From NCBI GenBank assembly GCA_040385525.1, contig JAZKHE010000004.1, forward strand, positions 35,357 through 99,356: a DNA stretch of 64,000 nucleotides. Reading direction: 5' to 3'. Under the pieces are notes generated by a model, which was not told where the DNA came from, searched no databases, and saw only the letters and a list, made by a program, of their open reading frames with translations. Within the stretch, counting starts at the first letter, position 1. Every line of letters starts with the position of its first letter. Positions 1 to 64,000 of this stretch are shown one piece after another. Both the position numbers and the translations under genes were made by a program. The DNA is from Bacteroidota bacterium. GTDB lineage: Bacteria > Bacteroidota > Bacteroidia > UBA4408.

Positions 1-1365
1 ATTTGTATAACTAGTTGTACTTTGAACAATATTTATTTCTGGAGTTAATGCAGCTGCACCAATACCTGTAATATTAAATAGATATGGATTTTCGTCAGCA
101 TCATCGCTACTTAAAGAAAGAACACCAGTAAAAGTTCCTGCAGTTGTTGGAGTAAACTCTACTGAAAACGTTAAAACATCGCCAGCTGCAACAGTAGCAG
201 GAATTGGCGCTCCGTTTACTACGTATTCTGAACCACCCGTAAATGAAGCAGTTGTTAAATTTAATGGCGCTATTCCTAAATTTTGAACAGCAAATGTTGT
301 TACAACTGTTGTAGAAGTAACTACTGTGCCAAAATTATACGTCGAATTATTTAAATAATTTGTAGCTCCGCTTATTATATTTATTTCTGGCGCCGGAACA
401 TTCCCCACACCTGTAACATTAAACAAATAAGGGTTTTCATCTGTATCATCACTTGATATAGAAAGAACTCCAGTAAAAGTTCCTGCAGATGTTGGCGTAA
501 ACTCAACTGAGAAAGTTAAAACACCACCAGCTGCTATTGTTGCAGGAATTGGAGCTCCATTAACTATATACTCTGAGCCACCAGTAAACGAAGCGGTTGT
601 TAAATTTAATGTTGCTAAACCTAAATTTTGAACTGCAAATGTTGTAACTACTGTTGTTGAAGTAACTACCGTACCAAAACTGTAAGTTGAATTGTTTAAA
701 TAATTTGTTGAACCACTAGCGATATTAATTTCTGGTGCAGAAACGGTAGATGTTGCAGAAAACTTTATGTTATCAAATCTATTATTTCCCGTTGCTGATG
801 ATGCTCCACTTACAGTTAGTTTTACATAAACATTAGCCTGATTATCTAAAGCTGTTACACTTGAAAAATCAACACTTTGAGAACTATATGTTGTAACATT
901 TCTACCGCTAATAGTTGTAAATGTTGTAAAAGTTGTACCATCTGTGCTATACGCCCAATCATGTGTTGTAAAGCCAGTTGCCGTTCCTCTAGTGTCGTAA
1001 TTTAAAATTAAGTTTTCGTAATTGGTAGTTGATAATTTAAATACAATACTTTTTCCGTTATAAGCGCTTAATACATTAACTAAAGATAAAGCACCTGTAG
1101 TTGTTGTAACACTACACAAACTTGTAGAAGGAATAACTCCGCCAAAAAAAACTTTACTTGTTGCATCAGTCCAGTTATCTGAGCCATTAGTACCATCGGC
1201 ATAAACTGTGGCTGTACTAATCATTCCACACTCACTAGTAATACTGCTAGGTGCATTTCCTGACGTTGTTGGAAATGTCCAGCCTGCTAATACATCTTGT
1301 GCCTGCGCATTATTTAAAAACACAACAGATACTGTTAGCAATAAAAATAAGTAGATTTTTTTCAT
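1..1365 (-). CDS. Partial gene (N-terminal ~455 aa; the 3' end runs past the window start). Large secreted surface protein with a signal peptide, a jelly-roll-like N-terminal domain, then tandem ~120-aa Ig-like (choice-of-anchor-D/ASH-like) repeats.
   Basis: ATG at 1363-1365 (minus) gives MKKIYLFLLLTVSVVFLNNAQA, a signal peptide. The reading frame stays open to position 1. Nucleotides 1-360 and 361-720 are ~80% identical tandem copies encoding PEINI...G...F...N.G...L beta-sandwich repeats. The N-terminal domain resembles those of the three downstream paralogs. Confidence 0.6.
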   Translation of the reverse strand, partial: MKKIYLFLLLTVSVVFLNNAQAQDVLAGWTFPTTSGNAPSSITSECGMISTATVYADGTNGSDNWTDATSKVFFGGVIPSTSLCSVTTTTGALSLVNVLSAYNGKSIVFKLSTTNYENLILNYDTRGTATGFTTHDWAYSTDGTTFTTFTTISGRNVTTYSSQSVDFSSVTALDNQANVYVKLTVSGASSATGNNRFDNIKFSATSTVSAPEINIASGSTNYLNNSTYSFGTVVTSTTVVTTFAVQNLGLATLNLTTASFTGGSEYIVNGAPIPATIAAGGVLTFSVEFTPTSAGTFTGVLSISSDDTDENPYLFNVTGVGNVPAPEINIISGATNYLNNSTYNFGTVVTSTTVVTTFAVQNLGIAPLNLTTASFTGGSEYVVNGAPIPATVAAGDVLTFSVEFTPTTAGTFTGVLSLSSDDADENPYLFNITGIGAAALTPEINIVQSTTSYTN

Positions 1366-1384
1366 TTTATAATTTAATTTTAAT

Positions 1385-4300
1385 TTATATAACTATTATT
1401 CTTTGTGATACTAATTCGTTTTTTGATTTTACTTTAACAAAGTACACTCCTTTTGCTAATTGAAGCGTATTAATGTAAATAGATTTTTGTCCTGTATACG
1501 TTTGATTAAGAACAGCTTTACCAATTTGATCAATAATACTCACCTCAACTATTTCGTTTTCATCAATTAATTGAAGGTTAACATATACATCTTTACCCAA
1601 CTCAACTGGGTTTGGAAAAATATAAATGCTATTATTTAAATCGAAGTTAACGCTACGTATGTCTGAAAAAGTAATAGCTCCATTTGCATCAACTATTTTT
1701 AATTTATAATAGTTAATACCGATTTGCGGAGAATTATCTATTGTAAAATAATCTTTACTAGCTAAAAACTTATTACTTGTTTTAACAGATTCATTTAATT
1801 CAAAACTTTCTCCATCGGTTGAAGTCCAAATTTCAAAATAATTTATTTTATTGTTGTTTGATACCGACCAAGATAAATCTACGTTAGCACCATTTTTTAC
1901 TGCTTCAAATTTATTTACTACAATTGGTAAAGGATTTAAAATACTTATTGAACCTAAAGTAAATGGACTGAAAGATGTAACAACTCCAGATGTAACTATA
2001 GTTCCTGTTGTTGTATTACCTGTTGTACCACCATTACCATGATCTCTCCACAATAAACCATCCCATCTTGCAACTAATAAATCTGCTAAAGTTGTTACTC
2101 CACAACTACGAGGTGTATCCCAACTTAAATCAACACTAACATTTGATGTTCCGTTTGTTCTATTAATTATCCAATGTTCGCAAATACTTAAGTGATCTAT
2201 TGTAATATCTTTTAAAGTATTATCGTAAGTTGGATGCGGATTAACATCAAAATATTCAGCCGTAAAATGATCGGTTACTACACCTGGCGCAGTAATACCC
2301 GCTGGGGCATAAACACTTGTTTTACCTATTGGGAAAGTAAATGCATCGTTACCAATTTTACGAACTGGACCATTTGTAAAACTTAAGTTTGAAGCACCAA
2401 CTGCTGTTGCTCCATCTCTAAAAATTAACAAATTAGTAAGTGTAGAGTTTATTAAACCTGTTGTGTAAGATGCTATTTGCTCTACTTCGGCAGTGTAATT
2501 TAAAGTTACTGCTCCACCAGTTTTATTTACGCCAATATTTGCAAACACTTCATTAAAACTATTTGTGTTTACACTTTGATTTAATGATTGTACAAAATTA
2601 ATAGTGCCATTTCCTTGTACGAAAGCCGCCTCAGAAAAATTGTTTGTCCAATTACCTTGTAAATTAATTGTTCCATCTTGTACTGATGTGCCTGCATCCA
2701 TATCTATACTTCCGTCTACAGTGTTGTTTATTGTTAAATCACCAAATATATCTAATCTGTCAGCAATATCTCCAGAATTAGTAGCTCCATTTCCAAACTC
2801 AAGCGCTTTTCCATCAATTGTTAATGTTTTACAAACGGCCATACGTACTCCCCCAACTAAATATTTATCTGAAGTAAAACTGCCTGCGCAACCAGTTAAA
2901 GCATAACCATCAACATCTATACGCGAAAAAGTTGATGCACTTGTAGGAATTACTACATCTAACAAGTTATCTGGAACAACAAGCCCCTCCCAGTTACCAC
3001 AAGTAAACCAATCTGTTTTATTTGTAGGTGCATCTCCTACCCAATAACCTGGTAAATTACCACCAGTAATTGTAAAAGTTGTACTTGAAACTGCTGCCGG
3101 GATTGAAGCAGCAACAGTTGATGTAGTCCAATTTACAACATTACCAATTGAGCCTAGCAAAGTTCTTTTAGAACCAATGTGTACTTCTGTGGTTTTATAA
3201 TAAGCAATATCTAATTGTGATAAGTTTAGGAAATTAAAACATTCCAAATCTGGATGTAATCTAGAAACACGAGTTGCACCACCTGTACCACCATTAGAAA
3301 CAGCTGTGTTAAAAGGAACCCAATCTGCTCCATTAGTTAAGCCATATAATACTTGACCATTAAGTTGAACATTATTTGTGCCTAAACCAGTGAATGTGCC
3401 TTGTACTAAATATAATTGATCGGGCTCGGAACCAGAAATGTTTGGAGGACCTCCAGTAGTAGAAAGATTAAAATTTGTTACAACATTAGCACCATCATTA
3501 ATTGAAATCACGCTTGCTCCTGTAGTAGTTGTTTCAAATCTTATAACACTTCCTGCTGGAATTGTAGAAGCTGTAGTTTTAAGCTGAATATTTAAAATAG
3601 CAGGATCAGCATCTGGATCATCACCAGGCCCTCCCCAATGCATTGTTCTTGTGCAAGCAGCTGCCCCTGTTTCAAACCTTGAGTTAACGTGAGCAAAAGA
3701 AGTTCCTGGTAAAATATCTACCATGTTCATAATATAAATTGCATCCTCAGCACTTCCATTTGTACAGTCATAACCAATATAAACTAAATCGCCTGGTCTA
3801 AATATTGTTGTAGCTATCAATACTGAACCACTTAAACTTACTGTTAAAGATGTTGCTCCAGTACTTGTTAAACCAATACTACCAGTATAAGTATTAACAC
3901 TTAAACCTGAAATTAATTGAACATAAATAGGTGTTGAAGCAACAGTACCTGAAGAAGGCGATAATGAAATAGATGATGAAAATGGACCACCAGCTGATGT
4001 GGAAATTTGATAATTTGTTGATGCAGTTAAAACTATATCTGTAGTTAAATTATATCCTGCTGCAGTAAACGATTGAACAGCAGAAGGGCCAAAACCATCT
4101 ATATAATTAAATGAAGTTAAAGATAATGGCGATGCTGATATTGAAGGTGTTGTTGAATTGCAATATACATTAACATTATCTATTCTCCAATAAGATGTAG
4201 TACTTGATACTTTTTGAAACCTAATATAAACCGTTGCAAAACCTGTGTATGCGGATAAATCAACACTACAAGGTGTTGTACCTGCAGATGTTGTGTTACT

Positions 4301-6157
4301 ATGGTCAAAAGTATTAACCGTAACAAAGCCTGCAGTTTGACTTGTTGTAGATATTTGTATATTTAAATCTTTGGCTGTTGTATTTGCTGAACGAGTTAAG
4401 TCGAATGATAAACTTGTTGGATTGGCTATTGCAATTGTTACTAATTCGCCATTATTAGCAGCCATTTCTGCATAAACGCCAGCAAAAGTTGTACTTGTTG
4501 AAACCCATCCAGCAGGAATACTTGCTGCTGAAAATGTTTCGCTTAAACAAGGCCCTGCAGAAACAGTAAGTGTAGAAGCTCCATTTGATGTAACTGAGCC
4601 GCAAGCATTAACAGCATTAACTCTATATGCATATCCACTCATTGTTAAATCTGGATTTGTTACTGTTAATACTGCCGTTGTTGCTCCAGAATAAAATCCT
4701 CCATTTGAAACTGGATTCCAACCAAAACCTGTGTTTACCTCCCAGGTGTAAGATAATAAAGAGCCGGCAGTTACTGCGCTAAAACTGGCAGAAGTTGATG
4801 GTGATGCAGTTGCTGAAACAGGTTGCGATGTAATTGTTGGTGCGACATTACCTGTACCCTGTATTACAAAATCATAGGTTCCTTCATCACTATCATCATT
4901 TGTAATAGTAAGAGTAGCAACTCTTGTACCTGAAGCTGAAGGATCGAAAGTTACACTAAATGTAGTTGTACTGCTTGCCGAAATGGTAGCAGGAAATGAA
5001 ATTCCTCCAACAGCAAAATCAGCTGCTGCTGCTCCAGTAAACGAAATGGTAGTAACATTTAACGTAGCAGCTCCCGTATTTTGTATAGTGTAAATATTTG
5101 TAATGGTGCCTGAACTTTCGCAAACAGTTGTAAAACTTGTTAAATCTGTAGATGAAGGAGTAACATCGCCATCAGCAATTGAATTACCATTACCTTGAAT
5201 GTTTATTTCGGGTTGAGTTGGAGTTACAGTTCCTGTTAAAGCAACAGTTAAAGAAGTTGCACCTGTGCTTGTTAAACCAATACTACCAGTATATGTATTT
5301 ACACTTAAGCCAGAAACTAAACGCGTAAAAATTGGCGTAGATGCTACAGTACCAGATGTATGCGTTAAGGTTAATGATGTTGAAAAAGGACCACCACTAG
5401 CGGTTGCAATTTCAAAATTTGTTGGAGCAGCTAATACAATATCGTTAGTTAAATTGCTTCCACTAGTTGTAAAAGATTGCACTCCTGACGGACCACTACC
5501 AACAACATAGGTAAAACCTGTTAAACTTGATGGAGAAGCTGTTATTGTCGGAGATGGCGCACCGCAAGTACCTTTTAAAACAATATCATCTAGCCTACAT
5601 GCTATAGTGCCAGATTTTGTAAACCTAAGTCTTAATCCATTAATTTGCGCTCCTACTGGTAATGAAATACCAGATATTAAATACCAACCCGCTGCACTTG
5701 CAGATGTAGGTAATCCAGTTAATGTTACAGGTTGATACGCACTACCATCCCAATAATGTAAAGCAAAAGTAGCAAATGCAATACCTGCTGCACCTTCTTT
5801 TCTAACAGCAAAATCAATTGTTAAACTTGTACAAGCCGAAGCATCTATTCCTTCAATTGCAAAACCATATTGTCCTGATGTTGAAACAAACCAAACATTT
5901 GCCCCACCACTTGCACCTGAATATCCTGAAGAAACGCTAGTAGCTCTTAAATCACCTGGATTTGTAGCACCTCCAGCTGTCATAGTATATGTATCATTAT
6001 CAAAACCATTTGCAGTCTCATGTGCTGCAATAGTAGTAGTCGCTCCAACAGTACCTAGGCTTTCTGTGAAAATCGTAGTCTGCCCAAAGCCATTAAAACT
6101 CAATAAAACAAAAATTGCATTGAGCAATAAAAATCGAAGTATGCCGTTGTTTTTCAT
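1385..6157 (-). CDS. Very large (~1590 aa) secreted T9SS cargo protein. N-terminal MAM/jelly-roll-like domain, internal duplicated ~110-aa Ig-like domains, choice-of-anchor-D-like domain, and a C-terminal Por/T9SS sorting domain.
   Basis: ORF 1385-6238. Likely start is the internal Met at 6157 (MKNNGILRFLLLNAIFVLLSFNGFGQ, signal peptide). C-terminus ...FPNPVELGKDVYVNL...KGVYFVKVKSKNELVSQRIIVI is a typical T9SS CTD. Repeated block TYTGSIGLTSTGATSLTV appears twice. Confidence 0.8.
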   Translation of the reverse strand: MKNNGILRFLLLNAIFVLLSFNGFGQTTIFTESLGTVGATTTIAAHETANGFDNDTYTMTAGGATNPGDLRATSVSSGYSGASGGANVWFVSTSGQYGFAIEGIDASACTSLTIDFAVRKEGAAGIAFATFALHYWDGSAYQPVTLTGLPTSASAAGWYLISGISLPVGAQINGLRLRFTKSGTIACRLDDIVLKGTCGAPSPTITASPSSLTGFTYVVGSGPSGVQSFTTSGSNLTNDIVLAAPTNFEIATASGGPFSTSLTLTHTSGTVASTPIFTRLVSGLSVNTYTGSIGLTSTGATSLTVALTGTVTPTQPEINIQGNGNSIADGDVTPSSTDLTSFTTVCESSGTITNIYTIQNTGAATLNVTTISFTGAAAADFAVGGISFPATISASSTTTFSVTFDPSASGTRVATLTITNDDSDEGTYDFVIQGTGNVAPTITSQPVSATASPSTSASFSAVTAGSLLSYTWEVNTGFGWNPVSNGGFYSGATTAVLTVTNPDLTMSGYAYRVNAVNACGSVTSNGASTLTVSAGPCLSETFSAASIPAGWVSTSTTFAGVYAEMAANNGELVTIAIANPTSLSFDLTRSANTTAKDLNIQISTTSQTAGFVTVNTFDHSNTTSAGTTPCSVDLSAYTGFATVYIRFQKVSSTTSYWRIDNVNVYCNSTTPSISASPLSLTSFNYIDGFGPSAVQSFTAAGYNLTTDIVLTASTNYQISTSAGGPFSSSISLSPSSGTVASTPIYVQLISGLSVNTYTGSIGLTSTGATSLTVSLSGSVLIATTIFRPGDLVYIGYDCTNGSAEDAIYIMNMVDILPGTSFAHVNSRFETGAAACTRTMHWGGPGDDPDADPAILNIQLKTTASTIPAGSVIRFETTTTGASVISINDGANVVTNFNLSTTGGPPNISGSEPDQLYLVQGTFTGLGTNNVQLNGQVLYGLTNGADWVPFNTAVSNGGTGGATRVSRLHPDLECFNFLNLSQLDIAYYKTTEVHIGSKRTLLGSIGNVVNWTTSTVAASIPAAVSSTTFTITGGNLPGYWVGDAPTNKTDWFTCGNWEGLVVPDNLLDVVIPTSASTFSRIDVDGYALTGCAGSFTSDKYLVGGVRMAVCKTLTIDGKALEFGNGATNSGDIADRLDIFGDLTINNTVDGSIDMDAGTSVQDGTINLQGNWTNNFSEAAFVQGNGTINFVQSLNQSVNTNSFNEVFANIGVNKTGGAVTLNYTAEVEQIASYTTGLINSTLTNLLIFRDGATAVGASNLSFTNGPVRKIGNDAFTFPIGKTSVYAPAGITAPGVVTDHFTAEYFDVNPHPTYDNTLKDITIDHLSICEHWIINRTNGTSNVSVDLSWDTPRSCGVTTLADLLVARWDGLLWRDHGNGGTTGNTTTGTIVTSGVVTSFSPFTLGSISILNPLPIVVNKFEAVKNGANVDLSWSVSNNNKINYFEIWTSTDGESFELNESVKTSNKFLASKDYFTIDNSPQIGINYYKLKIVDANGAITFSDIRSVNFDLNNSIYIFPNPVELGKDVYVNLQLIDENEIVEVSIIDQIGKAVLNQTYTGQKSIYINTLQLAKGVYFVKVKSKNELVSQRIIVI

Positions 6158-6180
6158 TGTATATTTTTTTAAAAATAATA

Positions 6181-6286
6181 ACATTAAAACATTACAGCGG
6201 TTCAGACAATTCCAAATTTTATACATTTTGGAACTCATGTAGGGTGTTCGCTTGCGTTAAAATAACCTATACAAAAGTATAGCTTA
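6181..6286 (-). promoter_or_regulatory. Conserved promoter plus ~105-nt 5' leader (copy A) upstream of the T9SS cargo gene 1385-6157. Contains a Bacteroidetes-type -33 TTG / -7 TACTTTTG and conserved hairpins.
   Basis: ~85% identical to 9080-9182, which sits upstream of paralog 6377-9058. On the coding strand: TTG, 16 nt, TAcTTTTG. The -7 box lies inside the perfect palindrome CTATAC-AAAA-GTATAG. Conserved hairpin TTCCAAA..TTTGGAA shows loop covariation. Confidence 0.55.
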
Positions 6287-6376
6287 CATTGTTTAACCAA
6301 GTTAAATTAATATTAATAATTTACAAAGTCAAGTTTTGTTGAAAACAAATAATATTTTTAAAGAAAAACACATATC

Positions 6377-9058
6377 TTATTTATTGATTATGAATGATTT
6401 AGATAATAACATTAGCTTTTTAGAATCAAACCCATTAAGATGGTAAATTCCATTTTTAAAGTTTAATAAATCTATTGTTAAATTGTTTTTACCTGTATTT
6501 ATGCTAAATTCTTTTTCATAGATTTTATTCGCTAAAACATCTGAAACAATTAGTGTAATTTGTGAACTCTCTTTACTAAAAAAATATAAATTTAAAACGT
6601 TAGTTGCAGGGTTCGGAAAAAGAACTAAATCTTCAACTAAATTAATTGCTTTGTAATGTACTGATATAAGCTCAGAATAGTTTAACTCGCCATTAAAATC
6701 TGTACTTTTTAGTCTATAATAAATAAAGCCATCACTAATTTTTTTAGGTGTTATTGAATCGGTATATTCATATTTCTTATTCGATTTTGTTTTAACTTTA
6801 AAACTTTCTATTGGTAAAAAATCGAAACCATTTAAGGAGCTTTCTAAAGTAACATAATCTGTGTTTTTGGCTTCTTCAACTTGCCAATTTATTATTACAT
6901 TGTTATTATTTTGTTGCGCATTAAAATTATTTAGTACAATTGGTAAAATAGCATCGTTACGTGTGTACCAAATTGGTGAAGTAAAAACTTTGTTTCCATC
7001 GGGTTGAGTAATAACAATGTAATAATAATAAGTTTCGCCATTTGCTATAGAGTGTGTGTAGTTAAGCGTGCTACTATTTGTATTAGCTGTTAATTGAGTT
7101 GCTAAAACACCACTACTAGGCACACCATAAAATACTGCGATTGAAGAAACTGTTTCTGCATCATTGTCGGTAACAGAAACAGAAATGGTTGGATTTCCAG
7201 AATTTGAAAAAATAGAACCTAAAACTTGTCCATTTATTGTATAATTTACTTTTAAATTCCAATCATCTGAAGCATACATACGCATACTTTTAACAGCATC
7301 TAAAACACTGTTTTGAGAGAGTTCTGTGGCTAAAATTACTAATCTACTTTGGGCAGTTCTACCAAAGGTTGTGTAATGATTATCATGATCTAAACCAGCA
7401 CCTAAGTGATAGCCTCTACTTAGTGCTTCTTTATACCTAATTTCATAACTAAAATTAGAAGGATTTGTATAAGTTGTGTTGGTTGAAAAAGCGGGCCCAC
7501 TCCTTATTGCACAACCTACAATAGCACTATCGTTTGTGGCATTATAATTTTTAAAAAACAAACTATCATAATCTGTATTTTCTGGATGAGCAAAATACGC
7601 AAAAGCTTTACCTGTAGGATAACGAGCAATTTTTTTAAACAAATCGTTGTAATTATCTATAGCGTTAAACACATCGTAGTTTCCTGCTTCCCAACCTATT
7701 AACTGATCATAACCATAAACTAAAACATGGCCTCCTTGGCTAATTACACCCCATTCCATTCCATAAAGTGCTACAAACGTCCCGTTAATTGTTGCTAACG
7801 AAGCTTCTTGTAAGCCATCAGCATAGCGTGGCAAACTCATTCCTGCACCAGAATGATTATGCTCTGAAATACCTAAAAAATCAAAGTTTTGAGAAGTTTT
7901 TGCATAATCGTAAGATTCTGCTGGGCAATCATATAGTATATTGTTTTCCTGATTTCCGTCAGAATAAGCTGTATGCGCGTGAATATTGCCAAAATAATAA
8001 TTATAATTAACAACAGCAGAAATTACTGAACCACTAGCATTTATAAATATTGTAGTAGCTCCTGCAGAATTTAATTCAATTACATCTGCATAATTTCCAA
8101 CACTTAACCCTGATACTAATCGAATATAAATAATAGTATTAGCAACACTTCCGGCTGTTTGCGTTAAAGTTAAACTGCTTACAAAACCAGTTGTAGAATT
8201 AGTAGATATTTCAAAATTTAAAGGTGCTAAAATTAGAATGTCAGTACTTAAGGTGCTACCACTAACCGTAAAAGTTTGCACAGCTGATGGTCCATTACCA
8301 ACAACGTAATTTAATGGAGTAATATTTTGTGGAGTTGCAAATATCTGAGGAGTTGGTAGTCCAAAACCAGCTGTTACAGAAACATTATCTATACCAATAC
8401 CTTGCGAACTAGAACCAGTAGTATTTAAATTCCAACGTAAATAAAAATTAGAAGAATTAGCTATGCTTAAACCTGTAATAGTTATTGCTGTTTTGTTTAT
8501 TGTAAGTTGCGGTGCAAAACTATAAGAACTTGCGCCAGTAGGAATTGAAGCAGAAGTAATATCACCTGCATTAACTGCCACCCAATTTGAACCATCTAAC
8601 GAATAATAAAACTCAACCGAAGCTATTGATGTATTTATTCTATAACGTTCTAAATCGTAGGCAATTGTAAGATCTGTTATTGCACTTGCATTATTGTTTT
8701 GATAAAAAGCCATAATGCTATTTGGACTAGCATAACTACCAGAAGTCATAATACCTAACGCTCTTTCTGTTGCAGAAGTTCCCCAGTTATATCTACCTCC
8801 AGCTGTTGGAGTTCCTGTTGATGCTTGTTGTGTAACATTAGTGAAATTGCCAGATGAAAGCCAAGTTGGAGCTACAGAACCAGCTGAACTAATTTTCCAG
8901 TTTGTTGGTAACGATGCAGTAGCGCTAGCTGCCATAGCATCAAAGTTTTCAATTACTGGTAATGTATTTATTATTGAAATTTGAGCCGAAGTAGTGGAAA
9001 AAAAGAAAACCAAAAAAACATTTAGCAAGTAAAACCGAAGATTACTGTTGATTTTCAT
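6377..9058 (-). CDS. Secreted T9SS cargo protein (~893 aa) with the shared N-terminal jelly-roll-like domain, an Ig-like domain, a PHP-type (CehA/McbA-like) metallophosphoesterase domain and a C-terminal T9SS sorting domain.
   Basis: Likely start Met at 9058 (MKINSNLRFYLLNVFLVFFFSTTSAQ). PHP motif GNIHAHTAYSDG...GISEHNH. C-terminus LFPNPATNVLNLYFF...NGIYHLNGF...FIINK. Confidence 0.75.
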   Translation of the reverse strand: MKINSNLRFYLLNVFLVFFFSTTSAQISIINTLPVIENFDAMAASATASLPTNWKISSAGSVAPTWLSSGNFTNVTQQASTGTPTAGGRYNWGTSATERALGIMTSGSYASPNSIMAFYQNNNASAITDLTIAYDLERYRINTSIASVEFYYSLDGSNWVAVNAGDITSASIPTGASSYSFAPQLTINKTAITITGLSIANSSNFYLRWNLNTTGSSSQGIGIDNVSVTAGFGLPTPQIFATPQNITPLNYVVGNGPSAVQTFTVSGSTLSTDILILAPLNFEISTNSTTGFVSSLTLTQTAGSVANTIIYIRLVSGLSVGNYADVIELNSAGATTIFINASGSVISAVVNYNYYFGNIHAHTAYSDGNQENNILYDCPAESYDYAKTSQNFDFLGISEHNHSGAGMSLPRYADGLQEASLATINGTFVALYGMEWGVISQGGHVLVYGYDQLIGWEAGNYDVFNAIDNYNDLFKKIARYPTGKAFAYFAHPENTDYDSLFFKNYNATNDSAIVGCAIRSGPAFSTNTTYTNPSNFSYEIRYKEALSRGYHLGAGLDHDNHYTTFGRTAQSRLVILATELSQNSVLDAVKSMRMYASDDWNLKVNYTINGQVLGSIFSNSGNPTISVSVTDNDAETVSSIAVFYGVPSSGVLATQLTANTNSSTLNYTHSIANGETYYYYIVITQPDGNKVFTSPIWYTRNDAILPIVLNNFNAQQNNNNVIINWQVEEAKNTDYVTLESSLNGFDFLPIESFKVKTKSNKKYEYTDSITPKKISDGFIYYRLKSTDFNGELNYSELISVHYKAINLVEDLVLFPNPATNVLNLYFFSKESSQITLIVSDVLANKIYEKEFSINTGKNNLTIDLLNFKNGIYHLNGFDSKKLMLLSKSFIINK

Positions 9059-9079
9059 TGTAGATTTAAAAAAATAATT

Positions 9080-9182
9080 TACACTAAAATATTCCAGCGG
9101 TTCAGATAATTCCAATATTTTGCATATTTGGAACTCATATAGGGTGTTCGCTTTTAATAAACTATACAAAAGTATAGCTTAG
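9080..9182 (-). promoter_or_regulatory. Conserved promoter/5' leader, copy B, paralogous to 6181-6286.
   Basis: Shares CCAGCGGTTCAGA.AATTCCAA...TTTGGAACTCAT.TAGGGTGTTCGCTT and CTATACAAAAGTATAGCTTA with copy A. The ATG of gene 6377-9058 is ~36 nt downstream, the same offset as in copy A. Confidence 0.55.
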
Positions 9183-9218
9183 ATTACCTAATCAATTTAG
9201 TATCAAGTTACTATTAAT

Positions 9219-10484
9219 TTAATATACAAGCAAACTTTTGTTGATAATTTTAGCTTCGGTTTGCACAATTGCATAGTATAAGCCAGTAGGGTAGTTTTTA
9301 TAGTTTACTAGCAAAACATCATCATTATCGGTACTTTCAACAATTTCTATTGGCATTTCTTGTCCAAACGCATTAAAAATTTTAACAATTAGTATTTCAG
9401 AATTATTAACAAGCTTTAAACTGCCAAAACCAGTTGATGGGTTTGGATAAAATTGTACAATATCGGTTTCGCTATTTATTTCTGGCTCAAAATAAACTAA
9501 TTTACTAAAAGTAAAATTACCGTTTGCATCTACTTGCTTTATTCTATAGTATTTCCCTTTAAAAGACAAATCAACCGATATCGAGTAATTGTTTGTTTTA
9601 TTACTATTTCCTGTTCCATTTATTTTTTTAATTGTTTCAAAATCTATTCCGTTGGTTGATTCTTCAACTTCAAAATACGAATTGTTTAACTCTAACGAAG
9701 TGCTCCAATTTATATCTAATACATTATTGTTTTGCACACAATCAAATGCAGAAAAAACGACTGGTAATGGTGTTAAACAAACATTATCAATATGCGCAAC
9801 AACCGAAAAATTATCAATACCCATGTGGTGATCGTTTGCAGCATCATTAACATCAGTAAAGCGCAACATAATTTCTGAATTAGCAGGAATATCAACTAGT
9901 AAACAAGAAGAAACATTACCTGATTGGCTACACGGATAACCCAATAATTGAGCGGAGTTACCACCAGTATCGCCAACGAATTGAGAAAAATTTAAACTAG
10001 AAAAATTAGTGTACGTTCCGCTTGTTAAATCAGTTATAGCTGAAGATGATACTTTGTATGAAAAAATATTTGTATTCAAATTCCCATCGTTTTCGGCCAA
10101 CGAAAACTGAAAATAATCGTAATTAATTTCTAAACTTTTAATAGTGCTCGCACTTGTATTTTTAATTCGTAAACCATAATAAATAGCGCCTGTTGTGCCC
10201 GATGGTCGAGAGCCAATTTTTTGGTCGCTACCACCACTACATCTGTACGAATAAAAACCACCCGTATTTGTTGGAGCAGTTGCTGTAATATTTAAATTAG
10301 TTACACCAAACGTTCCACCCGATTGTGAAGCGTACCAACCTGTGAACGTAGAGTTATTTGACCATGCAGAAATATTGCTTGCTCCAAAATTTTGAAGCAT
10401 TTTGTTGTTTGCTTCATTTATTAAAACTTGAGCATTTGCTGTGTTTGCAATTAATGTTATAGCTAAAAGTAAAATTTTACGCAT
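9219..10484 (-). CDS. Secreted T9SS cargo protein (421 aa) with the shared N-terminal beta-sandwich domain and a C-terminal T9SS sorting domain.
   Basis: Signal peptide MRKILLLAITLIANTANAQ. C-terminus FYPNPSTGFGSLKLV...TGLYYAIVQTEAKIINKSLLVY. Domain ends in ...HHMGIDNFSVV, like its paralogs. Confidence 0.75.
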   Translation of the reverse strand: MRKILLLAITLIANTANAQVLINEANNKMLQNFGASNISAWSNNSTFTGWYASQSGGTFGVTNLNITATAPTNTGGFYSYRCSGGSDQKIGSRPSGTTGAIYYGLRIKNTSASTIKSLEINYDYFQFSLAENDGNLNTNIFSYKVSSSAITDLTSGTYTNFSSLNFSQFVGDTGGNSAQLLGYPCSQSGNVSSCLLVDIPANSEIMLRFTDVNDAANDHHMGIDNFSVVAHIDNVCLTPLPVVFSAFDCVQNNNVLDINWSTSLELNNSYFEVEESTNGIDFETIKKINGTGNSNKTNNYSISVDLSFKGKYYRIKQVDANGNFTFSKLVYFEPEINSETDIVQFYPNPSTGFGSLKLVNNSEILIVKIFNAFGQEMPIEIVESTDNDDVLLVNYKNYPTGLYYAIVQTEAKIINKSLLVY

Positions 10485-10685
10485 GCTGTTTTTTTTTTAC
10501 AAAATAACAATGCGTATGTTAACTAAAGTAGCTTATGTAAGCTACTATATTATTACTATTGTATTAATAGTGTTATGAAATGGTTAGTGGAATTTTAATT
10601 AAAAATTACTTAAGAAAAAAATGATTAGTCTTTTAATTTTCAATTAAGTTCTATAAAACTGATAATTATCTATTAACGGAATATT

Positions 10686-10888
10686 TTTTCTTTTTCCTTG
10701 ATGAAAAAGAAACAAAAAATCAAGACTGCTGAAAAATAAAACGAAAATCTACATTTCTATTTTTTCACGTAACCAAAGCCGTTCGTGCGCCACACAATGC
10801 TAATCAACTCACTCGTTGATTACTTACTTTTTTCCCTCGCTAAAAATATCATTTGATTTTCTTGTTTTATTTTTCAAAGGTCAATCCC
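10686..10888. repeat. ~204-bp intergenic repeat, copy 1. No coding capacity; candidate sRNA or regulatory element.
   Basis: ~90% identical to 13033-13236. The first ~100 nt are near-identical, the middle has diverged, and the last 38 nt (ATTTGATTTTCTTGTTTTATTTTTCAAAGGTCAATCCC) are identical. Contains hairpins CTTGAT..ATCAAG and AATCAAC-TCACTC-GTTGATT. Confidence 0.6.
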
Positions 10889-10912
10889 TAGTTATAGCTA
10901 GTTACAAAAAAA

Positions 10913-11815
10913 CTACTTAACTATAAATTTTAAAAATGTTTTTTTATATTCATCAATTCCCATTGTATTGGGAACGCTACCATGCCCGCCACCACTAACT
11001 CGGTGTGCTTCGCTGTAAAAACCTTTGTAGTTTTTATAAACTACTTCGCCATGTGTTTCAATACTTAAAAAATCATCTTTTGTGCCGTGTATCCACATAA
11101 ATGGTTGCGAAACTTTTTTAATTTCTTCAGCATTATCAATTTTTAAATCGGTAAAGTACTCTGCAGGCATAGCCATTTTAGAGCCATCTTGCACCATAAC
11201 CGCAGCCGAAGCAAATGGTGCTTCTAAAATTAATTTACTAGGAACTAACGTTCTAGGATTTGCAGTAAGTTCTGTTGCGGGTGCCGAACCTAAACTAAAA
11301 CCATACATAATTAATCGTTTGTTATCCAATCCGTTTGCTTGCAACCATTGTAAACAAGCGTCAACATCTGCATACAAACCTTCTTCTGTAGCTACTCCTT
11401 TTGATAATCCATAACCACGATAATCCATCATTAAAACTCCGTAATGATTTTTTGCGCCTACGTTTGCTAACAATTTTGCTCGTTGCCAGTAAAAATCCAT
11501 ATGATCGCGATTGCCGTGACAATAAACAATAATAGTATCTGTTTTAATTTTAGAAATACTACCTATATAAATGGCTTTTATTTCTGTAGATTCTTTTTCG
11601 GAAGCTGTTTTAGAATTTAAAGAAAATAAGTGAATTAATGAATCAGGAATAGTGTAGGTTTCGTCTAATATAAAATCTACTTCGCCAGCATAATTATCTA
11701 AATAATATTCAGTAATTGTATTGTCGCTGTTGTATAAATTAGCATCTAATCTAAGACAAGAAGTAACTAAAATTAGAGCTGAAAATAGAAAAATATTTTT
11801 TGTAATTGATTTCAT
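10913..11815 (-). CDS. Alpha/beta-hydrolase fold lipoprotein (esterase/peptidase-like).
   Basis: Lipoprotein signal MKSITKNIFLFSALILVTSC. Nucleophile elbow GFSLGS (GxSxG). HGNRDH region typical of alpha/beta hydrolases. Confidence 0.7.
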   Translation of the reverse strand: MKSITKNIFLFSALILVTSCLRLDANLYNSDNTITEYYLDNYAGEVDFILDETYTIPDSLIHLFSLNSKTASEKESTEIKAIYIGSISKIKTDTIIVYCHGNRDHMDFYWQRAKLLANVGAKNHYGVLMMDYRGYGLSKGVATEEGLYADVDACLQWLQANGLDNKRLIMYGFSLGSAPATELTANPRTLVPSKLILEAPFASAAVMVQDGSKMAMPAEYFTDLKIDNAEEIKKVSQPFMWIHGTKDDFLSIETHGEVVYKNYKGFYSEAHRVSGGGHGSVPNTMGIDEYKKTFLKFIVK

Positions 11816-12058
11816 AAAGCATTTAAATTACTCTACAAAATTAGCAAAGAAAATATAAGTAACTAATAAATAGATACTTCGTATCGAGCACAATAATTAA
11901 ATTTCAACCACATAGATACATAGTTTTTTAGTTAAAATTAGAAAAACATAGTTTTTCGCTATGCGAAAAAGCTATGCCATCTTAGTGTTCTTGTTTTTCG
12001 ATGTTACTATTTGGTAAAAAAAAGACTGCTTCGTTCCTCGCAGAATAGTTGGTTAAAA

Positions 12059-12856
12059 TTACAACCTAATTCCCACAAGGGAAACATCGTCTGTTTGGTG
12101 CATATTTCCTTTCCAAGTTTCAAAAACAAATTCAAACAATTCTTTTTGCTTTCCCATAGTTTCATTACTATAATTTTGCAAAACATTTAGCAATCTTTTT
12201 CTACTAAACTTTTTAGAATTATTTTCATCAAATTGGTGTTTTACTCCATCAGAAAAAAAGTATAAACTAGTAGCTTCTTTTAGTTCAATTTTAAAAGTCT
12301 CAAACGAACGATTTTTTTCTATTTGCCAACCTCCAATAGGAAAACTATTCCCCTTAAATAAATTTATTTCATTATTCTGAATTACAGCAAATTCGCCACC
12401 AGCAGAAGCGTACTCTAACGTTTTATCTATAGTGTTATAAGCAACTAGCGTTATTTCTAACCAATCGTTATTAAAATAAGTATCGTGAGTTTCGTTATTA
12501 AAAGTTTCAATCCATTTTTTATCTAACTCTGTTAAATAATCACCAATTTTTTCAAACTTTTTTTGAATAATGTAATTCAATAAACTTATTCCCAAAACCG
12601 ACAACATAGCTGCAGAAGTACCATGCCCAGTGCAATCAGCCAAAGCAAAATAAACGATATTTTCTTTTTTTAATAACCAATAAAAATCACCGCTAATTTT
12701 GTTTTGTGGCGCGTAATACACAAAATAATCTGAGAAATGTTTTTCAAAATGTCGGCTTTTGGGAAGCAATCCATTTTGAATGGTTTGCGCATAAACAAGG
12801 CTTTGAACGTGATGTTCGTTAACTGTATTCAAATGTAGTTCTTTTATACTATTCAT
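12059..12856 (-). CDS. PP2C-family (SpoIIE/RsbU-like) serine phosphatase domain protein.
   Basis: Motif FALADCTGHGTSAAMLSV (D-x-TGHG) is characteristic of the SpoIIE/PP2C phosphatase domain. 265 aa. Confidence 0.65.
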   Translation of the reverse strand: MNSIKELHLNTVNEHHVQSLVYAQTIQNGLLPKSRHFEKHFSDYFVYYAPQNKISGDFYWLLKKENIVYFALADCTGHGTSAAMLSVLGISLLNYIIQKKFEKIGDYLTELDKKWIETFNNETHDTYFNNDWLEITLVAYNTIDKTLEYASAGGEFAVIQNNEINLFKGNSFPIGGWQIEKNRSFETFKIELKEATSLYFFSDGVKHQFDENNSKKFSRKRLLNVLQNYSNETMGKQKELFEFVFETWKGNMHQTDDVSLVGIRL

Positions 12857-13032
12857 AGTACAAAGAACACGTTAGCATATAAACAAAAAGCTATGCCAAG
12901 GTTAGCGAATTATTAATTCGCCTAAACAAAAAATTTTAACGATGAATTTTAATTGAATTTTTCAAAAGACAATACTTATAATTTCAATGAAACTAAACTT
13001 TTAAAAACTGAAATCTAACTAAACACTGAGCA

Positions 13033-13236
13033 TTTTTTCTTTTTTCTTGATAAAAAAGAAACAAAAAATCAAGACTGCTGAAAAATAAAACGAAAATCTA
13101 CATTTCTATTTTTTCACGTAACCAAAGCCGTTCGTGCCTAGCGCAATGCTTTTCAACTCACTTGTTGATTACTTACATAACCCACGCTAAAAATCTCATT
13201 TGATTTTCTTGTTTTATTTTTCAAAGGTCAATCCCG
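13033..13236. repeat. ~204-bp intergenic repeat, copy 2.
   Basis: See copy 1. Lies immediately 3' of gene 13276-13680 and 5' of the PP2C gene. Confidence 0.6.
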
Positions 13237-13275
13237 AAAAAAAACTTGTGGTATAATTATAGAGATTAATTATTT

Positions 13276-13680
13276 TTAATAAGCTAAATCTTCTATAAAG
13301 AAAAAGAAAACTACAGCAGCTACCCATTCTTTTCTTACGCCTTTACATTCGCCTAATCTGCTGCCATTGTAGTAAATATCGCCATCGCTTTCTATTTGTC
13401 CAATTCGGCTTCCATTTTTGTAAACATCTCCATCACTTTCTATCTGGCCAACACGACTTCCATTTTTATAAATATCGCCATCGCTTTCTATCTGTCCTAC
13501 TCTACTTCCGTTAACGTAAATATCGCCATCGTTTTCTATTTGTCCTTTACGAGAGCCATTAATATAAACATCGCCATCGTTTTCTATTTCGCCTTTACGA
13601 CTTCCTTTAATGTATAGGCTTTGCGCAGAAACTGCAGTGTATAAAAAAACACTAAATAAAATTAAGATTGCTTTTTTCAT
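13276..13680 (-). CDS. Small secreted protein made of six tandem 13-residue repeats (GSRxGQIExDGDxYxN).
   Basis: Signal peptide MKKAILILFSVFLYTAVSAQ. Repeats: GSRKGEIENDGDVYIN / GSRKGQIENDGDIYVN / GSRVGQIESDGDIYKN, six in total. The repeat is also visible at DNA level (39-nt periodicity). Confidence 0.6.
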   Translation of the reverse strand: MKKAILILFSVFLYTAVSAQSLYIKGSRKGEIENDGDVYINGSRKGQIENDGDIYVNGSRVGQIESDGDIYKNGSRVGQIESDGDVYKNGSRIGQIESDGDIYYNGSRLGECKGVRKEWVAAVVFFFFIEDLAY

Positions 13681-13704
13681 TGTTTTATTTTTTAAGATTT
13701 ATAA

Positions 13705-14385
13705 TTAAAAATTACGTTGCACTCCAAAATAAATTCCTAATGCTCCTTTTTTACCAAAAAACTTTACATAATCAACTACTAAATTTTGATTAGAAACTGT
13801 TGGTAATAAATATTTTGCTTCTGTTGTAAAACTCCATTTTCCATTATTAAAAACATGCCCAATATGTGGATTTAACAACATAAAATTATTTTGTGGCTCG
13901 CCATGTGCACGTGTTTTTTCGCGTTCAAACCAATTGGTTAATCCGCCATAGAGCATATTTTCTTTATCTTTTTTATAATTCCAATAGGCATTTAAATCTA
14001 CTTGTGGCCAAACTCTAAATCCTGTTTTAAATTTATGAACGGCAACATTTACAGCACCTAAAGCAGATACACCAAAACGTTTGTTTTCATTGAAATATAA
14101 ATTTCTTACCGCACCTAAATCGGTTTGAAAATTACCAAACAAAGCCGATGTTGTGTGCAAGCCTGCAAACATTGTAGTTTTTTCGGTTACACCATATCCA
14201 TAAGAAATTGTTGTGTAAGGAATTGGAATGGGCGCACCTGCAAAATTAATCATTGGCCCGCCTAAACTAACATTTACAGCTTGTTCATCTTTCTTTAAAG
14301 GCTTTACATAGCGTGTAGGATTACAAGCTACAAAAGCTAATGCTACTATAAATAAAAAAAAGTTTTTTAAAATCCTAATTCGCAT
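13705..14385 (-). CDS. Outer-membrane beta-barrel-like lipoprotein (hypothetical).
   Basis: Lipobox ...ALAFVAC. Alternating hydrophobic beta-strand pattern. C-terminal ...YFGVQRNF with terminal Phe, typical of OM beta-barrels. Confidence 0.5.
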   Translation of the reverse strand: MRIRILKNFFLFIVALAFVACNPTRYVKPLKKDEQAVNVSLGGPMINFAGAPIPIPYTTISYGYGVTEKTTMFAGLHTTSALFGNFQTDLGAVRNLYFNENKRFGVSALGAVNVAVHKFKTGFRVWPQVDLNAYWNYKKDKENMLYGGLTNWFEREKTRAHGEPQNNFMLLNPHIGHVFNNGKWSFTTEAKYLLPTVSNQNLVVDYVKFFGKKGALGIYFGVQRNF

Positions 14386-14821
14386 AAATATCTTTAATTT
14401 TTTTAGCTACAATTTTATCAATCGAAAAAGTAACATCATCATCAGAAAAGTCTTTTAAATCAACCCACCTAAAACTTTGTGCTCCGTCAATATTCGGAAT
14501 TTCATTTTTAGTTTCAACAAAACTTATTCCAAACTCGTTTTGGTGCTCCATTAAATAATAAATACTCATCAATTGCTCTTTTTTACCAAATGCCGATTTG
14601 ATAAAAAAATCGGTAGTATAAAAGTGTTGTTTTACTTTTGCTTCAATATTCATTTCTTCCTTGCACTCTCTTAAAACACAGTCAATTAAGCCTTCTTCAG
14701 CTTCTAATCCACCACCAGGAAACTTAGTCATAAACATGCCAACTCTATATTCATCTGTCAACAAAACTTTATTGTTTTGTATAAAAATAGCATACGCACG
14801 AATATTATAAATATTACTCAT
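14375..14821 (-). CDS. NUDIX hydrolase.
   Basis: Nudix box GGGLEAEEGLIDCVLRECKEEMNIEA. The ORF extends to 14863; the Met at 14821 (MSNIYNIRAY...) is the more likely start. Confidence 0.7.
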   Translation of the reverse strand: MSNIYNIRAYAIFIQNNKVLLTDEYRVGMFMTKFPGGGLEAEEGLIDCVLRECKEEMNIEAKVKQHFYTTDFFIKSAFGKKEQLMSIYYLMEHQNEFGISFVETKNEIPNIDGAQSFRWVDLKDFSDDDVTFSIDKIVAKKIKDIYAN

Positions 14822-15135
14822 AGCTAATTTTATTATTTTTACAGGTGTTTTCAGCACATCCACAGCTGTTTGCTTTTAATTTTTTAAATCGCATAAAAAT
14901 TCGTTTTGCTATAAAAAGCAAAGCAAAAAGTAAACAAATTAAAGCGATTATAAACTGAAGCATAAGCATTAAAACTGAGTTCTAAATTACAATTTTATTC
15001 GCTCAAAAATAAAAATGAACATTTACTCCATAAAATTAAACAAATATTAATAAGTTTTCGGCTAAAAATATGGCTTTTTACAAAATTTATAGTAGGTTTG
15101 TTAGCTTACAGAAACCGACTAGTTTTTAATTGTTT

Positions 15136-17118
15136 ATGCTAAAGTTTGACAGAAAAAAATACAAAGACGACGTATTAATTCATATCTACAAAAACATTGT
15201 AAAACCGCGTATGATAGAAGAAAAAATGCTTCTATTATTACGTCAGGGAAAAATTTCAAAATGGTTTTCGGGCATTGGCCAAGAGGCAATTTCGGTTGGT
15301 TCTACCCTAGCTCTTCAATCTGATGAATATATTTTGCCAATGCACCGCAATTTAGGTGTGTTTACTGCGCGCGAAATCCCTTTGTATCGCTTGTTTTGCC
15401 AATGGCAAGGCACAAGCAGTGGTTTTACTAAAGGAAGAGATCGTTCGTTTCACTTTGGTACAAATGAGTATTCAATAGTTGGAATGATTTCGCACTTAGG
15501 CCCGCAAATGGGCGTTGCCGATGGTATTGCCTTAGGTCATTTATTGCGTAAAGAACCAAAAATCACGCAAGTTTATACAGGTGATGGTGGTGCTAGCGAA
15601 GGCGATTTTCATGAGGCAATGAATACTGCCGCTGTTTGGAATTTACCAGTTTTATTTACGGTAGAAAACAATGGCTATGGTTTATCAACACCTAGCAACC
15701 AACAATTCCGTTGCAAAAACTTTATTGATAAGGGTATTGGTTACGGTATGGAAGCCATTAAAATTGATGGTAACAATGTGTTGGAAGTTTATGATACTGT
15801 TAAACGTTTAGCAGAATCGATGCGTACAAACCCACGCCCAATTTTATTAGAATGTATAACTTTTAGAATGCGTGGACACGAGGAGGCATCGGGAACAAAA
15901 TACATTCCAAAAGAATTGTTTGAAGAATGGGGCAAAAAAGATCCAGTAGATAATTACGAGAAATTTTTGTTAGATGAATCTGTTTTATCAAAAGAATTAG
16001 TTGCTGAAATTCGCGCAGAAATTAAAAAAGAAATTGAAGAAAATTTAGAAATTGCTTGGGCTGATAGTCCTGTTACTGTTAGTACGGAAACAGAATACAA
16101 AGATTTGTTTACTGATTTTGATAACGTAGCGATTGCTCCTTCAACTCAAAATAAAACTGAAAAAAGATTTATCGATTCTATCAGCGACGGCTTAAAACAA
16201 GCCATGCAGCGCCATCCCAATTTAGTTTTAATGGGCCAAGATATTGGCGATTACGGTGGAGTTTTTAAAATTACTGATGGTTTTGTAAGCGAATTTGGCG
16301 CTGAAAGAGTTAGAAATACTCCGTTATGCGAATCTGCTATTTTAGGTGCTGGTTTGGGTTTAGCCATAAACAAACACAAAGCAATGGTAGAAATGCAGTT
16401 TGCCGATTTTGTTACCGAAGGTTTTAATCAAATTGTAAATAATTTAGCAAAATCACACTGGCGTTGGGGACAAAATGCTGATGTGGTTGTGCGTATGCCA
16501 ACCGGTGCAGGTACTGCTGCTGGGCCATTCCACTCACAATCTAACGAAGCTTGGTTTTTTCATACACCAGGTTTAAAAATAGTTTATCCTGCTTTTCCAA
16601 ACGATGCAAAAGGCTTATTATTGGCTAGTTTTGAAGATCCAAACCCAGTAATGTTTTTTGAACACAAAGCATTGTACAGAAGTTTGAAAGAAGAAATTTA
16701 TGATGACTTTTTTACTATCGAAATTGGTAAAGCAAATTTGATAAAAGAAGGAGATAAAGTTTCTATTATTACATACGGATATGGCGTGCATTGGGCATTA
16801 GAAGTATTAGCTAAACACCCAGAAATTTCTGCTGACGTGTTAGATTTAAGAACGCTTTTACCATTTGATAAAGAAGCCATTGAAAAAACAGTTTTAAAAA
16901 CTGGTAAAGCAATTATTTTACACGAAGACACTTTAATTGGTGGTATTGGAGGCGAAATTTCTGCATTTATTACAGAAAATTATTTTAAACATTTAGATGC
17001 TCCAGTAATGCGCTCTGCAAGTTTAGATACACCAATTCCTTTTCAAAGCGATTTAGAGTGGAATTTTTTACCTAAAAAGAGATTTGAAGAACAATTAATT
17101 AATTTATTAAACTATTAA
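15136..17118 (+). CDS. Fused E1 alpha/beta subunit of a thiamine-diphosphate-dependent 2-oxoacid dehydrogenase (branched-chain/2-oxoisovalerate dehydrogenase E1-like).
   Basis: TPP-binding region GDGGASEGDFHEAMNTAAVWNLPVLFTVENNGYG in the N-terminal half. Transketolase-like beta-subunit half (MPTGAGTAAGPFHSQS...). The ORF track starts at a TTG at 15130; the ATG at 15136 is preferred. Confidence 0.8.
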   Translation: MLKFDRKKYKDDVLIHIYKNIVKPRMIEEKMLLLLRQGKISKWFSGIGQEAISVGSTLALQSDEYILPMHRNLGVFTAREIPLYRLFCQWQGTSSGFTKGRDRSFHFGTNEYSIVGMISHLGPQMGVADGIALGHLLRKEPKITQVYTGDGGASEGDFHEAMNTAAVWNLPVLFTVENNGYGLSTPSNQQFRCKNFIDKGIGYGMEAIKIDGNNVLEVYDTVKRLAESMRTNPRPILLECITFRMRGHEEASGTKYIPKELFEEWGKKDPVDNYEKFLLDESVLSKELVAEIRAEIKKEIEENLEIAWADSPVTVSTETEYKDLFTDFDNVAIAPSTQNKTEKRFIDSISDGLKQAMQRHPNLVLMGQDIGDYGGVFKITDGFVSEFGAERVRNTPLCESAILGAGLGLAINKHKAMVEMQFADFVTEGFNQIVNNLAKSHWRWGQNADVVVRMPTGAGTAAGPFHSQSNEAWFFHTPGLKIVYPAFPNDAKGLLLASFEDPNPVMFFEHKALYRSLKEEIYDDFFTIEIGKANLIKEGDKVSIITYGYGVHWALEVLAKHPEISADVLDLRTLLPFDKEAIEKTVLKTGKAIILHEDTLIGGIGGEISAFITENYFKHLDAPVMRSASLDTPIPFQSDLEWNFLPKKRFEEQLINLLNY

Positions 17119-17119
17119 T

Positions 17120-18580
17120 ATGCGAGTAATTAGCCTTGTAATTTTGTTTTTTTATTGCTCATTTACAGGGCAATTAAGCGCACAAAACACCAAAATATAT
17201 TTTACATTAAATGATGCTATGGCAAATCCTACGCAAGTTTTTAAATTAAACTTAAGCGGAAGTAAACTAACTAAATTACCCGAAGATATTAGCCAATTTA
17301 CAAATCTTACCTATTTAGATTTGAGTAATAATGAGCTAAAGGAACTGCCTAAAAACTTTTCGAAACTTCAAAACTTAAAATTTTTAAATCTAGGTTTAAA
17401 TAATTTCGATCATATTCCTGAATCTATTTTTGAAATGAGTCAGCTACAAGAATTATTTATTTTTAATAATTACGTAATTGAAATTCCTAAAAATATTAAT
17501 AAACTAAAACTGCTTCAAACTTTTGACTTTACATCAAATTATGTAAAAGAAATTCCTGCTGAATTATTGCAATTAGAACAGATTAGCGAAATATTAGGAG
17601 AATCTAACCGAATTAAAGAATTACCTGTTGGATTTTTAAATTTAAAAAACTTACATACTTTGTTGCTAGGTGATAATCCAATAAATAAAATACCAACAGA
17701 AATTTATAAACTTCAAAATTTAAAGTATTTATCAATTCCAATAAAAACAGAACAAAGTGCAGAGAAATCAGCACTTAGACAATCGCTTAAAAAAACCAAA
17801 ATTTCCTTTAACGATTTTAAAGACACACTTAGTAACGATACTACTATTCGCAACGAAGCATTTAATTTAAAAGCTAAAGTACTTCGTGGTAACAGAGCCG
17901 ACAACTCTCCTATCACTATGCAAAATATTAAGTTGAAAGAAGAAAATAGTGATGTTTATGTGTCTACTTTTTCTGACAGCAATGGTGATTTTGAGTTTAT
18001 GAATTTATCAATTGAAAAAATATATACACTAGAATTAGAAAATCATAATTTAGGTGAAAACGAAAATATATATTTGGCAAAATCCAATGGAGAAATTATA
18101 AAAACACTAAAAGCAGACGATAATGGAAACTTTGTTTTTGAATTTTTACCACAAGAAATATACACCATCAAAACTTTAAAAGATGAAGATGCTGTGCTAT
18201 TTACTACCCATACTCCAAAAAACAATTACGAAACACAAACCATTTATTTTAAATCAGCTAGTTTTGATTTAACTAATGAAGACAAATTAAAGTTAGATGC
18301 AGTTGTAAATAAATTAAAAAAAGAAGTTAAAAAAAATCTTGAAATAGTTTCGTACACTGATTCACGAGGAGAAGATAAAGACAATTTAATTTTATCTAAA
18401 AAAAGATCGGAAGCAGTTTTAAATTATTTAGTTGAAAAAGGCATTACTAAAAACCGAATTAAAGCTTTTGGTATGGGCGAAACAAAACTATTAAACAAGT
18501 GCTCTAACAATGCAGCTTGCACCGAAGAAGAGCATCAAATTAACCGAAGAACTGAGTTTAGATTTTATACTAAAAAGTAA
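17120..18580 (+). CDS. Leucine-rich-repeat protein with a CarbopepD_reg-like beta-sandwich and a C-terminal OmpA-like peptidoglycan-binding domain.
   Basis: Signal peptide. LRRs (LTYLDLSNNELKELPKNFSKLQNLKFLNLGLNNF...). OmpA-like motif TDSRGEDKDNLILSKKRSEAVLNYLVEKGI...NRRTEFRF. The start is 1 nt after the upstream stop. Confidence 0.75.
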   Translation: MRVISLVILFFYCSFTGQLSAQNTKIYFTLNDAMANPTQVFKLNLSGSKLTKLPEDISQFTNLTYLDLSNNELKELPKNFSKLQNLKFLNLGLNNFDHIPESIFEMSQLQELFIFNNYVIEIPKNINKLKLLQTFDFTSNYVKEIPAELLQLEQISEILGESNRIKELPVGFLNLKNLHTLLLGDNPINKIPTEIYKLQNLKYLSIPIKTEQSAEKSALRQSLKKTKISFNDFKDTLSNDTTIRNEAFNLKAKVLRGNRADNSPITMQNIKLKEENSDVYVSTFSDSNGDFEFMNLSIEKIYTLELENHNLGENENIYLAKSNGEIIKTLKADDNGNFVFEFLPQEIYTIKTLKDEDAVLFTTHTPKNNYETQTIYFKSASFDLTNEDKLKLDAVVNKLKKEVKKNLEIVSYTDSRGEDKDNLILSKKRSEAVLNYLVEKGITKNRIKAFGMGETKLLNKCSNNAACTEEEHQINRRTEFRFYTKK

Positions 18581-18627
18581 TTTATTTACTGCCTTGCAAT
18601 TTAATTTTTCAAAACAATTCAATTTTC

Positions 18628-21399
18628 ATGAAGAATAAATTTATTATTGCTGCTATTTCAATAATAGCAATTATTCCGTTTTTAATTCCAAAACAAAACG
18701 GCGTTAAACAAAAATTTGTTTTTAAAGGAAAACAAGCAATGGATGGACCATCAGAAAGATTATTGTGGGAATACAATCGTTTAGTTGATCCAGCAACAGG
18801 AAAAATACCAGCTAATATTCGCGAAAAAGAACTTGAGTTTGCAGCAACATTAAACAATAATACCAGTAATAAAACAAATGCTTTAGAACCATTATATTGG
18901 ACTAACAGAGGGCCAATTAACTTAGGCGGAAGAACTAGAGCTTTAGCTTTAGATGCAAGTTCAGAAAGTGTTATTTTAGCAGGTGCTGTTTCTGGCGGAA
19001 TGTGGAAATCTACAAATGGCGGAACAAGTTGGTATAAAACAACTTCACCTTCAGTTCAACAAAGCGTTACGTGTATTGCGCAAGATACAAGAGCTGGTAA
19101 AAGAAATATTTGGTATTATGGTTCTGGCGAAGGCTATGGCTCTTCTGCAACTGGCGATGGAGCTTTTTTTACTGGTAGTGGAATGTATAAATCTATCGAT
19201 AATGGAGAAACGTGGACATCGCTAACAGCAACAGCATCTAATACCCCTACAAATTTTGATAATATTTGGGACATAATATGGAATGTTGCTACAGATGCCT
19301 CTAACGAAACGCAAGACGAAGTTTACGCTGCAACTTATGGCGCAATTTGGAGAAGTGTAAATGGTGGAACAAATTGGGCAGCTGTTAGAGGTGGAAGTAA
19401 TGGTGATGCATATGCTACAGATGTAGCTGTTACACCTAGCGGAATAGTTTATGCTACAATTAGTAGCGATGGTGTTGGCAAAGGAATTTGGCGTTCTGTT
19501 GATGGTACAACTTGGACAAGTATTATTCCGCCAACATTCCCAACAACGTATAATAGAATTGTAATTGGTATTGATCCTAATAACGAAAACAATGTTTGGT
19601 TTTTAGGAGAAACTCCTGGTGCTGGAAAAACAACTACAAACTATCAAGGGGACCCTGAGCAAAATAGTTTATGGAAATACACCTACATTGCCGGAAACGG
19701 AAGTGGCGCAGATGGCAGCTGGACTGATTTATCAGCAAATTTACCACAAAATGGAACAGAGTTCGACAACTTTAATTCACAAGGTGGCTATGATTTATTA
19801 GTTAGAGTTAGTCCGTTTAATTCTAACCACGTAATTATTGGTGGAACAAATTTATTTTTCTCTACAGATGGTTTCGTAACAATGAACAATACAAAGCAAA
19901 TTGGTGGCTATGGAGTTGGAACAAGTATTCCTATTTTTACTTCCTATCCTAATCATCACCCTGATCAACACAATTTAATATTCTCAAAAACGAATAGCAA
20001 TGTTGTTTATTCATCGAGTGATGGTGGTGTAAATAAAACATCTAATTTATTTGACAATTCAGTTACGTGGACTACGTTGAACAACGGTTATTATTCATCA
20101 CAATTTTATACACTTGCAGTTGATCAATATACTAGTAGTGATATTATTTTAGCTGGTGCTCAAGATAACGGAACACAATTTGTAAATAGTTCTTCAAAAA
20201 ATAAACCTTGGGTAATGAGCGAAAATGGAGATGGTTCATTTTGCGCCATTGCTCGTAATGCTAAATATTTTTATACTTCGCGTCAACAAGGAATAGTTGT
20301 AAAAAGTAATATTGATATAAATACTGGGCTATTAATTTCATACACACGTATAGACCCAGACGCTGCGATTACAGCAGATTACGACTTTATTAATCCATTT
20401 ATTTTAGATGCCAATAACGATAACATAATGTATATTGCTGGAGGCAAACAAATCTTTAGATGCAGTAATTTAGCTCAGTTTACGATTGATAACACTTGGA
20501 ACAAAAAAACTACTGGCTGGGATGCATTAACGAATACTTTTGACGCAACAAGAAAAATAACTGCTTTGGCTTCGTCAAAAGGAGAAATTAAACGTTTGTA
20601 TTATGGAACAAACAACCAACGAGTTTATAAAATTGATAATCCAGAAAGCGGTAATACAACTCCTGTAAATATTACAAGTTTACAATTCCCAGCTGGGGCA
20701 ACAGTTTCGAGCATTGCTGTAGATCCAGAAAATGCGGATAGATTATTAGTTTGTTTTAGTAATTACGCTGTTTATAGTTTATTTTTAAGCGAAGATGGTG
20801 GATCAACTTTTACAAAAGTAGCAGGGAACTTAGAGCAAAATATTACAACAGGTGCTGGTAACGGACCATCATTTAGAGGCGCCACAATTTTACCTTTGCC
20901 AGATGGCACAAGAGTTTATTTTGTAGCTACAAGTATTGGTGTGTTTGCAACCGATAATTTAAGTGGAACTGCAACAATTTGGGAACAACAAAGCCCAACA
21001 CAAATAGGAAATTTAGTTTGTAGCACAATACTTAGCAGACCTACCGATGGTTTAGTTGTAGTTGGAACACATGGTAATGGAATTTATTCTACTCGCTACC
21101 CAATTGGCTTAAGTGCAAAAAATAAATCAGAAAATTCAATTAAAAAAATTGTAGTTTATCCAAATCCTGCCAGCAATTATATTAAAATATCTATTCCCGA
21201 AAATATAGTTAATACTTCAGGAAACGTTCGTATTATAAATGCAAATGGCAAATTAGTTTATAATGAAAATGAAAAGCTGAATCAAAACAAAATGATTTCT
21301 ACAAGCGATTTAAGCAATGGAAATTATTTTTTACTAATCGAAAATAAAGGAACAAAATACTCACAACAGTTTATAATCAATCACCATGAAAAAAATTAA
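18628..21399 (+). CDS. T9SS-secreted BNR/Asp-box repeat protein (sialidase/sortilin-like beta-propeller).
   Basis: Multiple SxDxGxTW Asp-box motifs (STNGGTSWY, SIDNGETWT, SVNGGTNWA, SVDGTTWT, SEDGGSTFT). C-terminal T9SS sorting domain VYPNPASNYIKISIP...NGNYFLLIENKGTKYSQQFII. Confidence 0.8.
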   Translation: MKNKFIIAAISIIAIIPFLIPKQNGVKQKFVFKGKQAMDGPSERLLWEYNRLVDPATGKIPANIREKELEFAATLNNNTSNKTNALEPLYWTNRGPINLGGRTRALALDASSESVILAGAVSGGMWKSTNGGTSWYKTTSPSVQQSVTCIAQDTRAGKRNIWYYGSGEGYGSSATGDGAFFTGSGMYKSIDNGETWTSLTATASNTPTNFDNIWDIIWNVATDASNETQDEVYAATYGAIWRSVNGGTNWAAVRGGSNGDAYATDVAVTPSGIVYATISSDGVGKGIWRSVDGTTWTSIIPPTFPTTYNRIVIGIDPNNENNVWFLGETPGAGKTTTNYQGDPEQNSLWKYTYIAGNGSGADGSWTDLSANLPQNGTEFDNFNSQGGYDLLVRVSPFNSNHVIIGGTNLFFSTDGFVTMNNTKQIGGYGVGTSIPIFTSYPNHHPDQHNLIFSKTNSNVVYSSSDGGVNKTSNLFDNSVTWTTLNNGYYSSQFYTLAVDQYTSSDIILAGAQDNGTQFVNSSSKNKPWVMSENGDGSFCAIARNAKYFYTSRQQGIVVKSNIDINTGLLISYTRIDPDAAITADYDFINPFILDANNDNIMYIAGGKQIFRCSNLAQFTIDNTWNKKTTGWDALTNTFDATRKITALASSKGEIKRLYYGTNNQRVYKIDNPESGNTTPVNITSLQFPAGATVSSIAVDPENADRLLVCFSNYAVYSLFLSEDGGSTFTKVAGNLEQNITTGAGNGPSFRGATILPLPDGTRVYFVATSIGVFATDNLSGTATIWEQQSPTQIGNLVCSTILSRPTDGLVVVGTHGNGIYSTRYPIGLSAKNKSENSIKKIVVYPNPASNYIKISIPENIVNTSGNVRIINANGKLVYNENEKLNQNKMISTSDLSNGNYFLLIENKGTKYSQQFIINHHEKN

Positions 21400-23119
21400 A
21401 TTAGTTGTACTTTCTATACTGTTTGCTTGCACTTTAGCGAGTGCTCAAACAAAAACTAAACTATTTTACGATAAAGATTGGAAAGTTACCGAATCGGAAA
21501 ATAACGCTGCTTTTTATAGAATTTATTATTCTGATAATCAAAATAAAAACATTTTTACAGTTACCGATTATTTTATAAGTGGTGAAAAACAGTGGGAAGG
21601 CAAAATGTCGTATTTAGATAAAAAAGATAATTCTAAAGATATTGCAGAAGGACATTGCACTTGGTATTACAAGAGCGGAAAAGTACAGCGCACAAGCTTT
21701 ATGGTTAAAAATAAAGAAGACAGCGTAACTAATTCTTATTATGAAAATGGAAATAAAATGAGTGAATCTCATTTTTTAAATACAGAGTTAAATGGTACTT
21801 CGCAAGAATGGTATGAGAGTGGGAAAACTAAATTTAAAGCCGAATTTGCAAAAGGAGTTTTAGTAAATAGCAAGTTTACGCAATGCGACGAAGCTGACCG
21901 TTGTCAAGAAGTTTTTATTGATGACTTTAAAAAAAATAATAACAAATGGCCTGTAGGAAAATACTCATCTTACGAAAGTAAAGTAGACGAAAAGAAAGGC
22001 TTAGTAATAAAATCGAAAACAATAAGTAGTAATTCGCAACTAATAAATTTAGAATTACCCAACGAAAAAAACTTTACAATAGAAACAGTTATAAAATTTA
22101 ACGGAGGCGATATTGCTTCGGCTCACGGCGTTATTTTTGGTTTTGAAGATTGGAATAATTATTACGCAGTACAAATTACTGCCAACGGATTTTATCGTTT
22201 TGAAAAAACAGAAAATGGCATTAATAAAGCTACGCAAGGCTGGACTTACACTCCTTACATTCAAAAAAATAAAAAGGCAAACTATATAAAAATTAGTAAA
22301 GTTTACGATGAAATTTATGTTGTAATAAACAACAATCCTATTGGTGTTATTGAGTTTGATGAACTAAAAGGAAAAAAATTGGGTTATGTTTTTGCAGGTA
22401 AAAAAGAAATAATGATTAACACTTTAGTTGTAAAAACTGATGATGGAGATTTTTATGGAAAGATGAAACCGCCAACAAAAAAAGATAAAATTTGGAAAGG
22501 AAACGGCACTGGATTTTTTGTTTCGAACGAAGGACATATAGTTACCAATTACCATGTTGTAGAATATGCAAAAGAAATTGAAATTGAAATATTAGTTGGC
22601 GAAACACAAAAAATATACAAAGCAAAAGTATTAAGCACCGATAAGCAAAACGATTTAGCTGTGGTGAAAATTGAAGACGAAAATTTTGTTCCATTTACTA
22701 GTATTCCGTTTACAATAAAAACAGATATTTCTGATGTTGGTACAAATGTTTTTGCATTGGGTTACCCAATGGCGCTGAACGTTATGGGAATGGAAGTTAA
22801 GTTTACAGATGGTAAAATAAGCTCTAAAACTGGCGCTCAAGGCGATATTGCAACCTATCAAACATCAGTTCCTGTTCAACCAGGCAATAGCGGTGGGCCA
22901 TTATTTGATTACGATGGTAATTTAATTGGTGTTATTAATTCTAAAATAATGGCAGCAGATAATGTATCATACGCTATTAAAGCAAACTTTATAAAAAACC
23001 TTTTAGATGTTTTACCAACTCCTGTAAAAATGCCTGATGGTAAAGAGTTAACGAATAAAACACTAACAGAAAAAATCAAAATTCTTTCCAACTTTGTTCC
23101 TATTATTAAAATAAAATAA
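21386..23119 (+). CDS. Secreted trypsin-like (S1/Do-type) serine protease with an N-terminal MORN/YwqK-like repeat region.
   Basis: Signal peptide [21 protein letters not shown]. Catalytic His (TNYHVV), Asp (NDLAVVKIE) and Ser (GNSGGPLFD). N-terminal repeats of the form YYxSGKxxxxxxF. Confidence 0.75.
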
Positions 23120-23123
23120 ATTT

Positions 23124-24335
23124 ATGCGTAACAAAAAAGCTGCACTTAGTTTCATTTTTATAACGCTTTTACTCGATGTTATTGGTTTTGGAATTATTAT
23201 TCCAGTAATGCCTACATTAATTAGCGAATTAATTGGTGGAAACATGAGTGATGCTGCCATGTATGGCGGTTGGTTAATGTTTTCGTTTTCTGTAATGCAA
23301 TTTATTTTTGCTCCAGTACTGGGTAATTTAAGCGATAAATATGGCAGACGCCCAATTTTACTTTTCTCGTTATTTGGTTTTGGAATAGATTATTTGTTTT
23401 TAGCATTTGCTCCTACCCTTGCTTGGCTTTTTGTTGGGCGCATTGTTGCGGGAATTACAGGCGCGAGTATTACTACAGCAACAGCCTATATTGCAGATGT
23501 TAGTGAGCCAGAAAAACGTGCACAAAATTTTGGTTTAGTTGGTGCTGCATTTGGTTTAGGTTTTATTATTGGTCCTGTAATAGGCGGGTTACTTGGTCAG
23601 TATGGCTCACGTGTTCCATTTATAGCTGCAGCTGTGTTAACTTTATTAAATTGGCTGTATGGTTATTTTATTTTACCAGAATCGTTAAGCAAAGAAAACA
23701 GAAGAGAATTCAGTTGGAAACAAGCCAATCCAATTGGTTCGCTTATGCAATTAAAAAAATATCCTGTAATTTTAAGTTTAGTAGCATCTTTGGTTTTAGT
23801 TTATATTGCAGGCCATGCTACACAATCAACTTGGACATTTTTTACCATGGAAAAATTTAAATGGGACGAAAAAATGGTGGGTTATTCATTAGGAGCTGTA
23901 GGTGTTTTAGTTGCTATCGTTCAAGGTGGATTAATTCGCATTATTAATCCAAAACTTGGCGAAAAAAAATCAGTTTATTTTGGTTTGCTTTTATATGCCA
24001 TTGGCTATTTACTTTTTGCTTTTGCCACAGAAAGCTGGATGATGTTTGTGTTTTTAATTCCTTACTGCTTAGGAGGGATTGCTGGTCCAGCCTTGCAAGG
24101 AATAATATCTAATCAAGTAGCAGATAACGAGCAAGGCGAATTGCAGGGCGTTTTAACTAGTTTAATGAGTGTAACTTCTATAGTTGGTCCGCCTTTAATG
24201 ACGAATTTGTTTTCTTACTTTACACAGGCAGACGCTCCTTTTTACTTTGCTGGAGCGCCATTTTTAATGGGAGCAATTCTAACCTTAATAAGCTTGTTAT
24301 TCGTAATGCGTTCGTTAAAAAAACATATTAAGTAA
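23124..24335 (+). CDS. MFS transporter, DHA1/TetA-like 12-TM family.
   Basis: MFS signature [14 protein letters not shown]. 12 predicted hydrophobic segments. No claim about substrate. Confidence 0.8.
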
Positions 24336-24394
24336 GTTTTAGAAAATTTAAATAACAATTATTTTCTAGCAGAGTTTTTTATCTTTAAAAAAAT

Positions 24395-24796
24395 ATGACC
24401 ATGACAAAAATGTATAAATTCTTTTTGATTGCTGGTGCAACTCTTATATCAGCAGCTTGTTCTACACCGCCTGCTACTGAGCAAACAACAACAGTAGATT
24501 CCATTTCTTTGGCTACCAGCGATCCAGTAGAAGAACCCATTGGCGATTTGCCCGAACATAGCGATATCTTAACCTATATTGGTGAAAGCGAAAACGAAGA
24601 TAATCACTTATCCATTTTTGTTACCAAAAAACAAGATACCATTAGCATGGTGTTGCCTGTAAATCAGTTTTTAGCTGAGAGCGATAAAAATCATTTGTTC
24701 TCTGCGGTGTGGGAAGTACGCATGTTAACATCTGGTGGTGATTCAACACATAAATACGAGCAAGCGTATCTTATGAAATACAAAAGAATAAATTAA
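24395..24796 (+). CDS. Hypothetical lipoprotein.
   Basis: Signal with lipobox LISAACS. 133 aa. No recognisable domain. Confidence 0.45.
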   Translation: MTMTKMYKFFLIAGATLISAACSTPPATEQTTTVDSISLATSDPVEEPIGDLPEHSDILTYIGESENEDNHLSIFVTKKQDTISMVLPVNQFLAESDKNHLFSAVWEVRMLTSGGDSTHKYEQAYLMKYKRIN

Positions 24797-24936
24797 ATCT
24801 ATTTTATTTTTGTTACAAAGTAATGGCAGTCGGTATTTTATCGAAACTTCTACTTTGTTTAACTAATTCAACCTAAATAAGCAAATTGATAGGTAAAAAA
24901 CCTCTAGAATTTTGTTTAATAAAAAGCTATAAAAGC

Positions 24937-24966
24937 AAAAAAGCTCCTCATTTCTGAGAAGCTTTT
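24937..24966. terminator. Putative bidirectional intrinsic terminator hairpin at the island boundary.
   Basis: AAAAGCTCCTCA-TTTC-TGAGAAGCTTTT, a ~12-bp stem with one mismatch. T-run on the plus strand (TTTTG) and a longer one on the minus strand (TTTTTTGCTTTT). Confidence 0.45.
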
Positions 24967-24982
24967 GCGGTCCGGACGGGAC
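24967..24982. repeat. attR-like 16-bp direct repeat of the tRNA-Asp 3' end (GCGGTCCGGACGGGAC).
   Basis: Exact 16-mer match to 60611-60626, which is the 3' terminal 16 nt of tRNA-Asp (reverse complement). A GC-rich 16-mer in an AT-rich 64-kb window is very unlikely by chance. Confidence 0.7.
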
Positions 24983-25191
24983 ACCGCCAAAACCTCCAGA
25001 ACACTTGTATTTAGTAGTTTTTAATTTTTCAATTTTGCAAATTGTTAAACAATTGTGTTTTGATTAATAATATGACTTATTTTAATAAAAATTCGTTTTA
25101 TCATGCAAATCTATACTTTTTATTATAAAAACTCGCTATTCCGGTTAAAAACAGCGATTTATAAGACTTAAAGACCCTTTTGAATTTTCAA

Positions 25192-27264
25192 CTATGCTTT
25201 TATTGCATTTTCAAGCTCATTTATTTGGTTATTAATTACTGTTTCAAATTGAAAATAATCTTCTTTTTTAACAAACACATCATTTTTTACCCAAGCATCT
25301 GAAGCAAAATCACAAATCATTTTTTTAATCTCTTTTTCTTCAATTCTTGAAAAAGAAGTTAAGTGTTGTGCCATTTTAAGCAGCAATAATTTGTTGCGTT
25401 TTAAAATTGTTTCAGCCTCTTGTTCACATTCGTAAATTAAGGTCATTACTTCTTCACTATGTATTGATTTATGCACGATAGCTAAATCATCATGCGTATG
25501 TGAAAATCGGATAAATACAGGGTCATTACCCATCCCATATTCTTTTATAGCGCGATTAGCCATTTCACTTATTTTTTCAATATCACTAGAAACACCAGAC
25601 GAAGTTTGTTCTTCCCCAAAAATAATTTTTTCAGCCACATATCCTCCTAAACCAATTATTATTTCTTTTTTTAGAATTTCACGCGTGAGTGGTCCCTCTG
25701 GCATATTCACCATACAAAAACCTTCAGCAGTTGCTGAAACAGTTTTAGAAACAACTAAAGAAGGAATAATACGTAGTGTTAATGCAGCCAAAATAGCATG
25801 ACCTGATTCATGAACAGCTGTATGAGCTTGCAAATTTTTATTGTTAATTTTTCGGAGTTCGCCTACTTTAAGCATAGGCTTTTCAACATAAGTATTAATT
25901 GTATTATTTGCATGATCTTTAAAAACAAAAATGAAATTTTCATCTACATAATCCCAATTTACAGAATTTGTTTCTAGTTTTTTTTCAATAATTTCTAAAA
26001 CTATTTTACTTATACTTCCTTCAATTACATTTTTAACCGTTGTGAAAATTGGCCTTGTACCTTGAGCTGGATAAACCCCCTCGCTGTAAACTACATCAAC
26101 AACATTTTCGCTAAAATTAATTTCAAAATTGAAATATTCTTTTACATATATGTTTATTGCATTTAGTTTTTGGGTAATGATATCTCTAAAATTTTGATTG
26201 GTAAAAGAACGAAAGATGATATGATTATTTCCCAAACGGGCAATTTGTTCGTTTCGAAATCTTTCTTGAAGAGCTTTTTTTATATGCGCTACATTTATTT
26301 TTAGAGTTGCTTCATTCAATTCATCAGCACTAATATCTGGATTCATACTATGACTCATATAGTAAGCCTCATCTAAATTTCCTAAAACAAAAATAAGTCC
26401 TCTAGACAAATCCAATTGTTTAATAGCGGTTCTTTTGTTCATGCCTTCTATTAGCAAACGTTGAATGCCTTTTAAATCTGTATTTTCAATAATCTCCTTT
26501 AATTTGTTTCTAGTTATAGATAGATCATTATATAAATAGAAAACTCCATCAATAAAATCATTAGAAAGAAAATAATTGCTATTTACACTCTCTCCATTTC
26601 TATTAGCATTCTCAAAATAAAAATCGCTAAATGTATTTAAAAATTCACTTTCACTATTTATTACAACTCCATCTCTGATACCAACTCCTTTATCTTCGCA
26701 TTTAAGCAAATAAACCAGACAAATTTCTGCACGCACAACGTAGTAAGAATTATGATAAGGTATGTAATTCACTTTACCACTATCAAGTAAATCCCATATT
26801 ACTCTTAATTTATCTTTTCCTAATTCATTACCTTCTTTGTTTATCGTTCTCGCAAACTGAAATTCATCAAAACAAATTATACCCGGCTGCTCATGGAAAA
26901 ATTCTAGGTCATCAGTAAACATTCCTTTTATCCACGAAGCCGAATCTGATTCAAATTCACCCATATCCATTTGAACATATAAACGCTTGTAATCCAATAA
27001 TTCAACCATTTTGTTTACTAAAGCAGTTTTTCCAGATCCGGTTAAACCCCACATATTAATTACTGTTGGTCTTAGTTGAGCGTCAGGAAAAAGATACCAC
27101 GGTGTTATTAAATTAATTACTTCATCAATAATATTATTTAGTCCAATAAATTCTTTTTTCAAAGTTTTTTGTACTTCGTTTAATCTTTGTTTCTTTAAAA
27201 CTATATTATCGTATATATCGATTTTATTCATATTATTTTTTCTTTGTAAACTTTGATCCTTCAT
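25192..27264 (-). CDS. Cytoplasmic P-loop ATPase fused to an FtsH-like M41 zinc-metallopeptidase domain. No transmembrane segment.
   Basis: Walker A GLTGSGKT and Walker B ICFDEFQ in the N-terminal half. C-terminal HESGHAIL (HExxH) and the third-ligand region [40 protein letters not shown] match the FtsH protease domain. Its start overlaps the 3' end of prfH by 32 nt. Confidence 0.65.
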
Positions 27265-27862
27265 AAATTCTTTTAGGATTTCCGCGTTCGAGTAAGTTAT
27301 GATTATTCCACAGTTTATATTGCTCTTCCATTGCTTGATGTAATTGCCATTTAGTATACTCTTCTTGTAATTTTAATGCAGCAATTTTTTTATTCTGTAA
27401 TTGTGAACGGCTCTCATTTATAGTAATCTGTATTCCAGAGGAAATGTGTTTAGCTCTTACAGCCGTTTCCACTTTATTTACATTTTGACCTCCAGGGCCC
27501 GAAGAACGCATAGTTTGATATACAATATCCTTTTCATTCCATGGTGGGAGGTCTATTAAATTAATATTGTAAATTCCAATGAACCAGTTTTTTCGTTTAT
27601 GCAATTTTCTATATGGGCTTTGATTGATCCAGAGTAAAACACCTGTCCATGAATTTATAAAACTATCTACATTTTTACCTTTCAATTTAATAGATACAGA
27701 AGAATAAGTACCTTCTTCAATTCCTTTAGTTTGTTCAATTATTTCATACATCAATTTTAACTCATTTGCTTCTTTTAGCAATTCATTTAAAGCTAACGCA
27801 ACTGCCTTACAGCATTCTGAAGGGCCTTTTCCCGATGTTATTTGTATAATTTTTGTGTCCAT
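27233..27862 (-). CDS. prfH: Peptide chain release factor homolog PrfH (RF-H).
   Basis: 209 aa with GGQ motif ([16 protein letters not shown]). N-terminal ...[17 protein letters not shown] typical of PrfH. It lies immediately downstream of an rtcB, the classic rtcB-prfH pairing. Confidence 0.75.
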
Positions 27863-27904
27863 TTTTTTAAAATTAAGAGGCTGTTTAATTACAACCTCTT
27901 TTGT

Positions 27905-29308
27905 TTAACTTTTATTCATCCTTACTATTCTTGGCGTAAACGAGCCTTCAACATTAACGAGGCCGGATTGATTACTCATAACTGTTTCAATATCTTTATA
28001 AGCTAATGAAGATTCTTGGACACTACCACCAATTAATTTAACCTTGTGTTGATCAAGAGTTACGTTCATTTGTGATTTTGTTATTTTTTCACTTGCTTCT
28101 CTTCTCGACATTTTTCTTCCAGCTCCATGTGAAGCAGAGTTCAATGAACCTGAAGCTCCAACACCACTAACAATATAGCCTTTACTCGTCATACTACCCG
28201 GAATGATCCCCAATTCACCTTTAGCAGCAGGGGTAGCTCCTTTTCTGTGCACTATTAATTCTTGCCCATCGTGGATTTCTTTCCATGCAAAATTGTGATG
28301 GTTTTCAACTTTACAAATGGCTTTTAAACCCATAAAACGTTCTAGATTATTATGAATTACATCGTGGCAAGCTTTAGCATAGTCGCCTGCTAAATTCATC
28401 GATAACCAATATTCTTGGCCAGCTTCGTCATCCATACTCAACCATGCCATAGAACGCATTTCTTTTGGAAGTTTACATTTTTCCATTGCAATTTTTGTGT
28501 AAATACCTGCAATAGTAGCTCCCATTCCTCTAGACCCGCTGTGCGATAATAAGCCAATGTATTTCCCTGCAGCAATTCCTAAAGCGTTATTTTCATTTAT
28601 TTCCACATCACCAAATTCAACAAAATGATTTCCTGTACCCGAAGAACCTAGCTGATAACGAGCTTTTCCATGCAATCTTTTAAGCAAATCGGTTGCTTTA
28701 AATTCCCGTCGTTCCAAAACTTCATGATCTACATCAAAATCAAGCGTACCATCATTACCAAAATGAGTACATCTACGTAAAGCTTTTTGCAAATCATACT
28801 CTTTTTTAAGAATATAATTTTCTGGCAATTCATAGATACTTAAAGCCATTCTGCATCCAATATCTAAGCCAACTCCAAAAGGAATTACAGCGTTGTTAAC
28901 AGCAAGTGCAGCTCCAATTGGTAAACCATAACCATGGTGCGCATCAGGCATTAAAGCTCCTTTAACCGATACAGGTAAACGCATCGCTGCTTCCATTTGA
29001 AGAATAGCATTTTGACCAATAAGACGTTGACCGTAAATAGTAAAATCGCCAGTGTTTTTAAGCACATGAACTTCGTAACTGGTTTTAATTTTTGGCTTAC
29101 CACATAACTCATCTGATAAGGGTTTCAAAAATTCGTGTTCCAAATATTGTTCAGGATCTAAAAGAACGTTATTAATTATTTCTAATTTTTCATCTATCGA
29201 AAAGTGTTTATAGTTTTTCGACATAATATTTATAGCCACACTTTTGGCTATATCTGATGGGAAATCAAATTTTCTAAGATGCTTTCCCGTTATGAGATTT
29301 TTTCCCAT
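27905..29308 (-). CDS. rtcB: RtcB-family RNA 3'-phosphate ligase (paralog B, PrfH-associated).
   Basis: 467 aa. RtcB motifs GNHFVEFG, HSGSRGMG, SASHGAGRKMSR. Confidence 0.8.
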   Translation of the reverse strand: MGKNLITGKHLRKFDFPSDIAKSVAINIMSKNYKHFSIDEKLEIINNVLLDPEQYLEHEFLKPLSDELCGKPKIKTSYEVHVLKNTGDFTIYGQRLIGQNAILQMEAAMRLPVSVKGALMPDAHHGYGLPIGAALAVNNAVIPFGVGLDIGCRMALSIYELPENYILKKEYDLQKALRRCTHFGNDGTLDFDVDHEVLERREFKATDLLKRLHGKARYQLGSSGTGNHFVEFGDVEINENNALGIAAGKYIGLLSHSGSRGMGATIAGIYTKIAMEKCKLPKEMRSMAWLSMDDEAGQEYWLSMNLAGDYAKACHDVIHNNLERFMGLKAICKVENHHNFAWKEIHDGQELIVHRKGATPAAKGELGIIPGSMTSKGYIVSGVGASGSLNSASHGAGRKMSRREASEKITKSQMNVTLDQHKVKLIGGSVQESSLAYKDIETVMSNQSGLVNVEGSFTPRIVRMNKS

Positions 29309-29490
29309 GATATTTTTTAAATTTTATGGGCATGATTTTTCCTTTACAGTTTTTTTAATGCAAAGGATAAGTTCATAAAACGCATAGCATTTTTACCCTG
29401 TTTTTTTTTATAAAATGATTTTTTGGTTTCCGGATTTTTCTGTCTCCCCAGAATTTTATTTGTTTTTAGTTTATTTTGAAAAAATAAAAC

Positions 29491-29520
29491 AAATAAAAAA
29501 GCCCGGCATTAAACCGGGCT
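29491..29520 (-). terminator. Rho-independent terminator downstream of rtcB paralog A.
   Basis: Minus-strand reading: GCCCGGTTTAATGCCGGGC hairpin (6-bp GC-rich stem) followed by TTTTTTATTTG. Confidence 0.6.
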
Positions 29521-29909
29521 GAATATATTGATATTAGCAGCTTTTCGGCTTAAAACGTCGTATGTGAATTTGCTACTAACATAATTTCTTTTCTTTTTTT
29601 GGTTGGTGTTTTTTAATAAATCTGTCACAAATGTAAATCAAAAAATTGATTTGTCAAGTACAAAATATTTTTTTTTGCGTTAAAATTATTTCATTTATTT
29701 TTTTTAACCTTCAGAAGCATTGTAAAAAAAGGTGTTATAGAGGTTAATTAAAATGATTATAAATTTACCAAAGTCAAAAAAATTAAACAAAGTTTTTGTT
29801 GAGCTATCAGTTATAAAACAGAATAGGGTTTCAACCTAGATCCTTCAATTTGTCAATAGACAGACGACGATCAACCGAAGTGTCTCTATTCATGTCACTT
29901 TTGAATACT

Positions 29910-31331
29910 TTAATCTTCTCTGCTGCCATCATCTGCCATACGAACAATTTTAGGAGTAAATTTTGCAACTACATCAATTAGGTCTTTTTGTGAAGCCATA
30001 ACAGTTTCTATATTTTTATAAGCCATCGGTGCTTCATCTAAACCAGCACCAATTAATGTTACACCATGATCCTTTAGTACTTTTCTCATTTCGTCTTTAG
30101 AAATATTTTTAATTGCTTGTGTTCTACTCATTTGTCGACCTGCACCGTGTGATGCTGAATTAATTGCATTTGCTTCACCTTTACCTCTTACTAAAAAACC
30201 AGGGGCTGTCATTGATCCAGGTATAATACCCATTACATCTTTAGAAGCAGGAGTAGCACCTTTTCTATGAACAATTACTTCTTCTCCGTTCCACATCTCC
30301 TTCCAAGCAAAATTATGATGGTTCTCTACTTTAGCCAATACTTCTGCACCAATAGCTTTAGCTAAACGATTGTGAATTATTTCATGACAAGCTGATGCAT
30401 AATCACCAGCTAAATTCATTGCCATCCAATACTCTTGTCCTTCAGCAGAATTCATATCTAAGTAAGCTAAATTTGCTGCTTCTTTAGGAAGTTTACAAAT
30501 TTCTTTCGCTACTTTGGTATAATATCCTGCTATTGTTGCACCAAATCCTCTTGATCCCGAATGTGTTAACAACGCTAAGTATTTTCCTTTTTTGATATTT
30601 AATTTTTCATCATCATTTTCAAATTCAATAATTCCAAATTCTACAAAGTGATTTCCGCCACCTGAAGAACCTAATTGTTCAACAGCTTTTTGTTGAAGAT
30701 TTTTTACAAACGGTGTCATATTAAACTCTGTTCTATCTAATATTGAATGCTCAGCTCTATATTTACCATGCCATCCAGCGCCAGCGCCAAATTTAGTCCA
30801 GGCAATTAACTCTCTTTTATATTTGCTTTCATTCTCTATAAAATGATTCTCATTAATATCATAGATGGACAAAGCCATTCTACAACCAATATCAACGCCT
30901 ACACCATAAGGAATAATAGCGTTTTTTGTAGCCAATACTCCACCAATTGGTAAACCATACCCTTGATGAGCATCAGGCATTAAAGCACCAGCAACTGTTA
31001 CGGGCAATTTCATGGCTATTTCCATTTGATTAATTGCGCCTTGCTCAATGTTTTCTGAACCAAAAATAGAATAAAACATTCCTTGCTCTTTTAATGCAAC
31101 AGTAGCATCTTCATTTGGTTTTTCAATTAATTTTTGAGCAATAGCTTCAAGAACTTCGTCGTCTAAAAAGTTCTCTGGATATTGAACTACCTTAGTTAAA
31201 ATTGCGATTACTTCCTCTTTCTCTAATTCAGCATAATTTTGCTCAACTACTTTAATGGCTATTCCAATTACTTTTCCTTCAGGATAACCTAAAGCTTTTA
31301 ATTCAGCTCCTGATACGTTAACTATTTTCAT
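29910..31331 (-). CDS. rtcB: RtcB-family RNA ligase (paralog A).
   Basis: 473 aa. GGGNHFVEFG, HSGSRGFG, SASHGAGRQMSR. Roughly 50-55% identical to paralog B by eye. Monocistronic: an operator-like palindrome lies upstream and a terminator downstream. Confidence 0.8.
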   Translation of the reverse strand: MKIVNVSGAELKALGYPEGKVIGIAIKVVEQNYAELEKEEVIAILTKVVQYPENFLDDEVLEAIAQKLIEKPNEDATVALKEQGMFYSIFGSENIEQGAINQMEIAMKLPVTVAGALMPDAHQGYGLPIGGVLATKNAIIPYGVGVDIGCRMALSIYDINENHFIENESKYKRELIAWTKFGAGAGWHGKYRAEHSILDRTEFNMTPFVKNLQQKAVEQLGSSGGGNHFVEFGIIEFENDDEKLNIKKGKYLALLTHSGSRGFGATIAGYYTKVAKEICKLPKEAANLAYLDMNSAEGQEYWMAMNLAGDYASACHEIIHNRLAKAIGAEVLAKVENHHNFAWKEMWNGEEVIVHRKGATPASKDVMGIIPGSMTAPGFLVRGKGEANAINSASHGAGRQMSRTQAIKNISKDEMRKVLKDHGVTLIGAGLDEAPMAYKNIETVMASQKDLIDVVAKFTPKIVRMADDGSRED

Positions 31332-31418
31332 CTTGTTTTTTTTAATTATGATACAAAATAAATACTAAACTACGCAGTCAAATTGCGCAGTTGATTTTTT
31401 TTCATTTTTTTTTAAAAT

Positions 31419-31440
31419 CCCTCGCCCAAATTGACGAGGG
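31419..31440 (-). terminator. Possible terminator hairpin after the SPFH gene.
   Basis: CCCTCG-cccaaattga-CGAGGG hairpin 10 nt after the stop. Only a short U-run (AUUUUA) follows on the minus strand. Confidence 0.3.
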
Positions 31441-31450
31441 ATGCTACAAT

Positions 31451-32551
31451 TTATTTACCTGGAACAAATATCTGTTTTAACTGATCCACTAAATGAGTTC
31501 CTCCTGACAATGAAATATTATTAATTTTCTCTGCAATCTTCTCTACATATTCCATTTCTTTCAATTTAAACAACATAGTGTTTTCTTCCATCAATTTAGC
31601 AGTATTCAATAAACTTCTAGTTGAAGCAGTTTCTTCTCTTCTCATGATGGTATTAGCTTGAGCCTTTTTCTCCGCAACTAATACTTGATTCATAATATCT
31701 TTCATATCTCCTGGCAAAATTATATCTCTGATACCACTTCCTTTCAATACTACTCCCAAAGATTCTACTTTTTCAGACATCGACTCCATAACATAAGCTG
31801 AAATAGATTCTTTTTTTTCTAACAACTCATCTAATGTTAATGAACCTATGAACTCTCTCAAAGCTAATTGCAACAGTACATATAGTTGTTTATCATACTC
31901 CTTGTTATTTACTAACGCCTTAACAATATCTTTTATATTGTATTGAGCATAGAAATTAACTCTTAGTGCTGCTTTGTCTTTTGTCAAAATCTCTTGTCCA
32001 GCAATTTCCATTTGCATAGTTCTTAAATCAGCTCTTGAAATCACAATAGAAGTGCTATTCTTCCAAAAGTTGTAAGTACCTGACTCCATGATTTTATGAA
32101 ATTTACCATCAACATACATCACTGCTTTTTCATGTGCTTCAACTACAAAGTTCCTCACAAATGGGGCGATTTCTTTTTTAGTCAATAAAGATTTATCGAT
32201 GTCATTATCAATTTCAATTTGATTTAAATCAATGATATTAAAATTGTAATTTATCAAGCCTTTCCAAAAAATGTATCTACCAGCATTTAATACAGTAGTA
32301 AATAATCCATTTTCGTATTGTAAAGCAATTTCATTATTTTTTACTTCAACAATCAAAGTTGCATTTAGAAAATCTTCATTTTTTAATAAGATATTTATAT
32401 TAACTGGCGCTATTAATGGTTTTGACATATCACAGTCAAATACAACCATAGTTGGCCACAACCAATATGTACCTTCGTTTAAAACTTTTACCAAATTATC
32501 ATTTTTAAACACTAAGCCTTTTTTCCAGGCATTTATTTTTACTCTTTTCAT
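31451..32551 (-). CDS. SPFH/band-7 (stomatin/HflKC-like) domain protein, apparently without a TM anchor.
   Basis: SPFH core ...TKDKAALRVNFYAQYNIKD...LDELLEKKESISAYV...GVVLKGSGIRDIILPGDMKDIMNQVLVAEKKAQANTIMRREETA. N-terminal triple repeat of a GTYxFW hairpin motif. Confidence 0.6.
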   Translation of the reverse strand: MKRVKINAWKKGLVFKNDNLVKVLNEGTYWLWPTMVVFDCDMSKPLIAPVNINILLKNEDFLNATLIVEVKNNEIALQYENGLFTTVLNAGRYIFWKGLINYNFNIIDLNQIEIDNDIDKSLLTKKEIAPFVRNFVVEAHEKAVMYVDGKFHKIMESGTYNFWKNSTSIVISRADLRTMQMEIAGQEILTKDKAALRVNFYAQYNIKDIVKALVNNKEYDKQLYVLLQLALREFIGSLTLDELLEKKESISAYVMESMSEKVESLGVVLKGSGIRDIILPGDMKDIMNQVLVAEKKAQANTIMRREETASTRSLLNTAKLMEENTMLFKLKEMEYVEKIAEKINNISLSGGTHLVDQLKQIFVPGK

Positions 32552-32869
32552 TTTATTTTTGTTTTAATGATGGATGAATCCGGCATCATACCATCGGGGT
32601 TATTTAATTTTTTATAAAAAAGAAGGAACAATTCATTCATTAATTTTAAGCGAAGTTCGACTTAAGCTCATGTCTCAAATGATGGTTTATATAAATTCAT
32701 AATCCATTAAAAGGAAAACTATACTTTATAGAAAGCAGCATCTTTACAGAAGCGGTATCCGTGCCCCTTGGCAAATCATCAATTGCTTTTTACAAATTTA
32801 TATGCTAAAGCTGAATGAGATTATCCCTTCTTAATTAGGAGCCTTTTTTATAGAAGTTGGCGTCTTCTT

Positions 32870-33011
32870 CCACTGAAACCACAATTCAGCGCTCTAACCA
32901 ACTGAGCTATTCCAATTTTGAGCTGGAAGCAGGATTCGAACCTGCGCTTTGAGGTTGCTGCTCTACCAACTGAGCTATTCGCTATTAACGAAATGGGAAT
33001 CGAACCCATGA
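32870..33011 (-). pseudogene. Cluster of degenerate tRNA-like fragments: a 5'-truncated tRNA-His(GTG)-like piece, a related 5'-truncated piece fused to an unrelated T-arm/acceptor, and an isolated T-arm+acceptor 3' piece.
   Basis: Minus-strand reads GGAATAGCTCAGTTGGTTAGAGCGCTGAATTGTGGTTTCAGTGG (D-arm plus anticodon arm, loop TTGTGGT gives GTG), GCGAATAGCTCAGTTGGTAGAGCAGCAACCTCAAAG|CGCAGGTTCGAATCCTGCTTCCAGC, and CATGGGTTCGATTCCCATTTCGTTAA. None folds into a complete cloverleaf. ORF 32848-33072 is spurious. Confidence 0.5.
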
Positions 33012-33403
33012 CACACAACGTGAGACACACAAAATAATTACGCAGAATACAAGCAATCAAAGATTGTTGCACTATGGGGAAAGGAAACCCTCATCTTGGC
33101 GCAAAAATTTATTTATGCATCATTCTCCTCTTTTCAGAGAAGATTTTTAATCCTGATTTTCAGGAAATATTTTCAAGGAACTTTATTACTTTAAATCAAC
33201 GATGCAAATTTTATACTCATGTACGCAGTCGAATTGCGTACTAAAATTATTTTTAAATAGTTTATCAATTTAAAATGTAAATGACTGGTTTTCAACAAGA
33301 AAAAATCACTAGTAATTAGGTTAATTTTAAATCTACGCAAATACAATGCGTAGATGATTAATAAATAGTATATTTACGTTAACTAATTTTTCAAAACTTC
33401 AAT

Positions 33404-34417
33404 ATGCCAATTAATAAATTAGCTTTAGTTAGATACAAAACAATAGATAATTGTTTGCAAAATCGTTTTAGAAAATGGACATTAGAAGACTTAATGGAAG
33501 CCTGTTCTGATGCGATTTATGAATATGAAGGAATTACAAATGGAGTAAGCAAACGCACTATACAACTAGATATTCAGAACATGCGCAGTGAAAAACTAGG
33601 ATATAATGCCCCTATTATAGTTACAGATAAAAAATATTATAGCTATGAAGAAAAGAATTATAGTATTACTAATATTCCTTTAACACAACAAGATTTAAGC
33701 ACCTTGAATGAAGTACTTGATGTATTAAAACAATTTAAAGGTTTTGGTTATTTCCAAGAATTAAACGGAATGGTTACTCGTTTAGAAGATAAACTTTATA
33801 AACAACAACATAGAGGCAAGTCATATATTGATTTCGAAAAAAACGAATTATTAAAAGGATTAATACATATTGATGCACTACATAAAGCAATTATTAATAA
33901 GAAAACAATTGAAGTAACTTATCAATCATTTAAAGCAAAGCTTCCACAGCAAATTGTATTTTATCCCTATTTATTAAAAGAATACCGCAATAGGTGGTTT
34001 ATTTTAGGTGCAAATAAAAATGGAAAAACAATAATGATATTAGCATTAGATAGAATAGAAAAATTTAAAGAATTAAATTCTGAAAAATATCACAAATCAG
34101 AATTTGATGTTAATACTTATTTTAATGATGTAATTGGTGTTTCAAAAATGCCCACCCAGAAGCCACAACTTATTGTTATGAAAATAATTAAAGAGCATGC
34201 TCCATATATAATTACAAAACCCATGCATAGTTCACAAAAAATTTTGAGTGAAGATTCTGAAGGAGTTATCTTTTCAATTGAAGTTATTTGGAATTTTGAG
34301 CTGGAAAGAGAAATTCTTGGCTTTGCTGAACATTTAAAAATAGTTAGTCCTAAAAGATTATCAGGAAGAATACAATCACGAATGAAGAATACACTCACAA
34401 AATATCAAATGGAATAA
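33404..34417 (+). CDS. WYL-domain transcriptional regulator (HTH_11 + WYL; BrxR/CapW-like architecture).
   Basis: N-terminal HTH (GVSKRTIQLDIQNM). WYL hallmark YRNRWFILGANKNGKTIMILALDRIEKF. Two palindromic TACGCA-N7-TGCGTA sites lie upstream. Confidence 0.65.
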   Translation: MPINKLALVRYKTIDNCLQNRFRKWTLEDLMEACSDAIYEYEGITNGVSKRTIQLDIQNMRSEKLGYNAPIIVTDKKYYSYEEKNYSITNIPLTQQDLSTLNEVLDVLKQFKGFGYFQELNGMVTRLEDKLYKQQHRGKSYIDFEKNELLKGLIHIDALHKAIINKKTIEVTYQSFKAKLPQQIVFYPYLLKEYRNRWFILGANKNGKTIMILALDRIEKFKELNSEKYHKSEFDVNTYFNDVIGVSKMPTQKPQLIVMKIIKEHAPYIITKPMHSSQKILSEDSEGVIFSIEVIWNFELEREILGFAEHLKIVSPKRLSGRIQSRMKNTLTKYQME

Positions 34418-34491
34418 TTTTAAAATTTATTCTTGCATTATTAAAATTAATATTTAACTTTGCAGTACAAAGTACTTTTAACTAATTCAAA

Positions 34492-35130
34492 ATGACTGAA
34501 AATAACAAGCACTTAGAGAACCTTTCCGAAATTAGAACATTAATGGAAAAATCTTCTAGATTTATTTCATTAAGCGGTTTATCGGGCGTTGCAGCAGGGT
34601 TATTTGCTTTATCTGGTATTGTGGCAGCCTATTTATATTTGCCTACTGTAATGAAGTCGGGTGAATACTATAAAGCTGCATTCACTGATAATGGAGAAAT
34701 TAATTTTCAATTTTTTAGTTTCTTTATAGTTGATGCAAGTATTGTTTTGTTAGGCTCTATTGTTTTTGGAATTTACTTTACCGTTAGAAAATCACAAAAG
34801 AAACAACAAGCTATTTGGGATAATACTTCAAAAAGATTACTAATAAATTTATCTATACCCCTAGTTACTGGCGCAATTTTTTGTTTCGTTTTATTATACC
34901 ATGGCTTAATTGGTTTAATAGCCCCTGCTACTTTAATTTTTTATGGTTTAGCGTTAATAAACTCTAGTAAGTATACATTAAATGATATTAGATATTTAGG
35001 GATAATTGAAGTTATTTTAGGCTTAATTTCTTCTTTCTTTATTGGTGCTGGATTATTGTTTTGGGCAATTGGTTTTGGTGTGCTTCATATAATTTATGGT
35101 ATTGTTATGTACAATAAATACGAAAAATGA
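34492..35130 (+). CDS. Hypothetical integral membrane protein (4-5 TM).
   Basis: Hydrophobic segments. The next gene overlaps by ATGA. Confidence 0.45.
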   Translation: MTENNKHLENLSEIRTLMEKSSRFISLSGLSGVAAGLFALSGIVAAYLYLPTVMKSGEYYKAAFTDNGEINFQFFSFFIVDASIVLLGSIVFGIYFTVRKSQKKQQAIWDNTSKRLLINLSIPLVTGAIFCFVLLYHGLIGLIAPATLIFYGLALINSSKYTLNDIRYLGIIEVILGLISSFFIGAGLLFWAIGFGVLHIIYGIVMYNKYEK

Positions 35131-35426
35131 AAACATACATTGAGGACTTAAATAAAGCTTTTGAAAGTAGAATTAGGCTCGGCATTATGTCTATACTTAT
35201 GGTTAATGACAGCGTTGATTTTGCTACCATTAAAGAGTTATTAGATATTACTGACGGTAATCTTGCAAGCCACATATCTGCATTAGAAAAATTAGAATAC
35301 TTAAAAGTTATTAAACAATTTGTAGGAAAAAAACCAAACACTTCATATAGCATAACTAAACAAGGTAGAAAAGCCTTCACAAACCATTTAGATGCTTTGG
35401 AAAAATTATTAAAAAATAGAGCATAA
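35127..35426 (+). CDS. Small winged-helix transcriptional regulator (PadR-like).
   Basis: 99 aa. wHTH-like pattern and basic wing (FVGKKPNTSYSITKQGRKAF). Translationally coupled to the upstream membrane protein. Confidence 0.5.
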   Translation: MKTYIEDLNKAFESRIRLGIMSILMVNDSVDFATIKELLDITDGNLASHISALEKLEYLKVIKQFVGKKPNTSYSITKQGRKAFTNHLDALEKLLKNRA

Positions 35427-35445
35427 ATTTTTTTACACTTAAACT

Positions 35446-35961
35446 TTGAAATTCAAAGTACTTTTAAATATGAAAACAAAATTTGAACTAGACCAAAAAA
35501 AGAAAATAAAAAGGATTCTTATCGTTTTTATAACTCTCTTATTATTAAGTGGTATAACTGCTTTCCCAATTGAAATTGAACTACAGTTATTGCAAAATAT
35601 AGCCATAAAATCGCCAAACGTTTTAAGCGAATGGATTACTACTGTATACAACGCTATATCTATAACTAACAATAGTTTTCCATATCTATCTTATGGAACA
35701 GATTGGCTTGCTTTTGCTCATATAGTAATTGCGGGAATGTTTATTGGCCCATTAAAAGATCCAATAAAAAATATCTGGATAATTCAATTTGGAATTGTTG
35801 CTTGCATAATGGTTATTCCAACTGCTTTTCTTTGCGGATATATAAGACACATTCCATTTTATTGGCAACTAATTGATTGTTCTTTTGGAGTATTTGGTAT
35901 GATACCACTTATAATTTGTAAAAAGAAAATAACCATTCTCGAAAACTTAAAAATAAAATAA
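35446..35961 (+). CDS. Hypothetical integral membrane protein.
   Basis: 171 aa, ~4 TM segments. Confidence 0.4.
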   Translation: MKFKVLLNMKTKFELDQKKKIKRILIVFITLLLLSGITAFPIEIELQLLQNIAIKSPNVLSEWITTVYNAISITNNSFPYLSYGTDWLAFAHIVIAGMFIGPLKDPIKNIWIIQFGIVACIMVIPTAFLCGYIRHIPFYWQLIDCSFGVFGMIPLIICKKKITILENLKIK

Positions 35962-35983
35962 ACAAACCTAAAACAAACTAAAT

Positions 35984-38509
35984 ATGAAAACTCTACTAAA
36001 CAAAATCCTAAATGATAAAACATTATTTACAGGTATAATTTTTATTATTTTATCATTAGTTGTATTTATTATACCTGAACTAAATTCTTTAAAAATCAAT
36101 AACAACGCATTTTTAGGAGTGTTTTTTGTTAATTATTGTTTTATAATCATTTATATTATAGTACTGCTAGGAAAAACATTTTTTCAAAAATGGAAATTTT
36201 TAAACTTCAAATTTGAATACGCCACAGTACTTTCAATTCTATATTTGATAAGTGCATTTTCATTAAACAGAGAAATACCAATTTTTGAAGACTCAGTATT
36301 ATGGGTAAGTATATTTTTGTGTATCCAGTGTACTTCAATTATACTATTATCGCTTTTAGACGAAAACTCATCTAAACTACTTAAACATATTTTAATCGGT
36401 ATAAATGGAGTTGGAATAGTGTTTTATATTTATTACACAATCTATTTAACTCCCTTTTATTTAATTGGAATGATTGGTGGTCTTTTTTTTGGGGTTGGCT
36501 TACATGTGTTTGTACCTGCTTTTTGCGTGGTGTTAATATTACTTAGAGTTAGAAAAGAATATAAAATAAATAAGCAATTTATTTATTCTTTTGTTGTTGG
36601 CGTATTAATAGCTAGCACAGCTACTATCCTATTTGTATCACAATGGCAAAAATATTCAACAAAAATTAATTACATCATTAACGACCAAGTAGCTAATGAT
36701 AATAATTTGCCACTTTGGGTTAATCTAAGTCAACAAATTGAAAAAAACCATTTTACTGAAAAAATATTTAAAAGCAATTTAGTTTATACGGTTTACAACA
36801 ACAATAAATTCTGGCAATTTGGATTTCCGCAAGAGTTGTTTGATGAAGTTAAAAAACACGACCCATTAGTAATGATTGCTTCATTTTTCTCAAATGTTCC
36901 AGATATAAGTGATAAAGAAAAAATTAAAATATTAGAATCAATGTATGATTCTAGACACCAAGCTCAAGAAAGACTTTGGTCTGGCGATATGCTACAAACA
37001 TCTAATGTAATAAGTAATGTTAAACTGTTTCCTGAATATAGAATTGCTTACACCGAAAAAATAATAAGCATTAGTAATAATGATGTAAAAAACAATTGGA
37101 ATAACGAAAAAGAGGCAATCTATACTTTTTATTTACCAGAGGGAGGAGTTGCAACATCACTTTCGTTATGGATTAATGGAAAAGAAGAAAAAGGAATTTT
37201 AACTACAAAAAGCAAAGCAGATTCGGCATACAAAACAATTGTTGGTGTAGAATCAAGAGATCCATCTGTGGTTCATTGGCAAGAAGGAAATACATTATCT
37301 GTTAGAGTTTTTCCATGCACATCTAAAGAAAACAGACGATTTAAATTAGGCATTACCGCTCCTTTAAAAAAATATAAGAATAAACTAGTATATCAAAACA
37401 TCTATTTTGATGGTCCTAATTCATTAAACGCAACAGAAAGCGTACAAATTCAAATTACTAAAGATGTTGCTAACATTGAGTTTCCGTTTTTATTTGAAGA
37501 AATTAAAAACAACGTTTATAAAGCCGAAAAAAAATATAGCCCTTATTGGGAAATAAATTTTGATGAAGTTCAATTATCAAAAGAAACTTTTTCTTTTGAT
37601 AATAACACCTACTCTATTTCTAATTATTCAAAAACCTATGAAAGTTTTAATGCTCAAAAAATATACCTAGATATAAATTCATCATGGACAAAAACTGAAA
37701 TGGATGAAATTTGGAAAGCAATTAAAACCAAAGAAGTGTATGTGTTTCAAGACGAAATGATAATTGTAAACAATAATAATTTAAAAAAATTGTTTGAACA
37801 ATTACAGAAAAAAAACTTTAGTCTTTTTCCTTTCGATAAAATTGAAATGCCCGAAAAATCATTGGTTATTTCTAAAAGCACATCAACTTCTCCTAATTTA
37901 AAAGACATTCAAGAATCTGTATTTTTTGAAGAGCTTAAAAAACAATTACAAAAAAACACACAAGTTAGAATGTTCAATTTTGGAGATAATCTTTCGCCCT
38001 ACTTAAAAAGCTTAAAAGAATTAAGAGTGTTTGTATACGACGAAGGAAGCACTAAAAAACTAAGTGATAACATTTTAAACTCCAAATTTATATTAAATCA
38101 AGAAAATGATTCTTCAATTGTAATTGATAACGCAGAAATTATAATACGAAAAGAATTAGGAAATAAAAATGAAAATGCACCCGATCATTTATTAAGACTA
38201 TATGCTTACAACAATGTTTTAAAAACTGTAAGCAAAAATTATTTCAATAATAATTTTATAAATGATGATGTAATAAGTGAAGCCGAATTAGCATATGTTG
38301 TTACTCCTGTATCAAGTTTAATTGTTTTAGAAACAAAACAAGATTACGAAAGATTTGATATTGTAGCGAGTAAAAACAGTTTAAAAAATGCCTCTATAAA
38401 ATCATCTGGCGCAGTGCCAGAACCGCATGAATGGTTGCTAATTATTATTGCAGCTTCAATAATAATTTACTTACGTTTTAAACCCTACTTTATTAAAAAA
38501 GCAGCATAA
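35984..38509 (+). CDS. Polytopic membrane protein with a VIT (vault protein inter-alpha-trypsin)-like domain and a C-terminal PEP-CTERM-like sorting signal. Putative exosortase substrate/partner.
   Basis: ~8 N-terminal TM helices. VIT-like block EAIYTFYLPEGGVATSLSLWINGKEEKGILTTKSKADSAYKTIV. C-terminus ...GAVPEPHEWLLIIIAASIIIYLRFKPYFIKKAA (PEP motif + TM + basic tail). Its stop overlaps the exosortase start. Confidence 0.6.
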   Translation: MKTLLNKILNDKTLFTGIIFIILSLVVFIIPELNSLKINNNAFLGVFFVNYCFIIIYIIVLLGKTFFQKWKFLNFKFEYATVLSILYLISAFSLNREIPIFEDSVLWVSIFLCIQCTSIILLSLLDENSSKLLKHILIGINGVGIVFYIYYTIYLTPFYLIGMIGGLFFGVGLHVFVPAFCVVLILLRVRKEYKINKQFIYSFVVGVLIASTATILFVSQWQKYSTKINYIINDQVANDNNLPLWVNLSQQIEKNHFTEKIFKSNLVYTVYNNNKFWQFGFPQELFDEVKKHDPLVMIASFFSNVPDISDKEKIKILESMYDSRHQAQERLWSGDMLQTSNVISNVKLFPEYRIAYTEKIISISNNDVKNNWNNEKEAIYTFYLPEGGVATSLSLWINGKEEKGILTTKSKADSAYKTIVGVESRDPSVVHWQEGNTLSVRVFPCTSKENRRFKLGITAPLKKYKNKLVYQNIYFDGPNSLNATESVQIQITKDVANIEFPFLFEEIKNNVYKAEKKYSPYWEINFDEVQLSKETFSFDNNTYSISNYSKTYESFNAQKIYLDINSSWTKTEMDEIWKAIKTKEVYVFQDEMIIVNNNNLKKLFEQLQKKNFSLFPFDKIEMPEKSLVISKSTSTSPNLKDIQESVFFEELKKQLQKNTQVRMFNFGDNLSPYLKSLKELRVFVYDEGSTKKLSDNILNSKFILNQENDSSIVIDNAEIIIRKELGNKNENAPDHLLRLYAYNNVLKTVSKNYFNNNFINDDVISEAELAYVVTPVSSLIVLETKQDYERFDIVASKNSLKNASIKSSGAVPEPHEWLLIIIAASIIIYLRFKPYFIKKAA

Positions 38510-39831
38510 TGATTATTGAATATTTTAAGAATTTTACTAAAAAGCAAATAACAACTTTAGTGTTGTTATTTGCTTACTTAATAACTGGTTTTTTTTTACT
38601 TAAAAACTTCATTATTGTTGATGTGAATGTGTTTTTAGGATTAGCTATTACTCCTTATGTTATTGATTTTGAAAAGGGAGCATATTCACAAAAATATTTA
38701 GTCCCAACAGTATTACTTCTTATTCTTTCTTTTTACATTCAAATTTATACTTTAGTATTCTTAATAGTTTTATTTGGTATTATCTATTTATTAGAAAGTA
38801 GAATCGGGAAAGTTAGCTACCTATTCTTTTTCTTACTTATTATTTTATCTCCTATTTTTAAATTCTTAAGTAATTCAATTGGTTTTCCGATAAGATTATG
38901 GCTTAGCGAAGTAACAGGAAATTTATTATTATTTACTGGAAAAAAAGTTGAAACCATAGGTAATATAATTATTATAGATGGATTTGAATTTTCTGTTGAT
39001 CCTGCTTGTGCAGGCTTAAAAATGATGGCTATATCATTTATAATTTCTATTTTTTTAATTGCCTACTTTCAAAACAAAATAAAAAGTAGAATTTCATTTT
39101 TTCAGGTTTCAATTATTTTAATTTTCACATTTATACTAAATGTTATTTGCAATCTATTTCGGATAATTTCATTAATAATTTTTAAAATTTTACCTGATAA
39201 TCCACTGCACGATTTTGTTGGTATAGTATGTTTGTTGCTTTATGTTATTTTACCTCTATTTTTTGTAATCAAATTAATTTTAAAATTTTCTAAATATGAG
39301 CCAAGCGCTAAACCAGAGCAAAACAAAATAAGTAGGCTAAACATTCTTTACAATTCAATAATTATTTGTTCACTCCTATTTTCAAGTTTCAAAATTCAAA
39401 ATAGTAATTCAACAACAATAATAACAAACATCATTACTATTGACGGATTTAAAAAAGAAATTTTAAAAACAGGAATTACAAAATTTGAAAACAATAATGC
39501 ACTAATTTATTTAAAGCCACTACAGTTTTACAATGCAGAACATAACCCAATGTTATGTTGGACAGGTAGTGGATATGAGTTTAGTACAATAAACAAAATA
39601 AAAATTAGTGGAATTGATGTTTATACTGGAGTTATGAAAAAAGGCAACGACAAAATATATACTGCTTGGTGGTTTGATAATGGCACAACAAAAACTATTA
39701 GTCAAATCGAATGGAGATGGGTATCTGCAAAAGAGAACTCTTTATGTTATTTAATTAATGTTAGTGCTAGTTCTCAAAAAAATTTAATTATTCAAACCGA
39801 AAACTTACTAAAGCAGCAAATCATAAAATAA
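38509..39831 (+). CDS. Exosortase-family (Xrt; XrtF/XrtN-like) transmembrane transpeptidase.
   Basis: Multi-TM protein with the conserved exosortase Cys motif in DPACAGLKMM (ACSGLR-like). Adjacent to a PEP-CTERM-like protein. Confidence 0.6.
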   Translation: MIIEYFKNFTKKQITTLVLLFAYLITGFFLLKNFIIVDVNVFLGLAITPYVIDFEKGAYSQKYLVPTVLLLILSFYIQIYTLVFLIVLFGIIYLLESRIGKVSYLFFFLLIILSPIFKFLSNSIGFPIRLWLSEVTGNLLLFTGKKVETIGNIIIIDGFEFSVDPACAGLKMMAISFIISIFLIAYFQNKIKSRISFFQVSIILIFTFILNVICNLFRIISLIIFKILPDNPLHDFVGIVCLLLYVILPLFFVIKLILKFSKYEPSAKPEQNKISRLNILYNSIIICSLLFSSFKIQNSNSTTIITNIITIDGFKKEILKTGITKFENNNALIYLKPLQFYNAEHNPMLCWTGSGYEFSTINKIKISGIDVYTGVMKKGNDKIYTAWWFDNGTTKTISQIEWRWVSAKENSLCYLINVSASSQKNLIIQTENLLKQQIIK

Positions 39832-40094
39832 AGATACTACAGCTACAACTTTTACGTCGGTTTATAAAATCCATATTAAGCAAGTACCTAAATCTCTGTT
39901 TAGACCTTTAGCGCTCTTTTTAACCTCAGCTTCTAAAGTTTCAATTAGTTCATGCTGAGTTTTTTTAGACTAACGAGGATTTTGCAAGCTTACTATAGAA
40001 TTAACCACACAAAAAAAGCTCAATCTCACCATTTTAAGGTATAACATATCTAGCTCCTGCCATTTTCCAGCAGTTTTTGAGCTGCTTTTTCCGC

Positions 40095-40330
40095 ATTTTG
40101 CCAACAATTGCGAACTTTTGCCAACTTTTGCCAACTTTTACGGGAAATTTGCCAACTTTTTCGGAAAATCAGCCAGCTTTTTCGACCTCATTTTCAAAAT
40201 TCAGCTCCATTTTCCGTCATATTTTCGATTTTGACTACACTTTTTCAGTTTATACAGCATTTTTTTAGCATTCAAAATAGATTTTGGCTGAATTTTACTG
40301 CATTTTTTAAAAAACTCAAGCTTTTTTGTC
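40095..40330. repeat. Iteron-like direct repeats (TTTTGCCAACTTTT x ~5) embedded in ~20 phased T-tracts at ~10-11-bp spacing (predicted intrinsically bent DNA), inside a 1-kb ORF-free gap between convergent genes.
   Basis: 40097-40185 reads attttgccaacaattgcgaacttttgccaacttttgccaacttttacgggaaatttgccaactttttcgg. The periodic tttt tracts continue to ~40330. The ORFs 40077-40543 read through the repeats and are spurious. Confidence 0.55.
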
Positions 40331-40887
40331 CGATTTGTTTCGCAGATTACTTAAATCGCGTTGACTTGTAACTCTTCATTGTATTTAAATCTCATTTTCC
40401 AGCACAATGTTTTCTATTTTCTTGCTTTCGCGTCTTTCAAACTCCTTACAGTGTCAATTTTTAATGAAACTAGCATTATAATCTGGTTCAAATTGCCGTT
40501 CAAGATTTATTTCAGAACAATTTTATGCTGTTCTGCTTTTTAAACCAATTTTTGTGGCTCGCAAGTGCGGCAAATTAATTTTGAAACAGTTTATATTCTC
40601 AAATTGCTGCACAACCAATTAAGACAAGATTTTTTATGCGAAAAATGTGTTAACTGATTCAACATATAATAATTATATGTTGAAATAATCAATTATTTTC
40701 AACATATTATTGCTATATGTTTTGTAAAACAACTACCAAGAGTAAGAGATATTGTTAAGTTGCAAGATGTATTAATTAGAAATAATAATGGTCTAAGAAA
40801 ACAACTAAGTAAAGTATTGAAAAACATTGAAACTTAAGAAGTTGTTTTTACACTTCCATTTTGATAATGCTTAATAGATGAGATAAT

Positions 40888-43800
40888 TTAAACTCTTAAC
40901 ATCCTTTTTAAAGTATCTTGCATTGCAATTCTAAACGCATCGTCTTTTGCTAATAAGCGATATAATTCCAGTTCGTTTTTACGTTCAGAAGAAACTACAT
41001 CCTCAAATATTTTCATAAAGGCAATGCCTTTATTTTGTTCATCCATGTTTTCTTCAAACTTAGTTTTGAAATCAGGATGAGATTGTATTTTACTGGCAAG
41101 GCTTACAAACTTAACACGTTGTTCTTCTGGTGTTATACTCCAGCCTTGAAACCAACGTTCGTTAAAGCTCTTAATAATTAAATCTAATTGGTCTTCCTCT
41201 GAATCGCTACCATGTGCACTTCGTGGATTTGGATTTTGTGGGTCTAATTCAGTTTCAGTTGAATCTAATCCAATGTGTGCATTTAATTTAACTCGTTCTA
41301 ACCCATAGGTTGATAAATCAACTGAATTTAATAATTCGTCTAATGCATCTGAATTGCGGTCAATGATAACTAATTTTGGAATTAAGAATTTTAAAAACCA
41401 AAAAAGCTTTTCCCATTTTAAAACTTCATAAGGCAATATTGAGGCCATTTGTCCGTAAATCTTCACAAACTGCTTGGCTTTAATTTTATAATCTGCTTTT
41501 ACCTTGTCTTCTAATTCGAGTTGATTGTTAAATCTATCGGCTGCAATATCAATTATGGGACTTAATTGCTCAGCATTAACTCCTTTAAAATATTTCTCTA
41601 CAAAATCTTCTACCTCGCTCCATTCATAAACGCCTGCATCATCTAAATGTGTTTTTAATTCATGTAATACATTAACGTCAGTTGCTTTACTTAATGTGGT
41701 TGATGTATAAAATGGATCAAAGGCTTGTTTAATATCTTCGGTTGCATTAAAGAAATCGAGTACAAATAAATCTTCCGTTTTTTTCCCTAGTTTATCTGCT
41801 GCACGGTTTAATCGTGATAGAGCTTGAACAGCTAAAACACCTTGTAGTTTTTTATCTACATACATGGCGGTTAGCTTTGGTTGATCGAATCCTGTTAAAT
41901 ATTTATTGGCAACAACTAACACTTTATAGTCATCTTCATCAAATTTATCTCGTGTATCTTTTTCTGCAAAACCATTTAAACTATCTTCCGTGTACTCAAT
42001 ACCATTAACCAGTTTTGAGCCCGAAAAAGCAATAGCAGCCTTAAATGGATTTCCTTTTTCATTTAATATTTCTTGAATAGCTTTAAAGTAATGAATAGCG
42101 GATTCTATACTTTGAGTAATAACCATCGCTTTTGCCTTACCTTTTAATTTTTTGGTATTTACTATTTTGGAAATAAAATGATCCATCATAATATCTGCTT
42201 TGGTAGCAATGGTATCTTTATTTCGCTCAACAAAAGCACGTAATTTTTTTTGAGCTTTAGAGGTATCAAATAATGGGTTTTCAGAAATAGATTTTTCTAT
42301 TTCATAGTAGCTTCTATAAGTTGTATAATTTGCTAATACATCTAAAATAAAACCTTCTTCAATCGCTTGTTTCATTGAATATAAGTGGAAAGGCTTGTAC
42401 TTACCATCTTCTTGTTTTACTCCAAATTTTTCAAGTGTTATGTTTTTAGGTGTTGCTGTAAAGGCAAAATATGAGGCATTAGTACTCATTTTGCGATTAT
42501 GCATTGCCTCAATAATTTTATCTTGAGCATCTGTTTCTTCTTCATCGCCAGTACTTGAAATAGCACGATTCATATTATCTGCTGCTGAACCACTCTGTGA
42601 ACTATGAGCTTCATCAATAATAACTGCAAAGCGCTTATCACTTAAATCGGCGATACCATCTACAATGAATGGAAATTTTTGAATGGTAGTAATGATGATT
42701 CGTTTACCACTTTCTAAACTTTCTTTTAATTCTTTTGATGAGTAAGCTGGAGCCACAATGTTTTTTACTTCAGAAAACTCTTTAATATTTTCTCTTAATT
42801 GCTTATCCAATAATCTTCTATCAGTAACAATAATTACTGAATCAAATAATGGATTTGATACTCCTTTACTTCCAGGAACGGTATTGTTGATTGGATACGT
42901 TTCAATTAATTGATAGGCTGCCCATGTAATTGAATTGGATTTACCTGAACCTGCAGAGTGCTGTATTAAATACGTTTGACCTAATCCATTTTCGCTTGCA
43001 TGATTTATTAAACGCCTTACTACATCCATTTGATGGTAACGAGGGAAATATAAACTCTTTTTATTTAAAGCATCTGTTTCTTTTCCATCAAAGCGAACAA
43101 AGTGTTGAATAATATTTGCTACACTTTGACGTGTTAATACTTCATCCCACAAATAACTTGTTTTATGACCAAATGGATTTGGGGGATTTCCTTTACCAAA
43201 GTTGTGACCTAAATTAAATGGTAAAAAGAATGTATTACCTCCATCTAATTTAGTTGTCATATATACCTCGTCGGTATCAACTGCAAAATGGACTAAGCAT
43301 CTGCCAAATTGCAATAATGGTTGTGTTATATCTCGTTTAAACTTGTATTGGTTTTGACCATGTACCTTGGCATTTTGACCTGTCCATTGATTTTTTAATT
43401 CAACAGTGCTAAATGGTATACCATTAATAAATAATACCATGTCAATTTCTTCGCCTTTATTAACTTCTGAATAACGAATTTGGCGTGTAACACTAAATTC
43501 ATTTTTATCAAAATTATCTTTAACTGTTTGACTACTGCTTGCTAGAGGCAATTGATATAATAACGTGAAGTGAGCGTCATCCACTTCTAATCCTTTACGC
43601 AACAAACGAATGATGCCGTATTTTTTAATTAAACGATCTAAACGTTCGAGTATCTTTAATTTCCAATCACTTTGTTTTTGTAGTTTAAGTAATTCTTCTT
43701 TTTGAGTAGTTTCTAGAAAATGCCAAAAGCGGTTTTCATCAATGGCAAATTGTGGATTAAAATCTTTGGCTTCACCTAAATAATAACCATTACCACTACG

Positions 43801-43926
43801 ATAGAGTTCTGCTCTTTCGGCAAAAGCATTTACTACCCCTAAAGCTTTTAATTCTTCAAGAGTTGTACCTGTTAATTTTTTTTCAATTACAGCTTCAAGA
43901 GCTTGTTCGTTGGTTTGACTAGTCAT
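40888..43926 (-). CDS. hsdR: Type I restriction enzyme R subunit (HsdR).
   Basis: 1012 aa. Walker A GSGKSNSI. DEAH box VIIDEAHSSQSG. Helicase C domain. C-terminal HsdR-specific region. Confidence 0.85.
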   Translation of the reverse strand: MTSQTNEQALEAVIEKKLTGTTLEELKALGVVNAFAERAELYRSGNGYYLGEAKDFNPQFAIDENRFWHFLETTQKEELLKLQKQSDWKLKILERLDRLIKKYGIIRLLRKGLEVDDAHFTLLYQLPLASSSQTVKDNFDKNEFSVTRQIRYSEVNKGEEIDMVLFINGIPFSTVELKNQWTGQNAKVHGQNQYKFKRDITQPLLQFGRCLVHFAVDTDEVYMTTKLDGGNTFFLPFNLGHNFGKGNPPNPFGHKTSYLWDEVLTRQSVANIIQHFVRFDGKETDALNKKSLYFPRYHQMDVVRRLINHASENGLGQTYLIQHSAGSGKSNSITWAAYQLIETYPINNTVPGSKGVSNPLFDSVIIVTDRRLLDKQLRENIKEFSEVKNIVAPAYSSKELKESLESGKRIIITTIQKFPFIVDGIADLSDKRFAVIIDEAHSSQSGSAADNMNRAISSTGDEEETDAQDKIIEAMHNRKMSTNASYFAFTATPKNITLEKFGVKQEDGKYKPFHLYSMKQAIEEGFILDVLANYTTYRSYYEIEKSISENPLFDTSKAQKKLRAFVERNKDTIATKADIMMDHFISKIVNTKKLKGKAKAMVITQSIESAIHYFKAIQEILNEKGNPFKAAIAFSGSKLVNGIEYTEDSLNGFAEKDTRDKFDEDDYKVLVVANKYLTGFDQPKLTAMYVDKKLQGVLAVQALSRLNRAADKLGKKTEDLFVLDFFNATEDIKQAFDPFYTSTTLSKATDVNVLHELKTHLDDAGVYEWSEVEDFVEKYFKGVNAEQLSPIIDIAADRFNNQLELEDKVKADYKIKAKQFVKIYGQMASILPYEVLKWEKLFWFLKFLIPKLVIIDRNSDALDELLNSVDLSTYGLERVKLNAHIGLDSTETELDPQNPNPRSAHGSDSEEDQLDLIIKSFNERWFQGWSITPEEQRVKFVSLASKIQSHPDFKTKFEENMDEQNKGIAFMKIFEDVVSSERKNELELYRLLAKDDAFRIAMQDTLKRMLRV

Positions 43927-43931
43927 TTAAA

Positions 43932-44666
43932 TTAATTAATCAATTTGTTTATAATATCATGAGCTTTTTTAATATCAGCTGTTTGATCATTTTCGTTTTT
44001 GTATCCTATTTTACCAACATATACATTGTTATTATGTTCGGTGAAATAAACCCTTAGTGCGGTTGGTAAATAAACTCTCAATTCATAAACAGAGCATTCA
44101 TATTTATTTGGTGTTACATCCTTGACTATTTTGGTGTCAGGATAATATTTTGTTTTTAAATTTCGAGCCTTAGCTTTTTCAAAATCTTCAATAATAGATA
44201 CTTGCTCTTGAGGAGTTAATGTGTTAAATTCTTTTTCAAATTCCGATGAAATGAAAGCCTTTTCTAATGTCACTTTAAGTTTTTCATAAGTTGATGAACC
44301 AGCATAACACCATTCTTTATATGTGGAATCATTTATTATCTGTTTATCAGGACTAATAACACTTCCTGTGAAATTTATTCCAAGAAAAGCATATTTTTTT
44401 CCGTTAGTTTGTAAAATAGCACTTTCATCGTTATTTATATAGTTGCTTACTGAAGAAAGCTTACCAATGAATTTTATTATTTCTTGTACTTCTTGTCCAT
44501 TATTAGCAAATAGTTCAACATAGTATTCTAATTCATAAACGGATTCATGCTTACAAAAATCATCCTCCTTCTTTCTATCAATTGTTATTAGTTCACTCAT
44601 ACCTTCTTTGAAATCAGAAAAATTACCCTTAGTTAAAGTTTCATTTATTAAAAACAAGTGGCTCAT
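43932..44666 (-). CDS. Hypothetical protein, third gene of the embedded DUF262-ATPase cassette.
   Basis: 244 aa, no recognisable motif. Start overlaps the ATPase stop by 4 nt. Confidence 0.45.
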   Translation of the reverse strand: MSHLFLINETLTKGNFSDFKEGMSELITIDRKKEDDFCKHESVYELEYYVELFANNGQEVQEIIKFIGKLSSVSNYINNDESAILQTNGKKYAFLGINFTGSVISPDKQIINDSTYKEWCYAGSSTYEKLKVTLEKAFISSEFEKEFNTLTPQEQVSIIEDFEKAKARNLKTKYYPDTKIVKDVTPNKYECSVYELRVYLPTALRVYFTEHNNNVYVGKIGYKNENDQTADIKKAHDIINKLIN

Positions 44667-45817
44667 GACTTTCTCATTTTAAATAATTCAGCAAAATCAT
44701 TTTGACTTTGGTCAAAAAATCCTTTTGGCCATTTTGATAACTCTCCTTTTTCTGAAATAGAAATAGATTCAACATTTGGCTGCTTGTCGCCTTCTTCCTG
44801 ACTAAAAAAGTTTATGGTTACTTGTTCAGGTTGTATATCTTTTTTTGCTGTTGCTATTTGGATGCCATTTATTACATGATCGCTATGAGTTTCGACAATC
44901 ACATTAACACCTGATTTAGCTACCATTGCTAAAAACTGACCAATTTTTGATTGTGCTGAAGGATGCAAATGTGCTTCTGGATTTTCAACAATCATGATAC
45001 TATCCTTTTTAGCAATTAAACCAGTTACAATTATTGGCAATACATAACTTATACCAAAACCAATATTTGTTGCAATTGTGCTATTTCCTTTGGTATATAT
45101 ATTATCAACTCGTATTTGTGCTGAATGTGTTTGAGGCTCGTAAAACGCAGAAATTGAAACACCAGGCATTAATTCATTTAACCAAGCATTTACCTGTTGC
45201 TCAAGTCTTTTACTTTTAGAGGAAGTGTGTCTTCTTTCATTTTCAACTTCAAACTTGTAATTAGATTCAGTATCTGAAATTAATTGAGCAACGAATTCAC
45301 CTTGATAACCGGCATTGGGATAATCATAAAATTTAATTCCTTGATTTATTCTTGGTCCAATTCTTTCAGCATTTAAATAATAAAACTCTTGCATAAATAA
45401 TGATTTTGTCATTGGCATATCATTATGGACTTCAACTGGTTTTAACCATAGATTAATTTCGTCGTTTATATCGTAAACAACTTGAAATGATTCGGGTAAA
45501 TTTTTAATATTATTATATATCGTAATAGCAGAAAAATCTGGAGATGTATTTTTAGGTATTATTAAATCACTTGTTCCTAGAGCTAAGCAATACGAACCAT
45601 TTAGTTCAACATTTAAACCGTTCGGTTCATGAAAAAGATATTGTTCGATGTTTTTTTCCCAAACTGAACAATGTTCAACTGTTCTTCTCAAAAAAAGCAA
45701 TGCCTGAATGACAGTACTTTTACCGCCCCCATTTGCGCCAGTTAAAATAGTTAATTGATTTAAAGGAATGTTTTTATTAGTAAAACACTTAAAATTTTCT
45801 ATTTGAATATTCGTCAT
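44663..45817 (-). CDS. ABC/SMC-like AAA_15/AAA_21-family ATPase (DUF3696-type, abortive-infection/defence-associated).
   Basis: Walker A TGANGGGKST. Signature ENPEAHLHP (D-loop/H-loop region typical of this defence ATPase family). 384 aa. Confidence 0.65.
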   Translation of the reverse strand: MTNIQIENFKCFTNKNIPLNQLTILTGANGGGKSTVIQALLFLRRTVEHCSVWEKNIEQYLFHEPNGLNVELNGSYCLALGTSDLIIPKNTSPDFSAITIYNNIKNLPESFQVVYDINDEINLWLKPVEVHNDMPMTKSLFMQEFYYLNAERIGPRINQGIKFYDYPNAGYQGEFVAQLISDTESNYKFEVENERRHTSSKSKRLEQQVNAWLNELMPGVSISAFYEPQTHSAQIRVDNIYTKGNSTIATNIGFGISYVLPIIVTGLIAKKDSIMIVENPEAHLHPSAQSKIGQFLAMVAKSGVNVIVETHSDHVINGIQIATAKKDIQPEQVTINFFSQEEGDKQPNVESISISEKGELSKWPKGFFDQSQNDFAELFKMRKS

Positions 45818-47214
45818 TATCTGATTGGTAAATGTTTTATTATTAGTTCATCAATTGCATTAAATACATATATTAAATTTGCTTTAGAGTTGGTACCATA
45901 TGACAAATAATTAAAAAACGTTCTATTTTCTTCAATACCTCTGGCTAAAGGTTCTAGGAGAATATTTCTTTGATAATTACTGGAAATAATTTCATGATCA
46001 ATTTTTGATAATAAAACTGAGCAACTTACAAATAAAGCTTTATTGATTAATTGTTTATTAGCGCCTGGTACAATATCTTTGGTTACAACCTTTCTAAATG
46101 CGTATCTACTTCCAAATAAATATTCAGCATTTTTCATGGCATTTGAAAAACGTGCGACATAAGTATTCAATTCTTCAAAACTAACTCTAGAGAGTGTATC
46201 CGTTAAATTATCTAACTCCGAGTCCATGTAGCCAGTATAATTATCAATTCTATTATCATTACCAATTAATCTATAAAATAAAATAAAACGTAAAGCAACT
46301 TCGTGATCGTCCATTCGGGTCGGTTTAATACTGTAATCTGTAGCCGTTAAAAACTCAGGCAAGTTAACCATTTCTTTTAGCGTATCTCTTAGACTTTTAC
46401 CCGCTAAACAATTTCTTATTTCCTGATTATTTAATGGTTTACCACCTGTATTAATACGTCTGAAAATATCGTACTTAACTTTTTGCGGAGATGATGGATC
46501 AATTACATTAACTGAAAATTGCGTTTGATTAAACCATCTGAAATATTTTCCTTCAATAGATGGCAAACCATTAGATTCTCCGTTTTTACGAGTGCTAGAG
46601 TAATATTTACCTTCACAAGAAGATTTTAAATATTCTAAACCTTTTAATGGAAATTTATTTTCCATAAAATCTTTGATAGTTGTTAATCTTTGTAATCCAT
46701 CTACTACAGTTATTCGACCTTCTTCATCTTCTGAAAAATAAAACATTGGTAAAGGAATGCGTAATAATATTGATTCGATTAATCTTGATTTTTGATGACT
46801 GTTCCAAACATAATTTCTTTGAAAATCAGGTGCCAAATCAATATCACCATCATCAATCATATCGGATATTAATCTTAAGTTGAATGCCTTTGAGTGAATC
46901 TTAATTCGTTCAGGGTCATACGGACTTACTTCAGCTACTTCAATAGATTCAGTGAATCCTGTGCCTGATTGTTGTTGTTCAATAAGTTCGAGAGCAACTT
47001 TATTTAATTTGACTTCAAGAATTTCATTACTATCTATGATTGCATCACTTTTATAAATAATTGAAAAACTTGAATTTTCTAATCTTAATGTCATCCAAGC
47101 AATGGAATTATTATCCATTAAATGAAAAATATTTTCCTCGTTGAATTCATCGAAAATTCTATATGGTGCAACTAGTACCGTTTCACCAATACCAATATTT
47201 AATTCTATATTCAT
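45817..47214 (-). CDS. DUF262 (ParB/GmrS-like N-terminal nuclease/NTPase domain) protein.
   Basis: Signature DFQRNYVWNSHQKSRLIESILLRIPLPMFYF. 465 aa. No obvious DUF1524/HNH tail. Its stop shares a nucleotide with the ATPase start. Confidence 0.6.
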   Translation of the reverse strand: MNIELNIGIGETVLVAPYRIFDEFNEENIFHLMDNNSIAWMTLRLENSSFSIIYKSDAIIDSNEILEVKLNKVALELIEQQQSGTGFTESIEVAEVSPYDPERIKIHSKAFNLRLISDMIDDGDIDLAPDFQRNYVWNSHQKSRLIESILLRIPLPMFYFSEDEEGRITVVDGLQRLTTIKDFMENKFPLKGLEYLKSSCEGKYYSSTRKNGESNGLPSIEGKYFRWFNQTQFSVNVIDPSSPQKVKYDIFRRINTGGKPLNNQEIRNCLAGKSLRDTLKEMVNLPEFLTATDYSIKPTRMDDHEVALRFILFYRLIGNDNRIDNYTGYMDSELDNLTDTLSRVSFEELNTYVARFSNAMKNAEYLFGSRYAFRKVVTKDIVPGANKQLINKALFVSCSVLLSKIDHEIISSNYQRNILLEPLARGIEENRTFFNYLSYGTNSKANLIYVFNAIDELIIKHLPIR

Positions 47215-47238
47215 AATTAATATTCCTATTTAAATATA

Positions 47239-48567
47239 CTATACCTTTATCTTACCTGTTACAGCCGAATTTATTAAACTGGCTTTATACTCTTTTAATT
47301 TTTCTATTTCTCGAACTTTGAGGGTAATTGCTGTTATGATTTTAGTACTAAAAGTTTCGATATATTCTGCAATTTCTATTTGTTCTTTCATTGGTGGAAT
47401 TACAACTGGCAACCTTTTCAATAATTCTTGACTTAAAGAGGCTCGAATAACCAAATTCATTTCGCCAACAAAAAATGACCTATGAGTTTTGCTGCTAAAA
47501 TAAAATTTAGAATAACCTTTAAACAAAACATTTTTTTTAGGTCTGAATCTGATTAAAAATCCTGCAAAAGTTGCTTGGTCAATTGTATGTAAACAAGTTG
47601 ATGCAAATCCTATTTCATCCACTGTTTCTGAAGTTCTAGTGAAAAAAACATCTCCTTCTTGAACCGAAAACTGTTTTTGATCTTTGCTATTTGATTCTGC
47701 CAAACCACTCAATTGATTTGGTAATTCAATATCATTATAAACATCACCATATGTTAAAAAAGGAAATCCTGTTCCAAAATATTCACCACCTTTACTTAAA
47801 CCATTTTGAGTTTTACCTATAAATCGAAGAGGTTTCACTTCCCAATCTTCTGGTATCTCTCCAATCCATTCCACTCCGCTATCTTTTAGTTTTATATTTG
47901 TTTTAAGCCCTCGGGTAACACTTTTGTGTATGAGTATTTGCCTGCGTTCTTTAAGCAATTCTATTTGTTTTTCTTTAATACTGATGGCTTGGTCTATCAA
48001 AGCTGTTTTCCGGTCAAGGTATTCAACAATTACAGATTGTGTTTGGTAATCAGGGAAAGGAAGAATTATTTTTTTAAAATCTTCTTTATTCAAAGATTCT
48101 CTTAATTCCATGATGCCTGTGCAATATTTTATCAAAGACTTATAAAATGATGGATTTGAAAAAATATAAGAATAATAATTAATATTTATTTGACTAGTTC
48201 TAGGTTTATAAACAAGATAAACTTGGCTGAATGCCCCATAGTATTTTGACATACCCAATGAGCCAATGACAACATTCATTTTATTTATTACAAAATCATT
48301 GGGATAAACTAGTTTGTATCTTTCAATATCCTCCGATTTGTTGTTACCAATTGCTCCTTTTTCATCGTAGGGGATTACACCTCTATCTTTTGTAACTGAT
48401 AGAATATAATCAGTCTTCCGACCTTCATTTTTTTCATTTCTTTCCTCAAATATCGCACGTATGGGAAGTGCGCCCCAATTCTCTGGAACTAATCCAGACC
48501 ATTCAACCCCTGAATCCTTATAAGCAGGATAATTTTTGACTGATGTTTTATCTGTTACCATTTGCAT
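47239..48567 (-). CDS. hsdS: Type I restriction-modification specificity subunit (HsdS).
   Basis: 442 aa with two target-recognition domains separated by a conserved coiled-coil spacer (ALIDQAISIKEKQIELLKERRQ and the C-terminal IEKLKEYKASLINSAVTGKIKV). Confidence 0.8.
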   Translation of the reverse strand: MQMVTDKTSVKNYPAYKDSGVEWSGLVPENWGALPIRAIFEERNEKNEGRKTDYILSVTKDRGVIPYDEKGAIGNNKSEDIERYKLVYPNDFVINKMNVVIGSLGMSKYYGAFSQVYLVYKPRTSQININYYSYIFSNPSFYKSLIKYCTGIMELRESLNKEDFKKIILPFPDYQTQSVIVEYLDRKTALIDQAISIKEKQIELLKERRQILIHKSVTRGLKTNIKLKDSGVEWIGEIPEDWEVKPLRFIGKTQNGLSKGGEYFGTGFPFLTYGDVYNDIELPNQLSGLAESNSKDQKQFSVQEGDVFFTRTSETVDEIGFASTCLHTIDQATFAGFLIRFRPKKNVLFKGYSKFYFSSKTHRSFFVGEMNLVIRASLSQELLKRLPVVIPPMKEQIEIAEYIETFSTKIITAITLKVREIEKLKEYKASLINSAVTGKIKV

Positions 48568-50915
48568 TATTCTAGATTTAAAATTTCACGAATTAACCCA
48601 TCACTCAATTCTTCCAATTTTATTATGTCAGCCGTTATTTCTTCAATAGCACGTAATGGTTTGTGGCGGTAAAAATATTTATTAAAACTTATTTCGTAGC
48701 CAATTTTCGTAGCATCTAAGTTTATCCAAGCTTCTGGTACATGTGGTTTAACTTCACGCAAAAAATAGGCGTAAATGTTTTCTTTTAAAGGCATGTTTTC
48801 AAAATCACGCAAATCGCTTTCGGTTTCATACTCTATATACTCGCCTTTTTTGTCGGTTACAAAATAACCGTAATCGCTCAGTTGGTCTTCGGTGCAGCCT
48901 AAGTGCTTTAATGTCACTTTTAATTTATCGCCAGTTAATTTTACAGTTCCCTTTATTACTTTTTCTGCATCTGCATCGTACCAACTAATGGCATTGAGAA
49001 TGGTATTTTTTTCGGAAGAAGATAGTTTTAGTTCTTTGCTTTTTATTATTTTATCTAACTCTAAAATAAAGGCATTAAAATCGTTATACTCTTTAGTACC
49101 AAATACTTTCATTAAATTAGTAGCTAGGTTCAGTAAGTTTAATTGCTTTTCCCAAAGTTCTTTGCTAGTTAAGCTACTTAATTGTTTTGCATTTAAATTG
49201 AGTTCATTTTTCTCTACCCAATCTTTAATATCCTTTTCGTACTTTTTTGTATCTGAATAAATTTTATTTCCGTATGTTTCATAAGCCCATTCCATGGCTT
49301 CACGTAAGCTTTTATCAAAACGTAAAGTGGCAATGCGGTCGGCTGTAAATTGTGCTTTCAAACGCTTAGGACGTTCAATAGTTACTTTGTAATAACCAAA
49401 ATCAGCATTATCAAATACTTTAGCGGCAATACCCTCATCGCCTGTGCGCTCTGCAGTTTTTAATTTTGTGTAAACCTCTAGAATTTCTTTAATGTGCGCG
49501 GGAGAAAACTCACAGTTTTTGTTACCTAAATTTTTTCGCAATTTATGGTACATTAAACCAGCATCAATTAGCTGTACTTTGCCTTTACGCTTTTTGTCTT
49601 TATTATTGGTTAGTACCCAAATATAAGTTGTTATACCCGTATTGTAAAATAGGTTGTTTGGTAATTGTATTATACAATCTAACCAATCGTTTTCAATAAT
49701 ATAGCGGCGTACGTTACTTTCGCCACCACCAGCGTCGCCAGTAAATAAACTAGAACCATTGTGAACTGATGCAATACGGGAACCTAATGGACTTTGTGTT
49801 AATGGTTTCATTTTATTAACCATCTCCATTAAAAATAATAATTGTCCATCAGATGAACGCGGTGTTGCATCAACAGTTTCCTCATTGCCCCAATAATCGG
49901 TTAATGTAATTTGAAAACGTGGGTCGATAATGTCTTTACCATCTTTAATATATTTTTGTTCACTCGCCCATGATTTACCATAGGGAGGATTAGACAACAT
50001 AAAATCAAAAGTAATACCCGCAAATTCATTTGTAGAAAGTGTAGAGCCTACACGAATGTTTTCGGGATTATTCCCCTTAATCATCATATCTGATTTACAG
50101 ATCGCATAGGTTTCATCATTAATTTCTTTTCCGTATAAATACACATCGCCTTTTGCGCGGATTTCTCCGTCTTCGTCCTTTACAAAATTTTGTGATTCTG
50201 TTAACATACCACCGCTGCCACAAGCAGGGTCGTAAATTGTCATTACTGGAGGTAATTTATCTTTAATTGGTTCAAACACGATGTGTGTCATTAAATCAAT
50301 TACTTCACGAGGCGTAAAATGTTCTCCAGCTTCTTCGTTATTTTCTTCGTTAAACTTTCTGATTAATTCTTCAAACACATAACCCATTCCTAAATTAGAA
50401 AGAGGTTGAATTTTTCTTCCGTCAGGATCGTTCTTTTCAAATGGTGTTAAGTTGATGTATGGCGATGTGAATTTTTGTAAAACATCTAACAACACATCTT
50501 TACTAGCCATGTGTTTAATTTGTGTGCGGAGATTGAATTTTTCAATAATCTCTTTTACGTTAGCGCTAAAGCCGTTTAAGTAATCTTCGAAATTGGCTTG
50601 TAATATTTGTTGGCTATTAGTTGCTGTATCATGCAAGCGCTGTAAAGTCCATTCACTTGTGTTGTAAAATACATAACCAGAAGCTTGTCTTAATCCGTTT
50701 TCGTCCCACTCTGTAAAGCCTGCTTCATCGCGTTGAAAAGTTATTTCCTCCATTACAGCATCCTTAGTGTATTCTAGCAAAGCGTCTAAGCGACGTAACA
50801 CCACCATTGGTAAAATGACATCACGGTATTTGCCTCGCACATAAACATCGCGAAGGCAATCATCAGCAATTGACCAGATAAACGAAACTAATTTGTTATG
50901 GGATGAGTTATTCAT
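48567..50915 (-). CDS. hsdM: Type I R-M N6-adenine DNA methyltransferase (HsdM), long form with a ~280-aa C-terminal extension.
   Basis: N-terminal HsdM domain. Motif I DPACGSGGML. Motif IV NPPYG (SNPPYGKSW). 782 aa, versus ~500-550 for a typical HsdM. Confidence 0.85.
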   Translation of the reverse strand: MNNSSHNKLVSFIWSIADDCLRDVYVRGKYRDVILPMVVLRRLDALLEYTKDAVMEEITFQRDEAGFTEWDENGLRQASGYVFYNTSEWTLQRLHDTATNSQQILQANFEDYLNGFSANVKEIIEKFNLRTQIKHMASKDVLLDVLQKFTSPYINLTPFEKNDPDGRKIQPLSNLGMGYVFEELIRKFNEENNEEAGEHFTPREVIDLMTHIVFEPIKDKLPPVMTIYDPACGSGGMLTESQNFVKDEDGEIRAKGDVYLYGKEINDETYAICKSDMMIKGNNPENIRVGSTLSTNEFAGITFDFMLSNPPYGKSWASEQKYIKDGKDIIDPRFQITLTDYWGNEETVDATPRSSDGQLLFLMEMVNKMKPLTQSPLGSRIASVHNGSSLFTGDAGGGESNVRRYIIENDWLDCIIQLPNNLFYNTGITTYIWVLTNNKDKKRKGKVQLIDAGLMYHKLRKNLGNKNCEFSPAHIKEILEVYTKLKTAERTGDEGIAAKVFDNADFGYYKVTIERPKRLKAQFTADRIATLRFDKSLREAMEWAYETYGNKIYSDTKKYEKDIKDWVEKNELNLNAKQLSSLTSKELWEKQLNLLNLATNLMKVFGTKEYNDFNAFILELDKIIKSKELKLSSSEKNTILNAISWYDADAEKVIKGTVKLTGDKLKVTLKHLGCTEDQLSDYGYFVTDKKGEYIEYETESDLRDFENMPLKENIYAYFLREVKPHVPEAWINLDATKIGYEISFNKYFYRHKPLRAIEEITADIIKLEELSDGLIREILNLE

Positions 50916-50923
50916 GAAATTTT

Positions 50924-51127
50924 TTATTTAGTAGTTTTTGAAATTTGAGAAATTAATTCTCTTGGTTCAACATTTAGTAATTGACCTATTTTAAACAATA
51001 TTTCAATACTTGGCTGGCTTCTATTCTGTGCATATGAATTAACCATATTATAACTTTTACCGAGCTTTTCAGCTAACCAAATTTGTGTTTGCCCTTGTTT
51101 TTCAAGAACCTCTTTAATACGATTCAT
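50924..51127 (-). CDS. Small XRE-family HTH regulator (possible R-M controller protein).
   Basis: 67 aa. HTH QIWLAEKLGKSYNMVNSYAQN. Immediately upstream of hsdM. Confidence 0.6.
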   Translation of the reverse strand: MNRIKEVLEKQGQTQIWLAEKLGKSYNMVNSYAQNRSQPSIEILFKIGQLLNVEPRELISQISKTTK

Positions 51128-51368
51128 TATAGTTTTATATAATTAGATAAATATACATGAAATAGTTTTATATCTCGTTATTCGAGATATTAATTTATCA
51201 ATCTCATGTAAAAAACCAATTATAAAAAGTAATAAAACACAATTAGAAGCTTGCTTTTCTTGAAAAAACGTCATCAAATTTTGACATTATAGAATAATAT
51301 AATTACATGACAAAAAAGGGAAAAAGTAATTAATTCAAGAATTTAAACGTTATATATTTTCAAAAAAA

Positions 51369-52448
51369 CTATTTTTTAATTAGAAAAGTTGACCATCCAA
51401 ATTTATCATTTTTAACTTTCCATATAAATCCATCAATAAAATAATGCAATATTTGAGGCATAGAGAGTAATGGAATTAGCAATGATAATACATCTGAATT
51501 GTTAGATAAATCAGGCAAAAAATAGGTTGTAGGGAAAATTGAAAAGTGCTCTTTCCAAACTAAACCATCCCACAACATTTCTTCAAAATAAGCTAATAAC
51601 AAAACAAGAGCTATAAATAATAAAATGTATTTTACTTTAAATAATTTACTCAGCAATGTTTGTTTAGATTCAATAATTTTTGACTTATTGCCATATGCCC
51701 AAACTAAAGCATAATAAGGAATTCCGTGGCTTACTACATTTAAAAAAGTAAAAGTTAAATCGCCTTTAAAATAAACTATTCCAAAATACCACGAAACTAT
51801 AGTACCAATTATTATTAGATTTTTAGCTAGGTTAAATTCTTTATTTTTAATACTAAAAAAAAACTCTTTAGCAAAATATAGAATTAATACAGTTACAAAA
51901 ATTAAGAAGAAAAAGGGAATTAAAACAGGTTTATCTAAATAAAAAAAATCGTTCTCTACAAACCAATTAAAATCTAATTTTCCGTTTAAATGCCAATATA
52001 AAATAGGATATATTGTGGCTGAATAAATGGTAATAGTATCAATAATTCTACTGAGTTTTGATACATCATTACGAGCGTACAATCTCATAAAACCATACTG
52101 TTGCCTTATAAAATGAAAAACAGCTAAATAGGTAATGCATCTCCAAAAAAATATTGAGTCGGTTGAATGAAGTACAACGCCAACAATGTATAATACTATT
52201 GGACTAAAGTAAAAAAGTAATTTGTTTTTATTTAACGTTTCTTTATCTAAATACGTTCTATAAATAGTGGTGTAAACATGCCCAACATCGATACATAAAA
52301 CCAATACAAACCAAACTAACTGATTACTTTCGTGGGTTTCAAAAAAACTAGGAAAAATTACAATCAGCAAAAGGCAAACAAATGGAGGAAGTAGAATAAA
52401 AGCCAAATCAAAGCCTTTCGATTTTATCCAATTATTTTTATAATTCAT
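51369..52448 (-). CDS. Polytopic integral membrane protein (~9 TM), unknown function. Last gene of the polyamine-like operon.
   Basis: 359 aa. Conserved His-containing motifs (IDVGHVYTT, VFHFIRQQYGF). Overlaps the upstream gene by 1 nt. Confidence 0.45.
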   Translation of the reverse strand: MNYKNNWIKSKGFDLAFILLPPFVCLLLIVIFPSFFETHESNQLVWFVLVLCIDVGHVYTTIYRTYLDKETLNKNKLLFYFSPIVLYIVGVVLHSTDSIFFWRCITYLAVFHFIRQQYGFMRLYARNDVSKLSRIIDTITIYSATIYPILYWHLNGKLDFNWFVENDFFYLDKPVLIPFFFLIFVTVLILYFAKEFFFSIKNKEFNLAKNLIIIGTIVSWYFGIVYFKGDLTFTFLNVVSHGIPYYALVWAYGNKSKIIESKQTLLSKLFKVKYILLFIALVLLLAYFEEMLWDGLVWKEHFSIFPTTYFLPDLSNNSDVLSLLIPLLSMPQILHYFIDGFIWKVKNDKFGWSTFLIKK

Positions 52449-54085
52449 TATTTGGTATTATTTAAAACACTTTTTGCAGCACAAATACCTCTATAAAAAG
52501 CCTGCTCAAATATTGAAATTCCGCTTACATCAGAATTTGCAAAGTAAATATTATCAAATCCATTTTCTAGAATTTGTCGAGATTTAGAGCTTCTAAAACC
52601 AACTTTTGGGCTTATCATTCCATGTCCCCAAACTACTATTTGTATTTCTTCTATTAAGTTTTCTATTTTTAAATGTGCGTTTTTTAAGTCTTCAATAATA
52701 AATGATTTCCAATAATTTTCGTCTTTTTCTCTAATTTTATTTCTTTCAATTTTAGATGATTCCTCCGAAAAATTATAATAGTAGGTAATAACGGTTCTTT
52801 TGTCATCACTATTAAAATTTTGATGGCAAGCATTTACATAACCAAGAGATTTTGAGCCATAAATCACATTGTCCCAAGATAGTTCTTGAGAGCCATTTAA
52901 CTCTAACTTATTATTGATTGTAATACTCGCTACTATCCATGGATAGTAGTTAAAGTCATCAAAATTTAAATTGGTTTTAAAATCAAAAATATTTTTGTTT
53001 ACAAATTGTGGTGTTGCTAAAATCAAATTTTCACACTCGTATTCAATACTTTCATTTTTAACTAAATCATACACATAACATTTAGTTTTGTTTTCAATTT
53101 TTTTAACCTTATAAACTATATGTTGTGTTTTAATTTTGTCGTTTAATTCAGCAGACAATTTTTTTACAAGAAAATTATTTCCCTCGGGCCAAGTTAATAA
53201 CTCATGATTTGCAGCATTAGCAGCTTTTCCGTTACGAGATGAAAAATAATGAAAAACAGCCCATGCAGAAGTATTTTTTATATTAGTTCCAAAATCATCT
53301 TTACAACAATAATCTAAATACCATAAAATAAAATTCGATTTAAAATTATTCTGTTTTAAATAATCAAATATTGAAATTTTATCTAATTGCAAATATTTTT
53401 CATCGTTACTGCTTAACTCTAAGGGAATAGTAAATGCTGGCTTATTATCAGTACCTATTGCATTTTTAAATTCTTCTGTAATTTTTAAAAATCGAAGTAA
53501 CTCTTCTTTTTCAATCTCATTCAATCCATTATCTGGAGGAATTCCATCTTGCCAAATACCTTTAAAATAAATACGTTCTTGTGGCTCAAAACACAAGTAA
53601 TATTCATTGTATATTGGTAATCCATCAGAATTAAAGCCAGTTATAATTTTACTTTCTACTAAAAAATCAATTAGTTCTTTAAAATTAACAGTTGGTATTG
53701 GCAAATAATGTGCACCCATCGGAAATTCAGATACATTATTTTTACCCGCTTTAGAATTGCCTCCAATAACTGAATCTAATTCCAAAATTAAAAAATCAGT
53801 TTTATTATTTTTAAGTAGATGTCTTGCAGCACTCAACCCTCCTATTCCAGACCCAACAATTAGTGTATTAATTTTTTTACTTGTAATTGGTTCAGGAAAT
53901 TTATTTTGCCTAATTAAATGGCCTACTTTAGGATCAGAACCAATAAATGCTAATTTAATTTGACGCTTATCAAACAATGAACACGAGCTTAAATAAGGAA
54001 CTGCTAATAGCATTGAAGATAGTTTTAAAAACTTTCTTCTGTTTACAGCATTCAAACTATTGAACTTTTCCCCACTCATCTTCAA
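52448..54085 (-). CDS. Tat-exported FAD/NAD(P)-binding amine-oxidase-like oxidoreductase.
   Basis: Twin-arginine signal NRRKFLKLSSMLLAVPYLSSC. Rossmann dinucleotide motif LIVGSGIGGLSAARHL. 545 aa. Confidence 0.6.
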   Translation of the reverse strand: MKMSGEKFNSLNAVNRRKFLKLSSMLLAVPYLSSCSLFDKRQIKLAFIGSDPKVGHLIRQNKFPEPITSKKINTLIVGSGIGGLSAARHLLKNNKTDFLILELDSVIGGNSKAGKNNVSEFPMGAHYLPIPTVNFKELIDFLVESKIITGFNSDGLPIYNEYYLCFEPQERIYFKGIWQDGIPPDNGLNEIEKEELLRFLKITEEFKNAIGTDNKPAFTIPLELSSNDEKYLQLDKISIFDYLKQNNFKSNFILWYLDYCCKDDFGTNIKNTSAWAVFHYFSSRNGKAANAANHELLTWPEGNNFLVKKLSAELNDKIKTQHIVYKVKKIENKTKCYVYDLVKNESIEYECENLILATPQFVNKNIFDFKTNLNFDDFNYYPWIVASITINNKLELNGSQELSWDNVIYGSKSLGYVNACHQNFNSDDKRTVITYYYNFSEESSKIERNKIREKDENYWKSFIIEDLKNAHLKIENLIEEIQIVVWGHGMISPKVGFRSSKSRQILENGFDNIYFANSDVSGISIFEQAFYRGICAAKSVLNNTK

Positions 54086-55571
54086 AATAATGTATCAATA
54101 TTTGATTATTTAGCTTATTTATTTCAGTTTGTACATAGCCAATATCTTTGGGAAAATTTATCATTTCTGCAAACTGTTTTTCTTCATAAAATTTTAAATC
54201 TTTAGGCAAAAAAAAGTTTTCTTTATCTAATTCATTATAGGCCAAAACATATCCCCAATCGCCAAATGATGGTAAGTATAGATGATATGGAATAGTTTGA
54301 AAACCAAGTGATGCAATTGTATTGTTTATACACCAGTATGATTTTCTTGCAAAAAAAGGTGAAGTACTCTGAACAACAAATAAACCACCTTGGTTTAGTA
54401 CTTTTTTAATTTCTTTATAAAACATTGTAGAATACAATTTTCCAACAGAAAAATTTGATGGATCGGGAAAATCTATAATAATAAAATCAAATTTTTCTTT
54501 TGTTTCTTTTATCCATTTAAAGGCATCAGTATTAATTACTTGTAATTTACTACTTGATAAAGAGTTATTGTTTAGTTTTTTTAAAGGTTCGGATGTATTG
54601 AATAAATGTGTTATAGAGTTATCCAAATCAATTAATTTAATTGATTTTACACTAGGGTATTTTAAAACTTCTCTTAATGCTAATCCATCGCCACCACCAA
54701 GTATTAATATATTTTCTGGGTTTTTAATTTTTGACAATCCGGGATGTACCAATGCTTCGTGATACCTGTACTCATCATTCGAACTAAATTGTAAATTGTT
54801 ATTTAAATATAATTTTGTTACTCCTTTTTCGCTAGTTAAAATTATTCTTTGGTAAGGCGAAGATTTGCTGAAAATAATATTTTCATTAAACGAAATTGTT
54901 TCTGCCATACTTTGAATTTTATTTGAAAATACAAAGCCTAACAACAAGATTAATGTTACTATTAAAGCCTGTGTTTTAAGGAATTTTACGTACTTAATTT
55001 CTTCTTCAAATCTAAAACACAAAATAATTGAAACTACAACATTTAGTATTCCAAAAAAGTAAGACGTTTTTAATAATCCCATGTATGGAATCATGAAAAG
55101 TGGAAACAAAATGGAAGCAAATAGTGCACCTATATAATCAAATGTAAATACCTTAGAAACTAAATCTCCAAATTCAATTTTATCTTTTAAAATTTTCATT
55201 AGAATAGGTATTTCCAAGCCAACTAAGGTTCCAGTTAGCATAATTAAAAAGTAAAGAATAATTTCAAAACCAGCAACTTGTTCAAATGCAAAAAATAAAA
55301 TAGTTGAACTAACTCCTCCAACTATACCTACCAAAATTTCGATTTGAATAAACCAAACTAGTAAATTCTTTTTAAAATACTTTGAAATGAACGACCCTAT
55401 ACCCATTGAAAAAAGGTAAAGACCAATAATAATAGAAAATTGTGTAACTGAGTCTCCTAATAGATAACTAGCTAAAGTACCTGCAATTAATTCGTAAATT
55501 AATCCACAAGTAGCAATAATAAAAACAGAGATTAGTAATAAAAAACTATCGTTTTTATTAGATTTTTCCAT
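54057..55571 (-). CDS. Membrane-anchored spermidine-synthase-family aminopropyltransferase-like protein (N-terminal ~8-TM domain + C-terminal SpeE-like domain).
   Basis: C-terminal ILILGGGDGLALREVLKYPSVKSIKLIDLD, the SpeE GGGDGG motif region. N-terminal half is hydrophobic. Confidence 0.65.
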   Translation of the reverse strand: MEKSNKNDSFLLLISVFIIATCGLIYELIAGTLASYLLGDSVTQFSIIIGLYLFSMGIGSFISKYFKKNLLVWFIQIEILVGIVGGVSSTILFFAFEQVAGFEIILYFLIMLTGTLVGLEIPILMKILKDKIEFGDLVSKVFTFDYIGALFASILFPLFMIPYMGLLKTSYFFGILNVVVSIILCFRFEEEIKYVKFLKTQALIVTLILLLGFVFSNKIQSMAETISFNENIIFSKSSPYQRIILTSEKGVTKLYLNNNLQFSSNDEYRYHEALVHPGLSKIKNPENILILGGGDGLALREVLKYPSVKSIKLIDLDNSITHLFNTSEPLKKLNNNSLSSSKLQVINTDAFKWIKETKEKFDFIIIDFPDPSNFSVGKLYSTMFYKEIKKVLNQGGLFVVQSTSPFFARKSYWCINNTIASLGFQTIPYHLYLPSFGDWGYVLAYNELDKENFFLPKDLKFYEEKQFAEMINFPKDIGYVQTEINKLNNQILIHYFEDEWGKVQ

Positions 55572-55786
55572 TAACCTCTTATCGCTGAAGAAATAATAAT
55601 TCCAATTGCTAAAATAAATGCAGCAGCAATAATAGCTAGTGCCTTATTTTGTTTTTCAAAAATTTCTTTTCTAATATTTTCAGGTGTTATTACTTCAATT
55701 ATCCAAAAAGCGAACAATAGAATCAAAATTCCTAAAATAGAGTATACAACGGCAGTGCCAATGTATTGTAAATGTAGTGCTTCCAT
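55571..55786 (-). CDS. DUF350-family small membrane protein.
   Basis: 71 aa, two TM helices (MEALHLQYIGTAVVYSILGILILLFAFWIIE...). DUF350 is commonly found next to SpeE-like genes. Confidence 0.5.
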   Translation of the reverse strand: MEALHLQYIGTAVVYSILGILILLFAFWIIEVITPENIRKEIFEKQNKALAIIAAAFILAIGIIISSAIRG

Positions 55787-55804
55787 ATTAAATTTATTTA
55801 TTAA

Positions 55805-56008
55805 TTATTTATGATAATGCGTATTTGTTCTTTCTCTAGAATGGCTAGATTCATTAAAACTTAAAAATCTCCATCCAACAATCATTGAATAGATATATAT
55901 TAAAATTAATATCAAACAAAATATTAAATAATATTTAAGTGCTTTTATATCTTCTAAATCAATCTTCATAAGGAGAATAGTTACTATTATACCATCTATT
56001 TTCTTCAA
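55805..56008 (-). CDS. Possible small membrane protein (uncertain; overlaps the upstream gene by 50 nt).
   Basis: 67-aa ORF with one hydrophobic helix. May be a spurious ORF. Confidence 0.2.
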   Translation of the reverse strand: MKKIDGIIVTILLMKIDLEDIKALKYYLIFCLILILIYIYSMIVGWRFLSFNESSHSRERTNTHYHK

Positions 56009-57221
56009 ATTTTCTTTGCTTATAAAAATAATACGCTGGGAAAATTGCCATTAGTATTAATAAAATTAAACCATTAGAGGAAATAAAAACATCTCTTGTT
56101 AATGTTATTCCTATTGACATGTTGTTTAAAGAAGTTGGTTTTTCTGGACGAATTATTAAATAATACGTTCCTTCTGGTACTGATGACGCTACTTTTGACG
56201 ACCAATTTGTTCCTTCACTCCAACTTTCTCCATCAGTATAACCGTGGTAATATTCTGCTTCTAATTCAAAATCATAAACATCTCCTGTTTTTTCATTAAC
56301 TAGCGTTGCTCCTGCATAAATCCATGAATTAAATACGGATGTTACCATCGTTATTTCAACATTTTTGGTACCATGTTTTAACTCAAAAGAATTAGTATAG
56401 TAATCTTTACCTGTAGTAGAATCATTTACATTTATGTAGTTTTTAAAGACAACTTCCTCTTTAGCTAAACCATCAAAAACAACTTGCATAGTACCCCAAA
56501 TTAATGCCAATAAAATTAAAACTTGCTTAAAAAATTTAGTTTTAAATTTTGCAACATAGGGTTGTATTTGTCCAACACCAATTCTATCTGGAACATCAAC
56601 AAGATTGAATCCGTTTTTAATTTGATTTGGAGCATAATATTCGCCTTTTAACCAAACTAGATTATCTTCAGTTTTTTCGCTAGTAATTATGTATGGAGGC
56701 AATATAAATTCTTCAATTTGTGGTTTTTCATCAGGAGAAAAATTAAATAAAAATTCTCCAACAGCTCCATCAACTTTAGATCTATATCTCGAATACAATT
56801 CAAACCGTTCATTATTTAAATAAGCTGATCTACCTTCAACATTTGGTATCTCAGTAATTTCTTTTAACAGCATCCAATGCCCGTTATACATTGTTAAATA
56901 TGCTAAACCATAAATTGGATTAAACAATGTATACTCATGCCAAGAATAATCTGTTCCACTTTCCTTTTTAAGTACAAAAGATAATGTAATATATTTTATC
57001 TTATCAATTACCCCAATAGTACCTATATCAATTATTGGTTTTTCTTTTAGTGGCTTTAGTTTCTTAAAAGATTTAATAAACCATCCATCGTAATAATTGT
57101 ATACACAAGAGCATTTAGGACAAATTACATTGTAACTTGATGAACCTAAATAAGTTTCAATAACAGCATTACATTCGCTGCAATTCTTAATTTCTTTTTT
57201 TATTTCAGAAAAAGTACTCAA
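55959..57221 (-). CDS. Zinc-ribbon + DUF4178-like protein with two TM segments.
   Basis: N-terminal CSEC...CPKC zinc ribbon. TM helices near residue 230 and at the C-terminus. The domain order parallels the next gene. Confidence 0.5.
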   Translation of the reverse strand: MSTFSEIKKEIKNCSECNAVIETYLGSSSYNVICPKCSCVYNYYDGWFIKSFKKLKPLKEKPIIDIGTIGVIDKIKYITLSFVLKKESGTDYSWHEYTLFNPIYGLAYLTMYNGHWMLLKEITEIPNVEGRSAYLNNERFELYSRYRSKVDGAVGEFLFNFSPDEKPQIEEFILPPYIITSEKTEDNLVWLKGEYYAPNQIKNGFNLVDVPDRIGVGQIQPYVAKFKTKFFKQVLILLALIWGTMQVVFDGLAKEEVVFKNYINVNDSTTGKDYYTNSFELKHGTKNVEITMVTSVFNSWIYAGATLVNEKTGDVYDFELEAEYYHGYTDGESWSEGTNWSSKVASSVPEGTYYLIIRPEKPTSLNNMSIGITLTRDVFISSNGLILLILMAIFPAYYFYKQRKFEENRWYNSNYSPYED

Positions 57222-57222
57222 G

Positions 57223-57873
57223 TTATAACCAATTATTATTATTGATATTTTCTAAATTTAATTCATTAATATTTACTTTCTTCCCCAAATTTATTTCAAC
57301 GTTTTCTTTATCAAAAATAGTAATAGTAGCTATCTCATCACCTAATTCAGAAAGCATATCGAAAATAAAAAATTGAGTAGGGTTTACGCTGTTTAATTCA
57401 ATCTGACCTTCAAATAAAAATTCAATTTGTTTTGAAATACAGTTTATAACAAAATTTTTATCATTAAATTTTATTTTGCTTTCTGCTTTTTTAAATTTTA
57501 CATTCTCAGTTATAAATTTCTTATTATCATTATCAAAAATATAATAACTACCCTGTACTTCAACAAGCCATTTCTTAGTCTCATCAGAAAATAGAATCAT
57601 CCATTCATTTGAAATATAATAAGAATTAACGCTTCTAACATAACCAATAATTTCAAATGATTTGTTTTGGTACCTGCCTAAATCACCAATTTTTAAAAGT
57701 GAAAAGAAATTTAAACTATTATATTTAATACCTAAATCATTAATCTTTTCAGACGAAAAAACTTCAAAAGAATTGTTACACTTACTACATCTAAAAGCAA
57801 ATGGAAAATCAATTTTTTGGTAAATAATTGATTTACATGATGGACAATCTATTTTTGAAGTAACAGATACCAT
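57223..57873 (-). CDS. Zinc-ribbon + DUF4178-like protein.
   Basis: N-terminal CPSC...CSKC zinc ribbon. 216 aa. Separated by 1 nt from the downstream paralog. Confidence 0.5.
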   Translation of the reverse strand: MVSVTSKIDCPSCKSIIYQKIDFPFAFRCSKCNNSFEVFSSEKINDLGIKYNSLNFFSLLKIGDLGRYQNKSFEIIGYVRSVNSYYISNEWMILFSDETKKWLVEVQGSYYIFDNDNKKFITENVKFKKAESKIKFNDKNFVINCISKQIEFLFEGQIELNSVNPTQFFIFDMLSELGDEIATITIFDKENVEINLGKKVNINELNLENINNNNWL

Positions 57874-57876
57874 AAA

Positions 57877-58236
57877 TTAACGATTTAATTTTACTGTATT
57901 TATTTCTACTCCACCTAGAAGTTTTATTAATTCATTATGAATTGATTCAACAATTATGTCATTTTCTTTAAGGTAATTGCTTAGAAAAACATCAAATGTA
58001 ACTTTATTAAACTCTGGCCAAGTGTGAATTGATATATGCGATTCCGTTAAACAAATTACAGCTGTATAACCACTATTTTCAAACTCATGATATATTTCTC
58101 CAACATTAACCAATCCATTAGCTGATATAGCATTATTAAAAAAACGCTTAACAATTGAAGAGTCCTTCAATATTTCAGGGTTGCTAACACTAAAATCAGA
58201 AATAATATGGAGGCCTTTTTTATACAAATTATTCAC
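57877..58236 (-). CDS. speH: S-adenosylmethionine decarboxylase proenzyme, small pyruvoyl-dependent SpeH/SpeD class.
   Basis: 119 aa with the autoprocessing/active-site block LTESHISIHTWPE. Confidence 0.7.
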   Translation of the reverse strand: MNNLYKKGLHIISDFSVSNPEILKDSSIVKRFFNNAISANGLVNVGEIYHEFENSGYTAVICLTESHISIHTWPEFNKVTFDVFLSNYLKENDIIVESIHNELIKLLGGVEINTVKLNR

Positions 58237-58373
58237 TCAAAATCATTTACAAACAAAACTAATATTATATTTTAATTTTATAAGAATAATCTAAATTTAA
58301 TTACTAAAAAACATAACGCTCAGGCGTTTGGCGGTGCTTGGCTGCTTTGTTTCTCAATTATTTTTATTATTAA

Positions 58374-58631
58374 TTATCTATCTGTCTCACTTTTGTATTT
58401 TTGTATTTCGGCAGCACTAATCATCTTATAGCGCTGTTTCCCTCCAAGAGTAGCTATACGACCCTTGCGTATATGAAATAATATACCCTGTCGCGTTAAC
58501 CCGAGCTCTTTTGCAGCCTCTTCTGTAGTTAACATAGTTTGAGCTATTTTCAACTGCTTAAACTGCTCAAATTCATTCCTAAGCTCATCAAGAGCCAATT
58601 TTAGTTCTTTAATTTCTTCTTCTGTTTTCAT
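58374..58631 (-). CDS. Excisionase-like HTH DNA-binding protein (Xis/AlpA-type).
   Basis: 85 aa. N-terminal coiled coil, then HTH TTEEAAKELGLTRQGILFHIRKGRI. Sits between the repressor and the cargo. Confidence 0.55.
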   Translation of the reverse strand: MKTEEEIKELKLALDELRNEFEQFKQLKIAQTMLTTEEAAKELGLTRQGILFHIRKGRIATLGGKQRYKMISAAEIQKYKSETDR

Positions 58632-58745
58632 TTTATTTTCATTTTTTTGTCAAAAATATGACATATTATTCATACTTTTGACATAGAAATTAACAAAAAG
58701 CATTTCAATATTTCATTTAAAACACAATCAAGTTAAACTAAAGTC

Positions 58746-59297
58746 ATGGAAACAACTGTAAATCAGAGAATTAAAGACTATATTAAAATTAAAGGAATAA
58801 AATACACGGAAATTGCGGTAGCTGTAGGTTTAAGCAACCCAAATTTACATCGCTTATTATCATCTGACGATATAAAGGTAAGTATGCTTGTAAAGTTCTG
58901 TAAGGCTCTTAATGTAGATATGGATTACTTCATAGAAGGAAAGAGTAACCTACTTGCAGAGAAAAAATTTGCTTTAACGAAAAGCAAAAACAAACTAGAA
59001 AAATTAAATCAATTTTTAATAACCTTAAATAAAACATTAAATCAATTACCAGAAAAACAACAAAAACAAATCACTAGTATTTTTAACGAGTTTGATTTAG
59101 AAACTTTAAATATGGAAATTAAAAAAATTAATACCGTAAACAATCATCTCAAATCAATTGGTTTATCAGAATTACCTGTTCCAGATAAATCGAATAATAA
59201 TCAAGATTTAATTCAAAAAACACTTTTAAATCAAAGTGATCTAACCCAATTGATATGGTTAATTGAACATGCTTTACAACAAAATCAAGAAGAATAA
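58746..59297 (+). CDS. XRE/cI-like HTH repressor.
   Basis: N-terminal HTH (IKGIKYTEIAVAVGLSNPNLHRLLS). 183 aa. Divergent from the integrase. Confidence 0.6.
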   Translation: METTVNQRIKDYIKIKGIKYTEIAVAVGLSNPNLHRLLSSDDIKVSMLVKFCKALNVDMDYFIEGKSNLLAEKKFALTKSKNKLEKLNQFLITLNKTLNQLPEKQQKQITSIFNEFDLETLNMEIKKINTVNNHLKSIGLSELPVPDKSNNNQDLIQKTLLNQSDLTQLIWLIEHALQQNQEE

Positions 59298-59304
59298 ATT
59301 TACA

Positions 59305-60492
59305 TTAGCTAGCTTTTTTTACCTGACTCCTATTATTCAACTTATCCATTTCATTAAACAAAACAGAGTCAATTATTTTAGCATAAATTTGGGTTACTTT
59401 CAAATCTTTATGACCTAGTATTTTACTTACAATGTGAATTGGAATACCTTTAGCAATTGCAATCACTGCAAAAGTATGACGACTACAGTGAAATGTAATT
59501 TGCTTTTTAACGCCAGCTTTTTCAATAATTTTTTCAAGCTGCCTATTTACAACTTGATTAGTTGCCACCTTAAACACTTTACTATCACTTTTATTAGATA
59601 AATCTATTAATTCTTTAGCAGAATCAATTAAAGGAATTCTTACTTGCTCTTTTGTTTTGTGCATTATTATTACAATTAAGTTATCTTTTATATCACTATA
59701 GCGCAAATTCTTTATATCTGTGTAGCGCAATCCAGTGTAACAACAAAATAAAAAATACTTTAAAACATATTTTTGAGCTTGAGAAATATCAGAATGCAAC
59801 AAATTTTCCAAATCAATTAACTCTTTTTCGTTGCAATAATCTCTGTAAGTTGATTCTGTTTTTAACTTGTAGTTTTCAAAAACTTCATTTTGAGTTAAAC
59901 CTTGTGCTTTAGCTCTATTCACAAAATTCCTAATAAAGCGCATAGATTTATGTATGGTGTTTGTTTTATTACCTAATTTATCCCGCATATGTGCAGCATA
60001 CGCATTTAAAAAAGGAATCGTAATGTCATTAAACGATAAATTAGGGCTAAACTTTTTTAATTTGCTAGAATCACATTTTATTGTGTGAGATGAACTTACT
60101 GAATTATGCTTAGTTGTTTTATTTGCTTCAAGTTCATTATCAACAAAATCAAAGAAATTAATTACTTTTTTTTGTTTAAACTCATTTTCAAAATCATAAA
60201 ACGTTAATGATTTACGACTTACTGCATAAGAAAAAAGTATTTCCTCAGCTTTGTTAGTTGCAGACTTTATGAGTAGATTTTTCTCATCAGTTGTTTCACA
60301 ATTTTTGGACTTAATGTGAAACATTTTTTCATCCCAATCTTTTTCCTGACAAGAAACATTTAATGAATAAAGTTTTATTTGTCTGTTGATTGTTAATCTC
60401 AGGTAAATTGGATGTTCACCATTTTTCTTTTTAAAATCCTTTCTAAGGACTGGTTTTACTGTTGTTGCCATTTGTTTTACATTGTAAAACAA
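59305..60492 (-). CDS. int: Tyrosine-type site-specific integrase (Bacteroidetes CTn/phage-integrase family).
   Basis: C-terminal catalytic region HCSRHTFAVIAIAKG...ILGHKDLKVTQIYAKI (R..H..R..Y). Possible start at the internal MATTVKPV (60471). Adjacent to the tRNA-Asp 3' end. Confidence 0.85.
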   Translation of the reverse strand: MFYNVKQMATTVKPVLRKDFKKKNGEHPIYLRLTINRQIKLYSLNVSCQEKDWDEKMFHIKSKNCETTDEKNLLIKSATNKAEEILFSYAVSRKSLTFYDFENEFKQKKVINFFDFVDNELEANKTTKHNSVSSSHTIKCDSSKLKKFSPNLSFNDITIPFLNAYAAHMRDKLGNKTNTIHKSMRFIRNFVNRAKAQGLTQNEVFENYKLKTESTYRDYCNEKELIDLENLLHSDISQAQKYVLKYFLFCCYTGLRYTDIKNLRYSDIKDNLIVIIMHKTKEQVRIPLIDSAKELIDLSNKSDSKVFKVATNQVVNRQLEKIIEKAGVKKQITFHCSRHTFAVIAIAKGIPIHIVSKILGHKDLKVTQIYAKIIDSVLFNEMDKLNNRSQVKKAS

Positions 60493-60610
60493 TTGTTAAA
60501 CATTTTAACCAAAATTGCTAAAATTAGAGATTCTCTATTTTTAGAAAACGCCGCCAAACGCCTATAAAACAAAGAAACCTAAAATTACATTTCTGTAATT
60601 TTAGGTTCTG

Positions 60611-60626
60611 AGCGGTCCGGACGGGA
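60611..60626. repeat. attL core: 16-bp direct repeat overlapping the tRNA-Asp 3' end.
   Basis: GCGGTCCGGACGGGAC, identical to 24967-24982. Confidence 0.7.
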
Positions 60627-60686
60627 CTCGAACCCGCGACCTCCGCCGTGACAGGGCGGCATTCTAACCAACTGAACTACCGGACC
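60612..60686 (-). tRNA. tRNA-Asp (anticodon GTC).
   Basis: Minus strand GGTCCGGTAGTTCAGTTGGTTAGAATGCCGCCCTGTCACGGCGGAGGTCGCGGGTTCGAGTCCCGTCCGGACCG. Cloverleaf with anticodon loop CTGTCAC. Confidence 0.9.
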
Positions 60687-60706
60687 AATGTCTTAGTTTA
60701 ACTCCG

Positions 60707-60778
60707 TAGCCCGTAGGGGAATCGAACCCCTGTTTCCAGGATGAAAACCTGGCGTCCTAACCCCTAGACGAACGGGCC
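60707..60778 (-). tRNA. tRNA-Glu (anticodon TTC).
   Basis: Minus strand GGCCCGTTCGTCTAGGGGTTAGGACGCCAGGTTTTCATCCTGGAAACAGGGGTTCGATTCCCCTACGGGCTA. Anticodon loop TTTTCAT. Confidence 0.85.
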
Positions 60779-60904
60779 AAAATGTTTTCCCTAATTGTTG
60801 GGACTGCAAAAGTAATACTCTTTTTATTCTCTGCAAATTTTTTATCGCTTATTTTTAAAAAAATCTACGTTTTTTCTTCCAAGTTTTTAAATTCTCCCTT
60901 TTTA

Positions 60905-62386
60905 TTAAGAATTTATGCGATTGATACCTGCTTTTGCTTTTTGCGATAAGCTATTTTTATACGCATGATTTTTTAATGATTGACACTTTTTGTAATAATA
61001 AAGTGCTTTTGCTTCATTCCCTTCTTTTTCATAGATATTACCTAAATGCAAAGCAGCACTAGCTGCAAAATAAAGTGGCTCCTTCTCTCCTTTTTGTAAA
61101 GTCAACTCGTAAAATTGTTTTGCTTTTTCTGTTTTAAGTTGCTTATCAAATATTCTTGCTATTCTATACACGTATTCTAAATAGAAATTTTTATTTATTA
61201 GCTCTGTTTTGCTTGTTTGCTGAAGTTTTCCTAATGCTTTTTCGTAATAACCTCCATCAAACAATAATCTAGCTTTTAGTAAAGATAAACTAGGTAGCGC
61301 GTTTTGTTTTGTTTCGTTTACAGCTTGTTTATCCTCGTCGGCAATTAAATTTCCATTCTTTAAAAGATTTTGAAGCGCATTATTAGCTTGCGTTTTATTA
61401 TTAAAAAGTAAATAATACCACCACAATCTTAAATAAGCTGCTTTTATGTAATTTTTACCTTTAAAATTATTAACATAACGCAATAGGTATTTATCTGCAT
61501 CAGCATCTAAACGCTTTAGTTTACAATCGCCCAACAAATAATCTAAATAATAAAAATGTTTGTGCTTACTATTAAAATTTGTGCTTTGCAGAATTTTAAT
61601 TGCAGCATCATTATTACCACTTTTTATATGCAAACTTGCTATACAAAAAACAATTAACGGTGTTTTAGGCAAACTATTTAATTCGTTTTGAAGCGATGAA
61701 AAATCAACTTTGCTGTTTTGTAAATTGCCTTCTACAAAAGTGCGGTATAAAATAATTTCGTGTGCATAGGCTTTGTTATTTGAATCTAACTCGCAAGCCA
61801 TATATGTAGCTTTTAATTCGTTTAAACCTTGCTTAATTGTTCCTTTAAAACCGAGTGTTGATGATAGCCATTGGTAATCTTCGGGAATTGTGCCAATTAA
61901 TGCATGCAACAATCCCATCGATTTTTTATTGAGATAAAATTCTGGATATAGTTTTTCGTTTTCGCTTAATAAATTGTATGCCTTATTAATTTCTAATGCA
62001 GCACTTACATAATCTTCGTGTTTTACTCTTGCAAAAGCCCATTGAAGATTAATCTCTGCTTGTAAAAATCGATAATAAGGACTGTTTTTCGGGCAATTTT
62101 CAGTTATAAAAGTTAAGTTTTTCTTTTTGTTATTTTTTAAACTTTTATAATCTAATTCGCTCTCATCTAAAATTAAATTTATACAATCAATATAATTGCT
62201 TAAATAAGCAGTGTAGGCATTTTTGGAATTTATTTTTTGTTCCTCTTCAATTATTTTTTTTGCTTCAATAAATCTAAACTCAAAACAAAATAACAATGCT
62301 TTTTGGCAGTTTTTATTTCTATCTAAAACAGCTTGAGCTTTAAAAAAACTTAAGAAACAAAAAATGAAAATTAATTTATATTTCAT
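60905..62386 (-). CDS. Secreted TPR-repeat protein.
   Basis: Signal peptide MKYKLIFIFCFLSFFKAQA. Multiple TPR-like helical repeats (..AYLRLWWYYLLFN.., ..ALHLGNIYEKEGNEAKALYYYKKCQ..). Confidence 0.65.
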   Translation of the reverse strand: MKYKLIFIFCFLSFFKAQAVLDRNKNCQKALLFCFEFRFIEAKKIIEEEQKINSKNAYTAYLSNYIDCINLILDESELDYKSLKNNKKKNLTFITENCPKNSPYYRFLQAEINLQWAFARVKHEDYVSAALEINKAYNLLSENEKLYPEFYLNKKSMGLLHALIGTIPEDYQWLSSTLGFKGTIKQGLNELKATYMACELDSNNKAYAHEIILYRTFVEGNLQNSKVDFSSLQNELNSLPKTPLIVFCIASLHIKSGNNDAAIKILQSTNFNSKHKHFYYLDYLLGDCKLKRLDADADKYLLRYVNNFKGKNYIKAAYLRLWWYYLLFNNKTQANNALQNLLKNGNLIADEDKQAVNETKQNALPSLSLLKARLLFDGGYYEKALGKLQQTSKTELINKNFYLEYVYRIARIFDKQLKTEKAKQFYELTLQKGEKEPLYFAASAALHLGNIYEKEGNEAKALYYYKKCQSLKNHAYKNSLSQKAKAGINRINS

Positions 62387-62438
62387 AAAAAAAGGGATTT
62401 CAAAACGAAATCCCTTTTACAAATGTATTAAATAAAAA

Positions 62439-63188
62439 TTAAGCCAAAATACCTTCTAATATTTCGCCATCAACTAGCACTCTACCGCAGTGTTCGCAAA
62501 CAATAATTTTTTTGTGTGTTTTAATGTCTAATTGAGTTTGTGGTGGTATTTTGTTAAAGCAACCTCCGCAAGCATCACGATTTAAAGTAACAACTGCTAA
62601 ACCATTTTTAGTGTTAGAACGGATACGTTTGTATGCACTTAATAAACGTGGCTCAATATTTTTTTCCGATTTTGCTGATTTTCCAATTAAATCTGATTCT
62701 TCTTTTTCTGTTTCAGCAACAATGTCTTTTAGCTCATTGCGTTTATGATCTAAATCGCTTTTTCTTTCGTTGTAACGAGTTGTAGCTGTTTCAAAAATTT
62801 CTTTTTTAGAATCAATAGCAATTTTGTACTCTTTAATTCTTTTTTCAGATAACTGAATATCTAAATTTTGAAACTCAATTTCTTTCGATAAAGAGTCGAA
62901 CTCACGGTTGTTTCTAACTTTATCTTGTTGTGCTTCGTATTTTTTTATTAAAGCTTGTGCATCTTTAATAGCATTCTTTTTTTCGTTAATTTGATTTTCA
63001 AGATTAGATAACTCTTCTGATAAATTAGTAATACGTGTATCTAAACCAGCTACTTCATCCTCTAAATCGCTAACTTCTAAAGGTAATTCACCTCTAACAA
63101 TTTTAATTTTATCAATTGACGAATCAATTTTTTGAAGTTGATAAAGGGCTCTTAATTTATCTTCAATTGCGATATCTTTTTCTGCCAT
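62439..63188 (-). CDS. COG1579-type coiled-coil protein with a C-terminal C4 zinc ribbon.
   Basis: Long coiled-coil region then CGGC...CEHCGRVL zinc ribbon. 249 aa. Confidence 0.65.
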   Translation of the reverse strand: MAEKDIAIEDKLRALYQLQKIDSSIDKIKIVRGELPLEVSDLEDEVAGLDTRITNLSEELSNLENQINEKKNAIKDAQALIKKYEAQQDKVRNNREFDSLSKEIEFQNLDIQLSEKRIKEYKIAIDSKKEIFETATTRYNERKSDLDHKRNELKDIVAETEKEESDLIGKSAKSEKNIEPRLLSAYKRIRSNTKNGLAVVTLNRDACGGCFNKIPPQTQLDIKTHKKIIVCEHCGRVLVDGEILEGILA

Positions 63189-63201
63189 TTTTTATTGTTT
63201 T

Positions 63202-64000
63202 TTATAAATAATTAATAGGATTCGTGTTTATTTCCGTTAAACGGACAGCAAATGTAGTAAAATTTTTATTAATTATTTCACTAAAAAGTTGTTTTGTGTA
63301 TTGTTCGCCTTCATAATGACCTATATCTGCAATAACAATGCGGTTTTCGGCATCAAAAAATTGATGGTACTTAAAATCAGACGATAAAAAAATATCTGCT
63401 CCAGCATTAATAGCATCGTTTAACAAAAAGCTACCAGAACCGCCGCACACAGCTACTTTTTTAACTTTTTTGTTTAATAACTTGGTGTATCTAAGGCTTT
63501 TAGCATCAAACACTTGTTTTATTGTGTTTAAAAAATCTAATTCGTTTTCTTCAACTTCTAACTCTCCTATTCTACCAGAACCCAAATCTGTCCAAACGTT
63601 ATCAATTGCAACAGTTTCGTAAGCAACTTCCTCGTAAGGGTGGTTTTGCTTTAACTTACTAATAATTTGATTTCTTAAATGATTCGGAAAAACAACTTCA
63701 ATTTTGGTTTCTGCCTCGCTGTGCAACTTGTTTAACTCGCCAACAAAAGGATTTGCGCCATTATTAGCCATAAAAGTTCCTGTTCCATTACTATTAAAAC
63801 TACAATTGCTATAATTACCAATATTGCCCGCTCCTGCTTCAAATAAAGCATTACGAACTTTATCGGCATCAGCCAAAGGTGCATAAGTAACTAATTTGCT
63901 AAGTGTATTTGTTTTGGGTACTAGTACTTTTTGATTTTTTAATTGAAGCAAGTCGCATATTTTTGCGTTTACACCATTATTTACATTATCAAAATTGGTA
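63202..64000 (-). CDS. Nif3-family (YqfO/YbgI-like) dinuclear-metal-centre protein. Partial: the N-terminus lies beyond the window end.
   Basis: C-terminal Nif3 motifs (AVCGGSGSFLLNDAINAGADIFLSSDFKYHQFFD; IADIGHYEGEQ). The frame stays open upstream of the TTG the ORF finder chose at 63951, reaching the window edge (...TNFDNVNNGVNAKICDLLQLKNQ). Confidence 0.7.
   Translation of the reverse strand, partial: TNFDNVNNGVNAKICDLLQLKNQKVLVPKTNTLSKLVTYAPLADADKVRNALFEAGAGNIGNYSNCSFNSNGTGTFMANNGANPFVGELNKLHSEAETKIEVVFPNHLRNQIISKLKQNHPYEEVAYETVAIDNVWTDLGSGRIGELEVEENELDFLNTIKQVFDAKSLRYTKLLNKKVKKVAVCGGSGSFLLNDAINAGADIFLSSDFKYHQFFDAENRIVIADIGHYEGEQYTKQLFSEIINKNFTTFAVRLTEINTNPINYL

What the first reader, a model, noticed from the sequence alone, without database searches (positions are those of the whole stretch)
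6181..6286. Near-identical ~105-bp promoter/5' leader shared by two paralogous T9SS cargo genes
Seen: 6181-6286 and 9080-9182 are ~85% identical while the flanking intergenic sequence is not. Both copies preserve, on the coding strand, TTG-16nt-TACTTTTG (the Bacteroidetes sigmaA -33/-7 consensus), with the -7 element buried in the perfect palindrome CTATAC-AAAA-GTATAG. Both keep a downstream hairpin (TTCCAAA...TTTGGAA) whose loop differs between copies, which is compensatory-type conservation. The ATG is at the same offset (~36-38 nt after CAGCGG). Inference: a co-regulated leader, possibly a structured 5'UTR or protein-binding site, for surface-protein expression or phase control.
Basis: partly seen in the sequence, partly recalled or inferred. 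Interest (0 to 1): 0.5.

Follow-up and report, generated by a model that had tools for sequence, protein, structure and literature searches.

The report
Structured RNA leader of secreted-protein genes
Two neighbouring genes for secreted surface proteins in an uncultured Bacteroidota bacterium share a promoter followed by a small folded RNA element that also occurs, with compensating base changes, in front of similar genes in other bacteria and is absent from the RNA family catalogue, so it is probably a new regulatory RNA of unknown trigger.

Summary
On the minus strand, 6286-6185 and 9181-9085 are 85% identical. The coding DNA falls to background identity after about +60, and the proteins are only 34% identical at the N-terminus.

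The shared segment has two parts:
- A Bacteroidota-type promoter, TTG-N18-TACTTTTG.
- About 10-15 nt after the predicted start, a ~60-nt RNA motif: helix P1, an almost invariant 14+10-nt internal loop, and hairpin P2.

I found eight further distinct copies in five other uncultured organisms, one pair in tandem. All lie upstream of and co-oriented with type IX secretion (T9SS) cargo genes, and most follow a TAnnTTTG -7 box.

A covariance model built without the window's sequences finds both window copies (36 bits, E~2e-7) and nothing else in the 64 kb. Across the 10 sequences, 91.5% of pair cells are paired against 36-55% for slid controls, and 8 of 13 pairs change on both sides.

There is no Rfam 15 match and nothing in the searchable literature.

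It is most likely a new cis-acting leader RNA that binds an unknown ligand or protein. No expression platform was found. The palindrome over the -7 box is not conserved, and nothing supports phase variation.

The parts
6298..6300 (-). Copy A: -33 element TTG
   Evidence: TTG-N18-TACTTTTG, same geometry in copy B and L017 (sequence)
6272..6279 (-). Copy A: -7 box TACTTTTG (Bacteroidota sigmaA consensus TAnnTTTG). The predicted transcription start is near 6267.
   Evidence: The consensus and its -12..-5 position are taken from PMC9723704. A -7 box sits upstream of the motif in 7 of 9 leaders.
6267..6282 (-). Copy A: palindrome CTATAC-TTTT-GTATAG overlapping the -7 box. It is specific to this lineage and probably incidental.
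   Evidence: broken in L017
6191..6255 (-). Copy A: structured RNA motif. P1 is 6252-6249 paired with 6199-6196. Loop strand J1 (AACACCCUACAUGA) is 6248-6235. P2 is 6234-6227 paired with 6216-6209, with its loop at 6226-6217. Loop strand J2 (UGUCUGAAC) is 6208-6200.
   Evidence: Model R1, built without window sequences: 36.2 bits, E=1.8e-7. Model R2: 71.8 bits. Pair counts.
6158..6190 (-). Copy A: A/U-rich spacer of 33 nt between the motif and the start codon
   Evidence: The spacer is 30-35 nt in 5 of 9 leaders.
1385..6157 (-). Gene A: 1590-aa T9SS cargo protein with a signal peptide, Ig-like domains and the PF18962 sorting domain. The next gene starts 19 nt after its stop codon.
9193..9195 (-). 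Copy B: -33 element TTG
9167..9174 (-). Copy B: -7 box TACTTTTG. The predicted transcription start is near 9162. The palindrome spans 9177-9162.
9091..9155 (-). Copy B: structured RNA motif. P1 is 9152-9149 paired with 9099-9096. J1 is 9148-9135. The P2 hairpin is 9134-9109. J2 (UAUCUGAAC) is 9108-9100.
   Evidence: Model R1: 35.9 bits, E=2.3e-7. Model R2: 71.1 bits.
9059..9090 (-). Copy B: A/U-rich spacer of 32 nt to the start codon
6377..9058 (-). Gene B: 893-aa T9SS cargo protein. It has an N-terminal module shared with A, a central part whose homologs sources name CehA/McbA metallohydrolase, and the PF18962 sorting domain.

Best explanation
The shared segment is a transcription and leader module with two parts.

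1. A Bacteroidota sigmaA-type promoter, TTG-N18-TACTTTTG.
2. Starting about 10-15 nt into the predicted transcript, a ~60-nt structured RNA. It consists of a 4-6-bp closing helix P1, an asymmetric internal loop of nearly invariant sequence, and a variable hairpin P2. The loop strands are J1 (A-A-Y-A-C-C-C-U-A-Y-A-W-G-A) and J2 (W-K-U-C-Y-G-A-A-(R)-C).

This RNA belongs to a family not catalogued in Rfam that sits in the 5' UTRs of a subset of T9SS cargo genes in several uncultured Bacteroidota.

Inferred mechanism: the folded leader acts in cis on its own mRNA. Its conserved internal loop is the docking site for a trans-acting factor, either a small ligand or an RNA-binding protein. Occupancy would change translation initiation or mRNA lifetime of the downstream secreted protein. 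The motif ends ~30-35 nt before the AUG in five of nine leaders, in a phylum that initiates without Shine-Dalgarno pairing. Genes A (plus the gene directly behind it) and B would then be co-regulated.

What is shown: the two copies, the local conservation, family membership, the covarying helices, the strand, and the gene association.

What is inferred: the transcription start, the binding partner, and the direction and level of control.
For: Local conservation: identity is 83-92% in the promoter and motif, against background (53-61%) in coding DNA beyond +60. Proteins A and B are 34% identical at the N-terminus.

Other members:
- L017.
- L018, three copies, two of them in tandem 9 nt apart.
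- L023/L026, L024 and L028. These came from a metagenome scan whose pattern specified only the 5' half, so their complementary 3' halves are an independent test.
- L031.

Model searches:
- Model R1, built from the 7 non-window sequences, finds window 6191-6255 (36.2 bits, E=1.8e-7), window 9091-9155 (35.9 bits) and L017 (31 bits).
- A later filter-free search of the whole window with model R2, built from all ten sequences, gives no third hit better than 13.1 bits.
- 72 chance pattern matches in 569 kb of viral contigs give nothing above 16 bits.

Structure:
- 91.5% of pair cells are standard pairs, against 36-55% when partners are slid by 1-3 columns.
- 8 of 13 pairs change on both sides (19 cells), and 0 of 500 shuffles reach the observed values.
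- RNAalifold independently returns the same P1 and P2, with 7 of 11 pairs compensatory.
- Eight G-U cells pair only on the sense strand.

Context:
- All copies are co-oriented with a downstream gene that has a signal peptide.
- These downstream genes carry the PF18962 T9SS sorting domain, except the L031 gene (no domain on record) and the L028 gene. The L028 gene has SprB repeats and runs off its locus before the C-terminus.
- A TAnnTTTG box ends 4-26 nt upstream of the motif in 7 of 9 leaders, against 0.84 per kb per strand in the window.

No Rfam 15 family matches at E<=10 in the window or in L018.
Against: - There are only 10 distinct sequences from about six organisms, three of them closely related (A, B, L017). 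The pair counts were made on a model-fitted alignment.
- Single-sequence folding is not more stable than shuffles (z from +0.3 to -1.5), and P1 is weak.
- No consistent terminator, start-codon sequestering helix or anti-P1 element was found. Duplex z-scores range from -2.3 to +0.7.
- The motif-to-ATG distance is 57-264 nt in four leaders.
- Many homologous genes lack the motif (L030, L032, L105-L108), as do other T9SS cargo genes in the window.
- No transcript data are available.
- The downstream genes are not metabolic, so they give no clue to a ligand.
Confidence: 0.75

Rival explanations
1. The motif is specifically a riboswitch. The internal loop would bind a small molecule, for example a signalling nucleotide, and switch expression of surface and secreted proteins. 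This is a sub-case of the best explanation.
For: - The architecture is aptamer-like: covarying helices around near-invariant unpaired nucleotides.
- A tandem pair lies upstream of P0070 in L018. From general knowledge, tandem arrangement is known for some riboswitch classes.
- In L026/L024 a 9-bp hairpin overlaps the P1 3' strand, and in L031 a small hairpin followed by a U-run does the same. Both would make P1 mutually exclusive with another fold.
Against: - No conserved expression platform exists across members.
- The regulated genes are adhesin-like or exoenzyme cargo, not enzymes or transporters of a candidate ligand.
- The motif is small and no ligand can be tested here.
Confidence: 0.22
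2. The motif is a protein-binding or purely structural 5' element: a docking site for an RNA-binding regulator or RNase, or a 5'-proximal fold that protects the mRNA from decay.
For: - The motif begins within ~1-25 nt of the predicted transcript start in all leaders that have a -7 box, which is the usual place for stabilising 5' structures.
- It lacks an expression platform.
- It is associated with a functional class of proteins, T9SS cargo, rather than with a pathway.
Against: A pure stabiliser would not need 24 nearly invariant unpaired nucleotides. No candidate binding protein is conserved next to the loci.
Confidence: 0.4
3. The similarity is only a by-product of duplication or gene conversion between paralogs A and B and has no function of its own.
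For: - A and B are adjacent paralogs.
- The relative L017 has a single mosaic gene (N-terminus 66% identical to B, C-terminus 49% to A), which shows recombination in this gene family.
- The first 60 nt of coding sequence are also somewhat conserved, at 72%.
Against: - The same motif, with different helix sequences but the same loops, occurs in unrelated contexts in other organisms with 37-47% GC.
- A model trained only on those organisms detects the window copies.
- Coding DNA beyond +60 is at background identity.
Confidence: 0.04
4. The conserved blocks are DNA operators: palindromes bound by a dimeric transcription factor, or an ECF-sigma promoter (GAAC...GT) close to the ATG. In this reading there is no RNA structure.
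For: - The window has two palindromes, CTATAC-N4-GTATAG over the -7 box and TTCCAA-N12-TTGGAA.
- J2 contains GAAC or GAAAC, which resembles an ECF -35 element (my reading).
Against: - The arm sequences of the second palindrome change between organisms while complementarity is kept. G-U pairs appear, which are mismatches at the DNA level.
- The first palindrome is broken in L017.
- No CGT-type -10 element lies at a fixed 16-17 nt after GAAAC in L018, L028 or L031 (inspection).
Confidence: 0.06
5. The element is part of a phase-variable (invertible or slipped-strand) promoter for surface-protein switching.
For: No tool result supports it.
Against: - No inverted repeats shared by the two copies flank the promoter. 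Only AT-rich, imperfect, low-complexity pairs are present.
- No recombinase gene was recognised among the flanking genes that were annotated.
- The same-strain contig L016 has the same orientation.
Confidence: 0.02

Closest known systems
Orphan riboswitch candidates and cis-regulatory RNA motifs found by comparative genomics (the CMfinder/Breaker-Weinberg type). c-di-GMP-I (GEMM) leaders upstream of adhesin and motility genes are the nearest functional analogy.
   Same: It lies in a 5' UTR on the sense strand. Its helices covary around highly conserved unpaired nucleotides. It occasionally occurs in tandem. It is associated with surface or secreted proteins.
   Different: No Rfam 15 family matches. 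The fold is much smaller and simpler, with two helices and one internal loop. No ligand is known and no recognisable expression platform exists. It is so far restricted to a few uncultured Bacteroidota.
Bacteroidota sigmaA promoter (-33 TTG / -7 TAnnTTTG)
   Same: The window copies have TTG-N18-TACTTTTG. Most other members have TAnnTTTG just upstream of the motif. The consensus and its position are as cited in PMC9723704.
   Different: This explains only the upstream third of the shared segment. The start site is not mapped. L026 and L024 have only a one-mismatch box (TAACATTG).
Flavo-1 and other Bacteroidota RNA motifs in Rfam
   Same: They are small conserved structured RNAs found in Bacteroidota intergenic regions.
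   Different: cmscan at E<=10 gives no overlap with any of them. According to PMC9723704, Flavo-1 has no consistent orientation relative to transcripts. This motif is always sense and upstream of a gene.
Protein-binding mRNA leaders (ribosomal-protein leaders, leader hairpins recognised by NusG paralogs of the LoaP/UpxY type) and 5' stabiliser stem-loops (ompA type)
   Same: It is a 5'-proximal structured element in front of long surface-protein genes, it has a conserved loop that could be a protein site, and it has no terminator.
   Different: No cognate protein is identified. The motif also precedes short genes of 305 and 328 aa. The comparison rests on general knowledge and was not tested here.

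Membership tests
Any Rfam 15 RNA family | Covariance-model match at or near the family's gathering score | tested here: not met
   At gathering thresholds the window gives only tRNA hits. At E<=10, window 5900-9500 and L018 9300-15000 give no hit overlapping any copy.
New leader motif family (this report) | Detected by a covariance model that was not trained on the window's own sequences | tested here: met
   R1 was built from 7 sequences of other organisms. It scores window 6191-6255 at 36.2 bits (E=1.8e-7) and 9091-9155 at 35.9 bits (E=2.3e-7). The negative control of 569 kb reached at most 16 bits.
New leader motif family (this report) | Helices supported by compensatory changes | tested here: met
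   91.5% of cells are paired against 36-55% for slid partners. 8 of 13 pairs change on both sides, and 0 of 500 shuffles reach the observed values. RNAalifold returns the same helices. Caveat: only 10 sequences, and the alignment was fitted to the model.
New leader motif family (this report) | Located in the 5' UTR, sense to a T9SS cargo gene | tested here: met
   All 10 copies are co-oriented with and upstream of genes that have signal peptides. These genes carry PF18962 or, for L028, SprB repeats; the L031 gene has no domain on record. UTR status is inferred from -7 boxes and not from transcripts.
Bacteroidota sigmaA promoter | -7 box TAnnTTTG with a -33 TTG about 18 nt upstream | tested here: met
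   TTG-N18-TACTTTTG is present in A, B and L017. A TAnnTTTG box is present in 7 of 9 leaders, against a background of 0.84 per kb per strand.
Bacteroidota sigmaA promoter | Mapped transcription start about 5-7 nt downstream of the box | not testable with these tools
   No transcriptome data are available for this MAG.
Riboswitch | Conserved aptamer-like core with covarying helices | tested here: met
   The J1 and J2 loop columns are almost invariant in alignment A7.
Riboswitch | Expression platform: a terminator or start-site sequestering helix mutually exclusive with the aptamer | tested here: inconclusive
   Suggestive overlaps with P1 exist in L026/L024 and L031. No consistent element is found across members, with duplex z-scores from -2.3 to +0.7 (folds).
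Riboswitch | Specific binding of a small-molecule ligand | not testable with these tools
   This requires in-line probing, ITC or similar.
Leader-peptide attenuator | Conserved short upstream ORF | tested here: not met
   The AUG in J1 exists only in the window lineage (AUGA). Other members have AAGA or AGGA at that position.
Invertible (phase-variable) promoter | Promoter flanked by inverted repeats, with a nearby recombinase | tested here: not met
   Only AT-rich imperfect repeats are present and none is shared by the two copies. No recombinase was recognised among the annotated neighbours.
ECF-sigma promoter | A -35 GAAC element and a -10 CGT-type element at fixed spacing, conserved across members | tested here: not met
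   GAAC or GAAAC lies within J2, but no -10 element sits at 16-17 nt in L018, L028 or L031 (inspection). Covariation shows that the region is read as RNA.

The most novel reading that the evidence does not exclude
The motif is a new riboswitch class, sometimes in tandem. It would sense an intracellular signal, for example a signalling nucleotide, and thereby set the output of a subset of type IX secretion cargo (adhesin-like and exoenzyme proteins) in Bacteroidota. That would make it the first RNA-level regulator tied to T9SS cargo.
Probability: 0.2. Interest if true: 0.8.

Novelty: new member of a known kind. Interest (0 to 1): 0.6.

Why it matters
Bacteroidota lack Shine-Dalgarno-based initiation, and mRNA secondary structure is known to tune their translation initiation (PMC6847099, abstract seen). 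From general knowledge, their post-transcriptional control is poorly charted.

The literature searched here describes T9SS regulation only at the transcriptional level, through sigma factors acting on machinery genes. I found nothing on how individual cargo genes are controlled.

A conserved, covarying leader RNA specific to a subset of cargo genes gives a concrete handle that can be synthesised: about 60 nt with 24 near-invariant loop nucleotides. It could be used to find the factor that controls secreted adhesins and enzymes in these bacteria. It would also add a family to the RNA catalogue.

If the motif turns out to be only a stabilising fold, it is still a useful annotation marker for transcription units in uncultured Bacteroidota.

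Tried and rejected
Collection scans:
- A genome-contig scan with GCGAACACCC-N25-45-CTGAACCGCTG gave 15 hits, all in high-GC or unrelated taxa, so all are chance.
- Viral-contig scans with three patterns gave either nothing or 72 chance hits with no model support. They served as a negative control.
- The metagenome hits L027 and L029 lie in coding sequence, judged from third-position differences between the two contigs. L025 lies inside an anthranilate synthase gene. All three were rejected.
- A plasmid collection search found nothing.

Contig look-ups:
- Exact-protein look-ups of B failed with three different starts. The Logan contig L016 is the same strain and adds no evolutionary information.
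- Homologs of B's N-terminal module in L030, L032, L105-L107, and a homolog of B's C-terminal part in L108, have no motif.

Structure and signals:
- Single-sequence folding energies are unremarkable.
- The sigma-70 promoter and terminator scan is uninformative for this phylum.
- A search for an anti-P1 or expression-platform helix gave no consistent signal.

Readings considered and rejected:
- A leader peptide, because the AUG in J1 is not conserved.
- An ECF promoter.
- A sigma-54 promoter, because by my reading the GG/GC spacing is absent.
- An invertible promoter.

Six literature searches found no description of the motif.

Full report
**Observation**

The two genes are on the minus strand.
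- Gene A (1385-6157, 1590 aa) and gene B (6377-9058, 893 aa) both start with a typical signal peptide and end with the T9SS sorting domain PF18962.
- Upstream of each ATG lies a shared block. blastn gives 85.4% identity over 103 nt, 6286-6185 against 9181-9085.
- Three long sub-blocks occur exactly twice in the 64 kb, where shuffles predict none.

The identity profile was measured relative to the ATGs:

| Region | Identity |
|---|---|
| upstream of -160 | 61% |
| promoter block (-130..-100) | 92% |
| -99..-34 | 83% |
| last 33 nt before the ATG | 73.5% |
| first 60 nt of coding sequence | 72% |
| beyond +60 | 53-61% |
| random 66-nt pairs from the window | 58 +/- 5% |

The proteins are only 34% identical over their N-terminal ~350 residues. 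So the similarity is local.

One correction: TTG and TACTTTTG are 18 nt apart, not 16.

**The conserved core is not confined to this genome**

Source and close relatives:
- The source is an NCBI MAG labelled only "Bacteroidota bacterium". Its nearest relatives for a housekeeping enzyme are 77% identical and equally unnamed.
- A Logan contig, L016, is the same strain.
- A syntenic relative, L017, has a single mosaic gene, P0066, in place of B plus A. It carries one copy of the leader.

More distant members:
- L018-L022 come from a more distant organism. It has two copies in tandem upstream of P0070, a lamin-tail-domain (LTD) protein with a T9SS sorting domain. A third copy lies upstream of a 305-aa LTD protein that also has the sorting domain.
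- From these I wrote a pattern covering only the 5' half of the element and scanned the JGI metagenomes. That returned three further genuine members: L023/L026, L024 and L028. It also returned three chance hits inside coding sequence.
- L031, found through a protein homolog, carries another member.

In total there are 10 distinct sequences from about six organisms with 31-47% GC.

**Anatomy (alignment A7)**

- P1 is a closing helix of 4-6 bp. Examples are AGCG/CGCU, AAAGUG/CACUUU and GAGGCG/CGCCUC.
- J1 is a 14-nt strand, A-A-Y-A-C-C-C-U-A-Y-A-W-G-A.
- P2 is a hairpin of 7-11 bp whose sequence differs between organisms. Examples are GUUCCAAA/UUUGGAAU, GUCCCGA/UCGGGAU, UCACGA/UCGUGA, GUUUCUGUU/AACAGAAAC and AUUUCGA/UCGAAAU.
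- J2 is a 9-10-nt strand, W-K-U-C-Y-G-A-A-(R)-C.

**Tests of the structure and of membership**

- A covariance model (R1) was built from the seven sequences that are not from the window or L017. It finds window 6191-6255 at 36.2 bits (E=1.8e-7), window 9091-9155 at 35.9 bits (E=2.3e-7) and L017 at 31 bits.
- A filter-free search of the whole window with the 10-sequence model (R2) gives no third copy. The next hit scores 13 bits.
- As a negative control, 72 viral contigs chosen because they match a relaxed sequence pattern gave nothing above 16 bits in 569 kb.
- On the 10 sequences, 91.5% of pair cells are standard pairs, against 36-55% when the 3' partners are slid by 1-3 columns.
- 8 of 13 pairs have changes on both sides (19 cells), and none of 500 column shuffles reaches the observed values.
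- RNAalifold predicts the same two helices on its own.
- For the metagenome-derived members the 3' strands were not part of the search pattern, so their complementarity is an unbiased confirmation.
- Eight cells are G-U pairs, which work only on the sense strand.
- All copies are co-oriented with the downstream gene.

Caveats: ten sequences is a small set, three of them are close relatives, and the alignment was fitted to the model.

**Context**

Downstream genes:
- All encode proteins with signal peptides.
- The T9SS sorting domain is detected in A, B, P0066, P0070, the 305-aa LTD protein and the 328-aa protein of L026.
- The L028 gene has SprB repeats and an Ig-like domain that Pfam describes as associated with the CHU_C T9SS signal domain. 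It runs off its locus before the C-terminus.
- The L031 gene is homologous to B's N-terminal module, and no domain is on record for it.

Promoter:
- In 7 of 9 leaders a TAnnTTTG box ends 4-26 nt upstream of the motif. The window carries this octamer at 0.84 per kb per strand.
- In A, B and L017 it is preceded by TTG at exactly 18 nt.
- The consensus and its -12..-5 position are those given for flavobacterial sigmaA promoters in PMC9723704.
- The motif therefore sits at the very 5' end of the predicted mRNA.

Spacing and distribution:
- The motif ends 30-35 nt before the AUG in five leaders, and 57, 105, 250 and 264 nt before it in the others.
- The gene behind A starts 19 nt after A's stop codon, so it is probably co-transcribed with A.
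- Other T9SS cargo genes in the window, at 9219-10484 and 18628-21399, lack the motif. So do several homologs elsewhere.
- The motif therefore marks a subset of cargo genes, not all.

**What does not hold up**

- The perfect palindrome CTATAC-TTTT-GTATAG around the -7 box is intact only in the window's two copies. L017 keeps the -7 box but reads GCGTAG.
- No inverted repeats common to the two copies flank the promoter, so nothing supports inversion-type phase variation.
- The AUG inside J1 is specific to this lineage, which rules out a leader peptide.
- GAAC or GAAAC in J2 is not followed by a conserved -10 element, which rules out an ECF promoter.

**Mechanism**

The pattern is helices that covary around 24 almost invariant unpaired nucleotides. 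That is the signature of an RNA recognised by something, either a small ligand or a protein.

I could not find a shared expression platform:
- There is no consistent terminator.
- No helix sequesters the start region.
- No significant anti-P1 partner exists.
- Local hints exist. In L026/L024 a 9-bp hairpin overlaps the 3' strand of P1, and in L031 a small hairpin followed by a U-run does the same.

[quoted passage not shown] Combined with the 30-35-nt spacing, the most likely level of action is translation initiation or mRNA stability. This step is inference.

My estimates for the sub-hypotheses are about 0.4 for a protein-binding or stabilising leader and about 0.2 for a small-molecule riboswitch.

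**Comparison with what is known**

- No Rfam 15 family matches at permissive thresholds, in the window or in L018.
- Six full-text literature searches found no description of a leader RNA tied to T9SS cargo genes.
- The element resembles the orphan cis-regulatory RNA motifs found by comparative genomics, and I file it as a new family of that known kind.
- The promoter part is an ordinary Bacteroidota sigmaA promoter.

**Verdict**

The palindrome and phase-variation ideas are not supported. Interest is moderate to high. The motif is probably new and gives a testable entry point to the control of T9SS cargo. However, the sample is small, the distribution is apparently narrow, and the function is unknown.

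Noticed in passing
window 32921-32982 (-): Rfam reports a tRNA match (35.3 bits, above the gathering score) that lacks the anticodon arm. ARAGORN does not call it. It may be a truncated tRNA remnant, for example an old integration site.
   Followed up: partly
window 1-1365 (-) and L016 9351-14273: A ~1640-aa protein with an Ig-repeat (HYDIN/VesB-like) domain and the T9SS sorting domain starts 19 nt after gene A's stop codon. It has no leader of its own, so it is probably in an operon with A under the same leader.
   Followed up: partly
L017 5718-10034, compared with window 1385-9058: The syntenic relative has one mosaic gene (P0066) where the window has B plus A. Its N-terminal 345 aa are 66% identical to B, and its C-terminal 870 aa are 49% identical to A. 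This is domain shuffling, and the leader travels with the N-terminal module.
   Followed up: yes
window 6098-6157 and 8999-9058 (-); L018 10001-10040: The first ~60 nt of coding sequence of A and B are 72% identical at the DNA level. The signal peptides of A, B, P0066 and P0070 share an (L/F)RF tripeptide. Its codons (CGGUU, GUUUCG) are complementary to J2/P1' of the motif (AACCG, CGAAAC). A long-range pairing is possible, but it is absent in L028 and L031.
   Followed up: partly
L018 9845-9969: Two motif copies lie in tandem, 9 nt apart, upstream of one gene, P0070 (an LTD protein with a T9SS sorting domain). The neighbourhood also holds a second LTD gene with the motif, a TonB-dependent receptor and a T9SS-sorted Endonuclease_1 protein. 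This hints at an extracellular nucleic-acid or phosphate-scavenging locus.
   Followed up: partly
L026 6444-6490, L024 3601-3646 and L031 82-103: Hairpins overlap the 3' strand of P1. In L026/L024 the arms are GCUUCAAGC...GCUUGAAGC. In L031 the hairpin is AACCG-CUC-CGGUU followed by U6. These could be lineage-specific switch elements.
   Followed up: partly
window 9219-10484 (-) and 18628-21399 (+): Two further genes with the T9SS sorting domain in the window have no copy of the leader, so the motif marks only a subset of cargo genes.
   Followed up: yes
window 12059-12856 (-): A stand-alone SpoIIE/PP2C-type phosphatase with weak similarity to SiaA lies three genes upstream of B, and this arrangement is conserved in L017. 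There is no evidence linking it to the leader.
   Followed up: no

Follow-up and report, generated by a model that had tools for sequence, protein, structure and literature searches.

A non-coding unit of about 295 bp occurs twice, in direct orientation and 2.35 kb apart, in the 64-kb stretch of DNA from an uncultured member of the Bacteroidota analyzed here (the window). Judged by comparison with a close relative, the unit is a discrete inserted piece of DNA, and with modest confidence we read it as a MITE-like insertion repeat which is non-autonomous and restricted to this lineage. Two points set it apart from a canonical MITE: its inverted repeat is non-terminal, and no clear target duplication was detected. 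The family is not matched by anything in the databases searched; the MITE-like kind itself is ordinary.

Extent and context of the repeat unit

Using blastn and pairwise alignment, we placed the two copies at 10590-10888 and 12944-13235, both in intergenic DNA. The copy-to-copy blastn match (299 nt, 82.6% identity, E=1e-78) is far above chance and bears out the locations given by an earlier, sequence-only reading of this DNA. That reading had described an element of ~204 bp, which falls short of the unit by ~95 nt on the left, where the copies extend to 10590 and 12944. The four neighboring genes all lie on the minus strand and encode a T9SS-tail protein (9219-10484), an alpha/beta hydrolase (10913-11815), a SpoIIE/PP2C protein (12059-12856) and a Bflower_2 protein (13276-13680), in agreement with the minus-strand T9SS and PP2C genes named before. 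Spacers within this four-gene cluster measure 420, 244 and 429 bp, and each site occupied by the unit follows the stop codon of a co-directional gene, at a distance of 24 nt in one case and 40 nt in the other.

Differences between the copies are distributed unevenly. The 11-mer GAATTTTAATT forms the first bases of both copies and occurs three times in the whole window. The left arm which it opens is diverged, and its alignment alone scores 19, compared to 11.9 +/- 1.9 for shuffled sequences, with 4 of 1000 shuffles scoring as high. To the right of this arm, a 112-nt block contains two differences, and the rightmost 41 nt of the unit (10848-10888 in copy 1) are identical. The conserved blocks thus carry 2 differences in 153 nt, with 10704-10797 and 10848-10888 as an invariant core, while the left arm and the center are 28-40% different.

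Both sites are empty in the closest relative

The closest available relative is represented by a contig, L002, with ~90% nucleotide identity to the window and unchanged gene order. The PP2C protein is 94% identical between the two, the genes are 88-92% identical in DNA, and third-codon sites, which are near-neutral, are 20-26% different. At the unit sites, the L002 spacers measure 95 and 98 bp as compared to 420 and 429 bp in the window; across the full cluster the values are 95/57/98 bp against 420/244/429 bp, all three being longer in the window. At site 1, the DNA absent from L002 is exactly the unit, 10590-10888. At site 2, the indel runs from about 12944-12953 to 13273, such that its left end is that of the unit and its right end lies 37 nt past it. 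Because L002 keeps the genes yet has short spacers, and because the gap at site 1 is the exact unit, the comparison argues for a discrete inserted unit, and the two genomes display an insertion polymorphism which is filled in the window and empty in L002 at both sites. With one relative carrying empty sites, gain here and precise loss in L002 cannot be told apart. After L002, PP2C homologues are at most 71% identical; in outgroup loci, at ~70% identity in PP2C, the genes are ordered differently and nothing resembles the unit.

Neither site yielded a convincing target-site duplication. TAGT is possibly duplicated on either side of site 1, and no one reading suits both sites. At site 2, TTTTAAT is present on either side; the left occurrence is element sequence also present in copy 1, and that on the right overlaps the native stop codon. 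The same holds for the flanking AATTTTAA and TTTTAAT repeats taken together, of which the left members belong to the element and the right members are native, located at site 1 within the coding sequence of the hydrolase and at site 2 over the Bflower_2 stop. We rejected an 8-bp AATTTTAA duplication, which would have made the element ~320-327 bp with 37-nt tails, since the right 8-mer at site 1 is inside the hydrolase coding sequence. The 37-nt tails were likewise dropped as element parts: part of the site 1 tail aligns with the L002 3' flank, and there is no relationship between the tails of the two sites.

Table 1. Coordinates of the repeat unit and its parts in the window (L002, contig of the closest relative)
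Feature	Copy 1	Copy 2	Strand	Description
Repeat unit, copy 1	10590..10888		.	299 bp; between the hydrolase stop (10913) and the native T9SS-tail upstream region; both ends are indel ends versus L002
Repeat unit, copy 2		12944..13235	.	292 bp; between the Bflower_2 stop (13276) and the native PP2C upstream region; extent from blastn and pairwise alignment
Diverged left arm	10590..10685	12944-13034	.	~95 nt, ~60% identical; opens with the conserved 11-mer GAATTTTAATT
Hairpin 1	10687..10712	13036-13061	.	TTTCTTTTTC-CTTGAT-GAAAAAGAAA; 10 bp; alifold on both strands and inverted-repeat scan
Long inverted repeat, left arm	10724..10749	13073-13098	.	GACTGCTGAAAAATAAAACGAAAATC; alifold and inverted-repeat scan
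Hairpin 2	10766..10787	13115-13136	.	CACGTAAC-CAAAGCC-GTTCGTG; no difference between copies; folding
Diverged center	10798..10847	13147-13194	.	~50 nt, ~72% identical; holds hairpin 3 (10802-10821)
Long inverted repeat, right arm	10855..10882	13202-13229	.	GATTTTCTTGTTTTATTTTTCAAAGGTC; the right terminus AATCCC comes next
Tail beside copy 2		13236..13273	.	~37 nt, unexplained; absent from L002; not in copy 1; unlike any part of the element

Predicted structure and coding potential

A 26/28-nt inverted repeat (10724-10749 versus 10855-10882) closes a predicted branched fold of ~160 nt; the unit had previously, and wrongly, been described as lacking obvious TIRs, and this repeat lies inside it. 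By alifold, the predicted helices coincide with the conserved blocks of the unit, and the sole compensatory change is found in the loop-closing pair of hairpin 1, which is C-G at 10696/10703 in copy 1 and T-A at 13045/13052 in copy 2. The folds of the two copies are more stable than those of shuffled sequences, with z-scores of -5.9 and -4.3 on the plus strand and -3.9 and -2.7 on the minus strand. The gene-sense strand gains ~4 additional G-U pairs, lengthening the closing helix to 28 bp. Hairpin 3 (10802-10821 in copy 1) has a stem of 7 bp there and of 5 bp in copy 2. It was this hairpin (AATCAAC-TCACTC-GTTGATT) that the sequence-only reading had cited as compensatory, giving the 3' arm in copy 2 as GTTGAA. 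The arm in fact reads GTTGAT, the change is confined to the 5' arm (AA to TT), the 3' arm is unchanged and two pairs are lost. The earlier argument for an RNA therefore fails, because the cited hairpin loses pairs which are not compensated.

No ORF is common to both copies, as had been stated before; the longest stop-free stretches are below 50 codons and copy-specific, and the 12-codon ATG ORF of copy 1 (10701-10739) indeed lacks its ATG in copy 2 owing to a G to A change. An Rfam search, also proposed in the sequence-only reading, was performed with Rfam 15 and returned no match overlapping the copies, whether at the gathering threshold or with the cutoff relaxed to E<=10. The Bacteroidota -7 box, TAnnTTTG, was absent in and beside both copies when both strands were scanned, and a terminator scan detected no canonical terminator inside the unit. 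A canonical promoter or terminator within the unit was dropped after these two scans came out empty, and an identity as 6S RNA, retron or omega-RNA-like RNA was rejected for want of Rfam support and of an adjacent partner gene.

Search for further copies

Within the 64-kb window, blastn, sensitive blastn and nhmmer found no third copy, and among all fetched loci sensitive blastn and nhmmer found no diverged copies besides the two. Logan contigs from the same organism extend the sequence on either side, L045 adding 8.6 kb leftward and L046 reaching beyond the right end of the window. The further 8.6 kb of L045 contained no additional copy by nhmmer, giving two copies in the ~74 kb read of this organism. 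A separate 22-nt REP-like motif is present in this genome. No relative of the unit was found in plasmids or phages (blastn, word size 11). Exact 18-23-mers taken from the left repeat arm, hairpin 2 and the right terminus likewise revealed none in IMG/VR. In GTDB genomes, a 23-mer from hairpin 2 had 0 matches, and a degenerate pattern for both repeat arms had 31 matches, in all of which similarity was confined to the pattern. A hairpin-2 21-mer produced six matches in JGI metagenomes, all of them unrelated GC-rich coding DNA. The copy number, which the sequence-only reading had proposed to check, stands at two for the window with none more in the 8.6 kb of L045, and no relative was seen in GTDB, JGI, IMG/VR, phages or plasmids.

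Contigs assembled from short reads of the same organism match the window at 100% identity and are broken at the repeat. The left-hand breaks, at 10715 and 13064, fall 18 nt ahead of the strict two-copy prediction for k=31, which hints at further sequences sharing hairpin 1. There is no transposase in the window, and its sole recombinase, a tyrosine integrase beside tRNA genes, lies at a distance of 47 kb.

Origin of the unit

To place the unit among known mobile repeats, we took the MITE criteria of size, ends, target duplication and copies from PMC11602168. At 292-299 bp and without coding capacity, the unit is within the MITE range (50-800 bp, non-coding). Its ends, where a terminal inverted repeat of at least 10-15 bp is expected, are GAATTTTAATT and GGTCAATCCC, which are not mutual inverted copies. 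The left arm of the inverted repeat begins 134 nt inside the left end of the unit and is internal rather than terminal.

We infer that the two copies arose by two independent insertions, each from an already-diverged source copy in a larger family. These source copies would have had hairpins 1 and 2 and the inverted-repeat arms in common and have differed in the left arm and center. Since uniform in-place decay does not yield a mosaic, the pattern points to recent insertions from distinct family variants. The copies would have been moved by a recombinase or transposase whose gene lies in another part of the genome, and the arms and subterminal hairpins may have been kept through selection for mobility. 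Against this scheme weigh the count of two copies, the internal inverted repeat, the lack of a convincing target duplication, the absence of a transposase from the window and the unexplained tail at site 2; in addition, gene conversion between direct repeats 2.35 kb apart could also be the source of the identical blocks. In Bacteroidota, MITEs are numerous and for the most part confined to single genera (PMC11602168), and an orphan family in a poorly sampled lineage fits with this. L002 does without the element, so the host need not depend on it. Any minus-strand transcript reading through from the upstream genes would contain a long AU-rich helix and, after it, the U-rich tract UUGAUUUUUUGUUUCUUUUU, near 10713-10723. 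By analogy with Correia and ERIC elements, helix and tract could attenuate read-through or serve as a processing or stability site.

Three options had been offered in the sequence-only reading (a small RNA gene, a MITE-like element or a duplicated regulatory region), with a lean toward RNA. The empty sites in L002 favor the MITE-like option among these, and the negative results for Rfam, the -7 box and the terminator lend no support to an independent small RNA gene. Purifying selection on a fold would account for the identical blocks if the unit were a host-selected structured RNA, either an sRNA gene of ~160-200 nt or a cis-acting 3' or 5' UTR structure in two paralogous copies. In favor of this reading are the 0-2 differences in 153 nt next to segments diverging 28-40%, the predicted helices falling on the conserved blocks, the fold z-scores of -2.7 to -5.9 and the ~4 G-U pairs gained on the gene-sense strand, which extend the closing helix to 28 bp. 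Moreover, both substitutions in the 112-nt block make up one compensatory C-G to T-A pair, for which we roughly estimate a chance of ~0.3%, although template switching in a quasi-palindrome can make a single compensatory pair without selection. We consider a host-selected RNA unlikely: no Rfam family matches even at E<=10, TAnnTTTG is absent from both strands, the element contains no canonical terminator, and three different conserved probes found no homologue in GTDB genomes or JGI metagenomes. Additionally, L002 retains all flanking genes without either copy, and the downstream genes are functionally unrelated, with native upstream regions outside the unit. Its place in the 3' region of co-directional genes, the one compensatory pair and the extra G-U pairs on the gene-sense strand still leave room for a possible role at the RNA level. 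Very improbable, in our view, is a new lineage-specific structured RNA of ~160-200 nt on a mobile cassette, in which the closing helix and hairpins 1 and 2 would form an invariant scaffold and the center and the 95-nt arm would be variable modules specifying something particular to each copy, and which would work with a protein encoded elsewhere in the manner of the guide or bridge RNAs of IS605 and IS110-type elements. The mosaic pattern would be notable only if further copies showed an invariant scaffold kept by RNA-level selection.

An intergenic segment could also have been copied once within the 4-kb cluster without any mobility, gene conversion keeping parts of it identical and L002 deleting both copies. 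Only two copies are known, 2.35 kb apart in direct orientation, neither a clear target duplication nor a transposase was found, and all three cluster spacers exceed those of L002 (420/244/429 versus 95/57/98 bp). This history is nevertheless decidedly unlikely, as it requires two independent deletions in L002 whose ends equal the unit ends at three of four junctions and two conversion tracts, of 112 and 41 nt, which match helices by chance. More than two copies are hinted at by the contig breaks (10715 and 13064), and the flanking genes, whose duplication would have been the sign of a segmental duplication according to the sequence-only reading, are single-copy. The arrangement of direct repeats around exactly two genes, each repeat just 3' of a stop codon and an imperfect palindrome, also recalls recombination sites (attL/attR or integron attC type) bounding a two-gene PP2C and hydrolase cassette or island. 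We give this hardly any credence: L002 has both genes in place without the repeats, contradicting a cassette, and no integrase is adjacent. AATCAAC and GTTGATT, which resemble the RYYYAAC / GTTRRRY words, lie centrally in the unit with only 6 nt between them, whereas such words occupy the two ends of an attC site; an identity as attC or att site was rejected on these grounds.

If the reading as a MITE-like insertion repeat is true, the unit is one more genus-level family among many mostly uncatalogued small intergenic mobile repeats in Bacteroidota. Its practical bearing is modest. Short-read assemblies are interrupted where the repeat lies, and the strong stem-loop predicted here may uncouple the transcription of the co-directional genes on either side. 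Direct repeats with 100 nt of identity could also lead to loss of the PP2C-hydrolase pair by deletion.

Comparison with known small repeats

Correia elements of Neisseria and ERIC/IRU elements of enterobacteria are 100-300-bp imperfect palindromes located in transcribed spacers between co-directional genes. They form long stem-loops in mRNA which can terminate, process or stabilize transcripts, and they occur as modular or mosaic variants. The unit is akin to both in its palindromic build, spacer location and mosaic variants, and is not known to be similar in sequence to either. In Correia elements the 26-bp repeats are terminal and TA is duplicated, whereas the helix of the unit spans only the right-hand 160 bp of 295 bp.

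IS200/IS605-derived PATEs and REP/BIME repeats (PMC3733652) resemble the unit in being intergenic, with hairpins near the ends and no terminal inverted repeats; they lack a target duplication, of which the unit likewise shows no clear case. Unlike PATEs, the unit has no tetranucleotide common to both insertion flanks on either strand; it is far longer than REP, and neither a Y1 transposase nor a RAYT is encoded in the window. Bacterial MITEs, among them those of Porphyromonas gingivalis (PMC4596501; census in PMC11602168), differ from the unit in that its inverted repeat is away from the ends, no clear 2-10-bp target duplication was found, and only two copies are seen with no known partner transposase. 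Like the unit, these MITEs are 50-800 bp, non-coding and intergenic with an inverted repeat of more than 15 bp, vary in presence or absence between close relatives, and are lineage-specific.

Two copies of a repeat unit within a gene cluster

The sequence-only reading of this DNA described an element of ~204 bp, present twice, and favoured an RNA. The repeat itself is real: blastn and alignments recovered both copies where that reading had placed them, with an E-value of 1e-78, far beyond chance. The right part of the proposed extent holds but its left end does not, as sensitive alignment carries the repeat further, to 10590 in copy 1 and 12944 in copy 2, where both copies begin with GAATTTTAATT. 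Aligned alone, this left arm scored 19 versus 11.9 ± 1.9 in dinucleotide shuffles, with 4 of 1000 shuffles reaching 19. The copies are 82.6% identical across the 299 nt of the whole unit, and conservation between them forms a mosaic along its length.

The two intergenic positions are referred to as site 1 and site 2. Copy 1 begins 24 nt and copy 2 begins 40 nt downstream of a gene's stop codon, and each lies upstream of the next gene, whose start is 88–105 nt beyond the end of the copy. The G+C content of the window is 30.8%. Judged by several proteins with T9SS C-terminal sorting domains, together with PP2C homologues annotated as Bacteroidota MAGs, the source is a Bacteroidota-type genome. 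Within the Bflower_2 gene, four 48-nt tandem repeats (13352–13608, 73–80% identity) correspond to the blades that recur in the folded protein. An 8-bp hairpin, AGTAGCTTATGTAAGCTACT (10527–10546), lies in native sequence upstream of the T9SS gene, at a point where the close-relative contig L002 has a 13-nt gap in the alignment; a weak, sub-threshold Rfam L13-leader match there (21.7 bits versus a threshold of 38) is probably due to chance.

Features of the repeat unit (copy 1 coordinates), its gene cluster and other loci
Feature	Position	Strand	Length	Comparison
Left arm	10590-10685		~95 nt	~60% identical between copies
Conserved block	10686-10797		112 nt	2 differences between copies
Centre	10798-10847		~50 nt	13 mismatches and a 2-nt gap between copies
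Right block	10848-10888		41 nt	identical between copies
Hairpin 1	10687-10712
Hairpin 2	10766-10787
Hairpin 3	10802-10821
T9SS-tail protein	9219-10484	minus
Alpha/beta hydrolase	10913-11815	minus
SpoIIE/PP2C phosphatase	12059-12856	minus
Bflower_2 protein	13276-13680	minus
Spacer, Bflower_2 to PP2C			420 bp	95 bp in L002
Spacer, PP2C to hydrolase	11816-12058		244 bp	57 bp in L002
Spacer, hydrolase to T9SS protein			429 bp	98 bp in L002
RtcB paralogues	27905-29308; 29910-31331
WYL/WCX regulator	33404-34417
HsdR	40888-43926
AAA_15/AbiEii-like ATPase	44663-45817
GmrSD-like nuclease	45817-47214
HsdS	47239-48567
HsdM	48567-50915
Tyrosine integrase	59305-60492
tRNA-Asp and tRNA-Glu	60612-60778

Junctions in a close relative

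Among 5.8 billion proteins, the nearest relative of the PP2C phosphatase is P0001 (94% identity), all other matches being at or below 71%. Its contig, L002, has the same gene order as the window (NUDIX, 226-aa protein, Bflower_2, PP2C, hydrolase, T9SS protein), and the genes are 88–92% identical in DNA and 74–80% identical at third-codon positions. At site 1, L002 joins ...GGTTAACT directly to ATGTTATG..., while the window reads ...GGTTAGTG, then 10590–10888, then TAGTTATAG...; what L002 lacks is precisely the repeat unit. The left junction at site 2 matches the unit's left end, and the right junction falls 37 nt past its right end, the 37-nt tail resembling nothing with which it was compared. 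On the evidence of these junctions, the unit is discrete and was either gained twice in the window lineage or lost twice, precisely, in the L002 lineage.

The PP2C–hydrolase spacer is also shorter in L002, and thus all three spacers of the four-gene cluster are expanded in the window. This third insertion (~187 bp, core ~11860–12050) is unrelated to the repeat and holds, on the gene strand, a hairpin (11970–11952) that resembles a good terminator and is followed by a T-run, as well as a 22-nt REP-like motif, AGACTGCTTYGTWCCTSGCAGA, found once in the window (12023–12044). Two more lie in a neighbouring spacer of the same organism, on contig L045 (~14330–14500) beyond the window's left end, one preceded by GTAG. 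A 9-mer of this motif, AAGACTGCT, beside an A/T run, forms the outer portion of the left repeat arm in both element copies, with 3 matches in the window versus 0.38 expected.

Direct repeats of 8 bp, AATTTTAA / TTTTAAT, were considered as a target duplication at both sites and rejected on three grounds. The left-hand repeat belongs to the element in each copy; at site 1 the right-hand 8-mer falls within hydrolase coding sequence; and at site 2 the right-hand repeat runs into the stop codon of Bflower_2, a native codon that L002 shares. Site 1 has TAGT on either side, with nothing comparable around site 2, and we therefore take a target duplication as not established.

Structure of the unit

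The sequence-only reading overlooked a long inverted repeat, in which GACTGCTGAAAAATAAAACGAAAATC (10724–10749) pairs with GATTTTCTTGTTTTATTTTTCAAAGGTC (10855–10882). This helix encloses hairpins 2 and 3, with hairpin 1 lying outside it. On the gene-sense (minus) strand the closing helix reaches 28 bp through G-U pairs and is followed by a U-rich tract. Single-sequence folds were more stable than those of shuffles on both the plus strand (z = −5.9 and −4.3) and the minus strand (z = −3.9 and −2.7).

The compensatory change previously cited for hairpin 3 is not one. In copy 2 the 5′ arm alone has changed (AA to TT), and since the 3′ arm is GTTGATT in both copies, the stem is reduced from 7 bp to 5 bp with nothing compensated. 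Within the 112-nt block the copies differ by just two substitutions, which affect the two partners of the base pair that closes the loop of hairpin 1 (C-G to T-A). By a rough estimate such a paired change would arise by chance ~0.3% of the time, suggesting that hairpin 1 matters, as RNA or DNA. Template switching in a quasi-palindrome can give the same pattern without selection.

A known RNA family was ruled out, as no Rfam family matches either copy at the gathering threshold or at E≤10, and a coding sequence was ruled out, as no ORF is common to the two copies. Additionally, the Bacteroidota −7 box (TAnnTTTG) is absent from both strands of the unit, which gives no sign of a promoter of its own, and a terminator scan found none within it. 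The unit may still act at the RNA level on flanking transcripts.

Copies elsewhere

The window contains only two copies. None was found in 8.6 kb of neighbouring sequence on one Logan short-read contig of the same organism, the first of two and the one covered by the scan; the second reaches slightly past the window's right end. L001, L041 and L042, the Logan contigs read over their full length, match the window at 100% identity and are broken at the repeat. Right-hand contig ends fall at 10859 and 13206, exactly 30 nt into the block that the copies share, as k=31 predicts. Left-hand ends, at 10715 (L042/L045) and 13064 (L001), lie 18 nt before the position that a two-copy model gives for k=31, both at the 3′ edge of hairpin 1. 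By assembly arithmetic, this suggests that further sequences in the sample contain the 31-mers of hairpin 1 from both variants, either as extra copies or as a flipped-hairpin variant.

No relative of the repeat was detected in plasmids and phages, three IMG/VR scans, two GTDB genome scans, one JGI metagenome scan or the outgroup loci. The family is confined to a lineage barely sampled by public collections.

Other loci in the window

No transposase is encoded in the 64-kb window. Its sole recombinase is the tyrosine integrase, 47 kb from the repeat and beside tRNA-Asp and tRNA-Glu. The region 40888–60778 is probably a genomic island integrated beside these tRNAs. It carries the integrase, an HTH protein and a defence cluster comprising type I R-M genes, the GmrSD-like nuclease and the AAA_15/AbiEii-like ATPase. 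A separate region (27233–34417) holds the two RtcB RNA-ligase paralogues, an RF-1-domain protein, a Band_7 protein and the WYL/WCX regulator. The 850-bp spacer between them contains a weak tRNA-like Rfam match (32921–32982, 35 bits; no ARAGORN call), which could be the partner of an RtcB repair operon, resembling a tRNA or a Y RNA.

Origin of the mosaic

The window and L002 differ by 20–26% at near-neutral positions. Between the copies, 151 of the 153 conserved-block positions are identical while other parts differ by 28–40%, a combination that could not result if both copies had been inserted early and had decayed in place. We lean towards two recent insertions, from two diverged variants of one family, in which the repeat arms and subterminal hairpins would have been retained because they are needed for movement. 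This reading is favoured because it explains the empty sites, discrete ends and modular pattern together. Host selection on a structure is an unlikely source of the mosaic, with the paired change in hairpin 1 open to explanation by template switching. Gene conversion between the two direct repeats, which would have to be combined with deletions in the L002 lineage, appears less probable still, and we consider it very improbable that the repeat encodes a mobile RNA built of a scaffold plus variable modules.

Recent insertion is also favoured by the abundance and genus-specificity of MITE-like elements in Bacteroidota (PMC11602168). As the inverted repeat lies inside the unit, we do not class it as a canonical MITE. 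It probably represents an orphan family, new but ordinary in kind, of small structured insertion repeats.

What the first reader, a model, noticed from the sequence alone, without database searches (positions are those of the whole stretch)
24967..60626. tRNA-Asp-integrated ~35.7-kb genomic island delimited by a 16-bp direct repeat
Seen: GCGGTCCGGACGGGAC occurs exactly twice, at 60611-60626 (the 3' end of tRNA-Asp) and at 24967-24982. A tyrosine integrase, an Xis-like HTH and a cI-like repressor sit immediately inside the tRNA-proximal end. A bidirectional terminator hairpin sits just outside the distal repeat. With ~33% GC the expected number of chance 16-mer repeats of this composition in 64 kb is roughly 0.01 or less (rough estimate). 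All four unusual gene modules in this window lie inside these bounds.
Basis: partly seen in the sequence, partly recalled or inferred. Interest (0 to 1): 0.6.

Follow-up and report, generated by a model that had tools for sequence, protein, structure and literature searches.

The report
tRNA-Asp integrated 35.6-kb genomic island
A 35.6-kb piece of foreign DNA carrying RNA-repair, stress and anti-phage genes has inserted into the end of a tRNA-Asp gene of an uncultured Bacteroidota bacterium; a close relative still has the empty site, so this is a real but ordinary kind of mobile island.

Summary
The second copy is the last 16 nt of an intact tRNA-Asp(GTC).

An intact tyrosine integrase starts 140 nt inside the tRNA-proximal repeat, followed by a cI-like repressor and an HTH_17 excisionase-like gene.

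- **Empty site.** A metagenome contig from a relative about 91% identical in DNA joins the left flank and its terminator hairpin directly to the tRNA-Asp 3' end.
- **Absence from the relative.** Six of seven island proteins looked up have no partner at 90% identity or more, and the integrase's nearest relative is 49% identical.
- **Integrase family.** Its relatives sit 121-280 nt downstream of various tRNA genes. Three of them bound 7-11 kb elements with 18-25 bp repeats of the tRNA end.

The island has no phage, conjugation or replication genes. Its cargo:
- a Band-7/RtcB/RtcB/PrfH/FtsH-like RNA-repair operon with a YrlA-like tRNA-mimic RNA;
- an XrtN/VIT block;
- a type I restriction system with Menshen embedded;
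- a polyamine-type module.

Circularising the island restores an 11-gene order found contiguous in another genome. It is a new member of a known kind, of moderate interest.

The parts
24939..24966 (-). Chromosomal terminator-like hairpin just outside the island. It is the original terminator downstream of tRNA-Asp and is also present in the empty-site relative.
24967..24982 (+). Distal 16-bp att core (the copy far from the tRNA): GCGGTCCGGACGGGAC.
24983..25191 (.). Distal arm of the island. It holds the palindromic motif AATTGTTAAACAATT (25040-25054) and a terminator-like hairpin (25133-25157, minus strand) that closes the RNA-repair operon.
   Evidence: A role as an accessory protein site is inferred.
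25192..32551 (-). RNA/ribosome-repair operon: Band-7/SPFH (31451-32551), RtcB 473 aa (29910-31331), RtcB 467 aa (27905-29308), PrfH (27233-27862) and an AAA+/M41 FtsH-like protease (25192-27264).
   Evidence: Pfam. NCBIfam: PrfH scores 234.8 bits against a cutoff of 166.65. The triad RtcB467-PrfH-FtsH-like is conserved in L168, L169, L170 and L173.
32845..33017 (-). Tandem tRNA-like / YrlA-like non-coding RNA modules upstream of the Band-7 gene.
   Evidence: Rfam: YrlA 46.2 bits, E=5.8e-9, below the gathering score of 69; tRNA model 35.3 bits, above its gathering score of 29. Fold.
33404..39831 (+). WYL/WCX regulator (33404-34417), a 212-aa unknown, an HTH_34 protein, a 171-aa unknown, the XrtN-system VIT protein (35984-38509) and exosortase N (38509-39831).
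   Evidence: Pfam. NCBIfam: TIGR04477 988 bits and TIGR04476 375 bits, both above cutoff.
39832..40887 (.). Gene-free stretch with iteron-like tandem repeats at 40096-40184.
   Evidence: Function unknown.
40888..51127 (-). Type I restriction-modification operon with Menshen embedded: HTH_3 (50924-51127), hsdM (48567-50915), hsdS (47239-48567), NsnA/DUF262 (45817-47214), NsnB ATPase (44663-45817), NsnC (43932-44666) and hsdR (40888-43926).
   Evidence: Pfam. PADLOC: NsnA 6e-113, NsnB 3e-112, NsnC 6e-44.
51369..58236 (-). Polyamine-type module: AdoMet decarboxylase (57877-58236), DUF4178 x2 (57223-57873 and 55959-57221), a 67-aa ORF, DUF350 (55571-55786), TM-fused spermine/spermidine synthase (54057-55571), amine oxidase (52448-54085) and a 359-aa unknown (51369-52448).
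   Evidence: Pfam. The genes are orthologous and colinear with L168. The neighbourhood is described in PMC11237479.
58374..58631 (-). HTH_17 protein, a candidate excisionase or AlpA-like regulator.
   Evidence: Pfam; PHROG excisionase family; 33% identical to the HTH_17 gene of the related element in L165.
58746..59297 (+). cI-like HTH repressor, divergent from the HTH_17 gene.
59305..60471 (-). Tyrosine integrase of 388 aa with an ATG start at 60471. Domains: Arm-DNA-bind_5, Phage_int_SAM_5 and the catalytic domain. R249, K272, H328, R331, H354 and Y363 are all present.
   Evidence: (identical to P0121, 388 aa).
60472..60611 (.). tRNA-proximal arm of the island. It holds TTGT(T/A)AAACAA motifs (60483-60503) and an island-borne terminator-like hairpin (60575-60608, minus strand) directly downstream of tRNA-Asp.
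60612..60627 (+). Proximal 16-bp att core, which is the 3' end of tRNA-Asp.
60612..60686 (-). Intact tRNA-Asp(GTC), the integration target. tRNA-Glu lies upstream at 60706-60778.

Best explanation
Window 24967-60627 is an integrative genomic island. It entered the chromosome of an uncultured Bacteroidota bacterium by site-specific recombination between a 16-bp core on a circular form of the element (attP) and the identical 16 bp at the 3' end of tRNA-Asp (attB). The excised circle would be 35,645 bp.

The reaction is catalysed by the island's own tyrosine integrase, encoded 140 nt inside the tRNA-proximal junction. Its arm-binding, core-binding and catalytic domains are all present.

Integration duplicates the core. 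The tRNA stays intact because the island supplies the same 16 nt and its own terminator hairpin. The original terminator is left behind the distal core.

The neighbouring HTH_17 protein probably acts as the excision or directionality factor, and the divergent cI-like repressor probably controls it. Both roles are inferred.

The element has no phage, conjugation, relaxase or replication genes, so it cannot move between cells on its own and is best called a cargo-rich genomic island. Its int/repressor/HTH_17 backbone comes from a family of small (7-11 kb) tRNA-integrating Bacteroidota elements.

Shown: the repeat, the intact tRNA, the integrase and its catalytic residues, the empty site in a relative, and the family habit of sitting next to tRNAs. 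Inferred: the circular intermediate, current ability to excise, the roles of the HTH proteins, and the motifs in the arms.
For: - **Repeat.** Exact 16-bp repeat, two copies only, never matched in shuffles.
- **Target.** The proximal copy completes an intact tRNA-Asp.
- **Integrase.** It has the three expected domains, and R249, K272, H328-x-x-R331, H354 and Y363 lie in invariant columns of a 25-member alignment.
- **Empty site.** L084, from a strain 90.7% identical over 8.75 kb of the left flank, reads hairpin + core + TCGAACCC. Its final 31 nt span flank-specific and tRNA-specific bases. On my recollection that Logan assembles with k=31 (not checked here), that junction must exist in reads. 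L082, from the same sample, carries the right flank at 94.6% identity up to tRNA-Glu.
- **Absence from the relative.** Six of seven island proteins looked up are singletons at 90% identity. Two of the three flank proteins looked up have partners on the relative's contigs, and the third, MFS, is encoded identically on L084. The next-nearest integrase among 5.8 billion clusters is 49% identical.
- **Family habit.** In 14 of the 36 best metagenome loci examined, and in both closer relatives L165 and L167, a tRNA gene lies 121-280 nt upstream of the integrase on the same strand. The tRNAs are Ala, Gln, Asp, Asn, Ser, Arg, Cys and Met. In L108, L147 and L165 the tRNA 3' end is repeated (18, 25 and 18 bp) 7.1-10.6 kb downstream.
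- **Shared backbone.** L165 has the same int / divergent HTH repressor / HTH_17 arrangement, with homologous proteins.
- **Gene order across the junction.** Joining the two island ends gives, on the minus strand, WYL | RNA | RtcB473, RtcB467, PrfH, FtsH-like, [att, int, cI, HTH_17], AdoMetDC, DUF4178, DUF350, spermine synthase, amine oxidase, 359-aa protein. L168 has the same 11 orthologues (27-89% identity) in that order as one contiguous cluster without the att/int insert.
Against: - No excised circle or repaired attB has been observed for this strain.
- The empty site rests on one short-read contig that ends only 8 nt past the core. L084 and L082 do not overlap, so the complete empty locus was never seen in one piece.
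- Composition gives little support. GC is 0.295 in the island against 0.327 and 0.306 in the flanks, GC3 ranges overlap, and the tetranucleotide distance is only moderately raised.
- The colinearity argument rests on a single genome. Three other contexts of the RtcB-PrfH-FtsH-like triad lack the polyamine genes.
- At 35.6 kb the island is 3-5 times larger than the three related elements that could be measured, and it lacks their primase-like gene. It may therefore be immobilised.
Confidence: 0.9

Rival explanations
1. The island is a degraded prophage or phage satellite. The int/cI/Xis-like module is what remains of a temperate phage or phage-parasitic element that lost its structural or replication genes and accumulated cargo.
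For: The int, divergent cI-like repressor and HTH_17 layout resembles a lysogeny switch. The integrase is 27-30% identical to integrases of temperate Bacteroides, Flavobacterium and Cellulophaga phages. The related 10.6-kb element in L165 carries a DUF5906 primase-like gene, as many satellites do.
Against: None of the 30 island proteins hits a capsid, terminase, portal, tail, lysis, primase or packaging family in Pfam, and 9 island proteins, including most of those without a Pfam match, gave none in PHROGs. The attL sequence was not found in IMG/VR viral contigs. The cargo consists of cellular-type operons.
Confidence: 0.12
2. The island is an integrative mobilisable element of the Bacteroides NBU1/NBU2 type. 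It excises and is transferred through a conjugative element present elsewhere in the cell, using an oriT that cannot be recognised by sequence.
For: It has a Bacteroidota-type integrase with an arm-binding domain, integration at a tRNA 3' end with a short identity block, and a primase-like gene in relative L165. The comparison with NBU elements is from my own knowledge and was not tested here.
Against: No relaxase, Mob, primase or coupling-protein domain was found in any island ORF of 60 aa or more. An oriT cannot be tested with these tools.
Confidence: 0.15
3. The region is not a mobile element. The distal 16-mer is a relic of a local tRNA duplication or a chance match, and the region is ancestral chromosome that the relative has deleted.
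For: Composition and GC3 are close to those of the flanks. Only one relative is available for comparison.
Against: A deletion that removes exactly the DNA between two 16-bp repeats and leaves one copy gives the same product as integrase-mediated excision, so it amounts to the same thing. An intact integrase of a tRNA-targeting family sits at the expected distance and in the expected orientation. Three related elements show the same repeat architecture. The chance expectation for the repeat is about 3e-7 (my estimate; 0 of 100 shuffles).
Confidence: 0.03

Closest known systems
tRNA-gene-integrated genomic islands made by tyrosine integrases (the general class surveyed by Williams 2002, NAR; cited from my own knowledge)
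   Same: An integrase gene lies next to the tRNA. A short direct repeat equals the tRNA 3' end and keeps the tRNA intact. The element is present in one strain and absent in a related one. The cargo is accessory genes.
   Different: The host is a deep-branching uncultured Bacteroidota lineage: apart from the ~95%-identical strain, the nearest homologue of a flanking TPR protein is 47% identical. The island also brings its own terminator hairpin for the tRNA. Excision has not been demonstrated.
Bacteroides NBU1/NBU2 mobilisable elements (IntN1/IntN2, integrating at the 3' ends of tRNA-Leu and tRNA-Ser; from my own knowledge, not tested here)
   Same: Both use a Bacteroidota-type integrase with an N-terminal arm-binding domain and a 13-16-bp identity at a tRNA 3' end. 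The small relatives, such as the 10.6-kb element in L165 with a primase-like gene, resemble NBU in size and content.
   Different: No mob, oriT or primase genes are detectable in this island. It is 3-4 times larger. Sequence similarity to IntN1 and IntN2 was not measured.
Defence islands, and type I R-M operons with embedded defence genes (Menshen/NsnABC of Millman et al. 2022, as modelled in PADLOC)
   Same: hsdM-hsdS-[NsnA-NsnB-NsnC]-hsdR forms one co-directional block and is carried on a mobile element.
   Different: Defence genes make up only about 10 kb of the 35.6 kb. The rest is RNA-repair, XrtN/VIT and polyamine-type genes.
The Band-7/RtcB RNA-repair system with a tRNA-like RNA (predicted by Burroughs & Aravind 2016, as summarised in bioRxiv 10.1101/312249) and the RtcB2-PrfH ribosome-repair pair (PMC9304027, PMC9223846)
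   Same: A Band-7 protein, RtcB and PrfH sit in one operon, preceded by a YrlA-like/tRNA-like RNA.
   Different: This operon has two RtcB paralogues and a conserved AAA+/M41 FtsH-like protease as its last gene. The RNA is a tandem of tRNA-like modules that scores below the YrlA gathering threshold. There is no Ro60 here, although L168 has one. The whole module is carried on an integrative island.

Membership tests
tRNA-integrated genomic island (tyrosine-integrase type) | A tyrosine recombinase with its catalytic residues intact, encoded inside the element next to one junction. | tested here: met
   R249, K272, H328, R331, H354 and Y363 are present. The gene starts 140 nt from the tRNA-proximal core.
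tRNA-integrated genomic island (tyrosine-integrase type) | Direct repeats at both ends, identical to the 3' part of the target tRNA, which remains intact. | tested here: met
tRNA-integrated genomic island (tyrosine-integrase type) | An unoccupied target site in a related genome (presence/absence polymorphism with precise ends). | tested here: met
   L084 reads flank + hairpin + core + tRNA sequence; the integrase and six of seven island proteins looked up have no close relatives in the collection. The evidence comes from one relative, and the contig ends 8 nt past the core.
tRNA-integrated genomic island (tyrosine-integrase type) | Excision to a circular form carrying attP, with regeneration of attB. 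| not testable with these tools
   This needs read-level search or PCR. Indirect support: the gene order across the joined ends matches the contiguous cluster in L168.
Prophage | Virion structural, packaging and lysis genes. | tested here: not met
   Pfam on 30 island proteins gave no such family, and PHROGs on 9 island proteins, including most without a Pfam match, gave none either.
Integrative conjugative or mobilisable element | A relaxase, with or without type IV secretion or coupling proteins, plus an oriT. | tested here: not met
   No relaxase, Mob or T4SS domain was found. The oriT itself cannot be tested.
Defence island | Two or more recognised anti-phage systems clustered together. 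| tested here: met
   PADLOC: type I R-M (REase_I, Specificity_I, MTase_I) plus Menshen NsnA/B/C.
YrlA (Rfam RF02553) | Score at or above the family gathering threshold of 69 bits. | tested here: not met
   46.2 bits (E=5.8e-9) and 30.7 bits, covering only the tRNA-like part of the model. It works like a tRNA mimic, but membership of the family is not established.

The most novel reading that the evidence does not exclude
The island may be more than a random collection of cargo. It could be the mobile form of one large RNA-damage response supercluster under a WYL regulator: a tRNA-mimic RNA, Band-7, two RtcB ligases, PrfH, an AAA+/M41 protease, then AdoMet decarboxylase, DUF4178, DUF350, an aminopropyltransferase, an amine oxidase and a 359-aa protein. 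The att/int module would sit in the middle of that cluster, so the two halves are contiguous only in the excised circle. This would link aminopropyl/polyamine chemistry functionally to ribosome and tRNA repair, and would make the whole response horizontally transferable as one unit.
Probability: 0.2. Interest if true: 0.6.

Novelty: new member of a known kind. Interest (0 to 1): 0.38.

Why it matters
The finding gives clean boundaries for every cargo module in this window, so those modules can be treated as horizontally acquired accessory functions and not as core biology of the lineage. It also documents a family of tRNA-targeting integrative elements in poorly sampled Bacteroidota. The family includes small 7-11 kb relatives and this cargo-rich 35.6-kb member.

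An RNA/ribosome-repair cassette (Band-7, two RtcB, PrfH, an FtsH-like protease and a tRNA-mimic RNA) travels here on a mobile element together with restriction and Menshen defence. That fits the view that RNA repair is part of the inter-microbial and phage conflict toolkit. The colinearity across the att junction with a contiguous cluster in another genome suggests a testable link between the RNA-repair and polyamine-type modules.

Tried and rejected
- **Genome scan with the flanking MFS transporter.** It returned 80 loci at 66-79% identity from many Bacteroidota families. The 60 loci scanned for tRNAs had none next to the gene.
- **Exact-protein look-ups.** The 133-aa flank ORF and the TTG-start version of the integrase were not found. 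The integrase is on record with its ATG start.
- **Right-flank contigs L081 and L082.** Both end inside tRNA-Glu, so they cannot show the site by themselves.
- **The next-nearest TPR homologue.** Its context (47% identity, L083) has no tRNA next to it.
- **Search for the attL junction in IMG/VR viral contigs.** Zero hits.
- **Composition.** GC, GC3 and tetranucleotide profiles do not clearly separate the island from the flanks, so I do not use them as evidence.
- **Internal att-like sites that would indicate tandem elements.** There are none with up to 4 mismatches. The tRNA-like hit at 32.9 kb is part of a YrlA-like RNA and not an att remnant.
- **Prophage, ICE/IME and satellite readings.** No defining genes were found.

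Full report
**Observation.** GCGGTCCGGACGGGAC occurs exactly twice in the 64-kb window, both times on the + strand, at 24967-24982 and 60612-60627. No further copy exists with up to 4 mismatches on either strand, and none of 100 dinucleotide-preserving shuffles produced a match. The bases on either side of the two copies differ, so the identity is exactly 16 bp.

ARAGORN and Rfam both call an intact tRNA-Asp(GTC) at 60612-60686 on the minus strand, with tRNA-Glu just upstream at 60706-60778. Read on the tRNA strand, the core is GTCCCGTCCGGACCGC. It covers the last two T-loop bases, the 3' T-stem strand, the 3' acceptor strand, the discriminator and one more base. The island including both repeats is 35,661 bp. 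The DNA between the repeats is 35,629 bp, and an excised circle would be 35,645 bp.

**The junctions.** On the minus strand, which is the strand of the tRNAs, a terminator-like hairpin follows each core directly. One lies outside the island at 24966..24939 and one lies inside it at 60608..60575. The simplest reading is that the outer hairpin was the original terminator of the tRNA operon and that the island supplies a replacement.

Both island arms carry a palindromic TTGT(T/A)AAACAA motif. The 12-mer AATTGTTAAACA occurs in the whole window only at 25040 and 60491. These are candidate sites for the arm-binding domain or the HTH proteins, which is inference only.

**The recombination module.** The first gene inside the tRNA-proximal junction is a 388-aa tyrosine integrase (59305-60471, minus strand). 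It has Arm-DNA-bind_5, Phage_int_SAM_5 and Phage_integrase domains. It is identical to a protein annotated on a 426-kb contig of a 'Bacteroidota bacterium' MAG. In an alignment with 24 relatives, R249, K272, H328, R331, H354 and Y363 are invariant.

Next come a divergent cI-like HTH protein (58746-59297) and an HTH_17 protein (58374-58631) that matches a PHROG excisionase family.

**The empty site.** The lineage is poorly sampled. A flanking TPR protein has one 95%-identical relative and then nothing above 47%. That relative comes from Logan sample SRR22388271.

- Its contig L084 is 90.7% identical to window 15583-24335. It lacks a 572-bp stretch holding a 133-aa ORF, and then matches 24908-24982, which is the hairpin and the core.
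- Its last bases read ...GAGAAGCTTTT GCGGTCCGGACGGGAC TCGAACCC. The eight bases after the core are those of tRNA-Asp (window 60628-60635), not those of the island (ACCGCCAA at 24983-24990).
- The final 31 nt contain both flank-specific and tRNA-specific bases. If Logan assembles with k=31, as I recall but did not check, that junction must exist in reads.
- Contig L082 from the same sample carries the right flank at 94.6% identity and stops inside tRNA-Glu.
- Of seven island proteins looked up, six are singletons at 90% identity. Two of the three flank proteins looked up (Zn-ribbon and trypsin-like) have partners on the relative's contigs, and the third, MFS, is encoded identically on L084.
- The nearest other integrase in the 5.8-billion-cluster collection is 49% identical.

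Its weakness is that it rests on one relative and on a contig that ends 8 nt past the core.

**The integrase family.** A profile of 25 relatives retrieved metagenome loci, of which I examined the 36 best. In 14 of them a tRNA gene lies 143-280 nt upstream of the integrase on the same strand. Most of the others begin less than 300 nt upstream of the gene, as expected if assemblies break in tRNA genes.

The two closer relatives examined (47% and 46% identity) lie 145 nt from tRNA-Cys and 121 nt from tRNA-Met. The window's spacing is 140 nt. The target tRNAs vary: Ala, Gln, Asp, Asn, Ser, Arg, Cys and Met.

Where enough downstream sequence was held, the tRNA 3' end is repeated: 18 bp at 7.8 kb (L108), 25 bp at 7.1 kb (L147) and 18 bp at 10.6 kb (L165). 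L165 has the same backbone of integrase, divergent HTH repressor and HTH_17, with 47%, 28% and 33% identity respectively, plus a DUF5906 primase-like gene. The window's island therefore uses the backbone of a family of small tRNA-integrating elements. It is several times larger and has no detectable replication gene.

**What the island is not.** None of its 30 ORFs of 60 aa or more hits a phage structural, packaging or lysis family, a relaxase, a type IV secretion protein or a primase. The integrase is only 27-30% identical to integrases of temperate Bacteroidota phages. The attL sequence is absent from IMG/VR. There is no internal att-like site. I therefore file it as a genomic island, not as a prophage, ICE, IME or satellite. 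An IME-like or satellite-like past remains possible.

**Cargo.**
1. **25192-33017, minus strand: RNA repair.** A tandem tRNA-like/YrlA-like RNA comes first (YrlA 46.2 bits, below the gathering score; tRNA model 35.3 bits, above it). It is followed by Band-7/SPFH, RtcB (473 aa), RtcB (467 aa), PrfH (above the NCBIfam cutoff) and an AAA+/M41 FtsH-like protein. Band-7 + RtcB + a tRNA-like RNA is a system predicted by Burroughs and Aravind, as summarised in bioRxiv 10.1101/312249. RtcB2-PrfH repairs colicin-E3-cut ribosomes (PMC9304027, PMC9223846). The triad RtcB467-PrfH-FtsH-like is conserved in all four independent contexts examined.
2. **33404-39831, plus strand.** A WYL/WCX regulator, small regulators, the XrtN-system VIT protein and exosortase N, the last two above NCBIfam cutoffs.
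3. **40888-51127, minus strand.** A type I R-M operon with Menshen NsnA/B/C between hsdS and hsdR.
4. **51369-58236, minus strand.** AdoMet decarboxylase, two DUF4178 proteins, DUF350, a TM-fused spermine-synthase-like protein, an amine oxidase and a 359-aa unknown. This neighbourhood is described in PMC11237479.

**Gene order across the junction.** In locus L168, from a different Bacteroidota metagenome scaffold, 11 orthologues of island genes form one contiguous cluster. The order is WYL (86.5% identity, divergent), Ro60/TROVE, YrlA-like RNAs and tRNAs, RtcB473 (88.6%), two RlaP genes, RtcB467 (80.7%), PrfH (60%), FtsH-like (70%), two small ORFs, AdoMetDC (42%), DUF4178 (27%), DUF350 (51%), spermine synthase (59%), amine oxidase (38.5%) and the 359-aa protein's homologue (47%).

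In the window the first half of this cluster ends at the distal junction and the second half begins just after the int module at the proximal junction, both on the minus strand. Joining the island ends restores the L168 order, with only the terminator, att core, integrase, repressor and HTH_17 gene in between.

This supports a circular ancestor or intermediate independently of the repeat. The support comes from one genome only. The three other contexts of the triad are followed by other genes, or by an NAD/KptA/NADAR block.

**Composition.** The island is slightly more AT-rich than the flanks (GC 0.295 against 0.327 and 0.306), and its modules alternate between about 0.27 and about 0.32. GC3 ranges overlap those of the flanks, and the tetranucleotide distance is only moderately raised. 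I do not count this as evidence either way.

**Verdict.** The mechanism is classical tyrosine-integrase recombination at a tRNA 3' end. Whether the island can still excise is not known. It is a new member of a known kind. The interest lies in the cargo and in the way the att/int module splits a conserved RNA-repair/polyamine cluster, not in the island architecture itself.

Noticed in passing
window 32845-33017 (minus strand): Tandem tRNA-like modules (T arm, closed stem, D arm, repeated, then an anticodon-like arm) lie upstream of the Band-7/RtcB operon. Rfam YrlA scores 46.2 and 30.7 bits, below the gathering score. The tRNA model scores 35.3 bits, above its gathering score. ARAGORN does not call a tRNA here.
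   Followed up: partly
window 25192-32551 and 51369-58236; locus L168 1-19155: The RNA-repair operon and the polyamine-type module sit at opposite ends of the island. In L168 they form one contiguous 11-orthologue cluster, so they may be one functional system. L168 has Ro60/TROVE where the window has Band-7.
   Followed up: partly
window 25192-27264 (minus strand); L168, L169, L170, L173: An AAA+/M41 FtsH-like protein follows RtcB467-PrfH in every context examined (58-72% identity). The family is large, with 1721 proteins at E<=1e-20. I did not find this triad described in the papers I read.
   Followed up: partly
window 39832-40887: A 1.06-kb gene-free stretch between the convergent XrtN and hsdR genes holds iteron-like repeats: TTTTGCCAAC x4.4 at 40096-40139 and a 21-mer x2.6 at 40130-40184.
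   Followed up: no
window 24336-24907: A 572-bp stretch just outside the island, holding a 133-aa lipoprotein-like ORF (24395-24796), is absent from the related contig L084. It is a separate indel next to the att site.
   Followed up: partly
window 34453-34484 and 35439-35470: A 32-nt direct repeat (84% identity) with an internal palindrome lies just upstream of each of two small genes in the WYL/HTH_34/XrtN block. These are probably operator sites.
   Followed up: no
L168 3211-3806; L173 18772-21621: Arrays of tRNA genes sit inside or beside the RtcB clusters of other Bacteroidota, next to WYL regulators 76-87% identical to the window's. L168 has 3-4 tRNA genes plus YrlA-like RNAs, and L173 has about 10 tRNA genes.
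   Followed up: no
L170/L171 2-1246: A VIT-domain homologue (34% identity to the window's XrtN-system VIT protein) lies beside the RtcB cluster in another genome, so VIT and the RNA-repair genes may be linked more than once.
   Followed up: no
window 29910-31331 (minus strand): The 473-aa RtcB belongs to a 90%-identity cluster of 50 sequences from many Bacteroidota assemblies, whereas the other six island proteins looked up are singletons.
   Followed up: no
window 23124-24335 (plus strand): The flanking TCR/Tet-family MFS transporter is 66-79% identical to proteins of very different Bacteroidota families (Rufibacter, Adhaeribacter, Chitinophagaceae, Flavobacterium). The neighbouring TPR protein, by contrast, has no relative above 47% outside its own species.
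   Followed up: no

Follow-up and report, generated by a model that had tools for sequence, protein, structure and literature searches.

The RtcB-PrfH locus in the window, which is the whole 64,000-nucleotide stretch of Bacteroidota DNA analysed, is interpreted as two juxtaposed, separately controlled RNA-damage response modules that are cargo of a tRNA-Asp integrative island. Module 1 would consist of a divergent WYL regulator, palindromic operators, tandem YrlA-like RNA, an SPFH protein, and an A-type RNA ligase (RtcB-A), and module 2 of a conserved leader, a B-type ligase (RtcB-B), PrfH, and an ATPase-M41 protein for which a protein-clearing role is proposed below. Taken as a whole, this explanation is held at about even confidence. 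A sequence-only reading of the same DNA had treated five of these genes as a single system. The five minus-strand open reading frames are present where it had placed them, and profile searches confirmed the Band_7, both RtcB, the PrfH, and the Peptidase_M41 identities, but the five genes do not form one system because the SPFH gene tracks A-type RtcB, YrlA-like RNA, and the WYL operator, while the protease gene tracks B-type RtcB.

In the loci compared, RtcB is without exception B-type wherever it lies upstream of prfH or the M41 gene and A-type wherever it is adjacent to SPFH; these are two orthologous lineages, each with fixed partners. The two ligases of the window are 51% identical, retain all catalytic motifs, and both carry an N-terminal extension (~95-100 aa) without domain assignment. 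Only 10 of 81 loci have the SPFH gene within 10 kb of the protease gene, the hflK model gives the SPFH protein 48 bits where the cutoff is 159, and membrane segments are found neither in the SPFH protein nor in the ATPase-M41 protein, so that the earlier suggestion of an HflK/C-like regulator of the protease, on the pattern of the HflK/C or prohibitin partners of FtsH-type proteases, is not supported. Related loci also contain Ro60, RlaP, Thg1-like proteins, Rnl ligases, an HD-kinase, and arrays of 5-11 tRNAs; by gene content, they are RNA-repair islands.

The locus lies inside a mobile island of ~35.6 kb bracketed by 16-nt direct repeats. An exact 16-mer is common to positions 24967-24982 and to the 3' end of the tRNA-Asp gene (60612-60627), which an integrase gene adjoins, and a hairpin terminator just past the distal repeat (24939-24966) is probably the original tRNA terminator. 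With restriction and defence genes neighbouring the locus, both the mobile location and the conflict-type setting proposed earlier are borne out. Such surroundings, together with relatives of the protease in large viral contigs, lend something to the idea of a fail-safe or abortive effector that, when RNA damage goes unrepaired, degrades essential translation proteins so that the cell stops. The Lit protease, which cleaves EF-Tu, is a comparable case, and zinc metalloproteases that act on translation factors exist. Nevertheless, the protease shares an operon with pro-survival repair enzymes, a partner antitoxin or sensor is absent, and PADLOC returned no match, leaving this idea quite improbable.

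Features of the island and of the two modules (coordinates in the window)
Feature	Position	Strand	Basis or remark
Distal att-like direct repeat GCGGTCCGGACGGGAC	24967..24982	.	Copy of tRNA-Asp 3' end; far island end
Terminator-like hairpin 3' of ATPase-M41 gene	25133..25157	-	
Soluble ATPase-protease (ATPase-M41), 690 aa (longest ORF)	25192..27264	-	Profile matches, see text
PrfH with GGQ	27233..27862	-	TIGR03072, 234.8 bits vs cutoff 166.65
RtcB-B, B-type RNA ligase	27905..29308	-	RtcB profile, E 2e-73
Structured 5' UTR, leader terminator to RtcB-B start	29309..29495	-	Conserved blocks, e.g. TTCTGGGGAGnCAGAA...TCCGGAA
RtcB-B operon leader	29496..29657	-	Alignment A4; covariance model R1
Leader intrinsic terminator	29500-29520	-	
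Leader mini-ORF, 10 codons, MLVANSHTTF*	29550-29582	-	Peptide conserved
Leader promoter TTGACA-16-TACATTTG	29630-29657	-	
RtcB-A, A-type RNA ligase	29910..31331	-	RtcB profile, E 3e-82
Palindromic operator TACGCAGTCAAATTGCGCA, between SPFH and RtcB-A	31371..31389	.	
Cytosolic SPFH/Band_7 protein	31451..32551	-	Band_7, E 1e-29
Two tandem YrlA-like permuted tRNA-like modules	32891..33017	-	Rfam YrlA; tRNA model
Two more operator copies	33222-33240, 33334-33352	.	Divergent WYL / YrlA-SPFH promoter region
WYL-WCX transcription regulator	33404..34417	+	Divergent from YrlA-like RNA-SPFH unit
Tyrosine integrase, tRNA-proximal island end	59305..60492	-	Pfam Phage_integrase, SAM-like, and Arm-DNA-binding domains
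tRNA-Asp, integration target	60612..60686	-	3' 16 nt duplicated at 24967-24982

Module 1 matches an already described repair system of Band-7 protein, RtcB, and tRNA-like RNA, and of the claim that the arrangement was new only the addition of the ATPase-M41 gene survives. The SPFH protein begins with a domain of ~130 aa without family assignment. Each of the two RNA modules is laid out as a T-arm, a closed acceptor-like hairpin, and a D-arm; they score 46.2 and 30.7 bits with Rfam YrlA, below its gathering score of 69, and the region matches the tRNA model at 35.3 bits. Similar modules lie 5' of SPFH in three related loci (L002, L031, and L060), and their stems covary. The operator noticed earlier upstream of RtcB-A is real: the 64-kb window has three copies of TRCGCA-N7-TGCGYA (0.17 expected), all within the locus, and 22 loci keep it beside the WYL gene and 5' of RtcB-A. 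A WYL gene is also found close to the module in 18 of the related loci. The WYL protein may repress module 1 until an RNA-damage signal is received, with the SPFH protein and the tRNA mimic serving, perhaps, as scaffold or cofactor for the RtcB-A ligase.

The combination of SPFH/Band-7, RtcB, and tRNA-like RNA (b7a-tRNA) is attributed to Burroughs and Aravind (2016) in a passage of a preprint (bioRxiv 10.1101/312249), and in Pseudomonas aeruginosa the SPFH gene PaFlo8 lies inside the rtc locus (PMC13086221). The window has the same cytosolic Band_7 protein beside RtcB with a tRNA-mimic RNA gene just 5', but its RNA consists of tandem permuted modules of the YrlA type that fall below the Rfam threshold, and the place of RtcR is taken by a WYL protein whose palindromic operator is defined. 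A-type RtcB adjoins SPFH or, in relatives, Ro60; the replacement of SPFH by Ro60 in locus L001 agrees with the alternative scaffolds that the 2016 study proposes, as that passage presents it (10.1101/312249). The Salmonella Rsr(Ro60)-YrlA/YrlB-RtcBA operon (PMC7790460; 10.1101/312249) likewise places a tRNA-mimic Y-like RNA beside RtcB, and RNA damage is the expected inducer in both, although the window lacks Ro60 and RtcA, and WYL replaces the CARF-sigma54 regulator RtcR. The Anabaena TrcR translational-stress regulon (PMC10272220, PMC8421152) also includes RtcB, SPFH (slipin), an AAA ATPase, and tRNA arrays. There the tRNA L-array, rtcB, the slipin/SPFH gene, and the AAA ATPase gene are co-regulated or co-located, and relatives of the window locus likewise have tRNA arrays; the Anabaena regulon, however, has an RHH regulator (TrcR) and dispersed genes, and an M41 fusion is not reported in it (PMC10272220, PMC8421152).

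Module 2 is preceded by a leader with its own promoter. The hairpin proposed earlier as a terminator at 29491-29520 is real (29520-29500) but is part of this RtcB-B leader, so that the monocistronic nature of RtcB-A, for which it had been invoked, is not established. The covariance model R1 scores 109 bits at the window leader and detects it in 18 related loci with 56-120 bits. The leader travels with the operon in 19 loci, and in locus L016 it stands directly 5' of the ATPase-M41 gene alone. The operon may be turned on when ribosomes act abnormally on the 10-codon leader ORF before the terminator; an antiterminator model for the leader was not robust in folding tests.

The pair that follows resembles the RtcB2-PrfH operon of Escherichia coli ATCC25922 and C. 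gingivalis (PMC9304027, PMC9223846, PMC13166195, PMC12829566), with the same GGQ PrfH right after RtcB in one operon, but the window adds a third conserved gene, that of the ATPase-M41 protein, and a leader mini-ORF with terminator. RtcB-B, with its ~95-aa N-terminal extension, does not reach the TIGR03073 cutoff. The PrfH of the window resembles CgPrfH (9mor, 231 aa) most, with residues 1-206 aligning to it at an E value of 5e-58, and is a short form without the basic C-terminal tail that is typical of the Flavobacteriia PrfH-CT proteins.

The earlier description of the third protein as an FtsH-type fusion holds for the peptidase and fails for the ATPase. Its C-terminal HExxH region, chosen beforehand as the test of that description, matches Peptidase_M41 (E 3e-22, residues 477-648), with the peptidase site intact (HESGH 485-489, D561). 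As in FtsH, YME1, and AFG3L2, this M41 domain with its HExxH motif and Asp ligand follows the ATPase, and in fold the entire chain matches FtsH and YME1. Unlike those proteins, it lacks a transmembrane or periplasmic part and scores only 69 bits with the FtsH_fam model (cutoff 600). The AAA+ module has Walker A at 73-80, Walker B at 131-135, and a GxRP sensor-2 (GTRP 402-405), and AAA models match it weakly; with this sensor-2 and a ClpB_D2-small lid it is Clp/Hsp100-D2-like, not FtsH-like, and residues 165-280 form an insert of ~110 aa. The canonical aromatic pore loop (GYVG) appears to be absent, as judged against ClpB D2 in a region where the HMMER alignment ends at DMGEFES and which is not conserved family-wide. 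Among 65 representatives with identities down to 27%, there is no variation in Walker A and B, sensor-1, sensor-2, HExxH, or the third zinc ligand; the family comprises ~1000 clusters at 50% identity. The conserved start is an invariant M12 (ATG 27231-27229), which is likely the true one and is also the NCBI call (679 aa). The 32-nt overlap with prfH noted earlier thus holds only for the longest ORF, the M12 start giving TAAtATG with a 1-nt spacer; the tight linkage itself stands.

The co-occurrence survey that had been suggested for the 690-aa protein showed its gene directly downstream of B-type rtcB or rtcB-prfH, on the same strand, in 39 of 71 evaluable species-level loci, following prfH in 19 and rtcB-B without prfH in 20. 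The ATPase-M41 protein is thus a genuine conserved partner of rtcB(-prfH). That it is a general soluble quality-control protease standing there by chance draws on the 27 of 71 loci without an RNA-repair neighbour within 10 kb, mostly of distant relatives, and on the size of the family, but adjacency across 39 species with spacers of 1-40 nt at identities down to ~47%, a leader common to protease and operon, and separate links to WYL plus tRNA-like RNA and to an Rnl ligase make chance very improbable, and it is already disfavoured. In five more of the 71 loci the gene is preceded by a WYL gene, operator, YrlA-like module, and tRNA. The protease is missing from nine metagenomic PrfH-RtcB loci, about five of which have enough downstream DNA to judge, and since such loci exist it is regarded as accessory rather than core.

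A regulatory role, in which an RNA-damage signal leads the protease to cut a repressor such as WYL or to activate RtcB-B by trimming the ~100-aa N-terminal extension of the ligase, has models in the ImmA/ImmR and CapP/CapH pairs. It would suit five loci in which the protease gene and a WYL gene are divergently oriented and no ligase is near, a distant member whose operon also encodes FtsK_gamma, DUF429, and a WYL-WCX regulator, and the unassigned extensions of both RtcB paralogs. It is nonetheless unlikely: the protease operon is headed by a separate leader and lacks a WYL operator, both in the window and in its closest relatives, A-type RtcB bears the same extension without a linked protease, and the metalloproteases known to cleave repressors are small enzymes that work without ATP, unlike a 690-aa AAA+ fusion.

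For the two-gene core it is established in E. coli and C. gingivalis that PrfH, on entering the A site of ribosomes cut at the 16S decoding centre, releases the peptide, and that RtcB religates the rRNA once the subunits dissociate (PMC9304027, PMC9223846, PMC12829566). Module 2 would add to this rescue and repair pathway a dedicated soluble ATP-dependent zinc protease, a presumed hexamer that may perform a protein-clearing step tied to RtcB-B on polypeptides arising from or blocking repair, such as untagged truncated nascent chains or proteins still on the damaged ribosome or tRNA. Of the repair system envisaged earlier, the linkage of ligation, release, and degradation is thereby retained and the inclusion of SPFH is not. 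That the substrates are proteins or nascent chains at damaged translation machinery ranks first, though tentatively and at somewhat less than even confidence. The explanation as a whole is supported by the linkage, the shared leader, the invariant active sites, and the RNA-repair surroundings of relatives. The 27 loci without repair neighbours count against it, as do five large viral contigs with relatives but no repair genes within 6 kb, and the seeming absence of a pore loop fits poorly with a nascent chain being threaded processively.

The 20 species with rtcB-B and protease but no prfH imply that the protease can do without release by PrfH. A partnership that tracks the ligase rather than PrfH also suits a toxin substrate, the second-ranked and rather doubtful reading, in which the protease destroys the attacking nuclease so that ligation is not futile, while PrfH and RtcB mend the damage; candidate targets would be RNase domains imported by way of colicins, CDI, or T6SS, and anticodon nucleases of the host or of a phage. 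The island setting with its adjoining defence genes agrees, as does a phage-like contig in which a distant relative lies ~400 nt from a non-homologous Rnl-type RNA ligase, as in a ligase/anti-nuclease counter-defence pair, and the lack of a pore loop might favour one particular target over bulk unfolding. However, domain searches found no recognizable toxin-binding or immunity-like domain, a single protease would need to recognize toxins of great diversity, the RtcB2-PrfH pair of E. coli gives protection from colicin E3 with no such protease present (PMC9223846), and the tight gene coupling suggests a stoichiometric complex, unneeded for toxin degradation.

Clearing at damaged translation machinery would follow a logic similar to that of eukaryotic RQC, where the release-factor-like hydrolase Vms1 and the AAA+ protein Cdc48 deal with a stalled product (PMC6514570), but this likeness is an analogy only: the proteins are unrelated, no ubiquitin is involved, and in the window ATPase and peptidase form one chain, with linkage to an RNA ligase. 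The RtcB-PrfH pair is the known part of this system, and the previously uncharacterised ATPase-M41 protein, most likely the proteolytic arm of damaged-ribosome and tRNA rescue, is with the conserved leader peptide the new one.

Five co-oriented genes were described in a sequence-only reading of this DNA as one repair system composed of an SPFH protein, two RtcB paralogs (RtcB-A and RtcB-B), PrfH, and a 690-residue protein combining an ATPase with an M41 peptidase (hereafter the ATPase-M41 protein or, simply, the protease). All five minus-strand ORFs are present where that reading placed them and profile searches uphold the identity assigned to each, so that the observation is confirmed and its interpretation partly supported. 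Among related loci, the RtcB adjacent to the protease always belongs to one lineage (B-type) and the RtcB adjacent to SPFH always to the other (A-type), and SPFH occurs within 10 kb of the protease in 10 of 81 loci. The five genes therefore constitute two modules and not a single system. These modules adjoin in the window and in one related locus (L002); elsewhere, RlaP nucleotidyltransferases or unrelated genes lie between them.

Features of the locus, of the island that carries it, and of related loci
Feature	Sequence	Position	Strand	Remarks
Hairpin terminator	window	24939-24966		
Exact 16-nt direct repeat	window	24967-24982 and 60612-60627		last 16 nt of tRNA-Asp
ATPase-M41 gene	window	25192-27264	-	690 aa
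prfH	window	27233-27862	-	209 aa
rtcB-B	window	27905-29308	-	
Structured 5' UTR	window	29309-29495	-	
Leader	window	29496-29657	-	
Intrinsic terminator of leader	window	29500-29520		
rtcB-A	window	29910-31331	-	
SPFH gene	window	31451-32551	-	366 aa
Two tandem tRNA-like modules	window	32891-33017	SPFH strand	Rfam YrlA and tRNA models
WYL-WCX transcription regulator	window	33404-34417	divergent from SPFH	WYL 44.2 bits (gathering 21.8); WCX 35.3 bits (gathering 23.9)
Defence cluster	window	40888-50915	-	type I R-M: HsdR, HsdS, HsdM
AAA_15/AAA_21/DUF3696 ATPase	window	44663-45817		in defence cluster
GmrSD-type enzyme	window	45817-47214		in defence cluster
Further island genes	window	51369-57873	-	
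Tyrosine integrase	window	59305-60492		adjoins tRNA-Asp
tRNA array	L001	1156-1903		
tRNA array	L004	3024-3865		
tRNA array	L007	12738-13644		
tRNA array	L008	18796-20227		
tRNA array	L010	15374-16398		
tRNA array	L011	13932-15034		
Apparent operon with distant ATPase-M41 member	L162	6001-10346		
ATPase-M41 relatives in phage-like or IMG/VR contigs	L165-L167	6001-9595		

The C-terminus of the 690-residue protein matches Peptidase_M41 (E 3e-22, 79.9 bits against a gathering score of 29.9), with ClpB_D2-small and weak AAA matches elsewhere in the chain. Its C-terminal third aligns to the peptidase domains of YME1 and FtsH (E 6e-20), and the M41 signature is complete, with HExxH and the downstream Asp ligand. 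The earlier description of the whole as FtsH-type thus holds for the peptidase but not for the ATPase, which aligns to the D2 domains of ClpB, ClpC, and Hsp104 over the helix before Walker A, Walker A itself, a DMSEF-like segment, an FRxE...R segment, the GxRP sensor-2, and the D2-small lid. Whereas FtsH has a classical-clade AAA domain with an aromatic pore loop, the ATPase-M41 protein is Clp/Hsp100 D2-like. In an AlphaFold model (pLDDT 76), the whole chain matches FtsH, YME1, and AFG3L2, and the ATPase matches ClpC, ClpB, and Skd3. None of the curated tests places the protein within FtsH; against TIGR01241 it scores 68.9 bits for a cutoff of 600, with the peptidase part alone aligning. N-terminal transmembrane helices were not found, the N-terminus being helical and polar and the maximum 19-residue hydropathy (1.68) falling inside the peptidase domain, and membrane segments are absent from all six proteins of the locus.

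A comparison of 65 representatives, the most distant at 27% identity, shows no variation in the Walker A residues G73, T75, G76, G78, and K79, the Walker B residues D133 and E134, or N296, R404, H485, E486, and D561, and at least 90% conservation of H489. The ATPase and peptidase activities are therefore both under selection. That the protease serves regulatory cleavage is an improbable reading. The ATPase appears to lack a GYVG pore loop; HMMER alignments end at the DMxEF segment, and the stretch from there to Walker B is not conserved family-wide and is 11 residues shorter than what we take to be its counterpart in ClpB D2. The protein also contains an insert of about 110 residues (165-280). 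The 32-nt overlap with prfH that had been proposed arises only with the longest ORF, but the tight joining of the two genes stands, as translation of the protease from M12, the start that is conserved and that NCBI also uses, would begin 1 nt after the prfH stop (TAAtATG).

A word-indexed search returned at least 1730 homologs of this protein, mostly of about 680 residues and unnamed, and an exhaustive profile search returned about 1000 clusters at 50% identity (E up to 1e-30). From GTDB genomes, 80 species-level loci were annotated with the window proteins, 71 of them with enough upstream DNA. The gene directly upstream of the protease is prfH, in the order rtcB-prfH-protease, in 19 of these 71 loci and rtcB, without prfH, in 20, so that the suspected association with rtcB(-prfH) is borne out in 39. 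Cultured species with the rtcB-B-protease form include Ohtaekwangia koreensis DSM 25262 (L041) and Chryseosolibacter histidini (L031). In five others, a divergent WYL gene, the palindrome discussed below, a YrlA-like module, and a tRNA lie upstream, and 27 loci, mostly of the most distant relatives, have none of the rtcB, prfH, or WYL contexts within 10 kb. No further conserved neighbour family of the gene was found in the surveyed loci. A protease with no functional link to rtcB-prfH is highly improbable. A metagenome survey for PrfH by its GGQ pattern was dominated by RF1 and RF2 and recovered nine true PrfH-RtcB loci, all without the protease, about five of which have enough downstream DNA to tell. 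The protease is an accessory of one sublineage.

Relatives of the protein also occur in other settings. One distant member (in L162) is the first gene of an apparent operon with an FtsK_gamma protein, a 134-residue ORF, DUF429, and WYL-WCX, and others (L165-L172) are encoded on phage-like contigs and on IMG/VR contigs, the largest being 413 kb. One phage-like contig encodes, about 400 nt downstream of the gene, an Rnl-type RNA ligase that carries a PHA02142 OB domain. In five IMG/VR contigs of 84-413 kb the relatives are 32-33% identical, and repair genes were not detected within 6 kb of them. A phage-like relative had no match among INPHARED phages.

Both RtcB ORFs, of about 470 residues, pass the PF01139 cutoff of 27 bits (248.5 and 277.5 bits). 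They share 51% identity, and each retains all the catalytic motifs (MPDAH, DIGC, GNHF, HSGSRG, HHN, and SHGAGR). Common to the two is an N-terminal extension of some 95-105 residues that is absent from E. coli-type RtcB models and gave no match in Pfam. PrfH passes the TIGR03072 equivalog (234.8 bits against 166.65), retains GGQ, and aligns to RF2 residues ~112-291 only, with no N-terminal GTPase-interacting domain. The window genes resemble the RtcB2-PrfH operon in that rtcB lies beside prfH and co-oriented with it, here with a 42-nt spacer, in a layout found again in 19 or more related loci. They differ in that neither RtcB reaches the cutoff of TIGR03073 for prfH-associated RtcB (RtcB-B 140.1 and RtcB-A 150.5 bits against 271.8). 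The RtcB2-PrfH system has been established experimentally (PMC9304027, PMC9223846, PMC13166195, PMC12829566): PrfH frees the peptide when the decoding centre of a ribosome has been cleaved, and religation falls to RtcB. The target of that system is the 70S ribosome whose 16S rRNA has been cleaved at A1493.

The closest match to the window PrfH is that of C. gingivalis (CgPrfH, structure 9mor). The two align over residues 1-206, CgPrfH having 231 residues and the window protein 209, so that the latter has no counterpart of the basic C-terminal tail by which CgPrfH rescues non-stop ribosomes as well (PMC12829566). Without a tail, it falls outside the PrfH-CT subfamily (Tian et al. 2026), whose members have 225-250 residues and a basic C-terminal tail of ~25. 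Tails are short in all protease-linked PrfHs, unlike the PrfH-CT form reported for most Flavobacteriia.

Upstream of B-type rtcB genes, alignment of ~350 nt from 14 loci revealed a conserved leader. Its promoter has the form TTGACA-N16/17-TACATTTG, the second box of which fits the Bacteroidetes consensus TAnnTTTG. There follow an invariant ATG, a 10-codon ORF, and an invariant intrinsic terminator, and further conserved hairpins lie between the terminator and the rtcB start. The peptide is MLVANSHTTF in the window and MLVVNLHTKP in consensus, or MLVxN(L/S)(H/N)TKP with its variable positions; it ends Lys-Pro-stop in most loci, and the length and frame of the mini-ORF are preserved via synonymous changes. 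A covariance model of the leader detects it 5' of the operon, with scores of 51-120 bits, in 19 loci, including one without prfH (L003) and one where it directly precedes the protease gene alone (L016). Weaker matches, with MLVLSSHI-type peptides, occur at the equivalent position in three prfH-less loci. Rfam holds no family for this leader. The same terminator had been read as the end of a monocistronic RtcB-A transcript, a role ruled out by its place in an RtcB-B-linked leader with its own promoter.

A short ORF and an intrinsic terminator 5' of an operon is, as judged from the alignment, the layout of a leader-peptide attenuator, and the leader would sense ribosome malfunction. An antiterminator model in which UUAAGCCGG pairs with CCGGUUUAA and ribosome position decides the outcome was not robust. 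Although an alternative helix of 9 bp can be drawn (a weaker one for the window sequence), constrained folding keeps the terminator in almost all states, and RNAalifold supports the terminator only.

The other module represents a system already known, in which a Band-7 (SPFH) gene, rtcB, and a tRNA-like RNA are neighbours, as they are in the window. The 366-residue product carries a Band_7 domain; residues 1-130 precede the main domain, and Pfam gives a weak Band_7 match to the first 163. The gene ends 119 nt before rtcB-A, and the pairing is seen again in L002, L019, L028, L031, and further loci. It had been suggested that this protein regulates the protease in the manner of HflK/C. That role has no support. 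SPFH goes with RtcB-A and the YrlA-like RNA and seldom lies close to the protease, and both proteins are soluble; SPFH also fails the hflK model (48.2 bits against 159.4).

Within the 850 nt separating SPFH from the divergent WYL gene are two tandem tRNA-like modules, a layout found just 5' of SPFH also in L002, L031, and L060. The tRNA model matches them at 35 bits and Rfam YrlA (RF02553) at 46.2 and 30.7 bits, below the gathering score of 69, the YrlA match being confined to model positions 23-86, the tRNA-like core. Their order of T-arm, closed acceptor-like hairpin, and D-arm is that of a permuted tRNA; the T-stem and outer stem covary, and 5-8 uninterrupted base pairs close the acceptor-like stem in 14 of 16 modules with differing sequences. 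They share this permuted core with YrlA but differ in scoring below the gathering score and in having no Ro60/Rsr neighbour; no TROVE (Ro60/Rsr) protein was found in the window locus, whereas L001 has one. The 64-kb window has three copies of the palindrome TRCGCA-N7-TGCGYA (0.17 expected), all in this locus: two in the WYL/YrlA-SPFH promoter region and one between SPFH and RtcB-A. It is also present in 22 related loci, beside WYL genes and 5' of A-type RtcB, and is the predicted WYL operator. WYL would repress the module through this site, and SPFH and the tRNA mimic would help RtcB-A. The WYL operator and tandem tRNA mimic offer handles on the control of the poorly understood SPFH-RtcB systems.

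Related loci contain Ro60/TROVE in place of SPFH, Thg1-like enzymes, Rnl-type RNA ligases, an HD-kinase, and arrays of 5-11 tRNA genes; they are RNA-repair islands known from comparative genomics. The arrays lie beside WYL/RtcB (see the table; also L013, L014, L015, L040, and L080), with Gln-ttg, Leu-tag/taa, Ile-tat, Pro-tgg, Phe-gaa, Arg-acg, His-gtg, Tyr-gta, and Lys-ttt recurring, and YrlA-like permuted modules are often 5' of them; the window has two such modules only. They resemble the stress-induced tRNA L-arrays of cyanobacteria linked to rtcB (PMC8421152). In L001, a repeated motif, roughly GTGYCGTA...AGAKAYTTCG, occurs at ~1230, 1370, 1910, and 1975, 5' of YrlA-like modules and flanking the tRNA array, and may belong to Ro-binding stems or to processing sites.

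The suggestion of a mobile island proved correct. A tyrosine integrase at tRNA-Asp and an exact 16-nt repeat at the far boundary, 210 nt past the protease stop, delimit ~35.6 kb, overturning a no-island reading from the immediate flanks. The hairpin directly after the distal repeat looks like the displaced original tRNA terminator. The defence cluster also encodes a 244-residue ORF, and the genes beyond it an amine oxidase-like flavoprotein, a spermine/spermidine-synthase-domain protein, and two DUF4178 proteins. PADLOC on the locus itself matched WYL alone. That the locus shares its island with restriction systems speaks for a part in inter-microbial conflict. Destruction of the attacking nuclease by the protease is unlikely, though second in rank among the readings of its role, and an abortive effector is more improbable even than regulatory cleavage.

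The arrangement had been taken as undescribed, which is not so for its SPFH-RtcB half. The preprint bioRxiv 10.1101/312249 credits the joining of Band-7, RtcB, and tRNA-like RNA to Burroughs & Aravind 2016; it also places YrlA occasionally beside a Band-7 gene, and an SPFH gene lies inside a Pseudomonas rtc locus (PMC13086221). For RFH-RtcB, the accessory genes in the list of a 2019 study (PMC6514570) are a TPR protein, a Pol-beta nucleotidyltransferase, and Zn-ribbon or charged-helix proteins; AAA+ and M41 proteins are not named in that list. A full-text literature search found no paper tying an M41/AAA+ protease to RtcB or PrfH, although Burroughs & Aravind 2016 may mention one. With its leader, the RtcB-B-PrfH-protease operon is probably a new form of a known type of system and is a good experimental lead.

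How the protease might act is constrained by two observations. It stays with RtcB-B where prfH is absent and apparently has no pore loop, and both speak against the simple reading that it degrades what PrfH releases. It would be co-expressed with RtcB-B and supply a protein-removal step; tentatively, we favour a role at damaged translation complexes, where it would clear nascent chains or bound proteins. This is the likeliest single role, though at less than even odds. Somewhat more doubtful is a self-contained Bacteroidota machine to “release, degrade, religate” at damaged ribosomes, its operon switched by the 10-codon leader peptide (MLVxNxHTKP). PrfH would free the peptide, RtcB-B would reseal the RNA, and the Clp-D2/M41 protease, physically coupled to RtcB-B, would dispose of the nascent chain, which carries no tag, or of another protein still bound, while the leader peptide would report ribosome malfunction and turn on the whole operon.

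To our knowledge, RtcB-PrfH is the only known pathway that both rescues and repairs ribotoxin-cut ribosomes, and it has so far been studied as two genes. A third component with intact ATPase and protease sites, present in at least 39 species and belonging to a family of ~1000 clusters, suggests that protein removal is part of recovery from RNA damage. The ATPase-M41 protein is a testable candidate for disposal of peptides or proteins at ribosomes beyond the reach of tmRNA, and the conserved leader peptide is a possible direct sensor of ribosome damage. If the “release, degrade, religate” reading is true, the operon would give bacteria an equivalent of ribosome-associated quality control that is tied to RNA repair.
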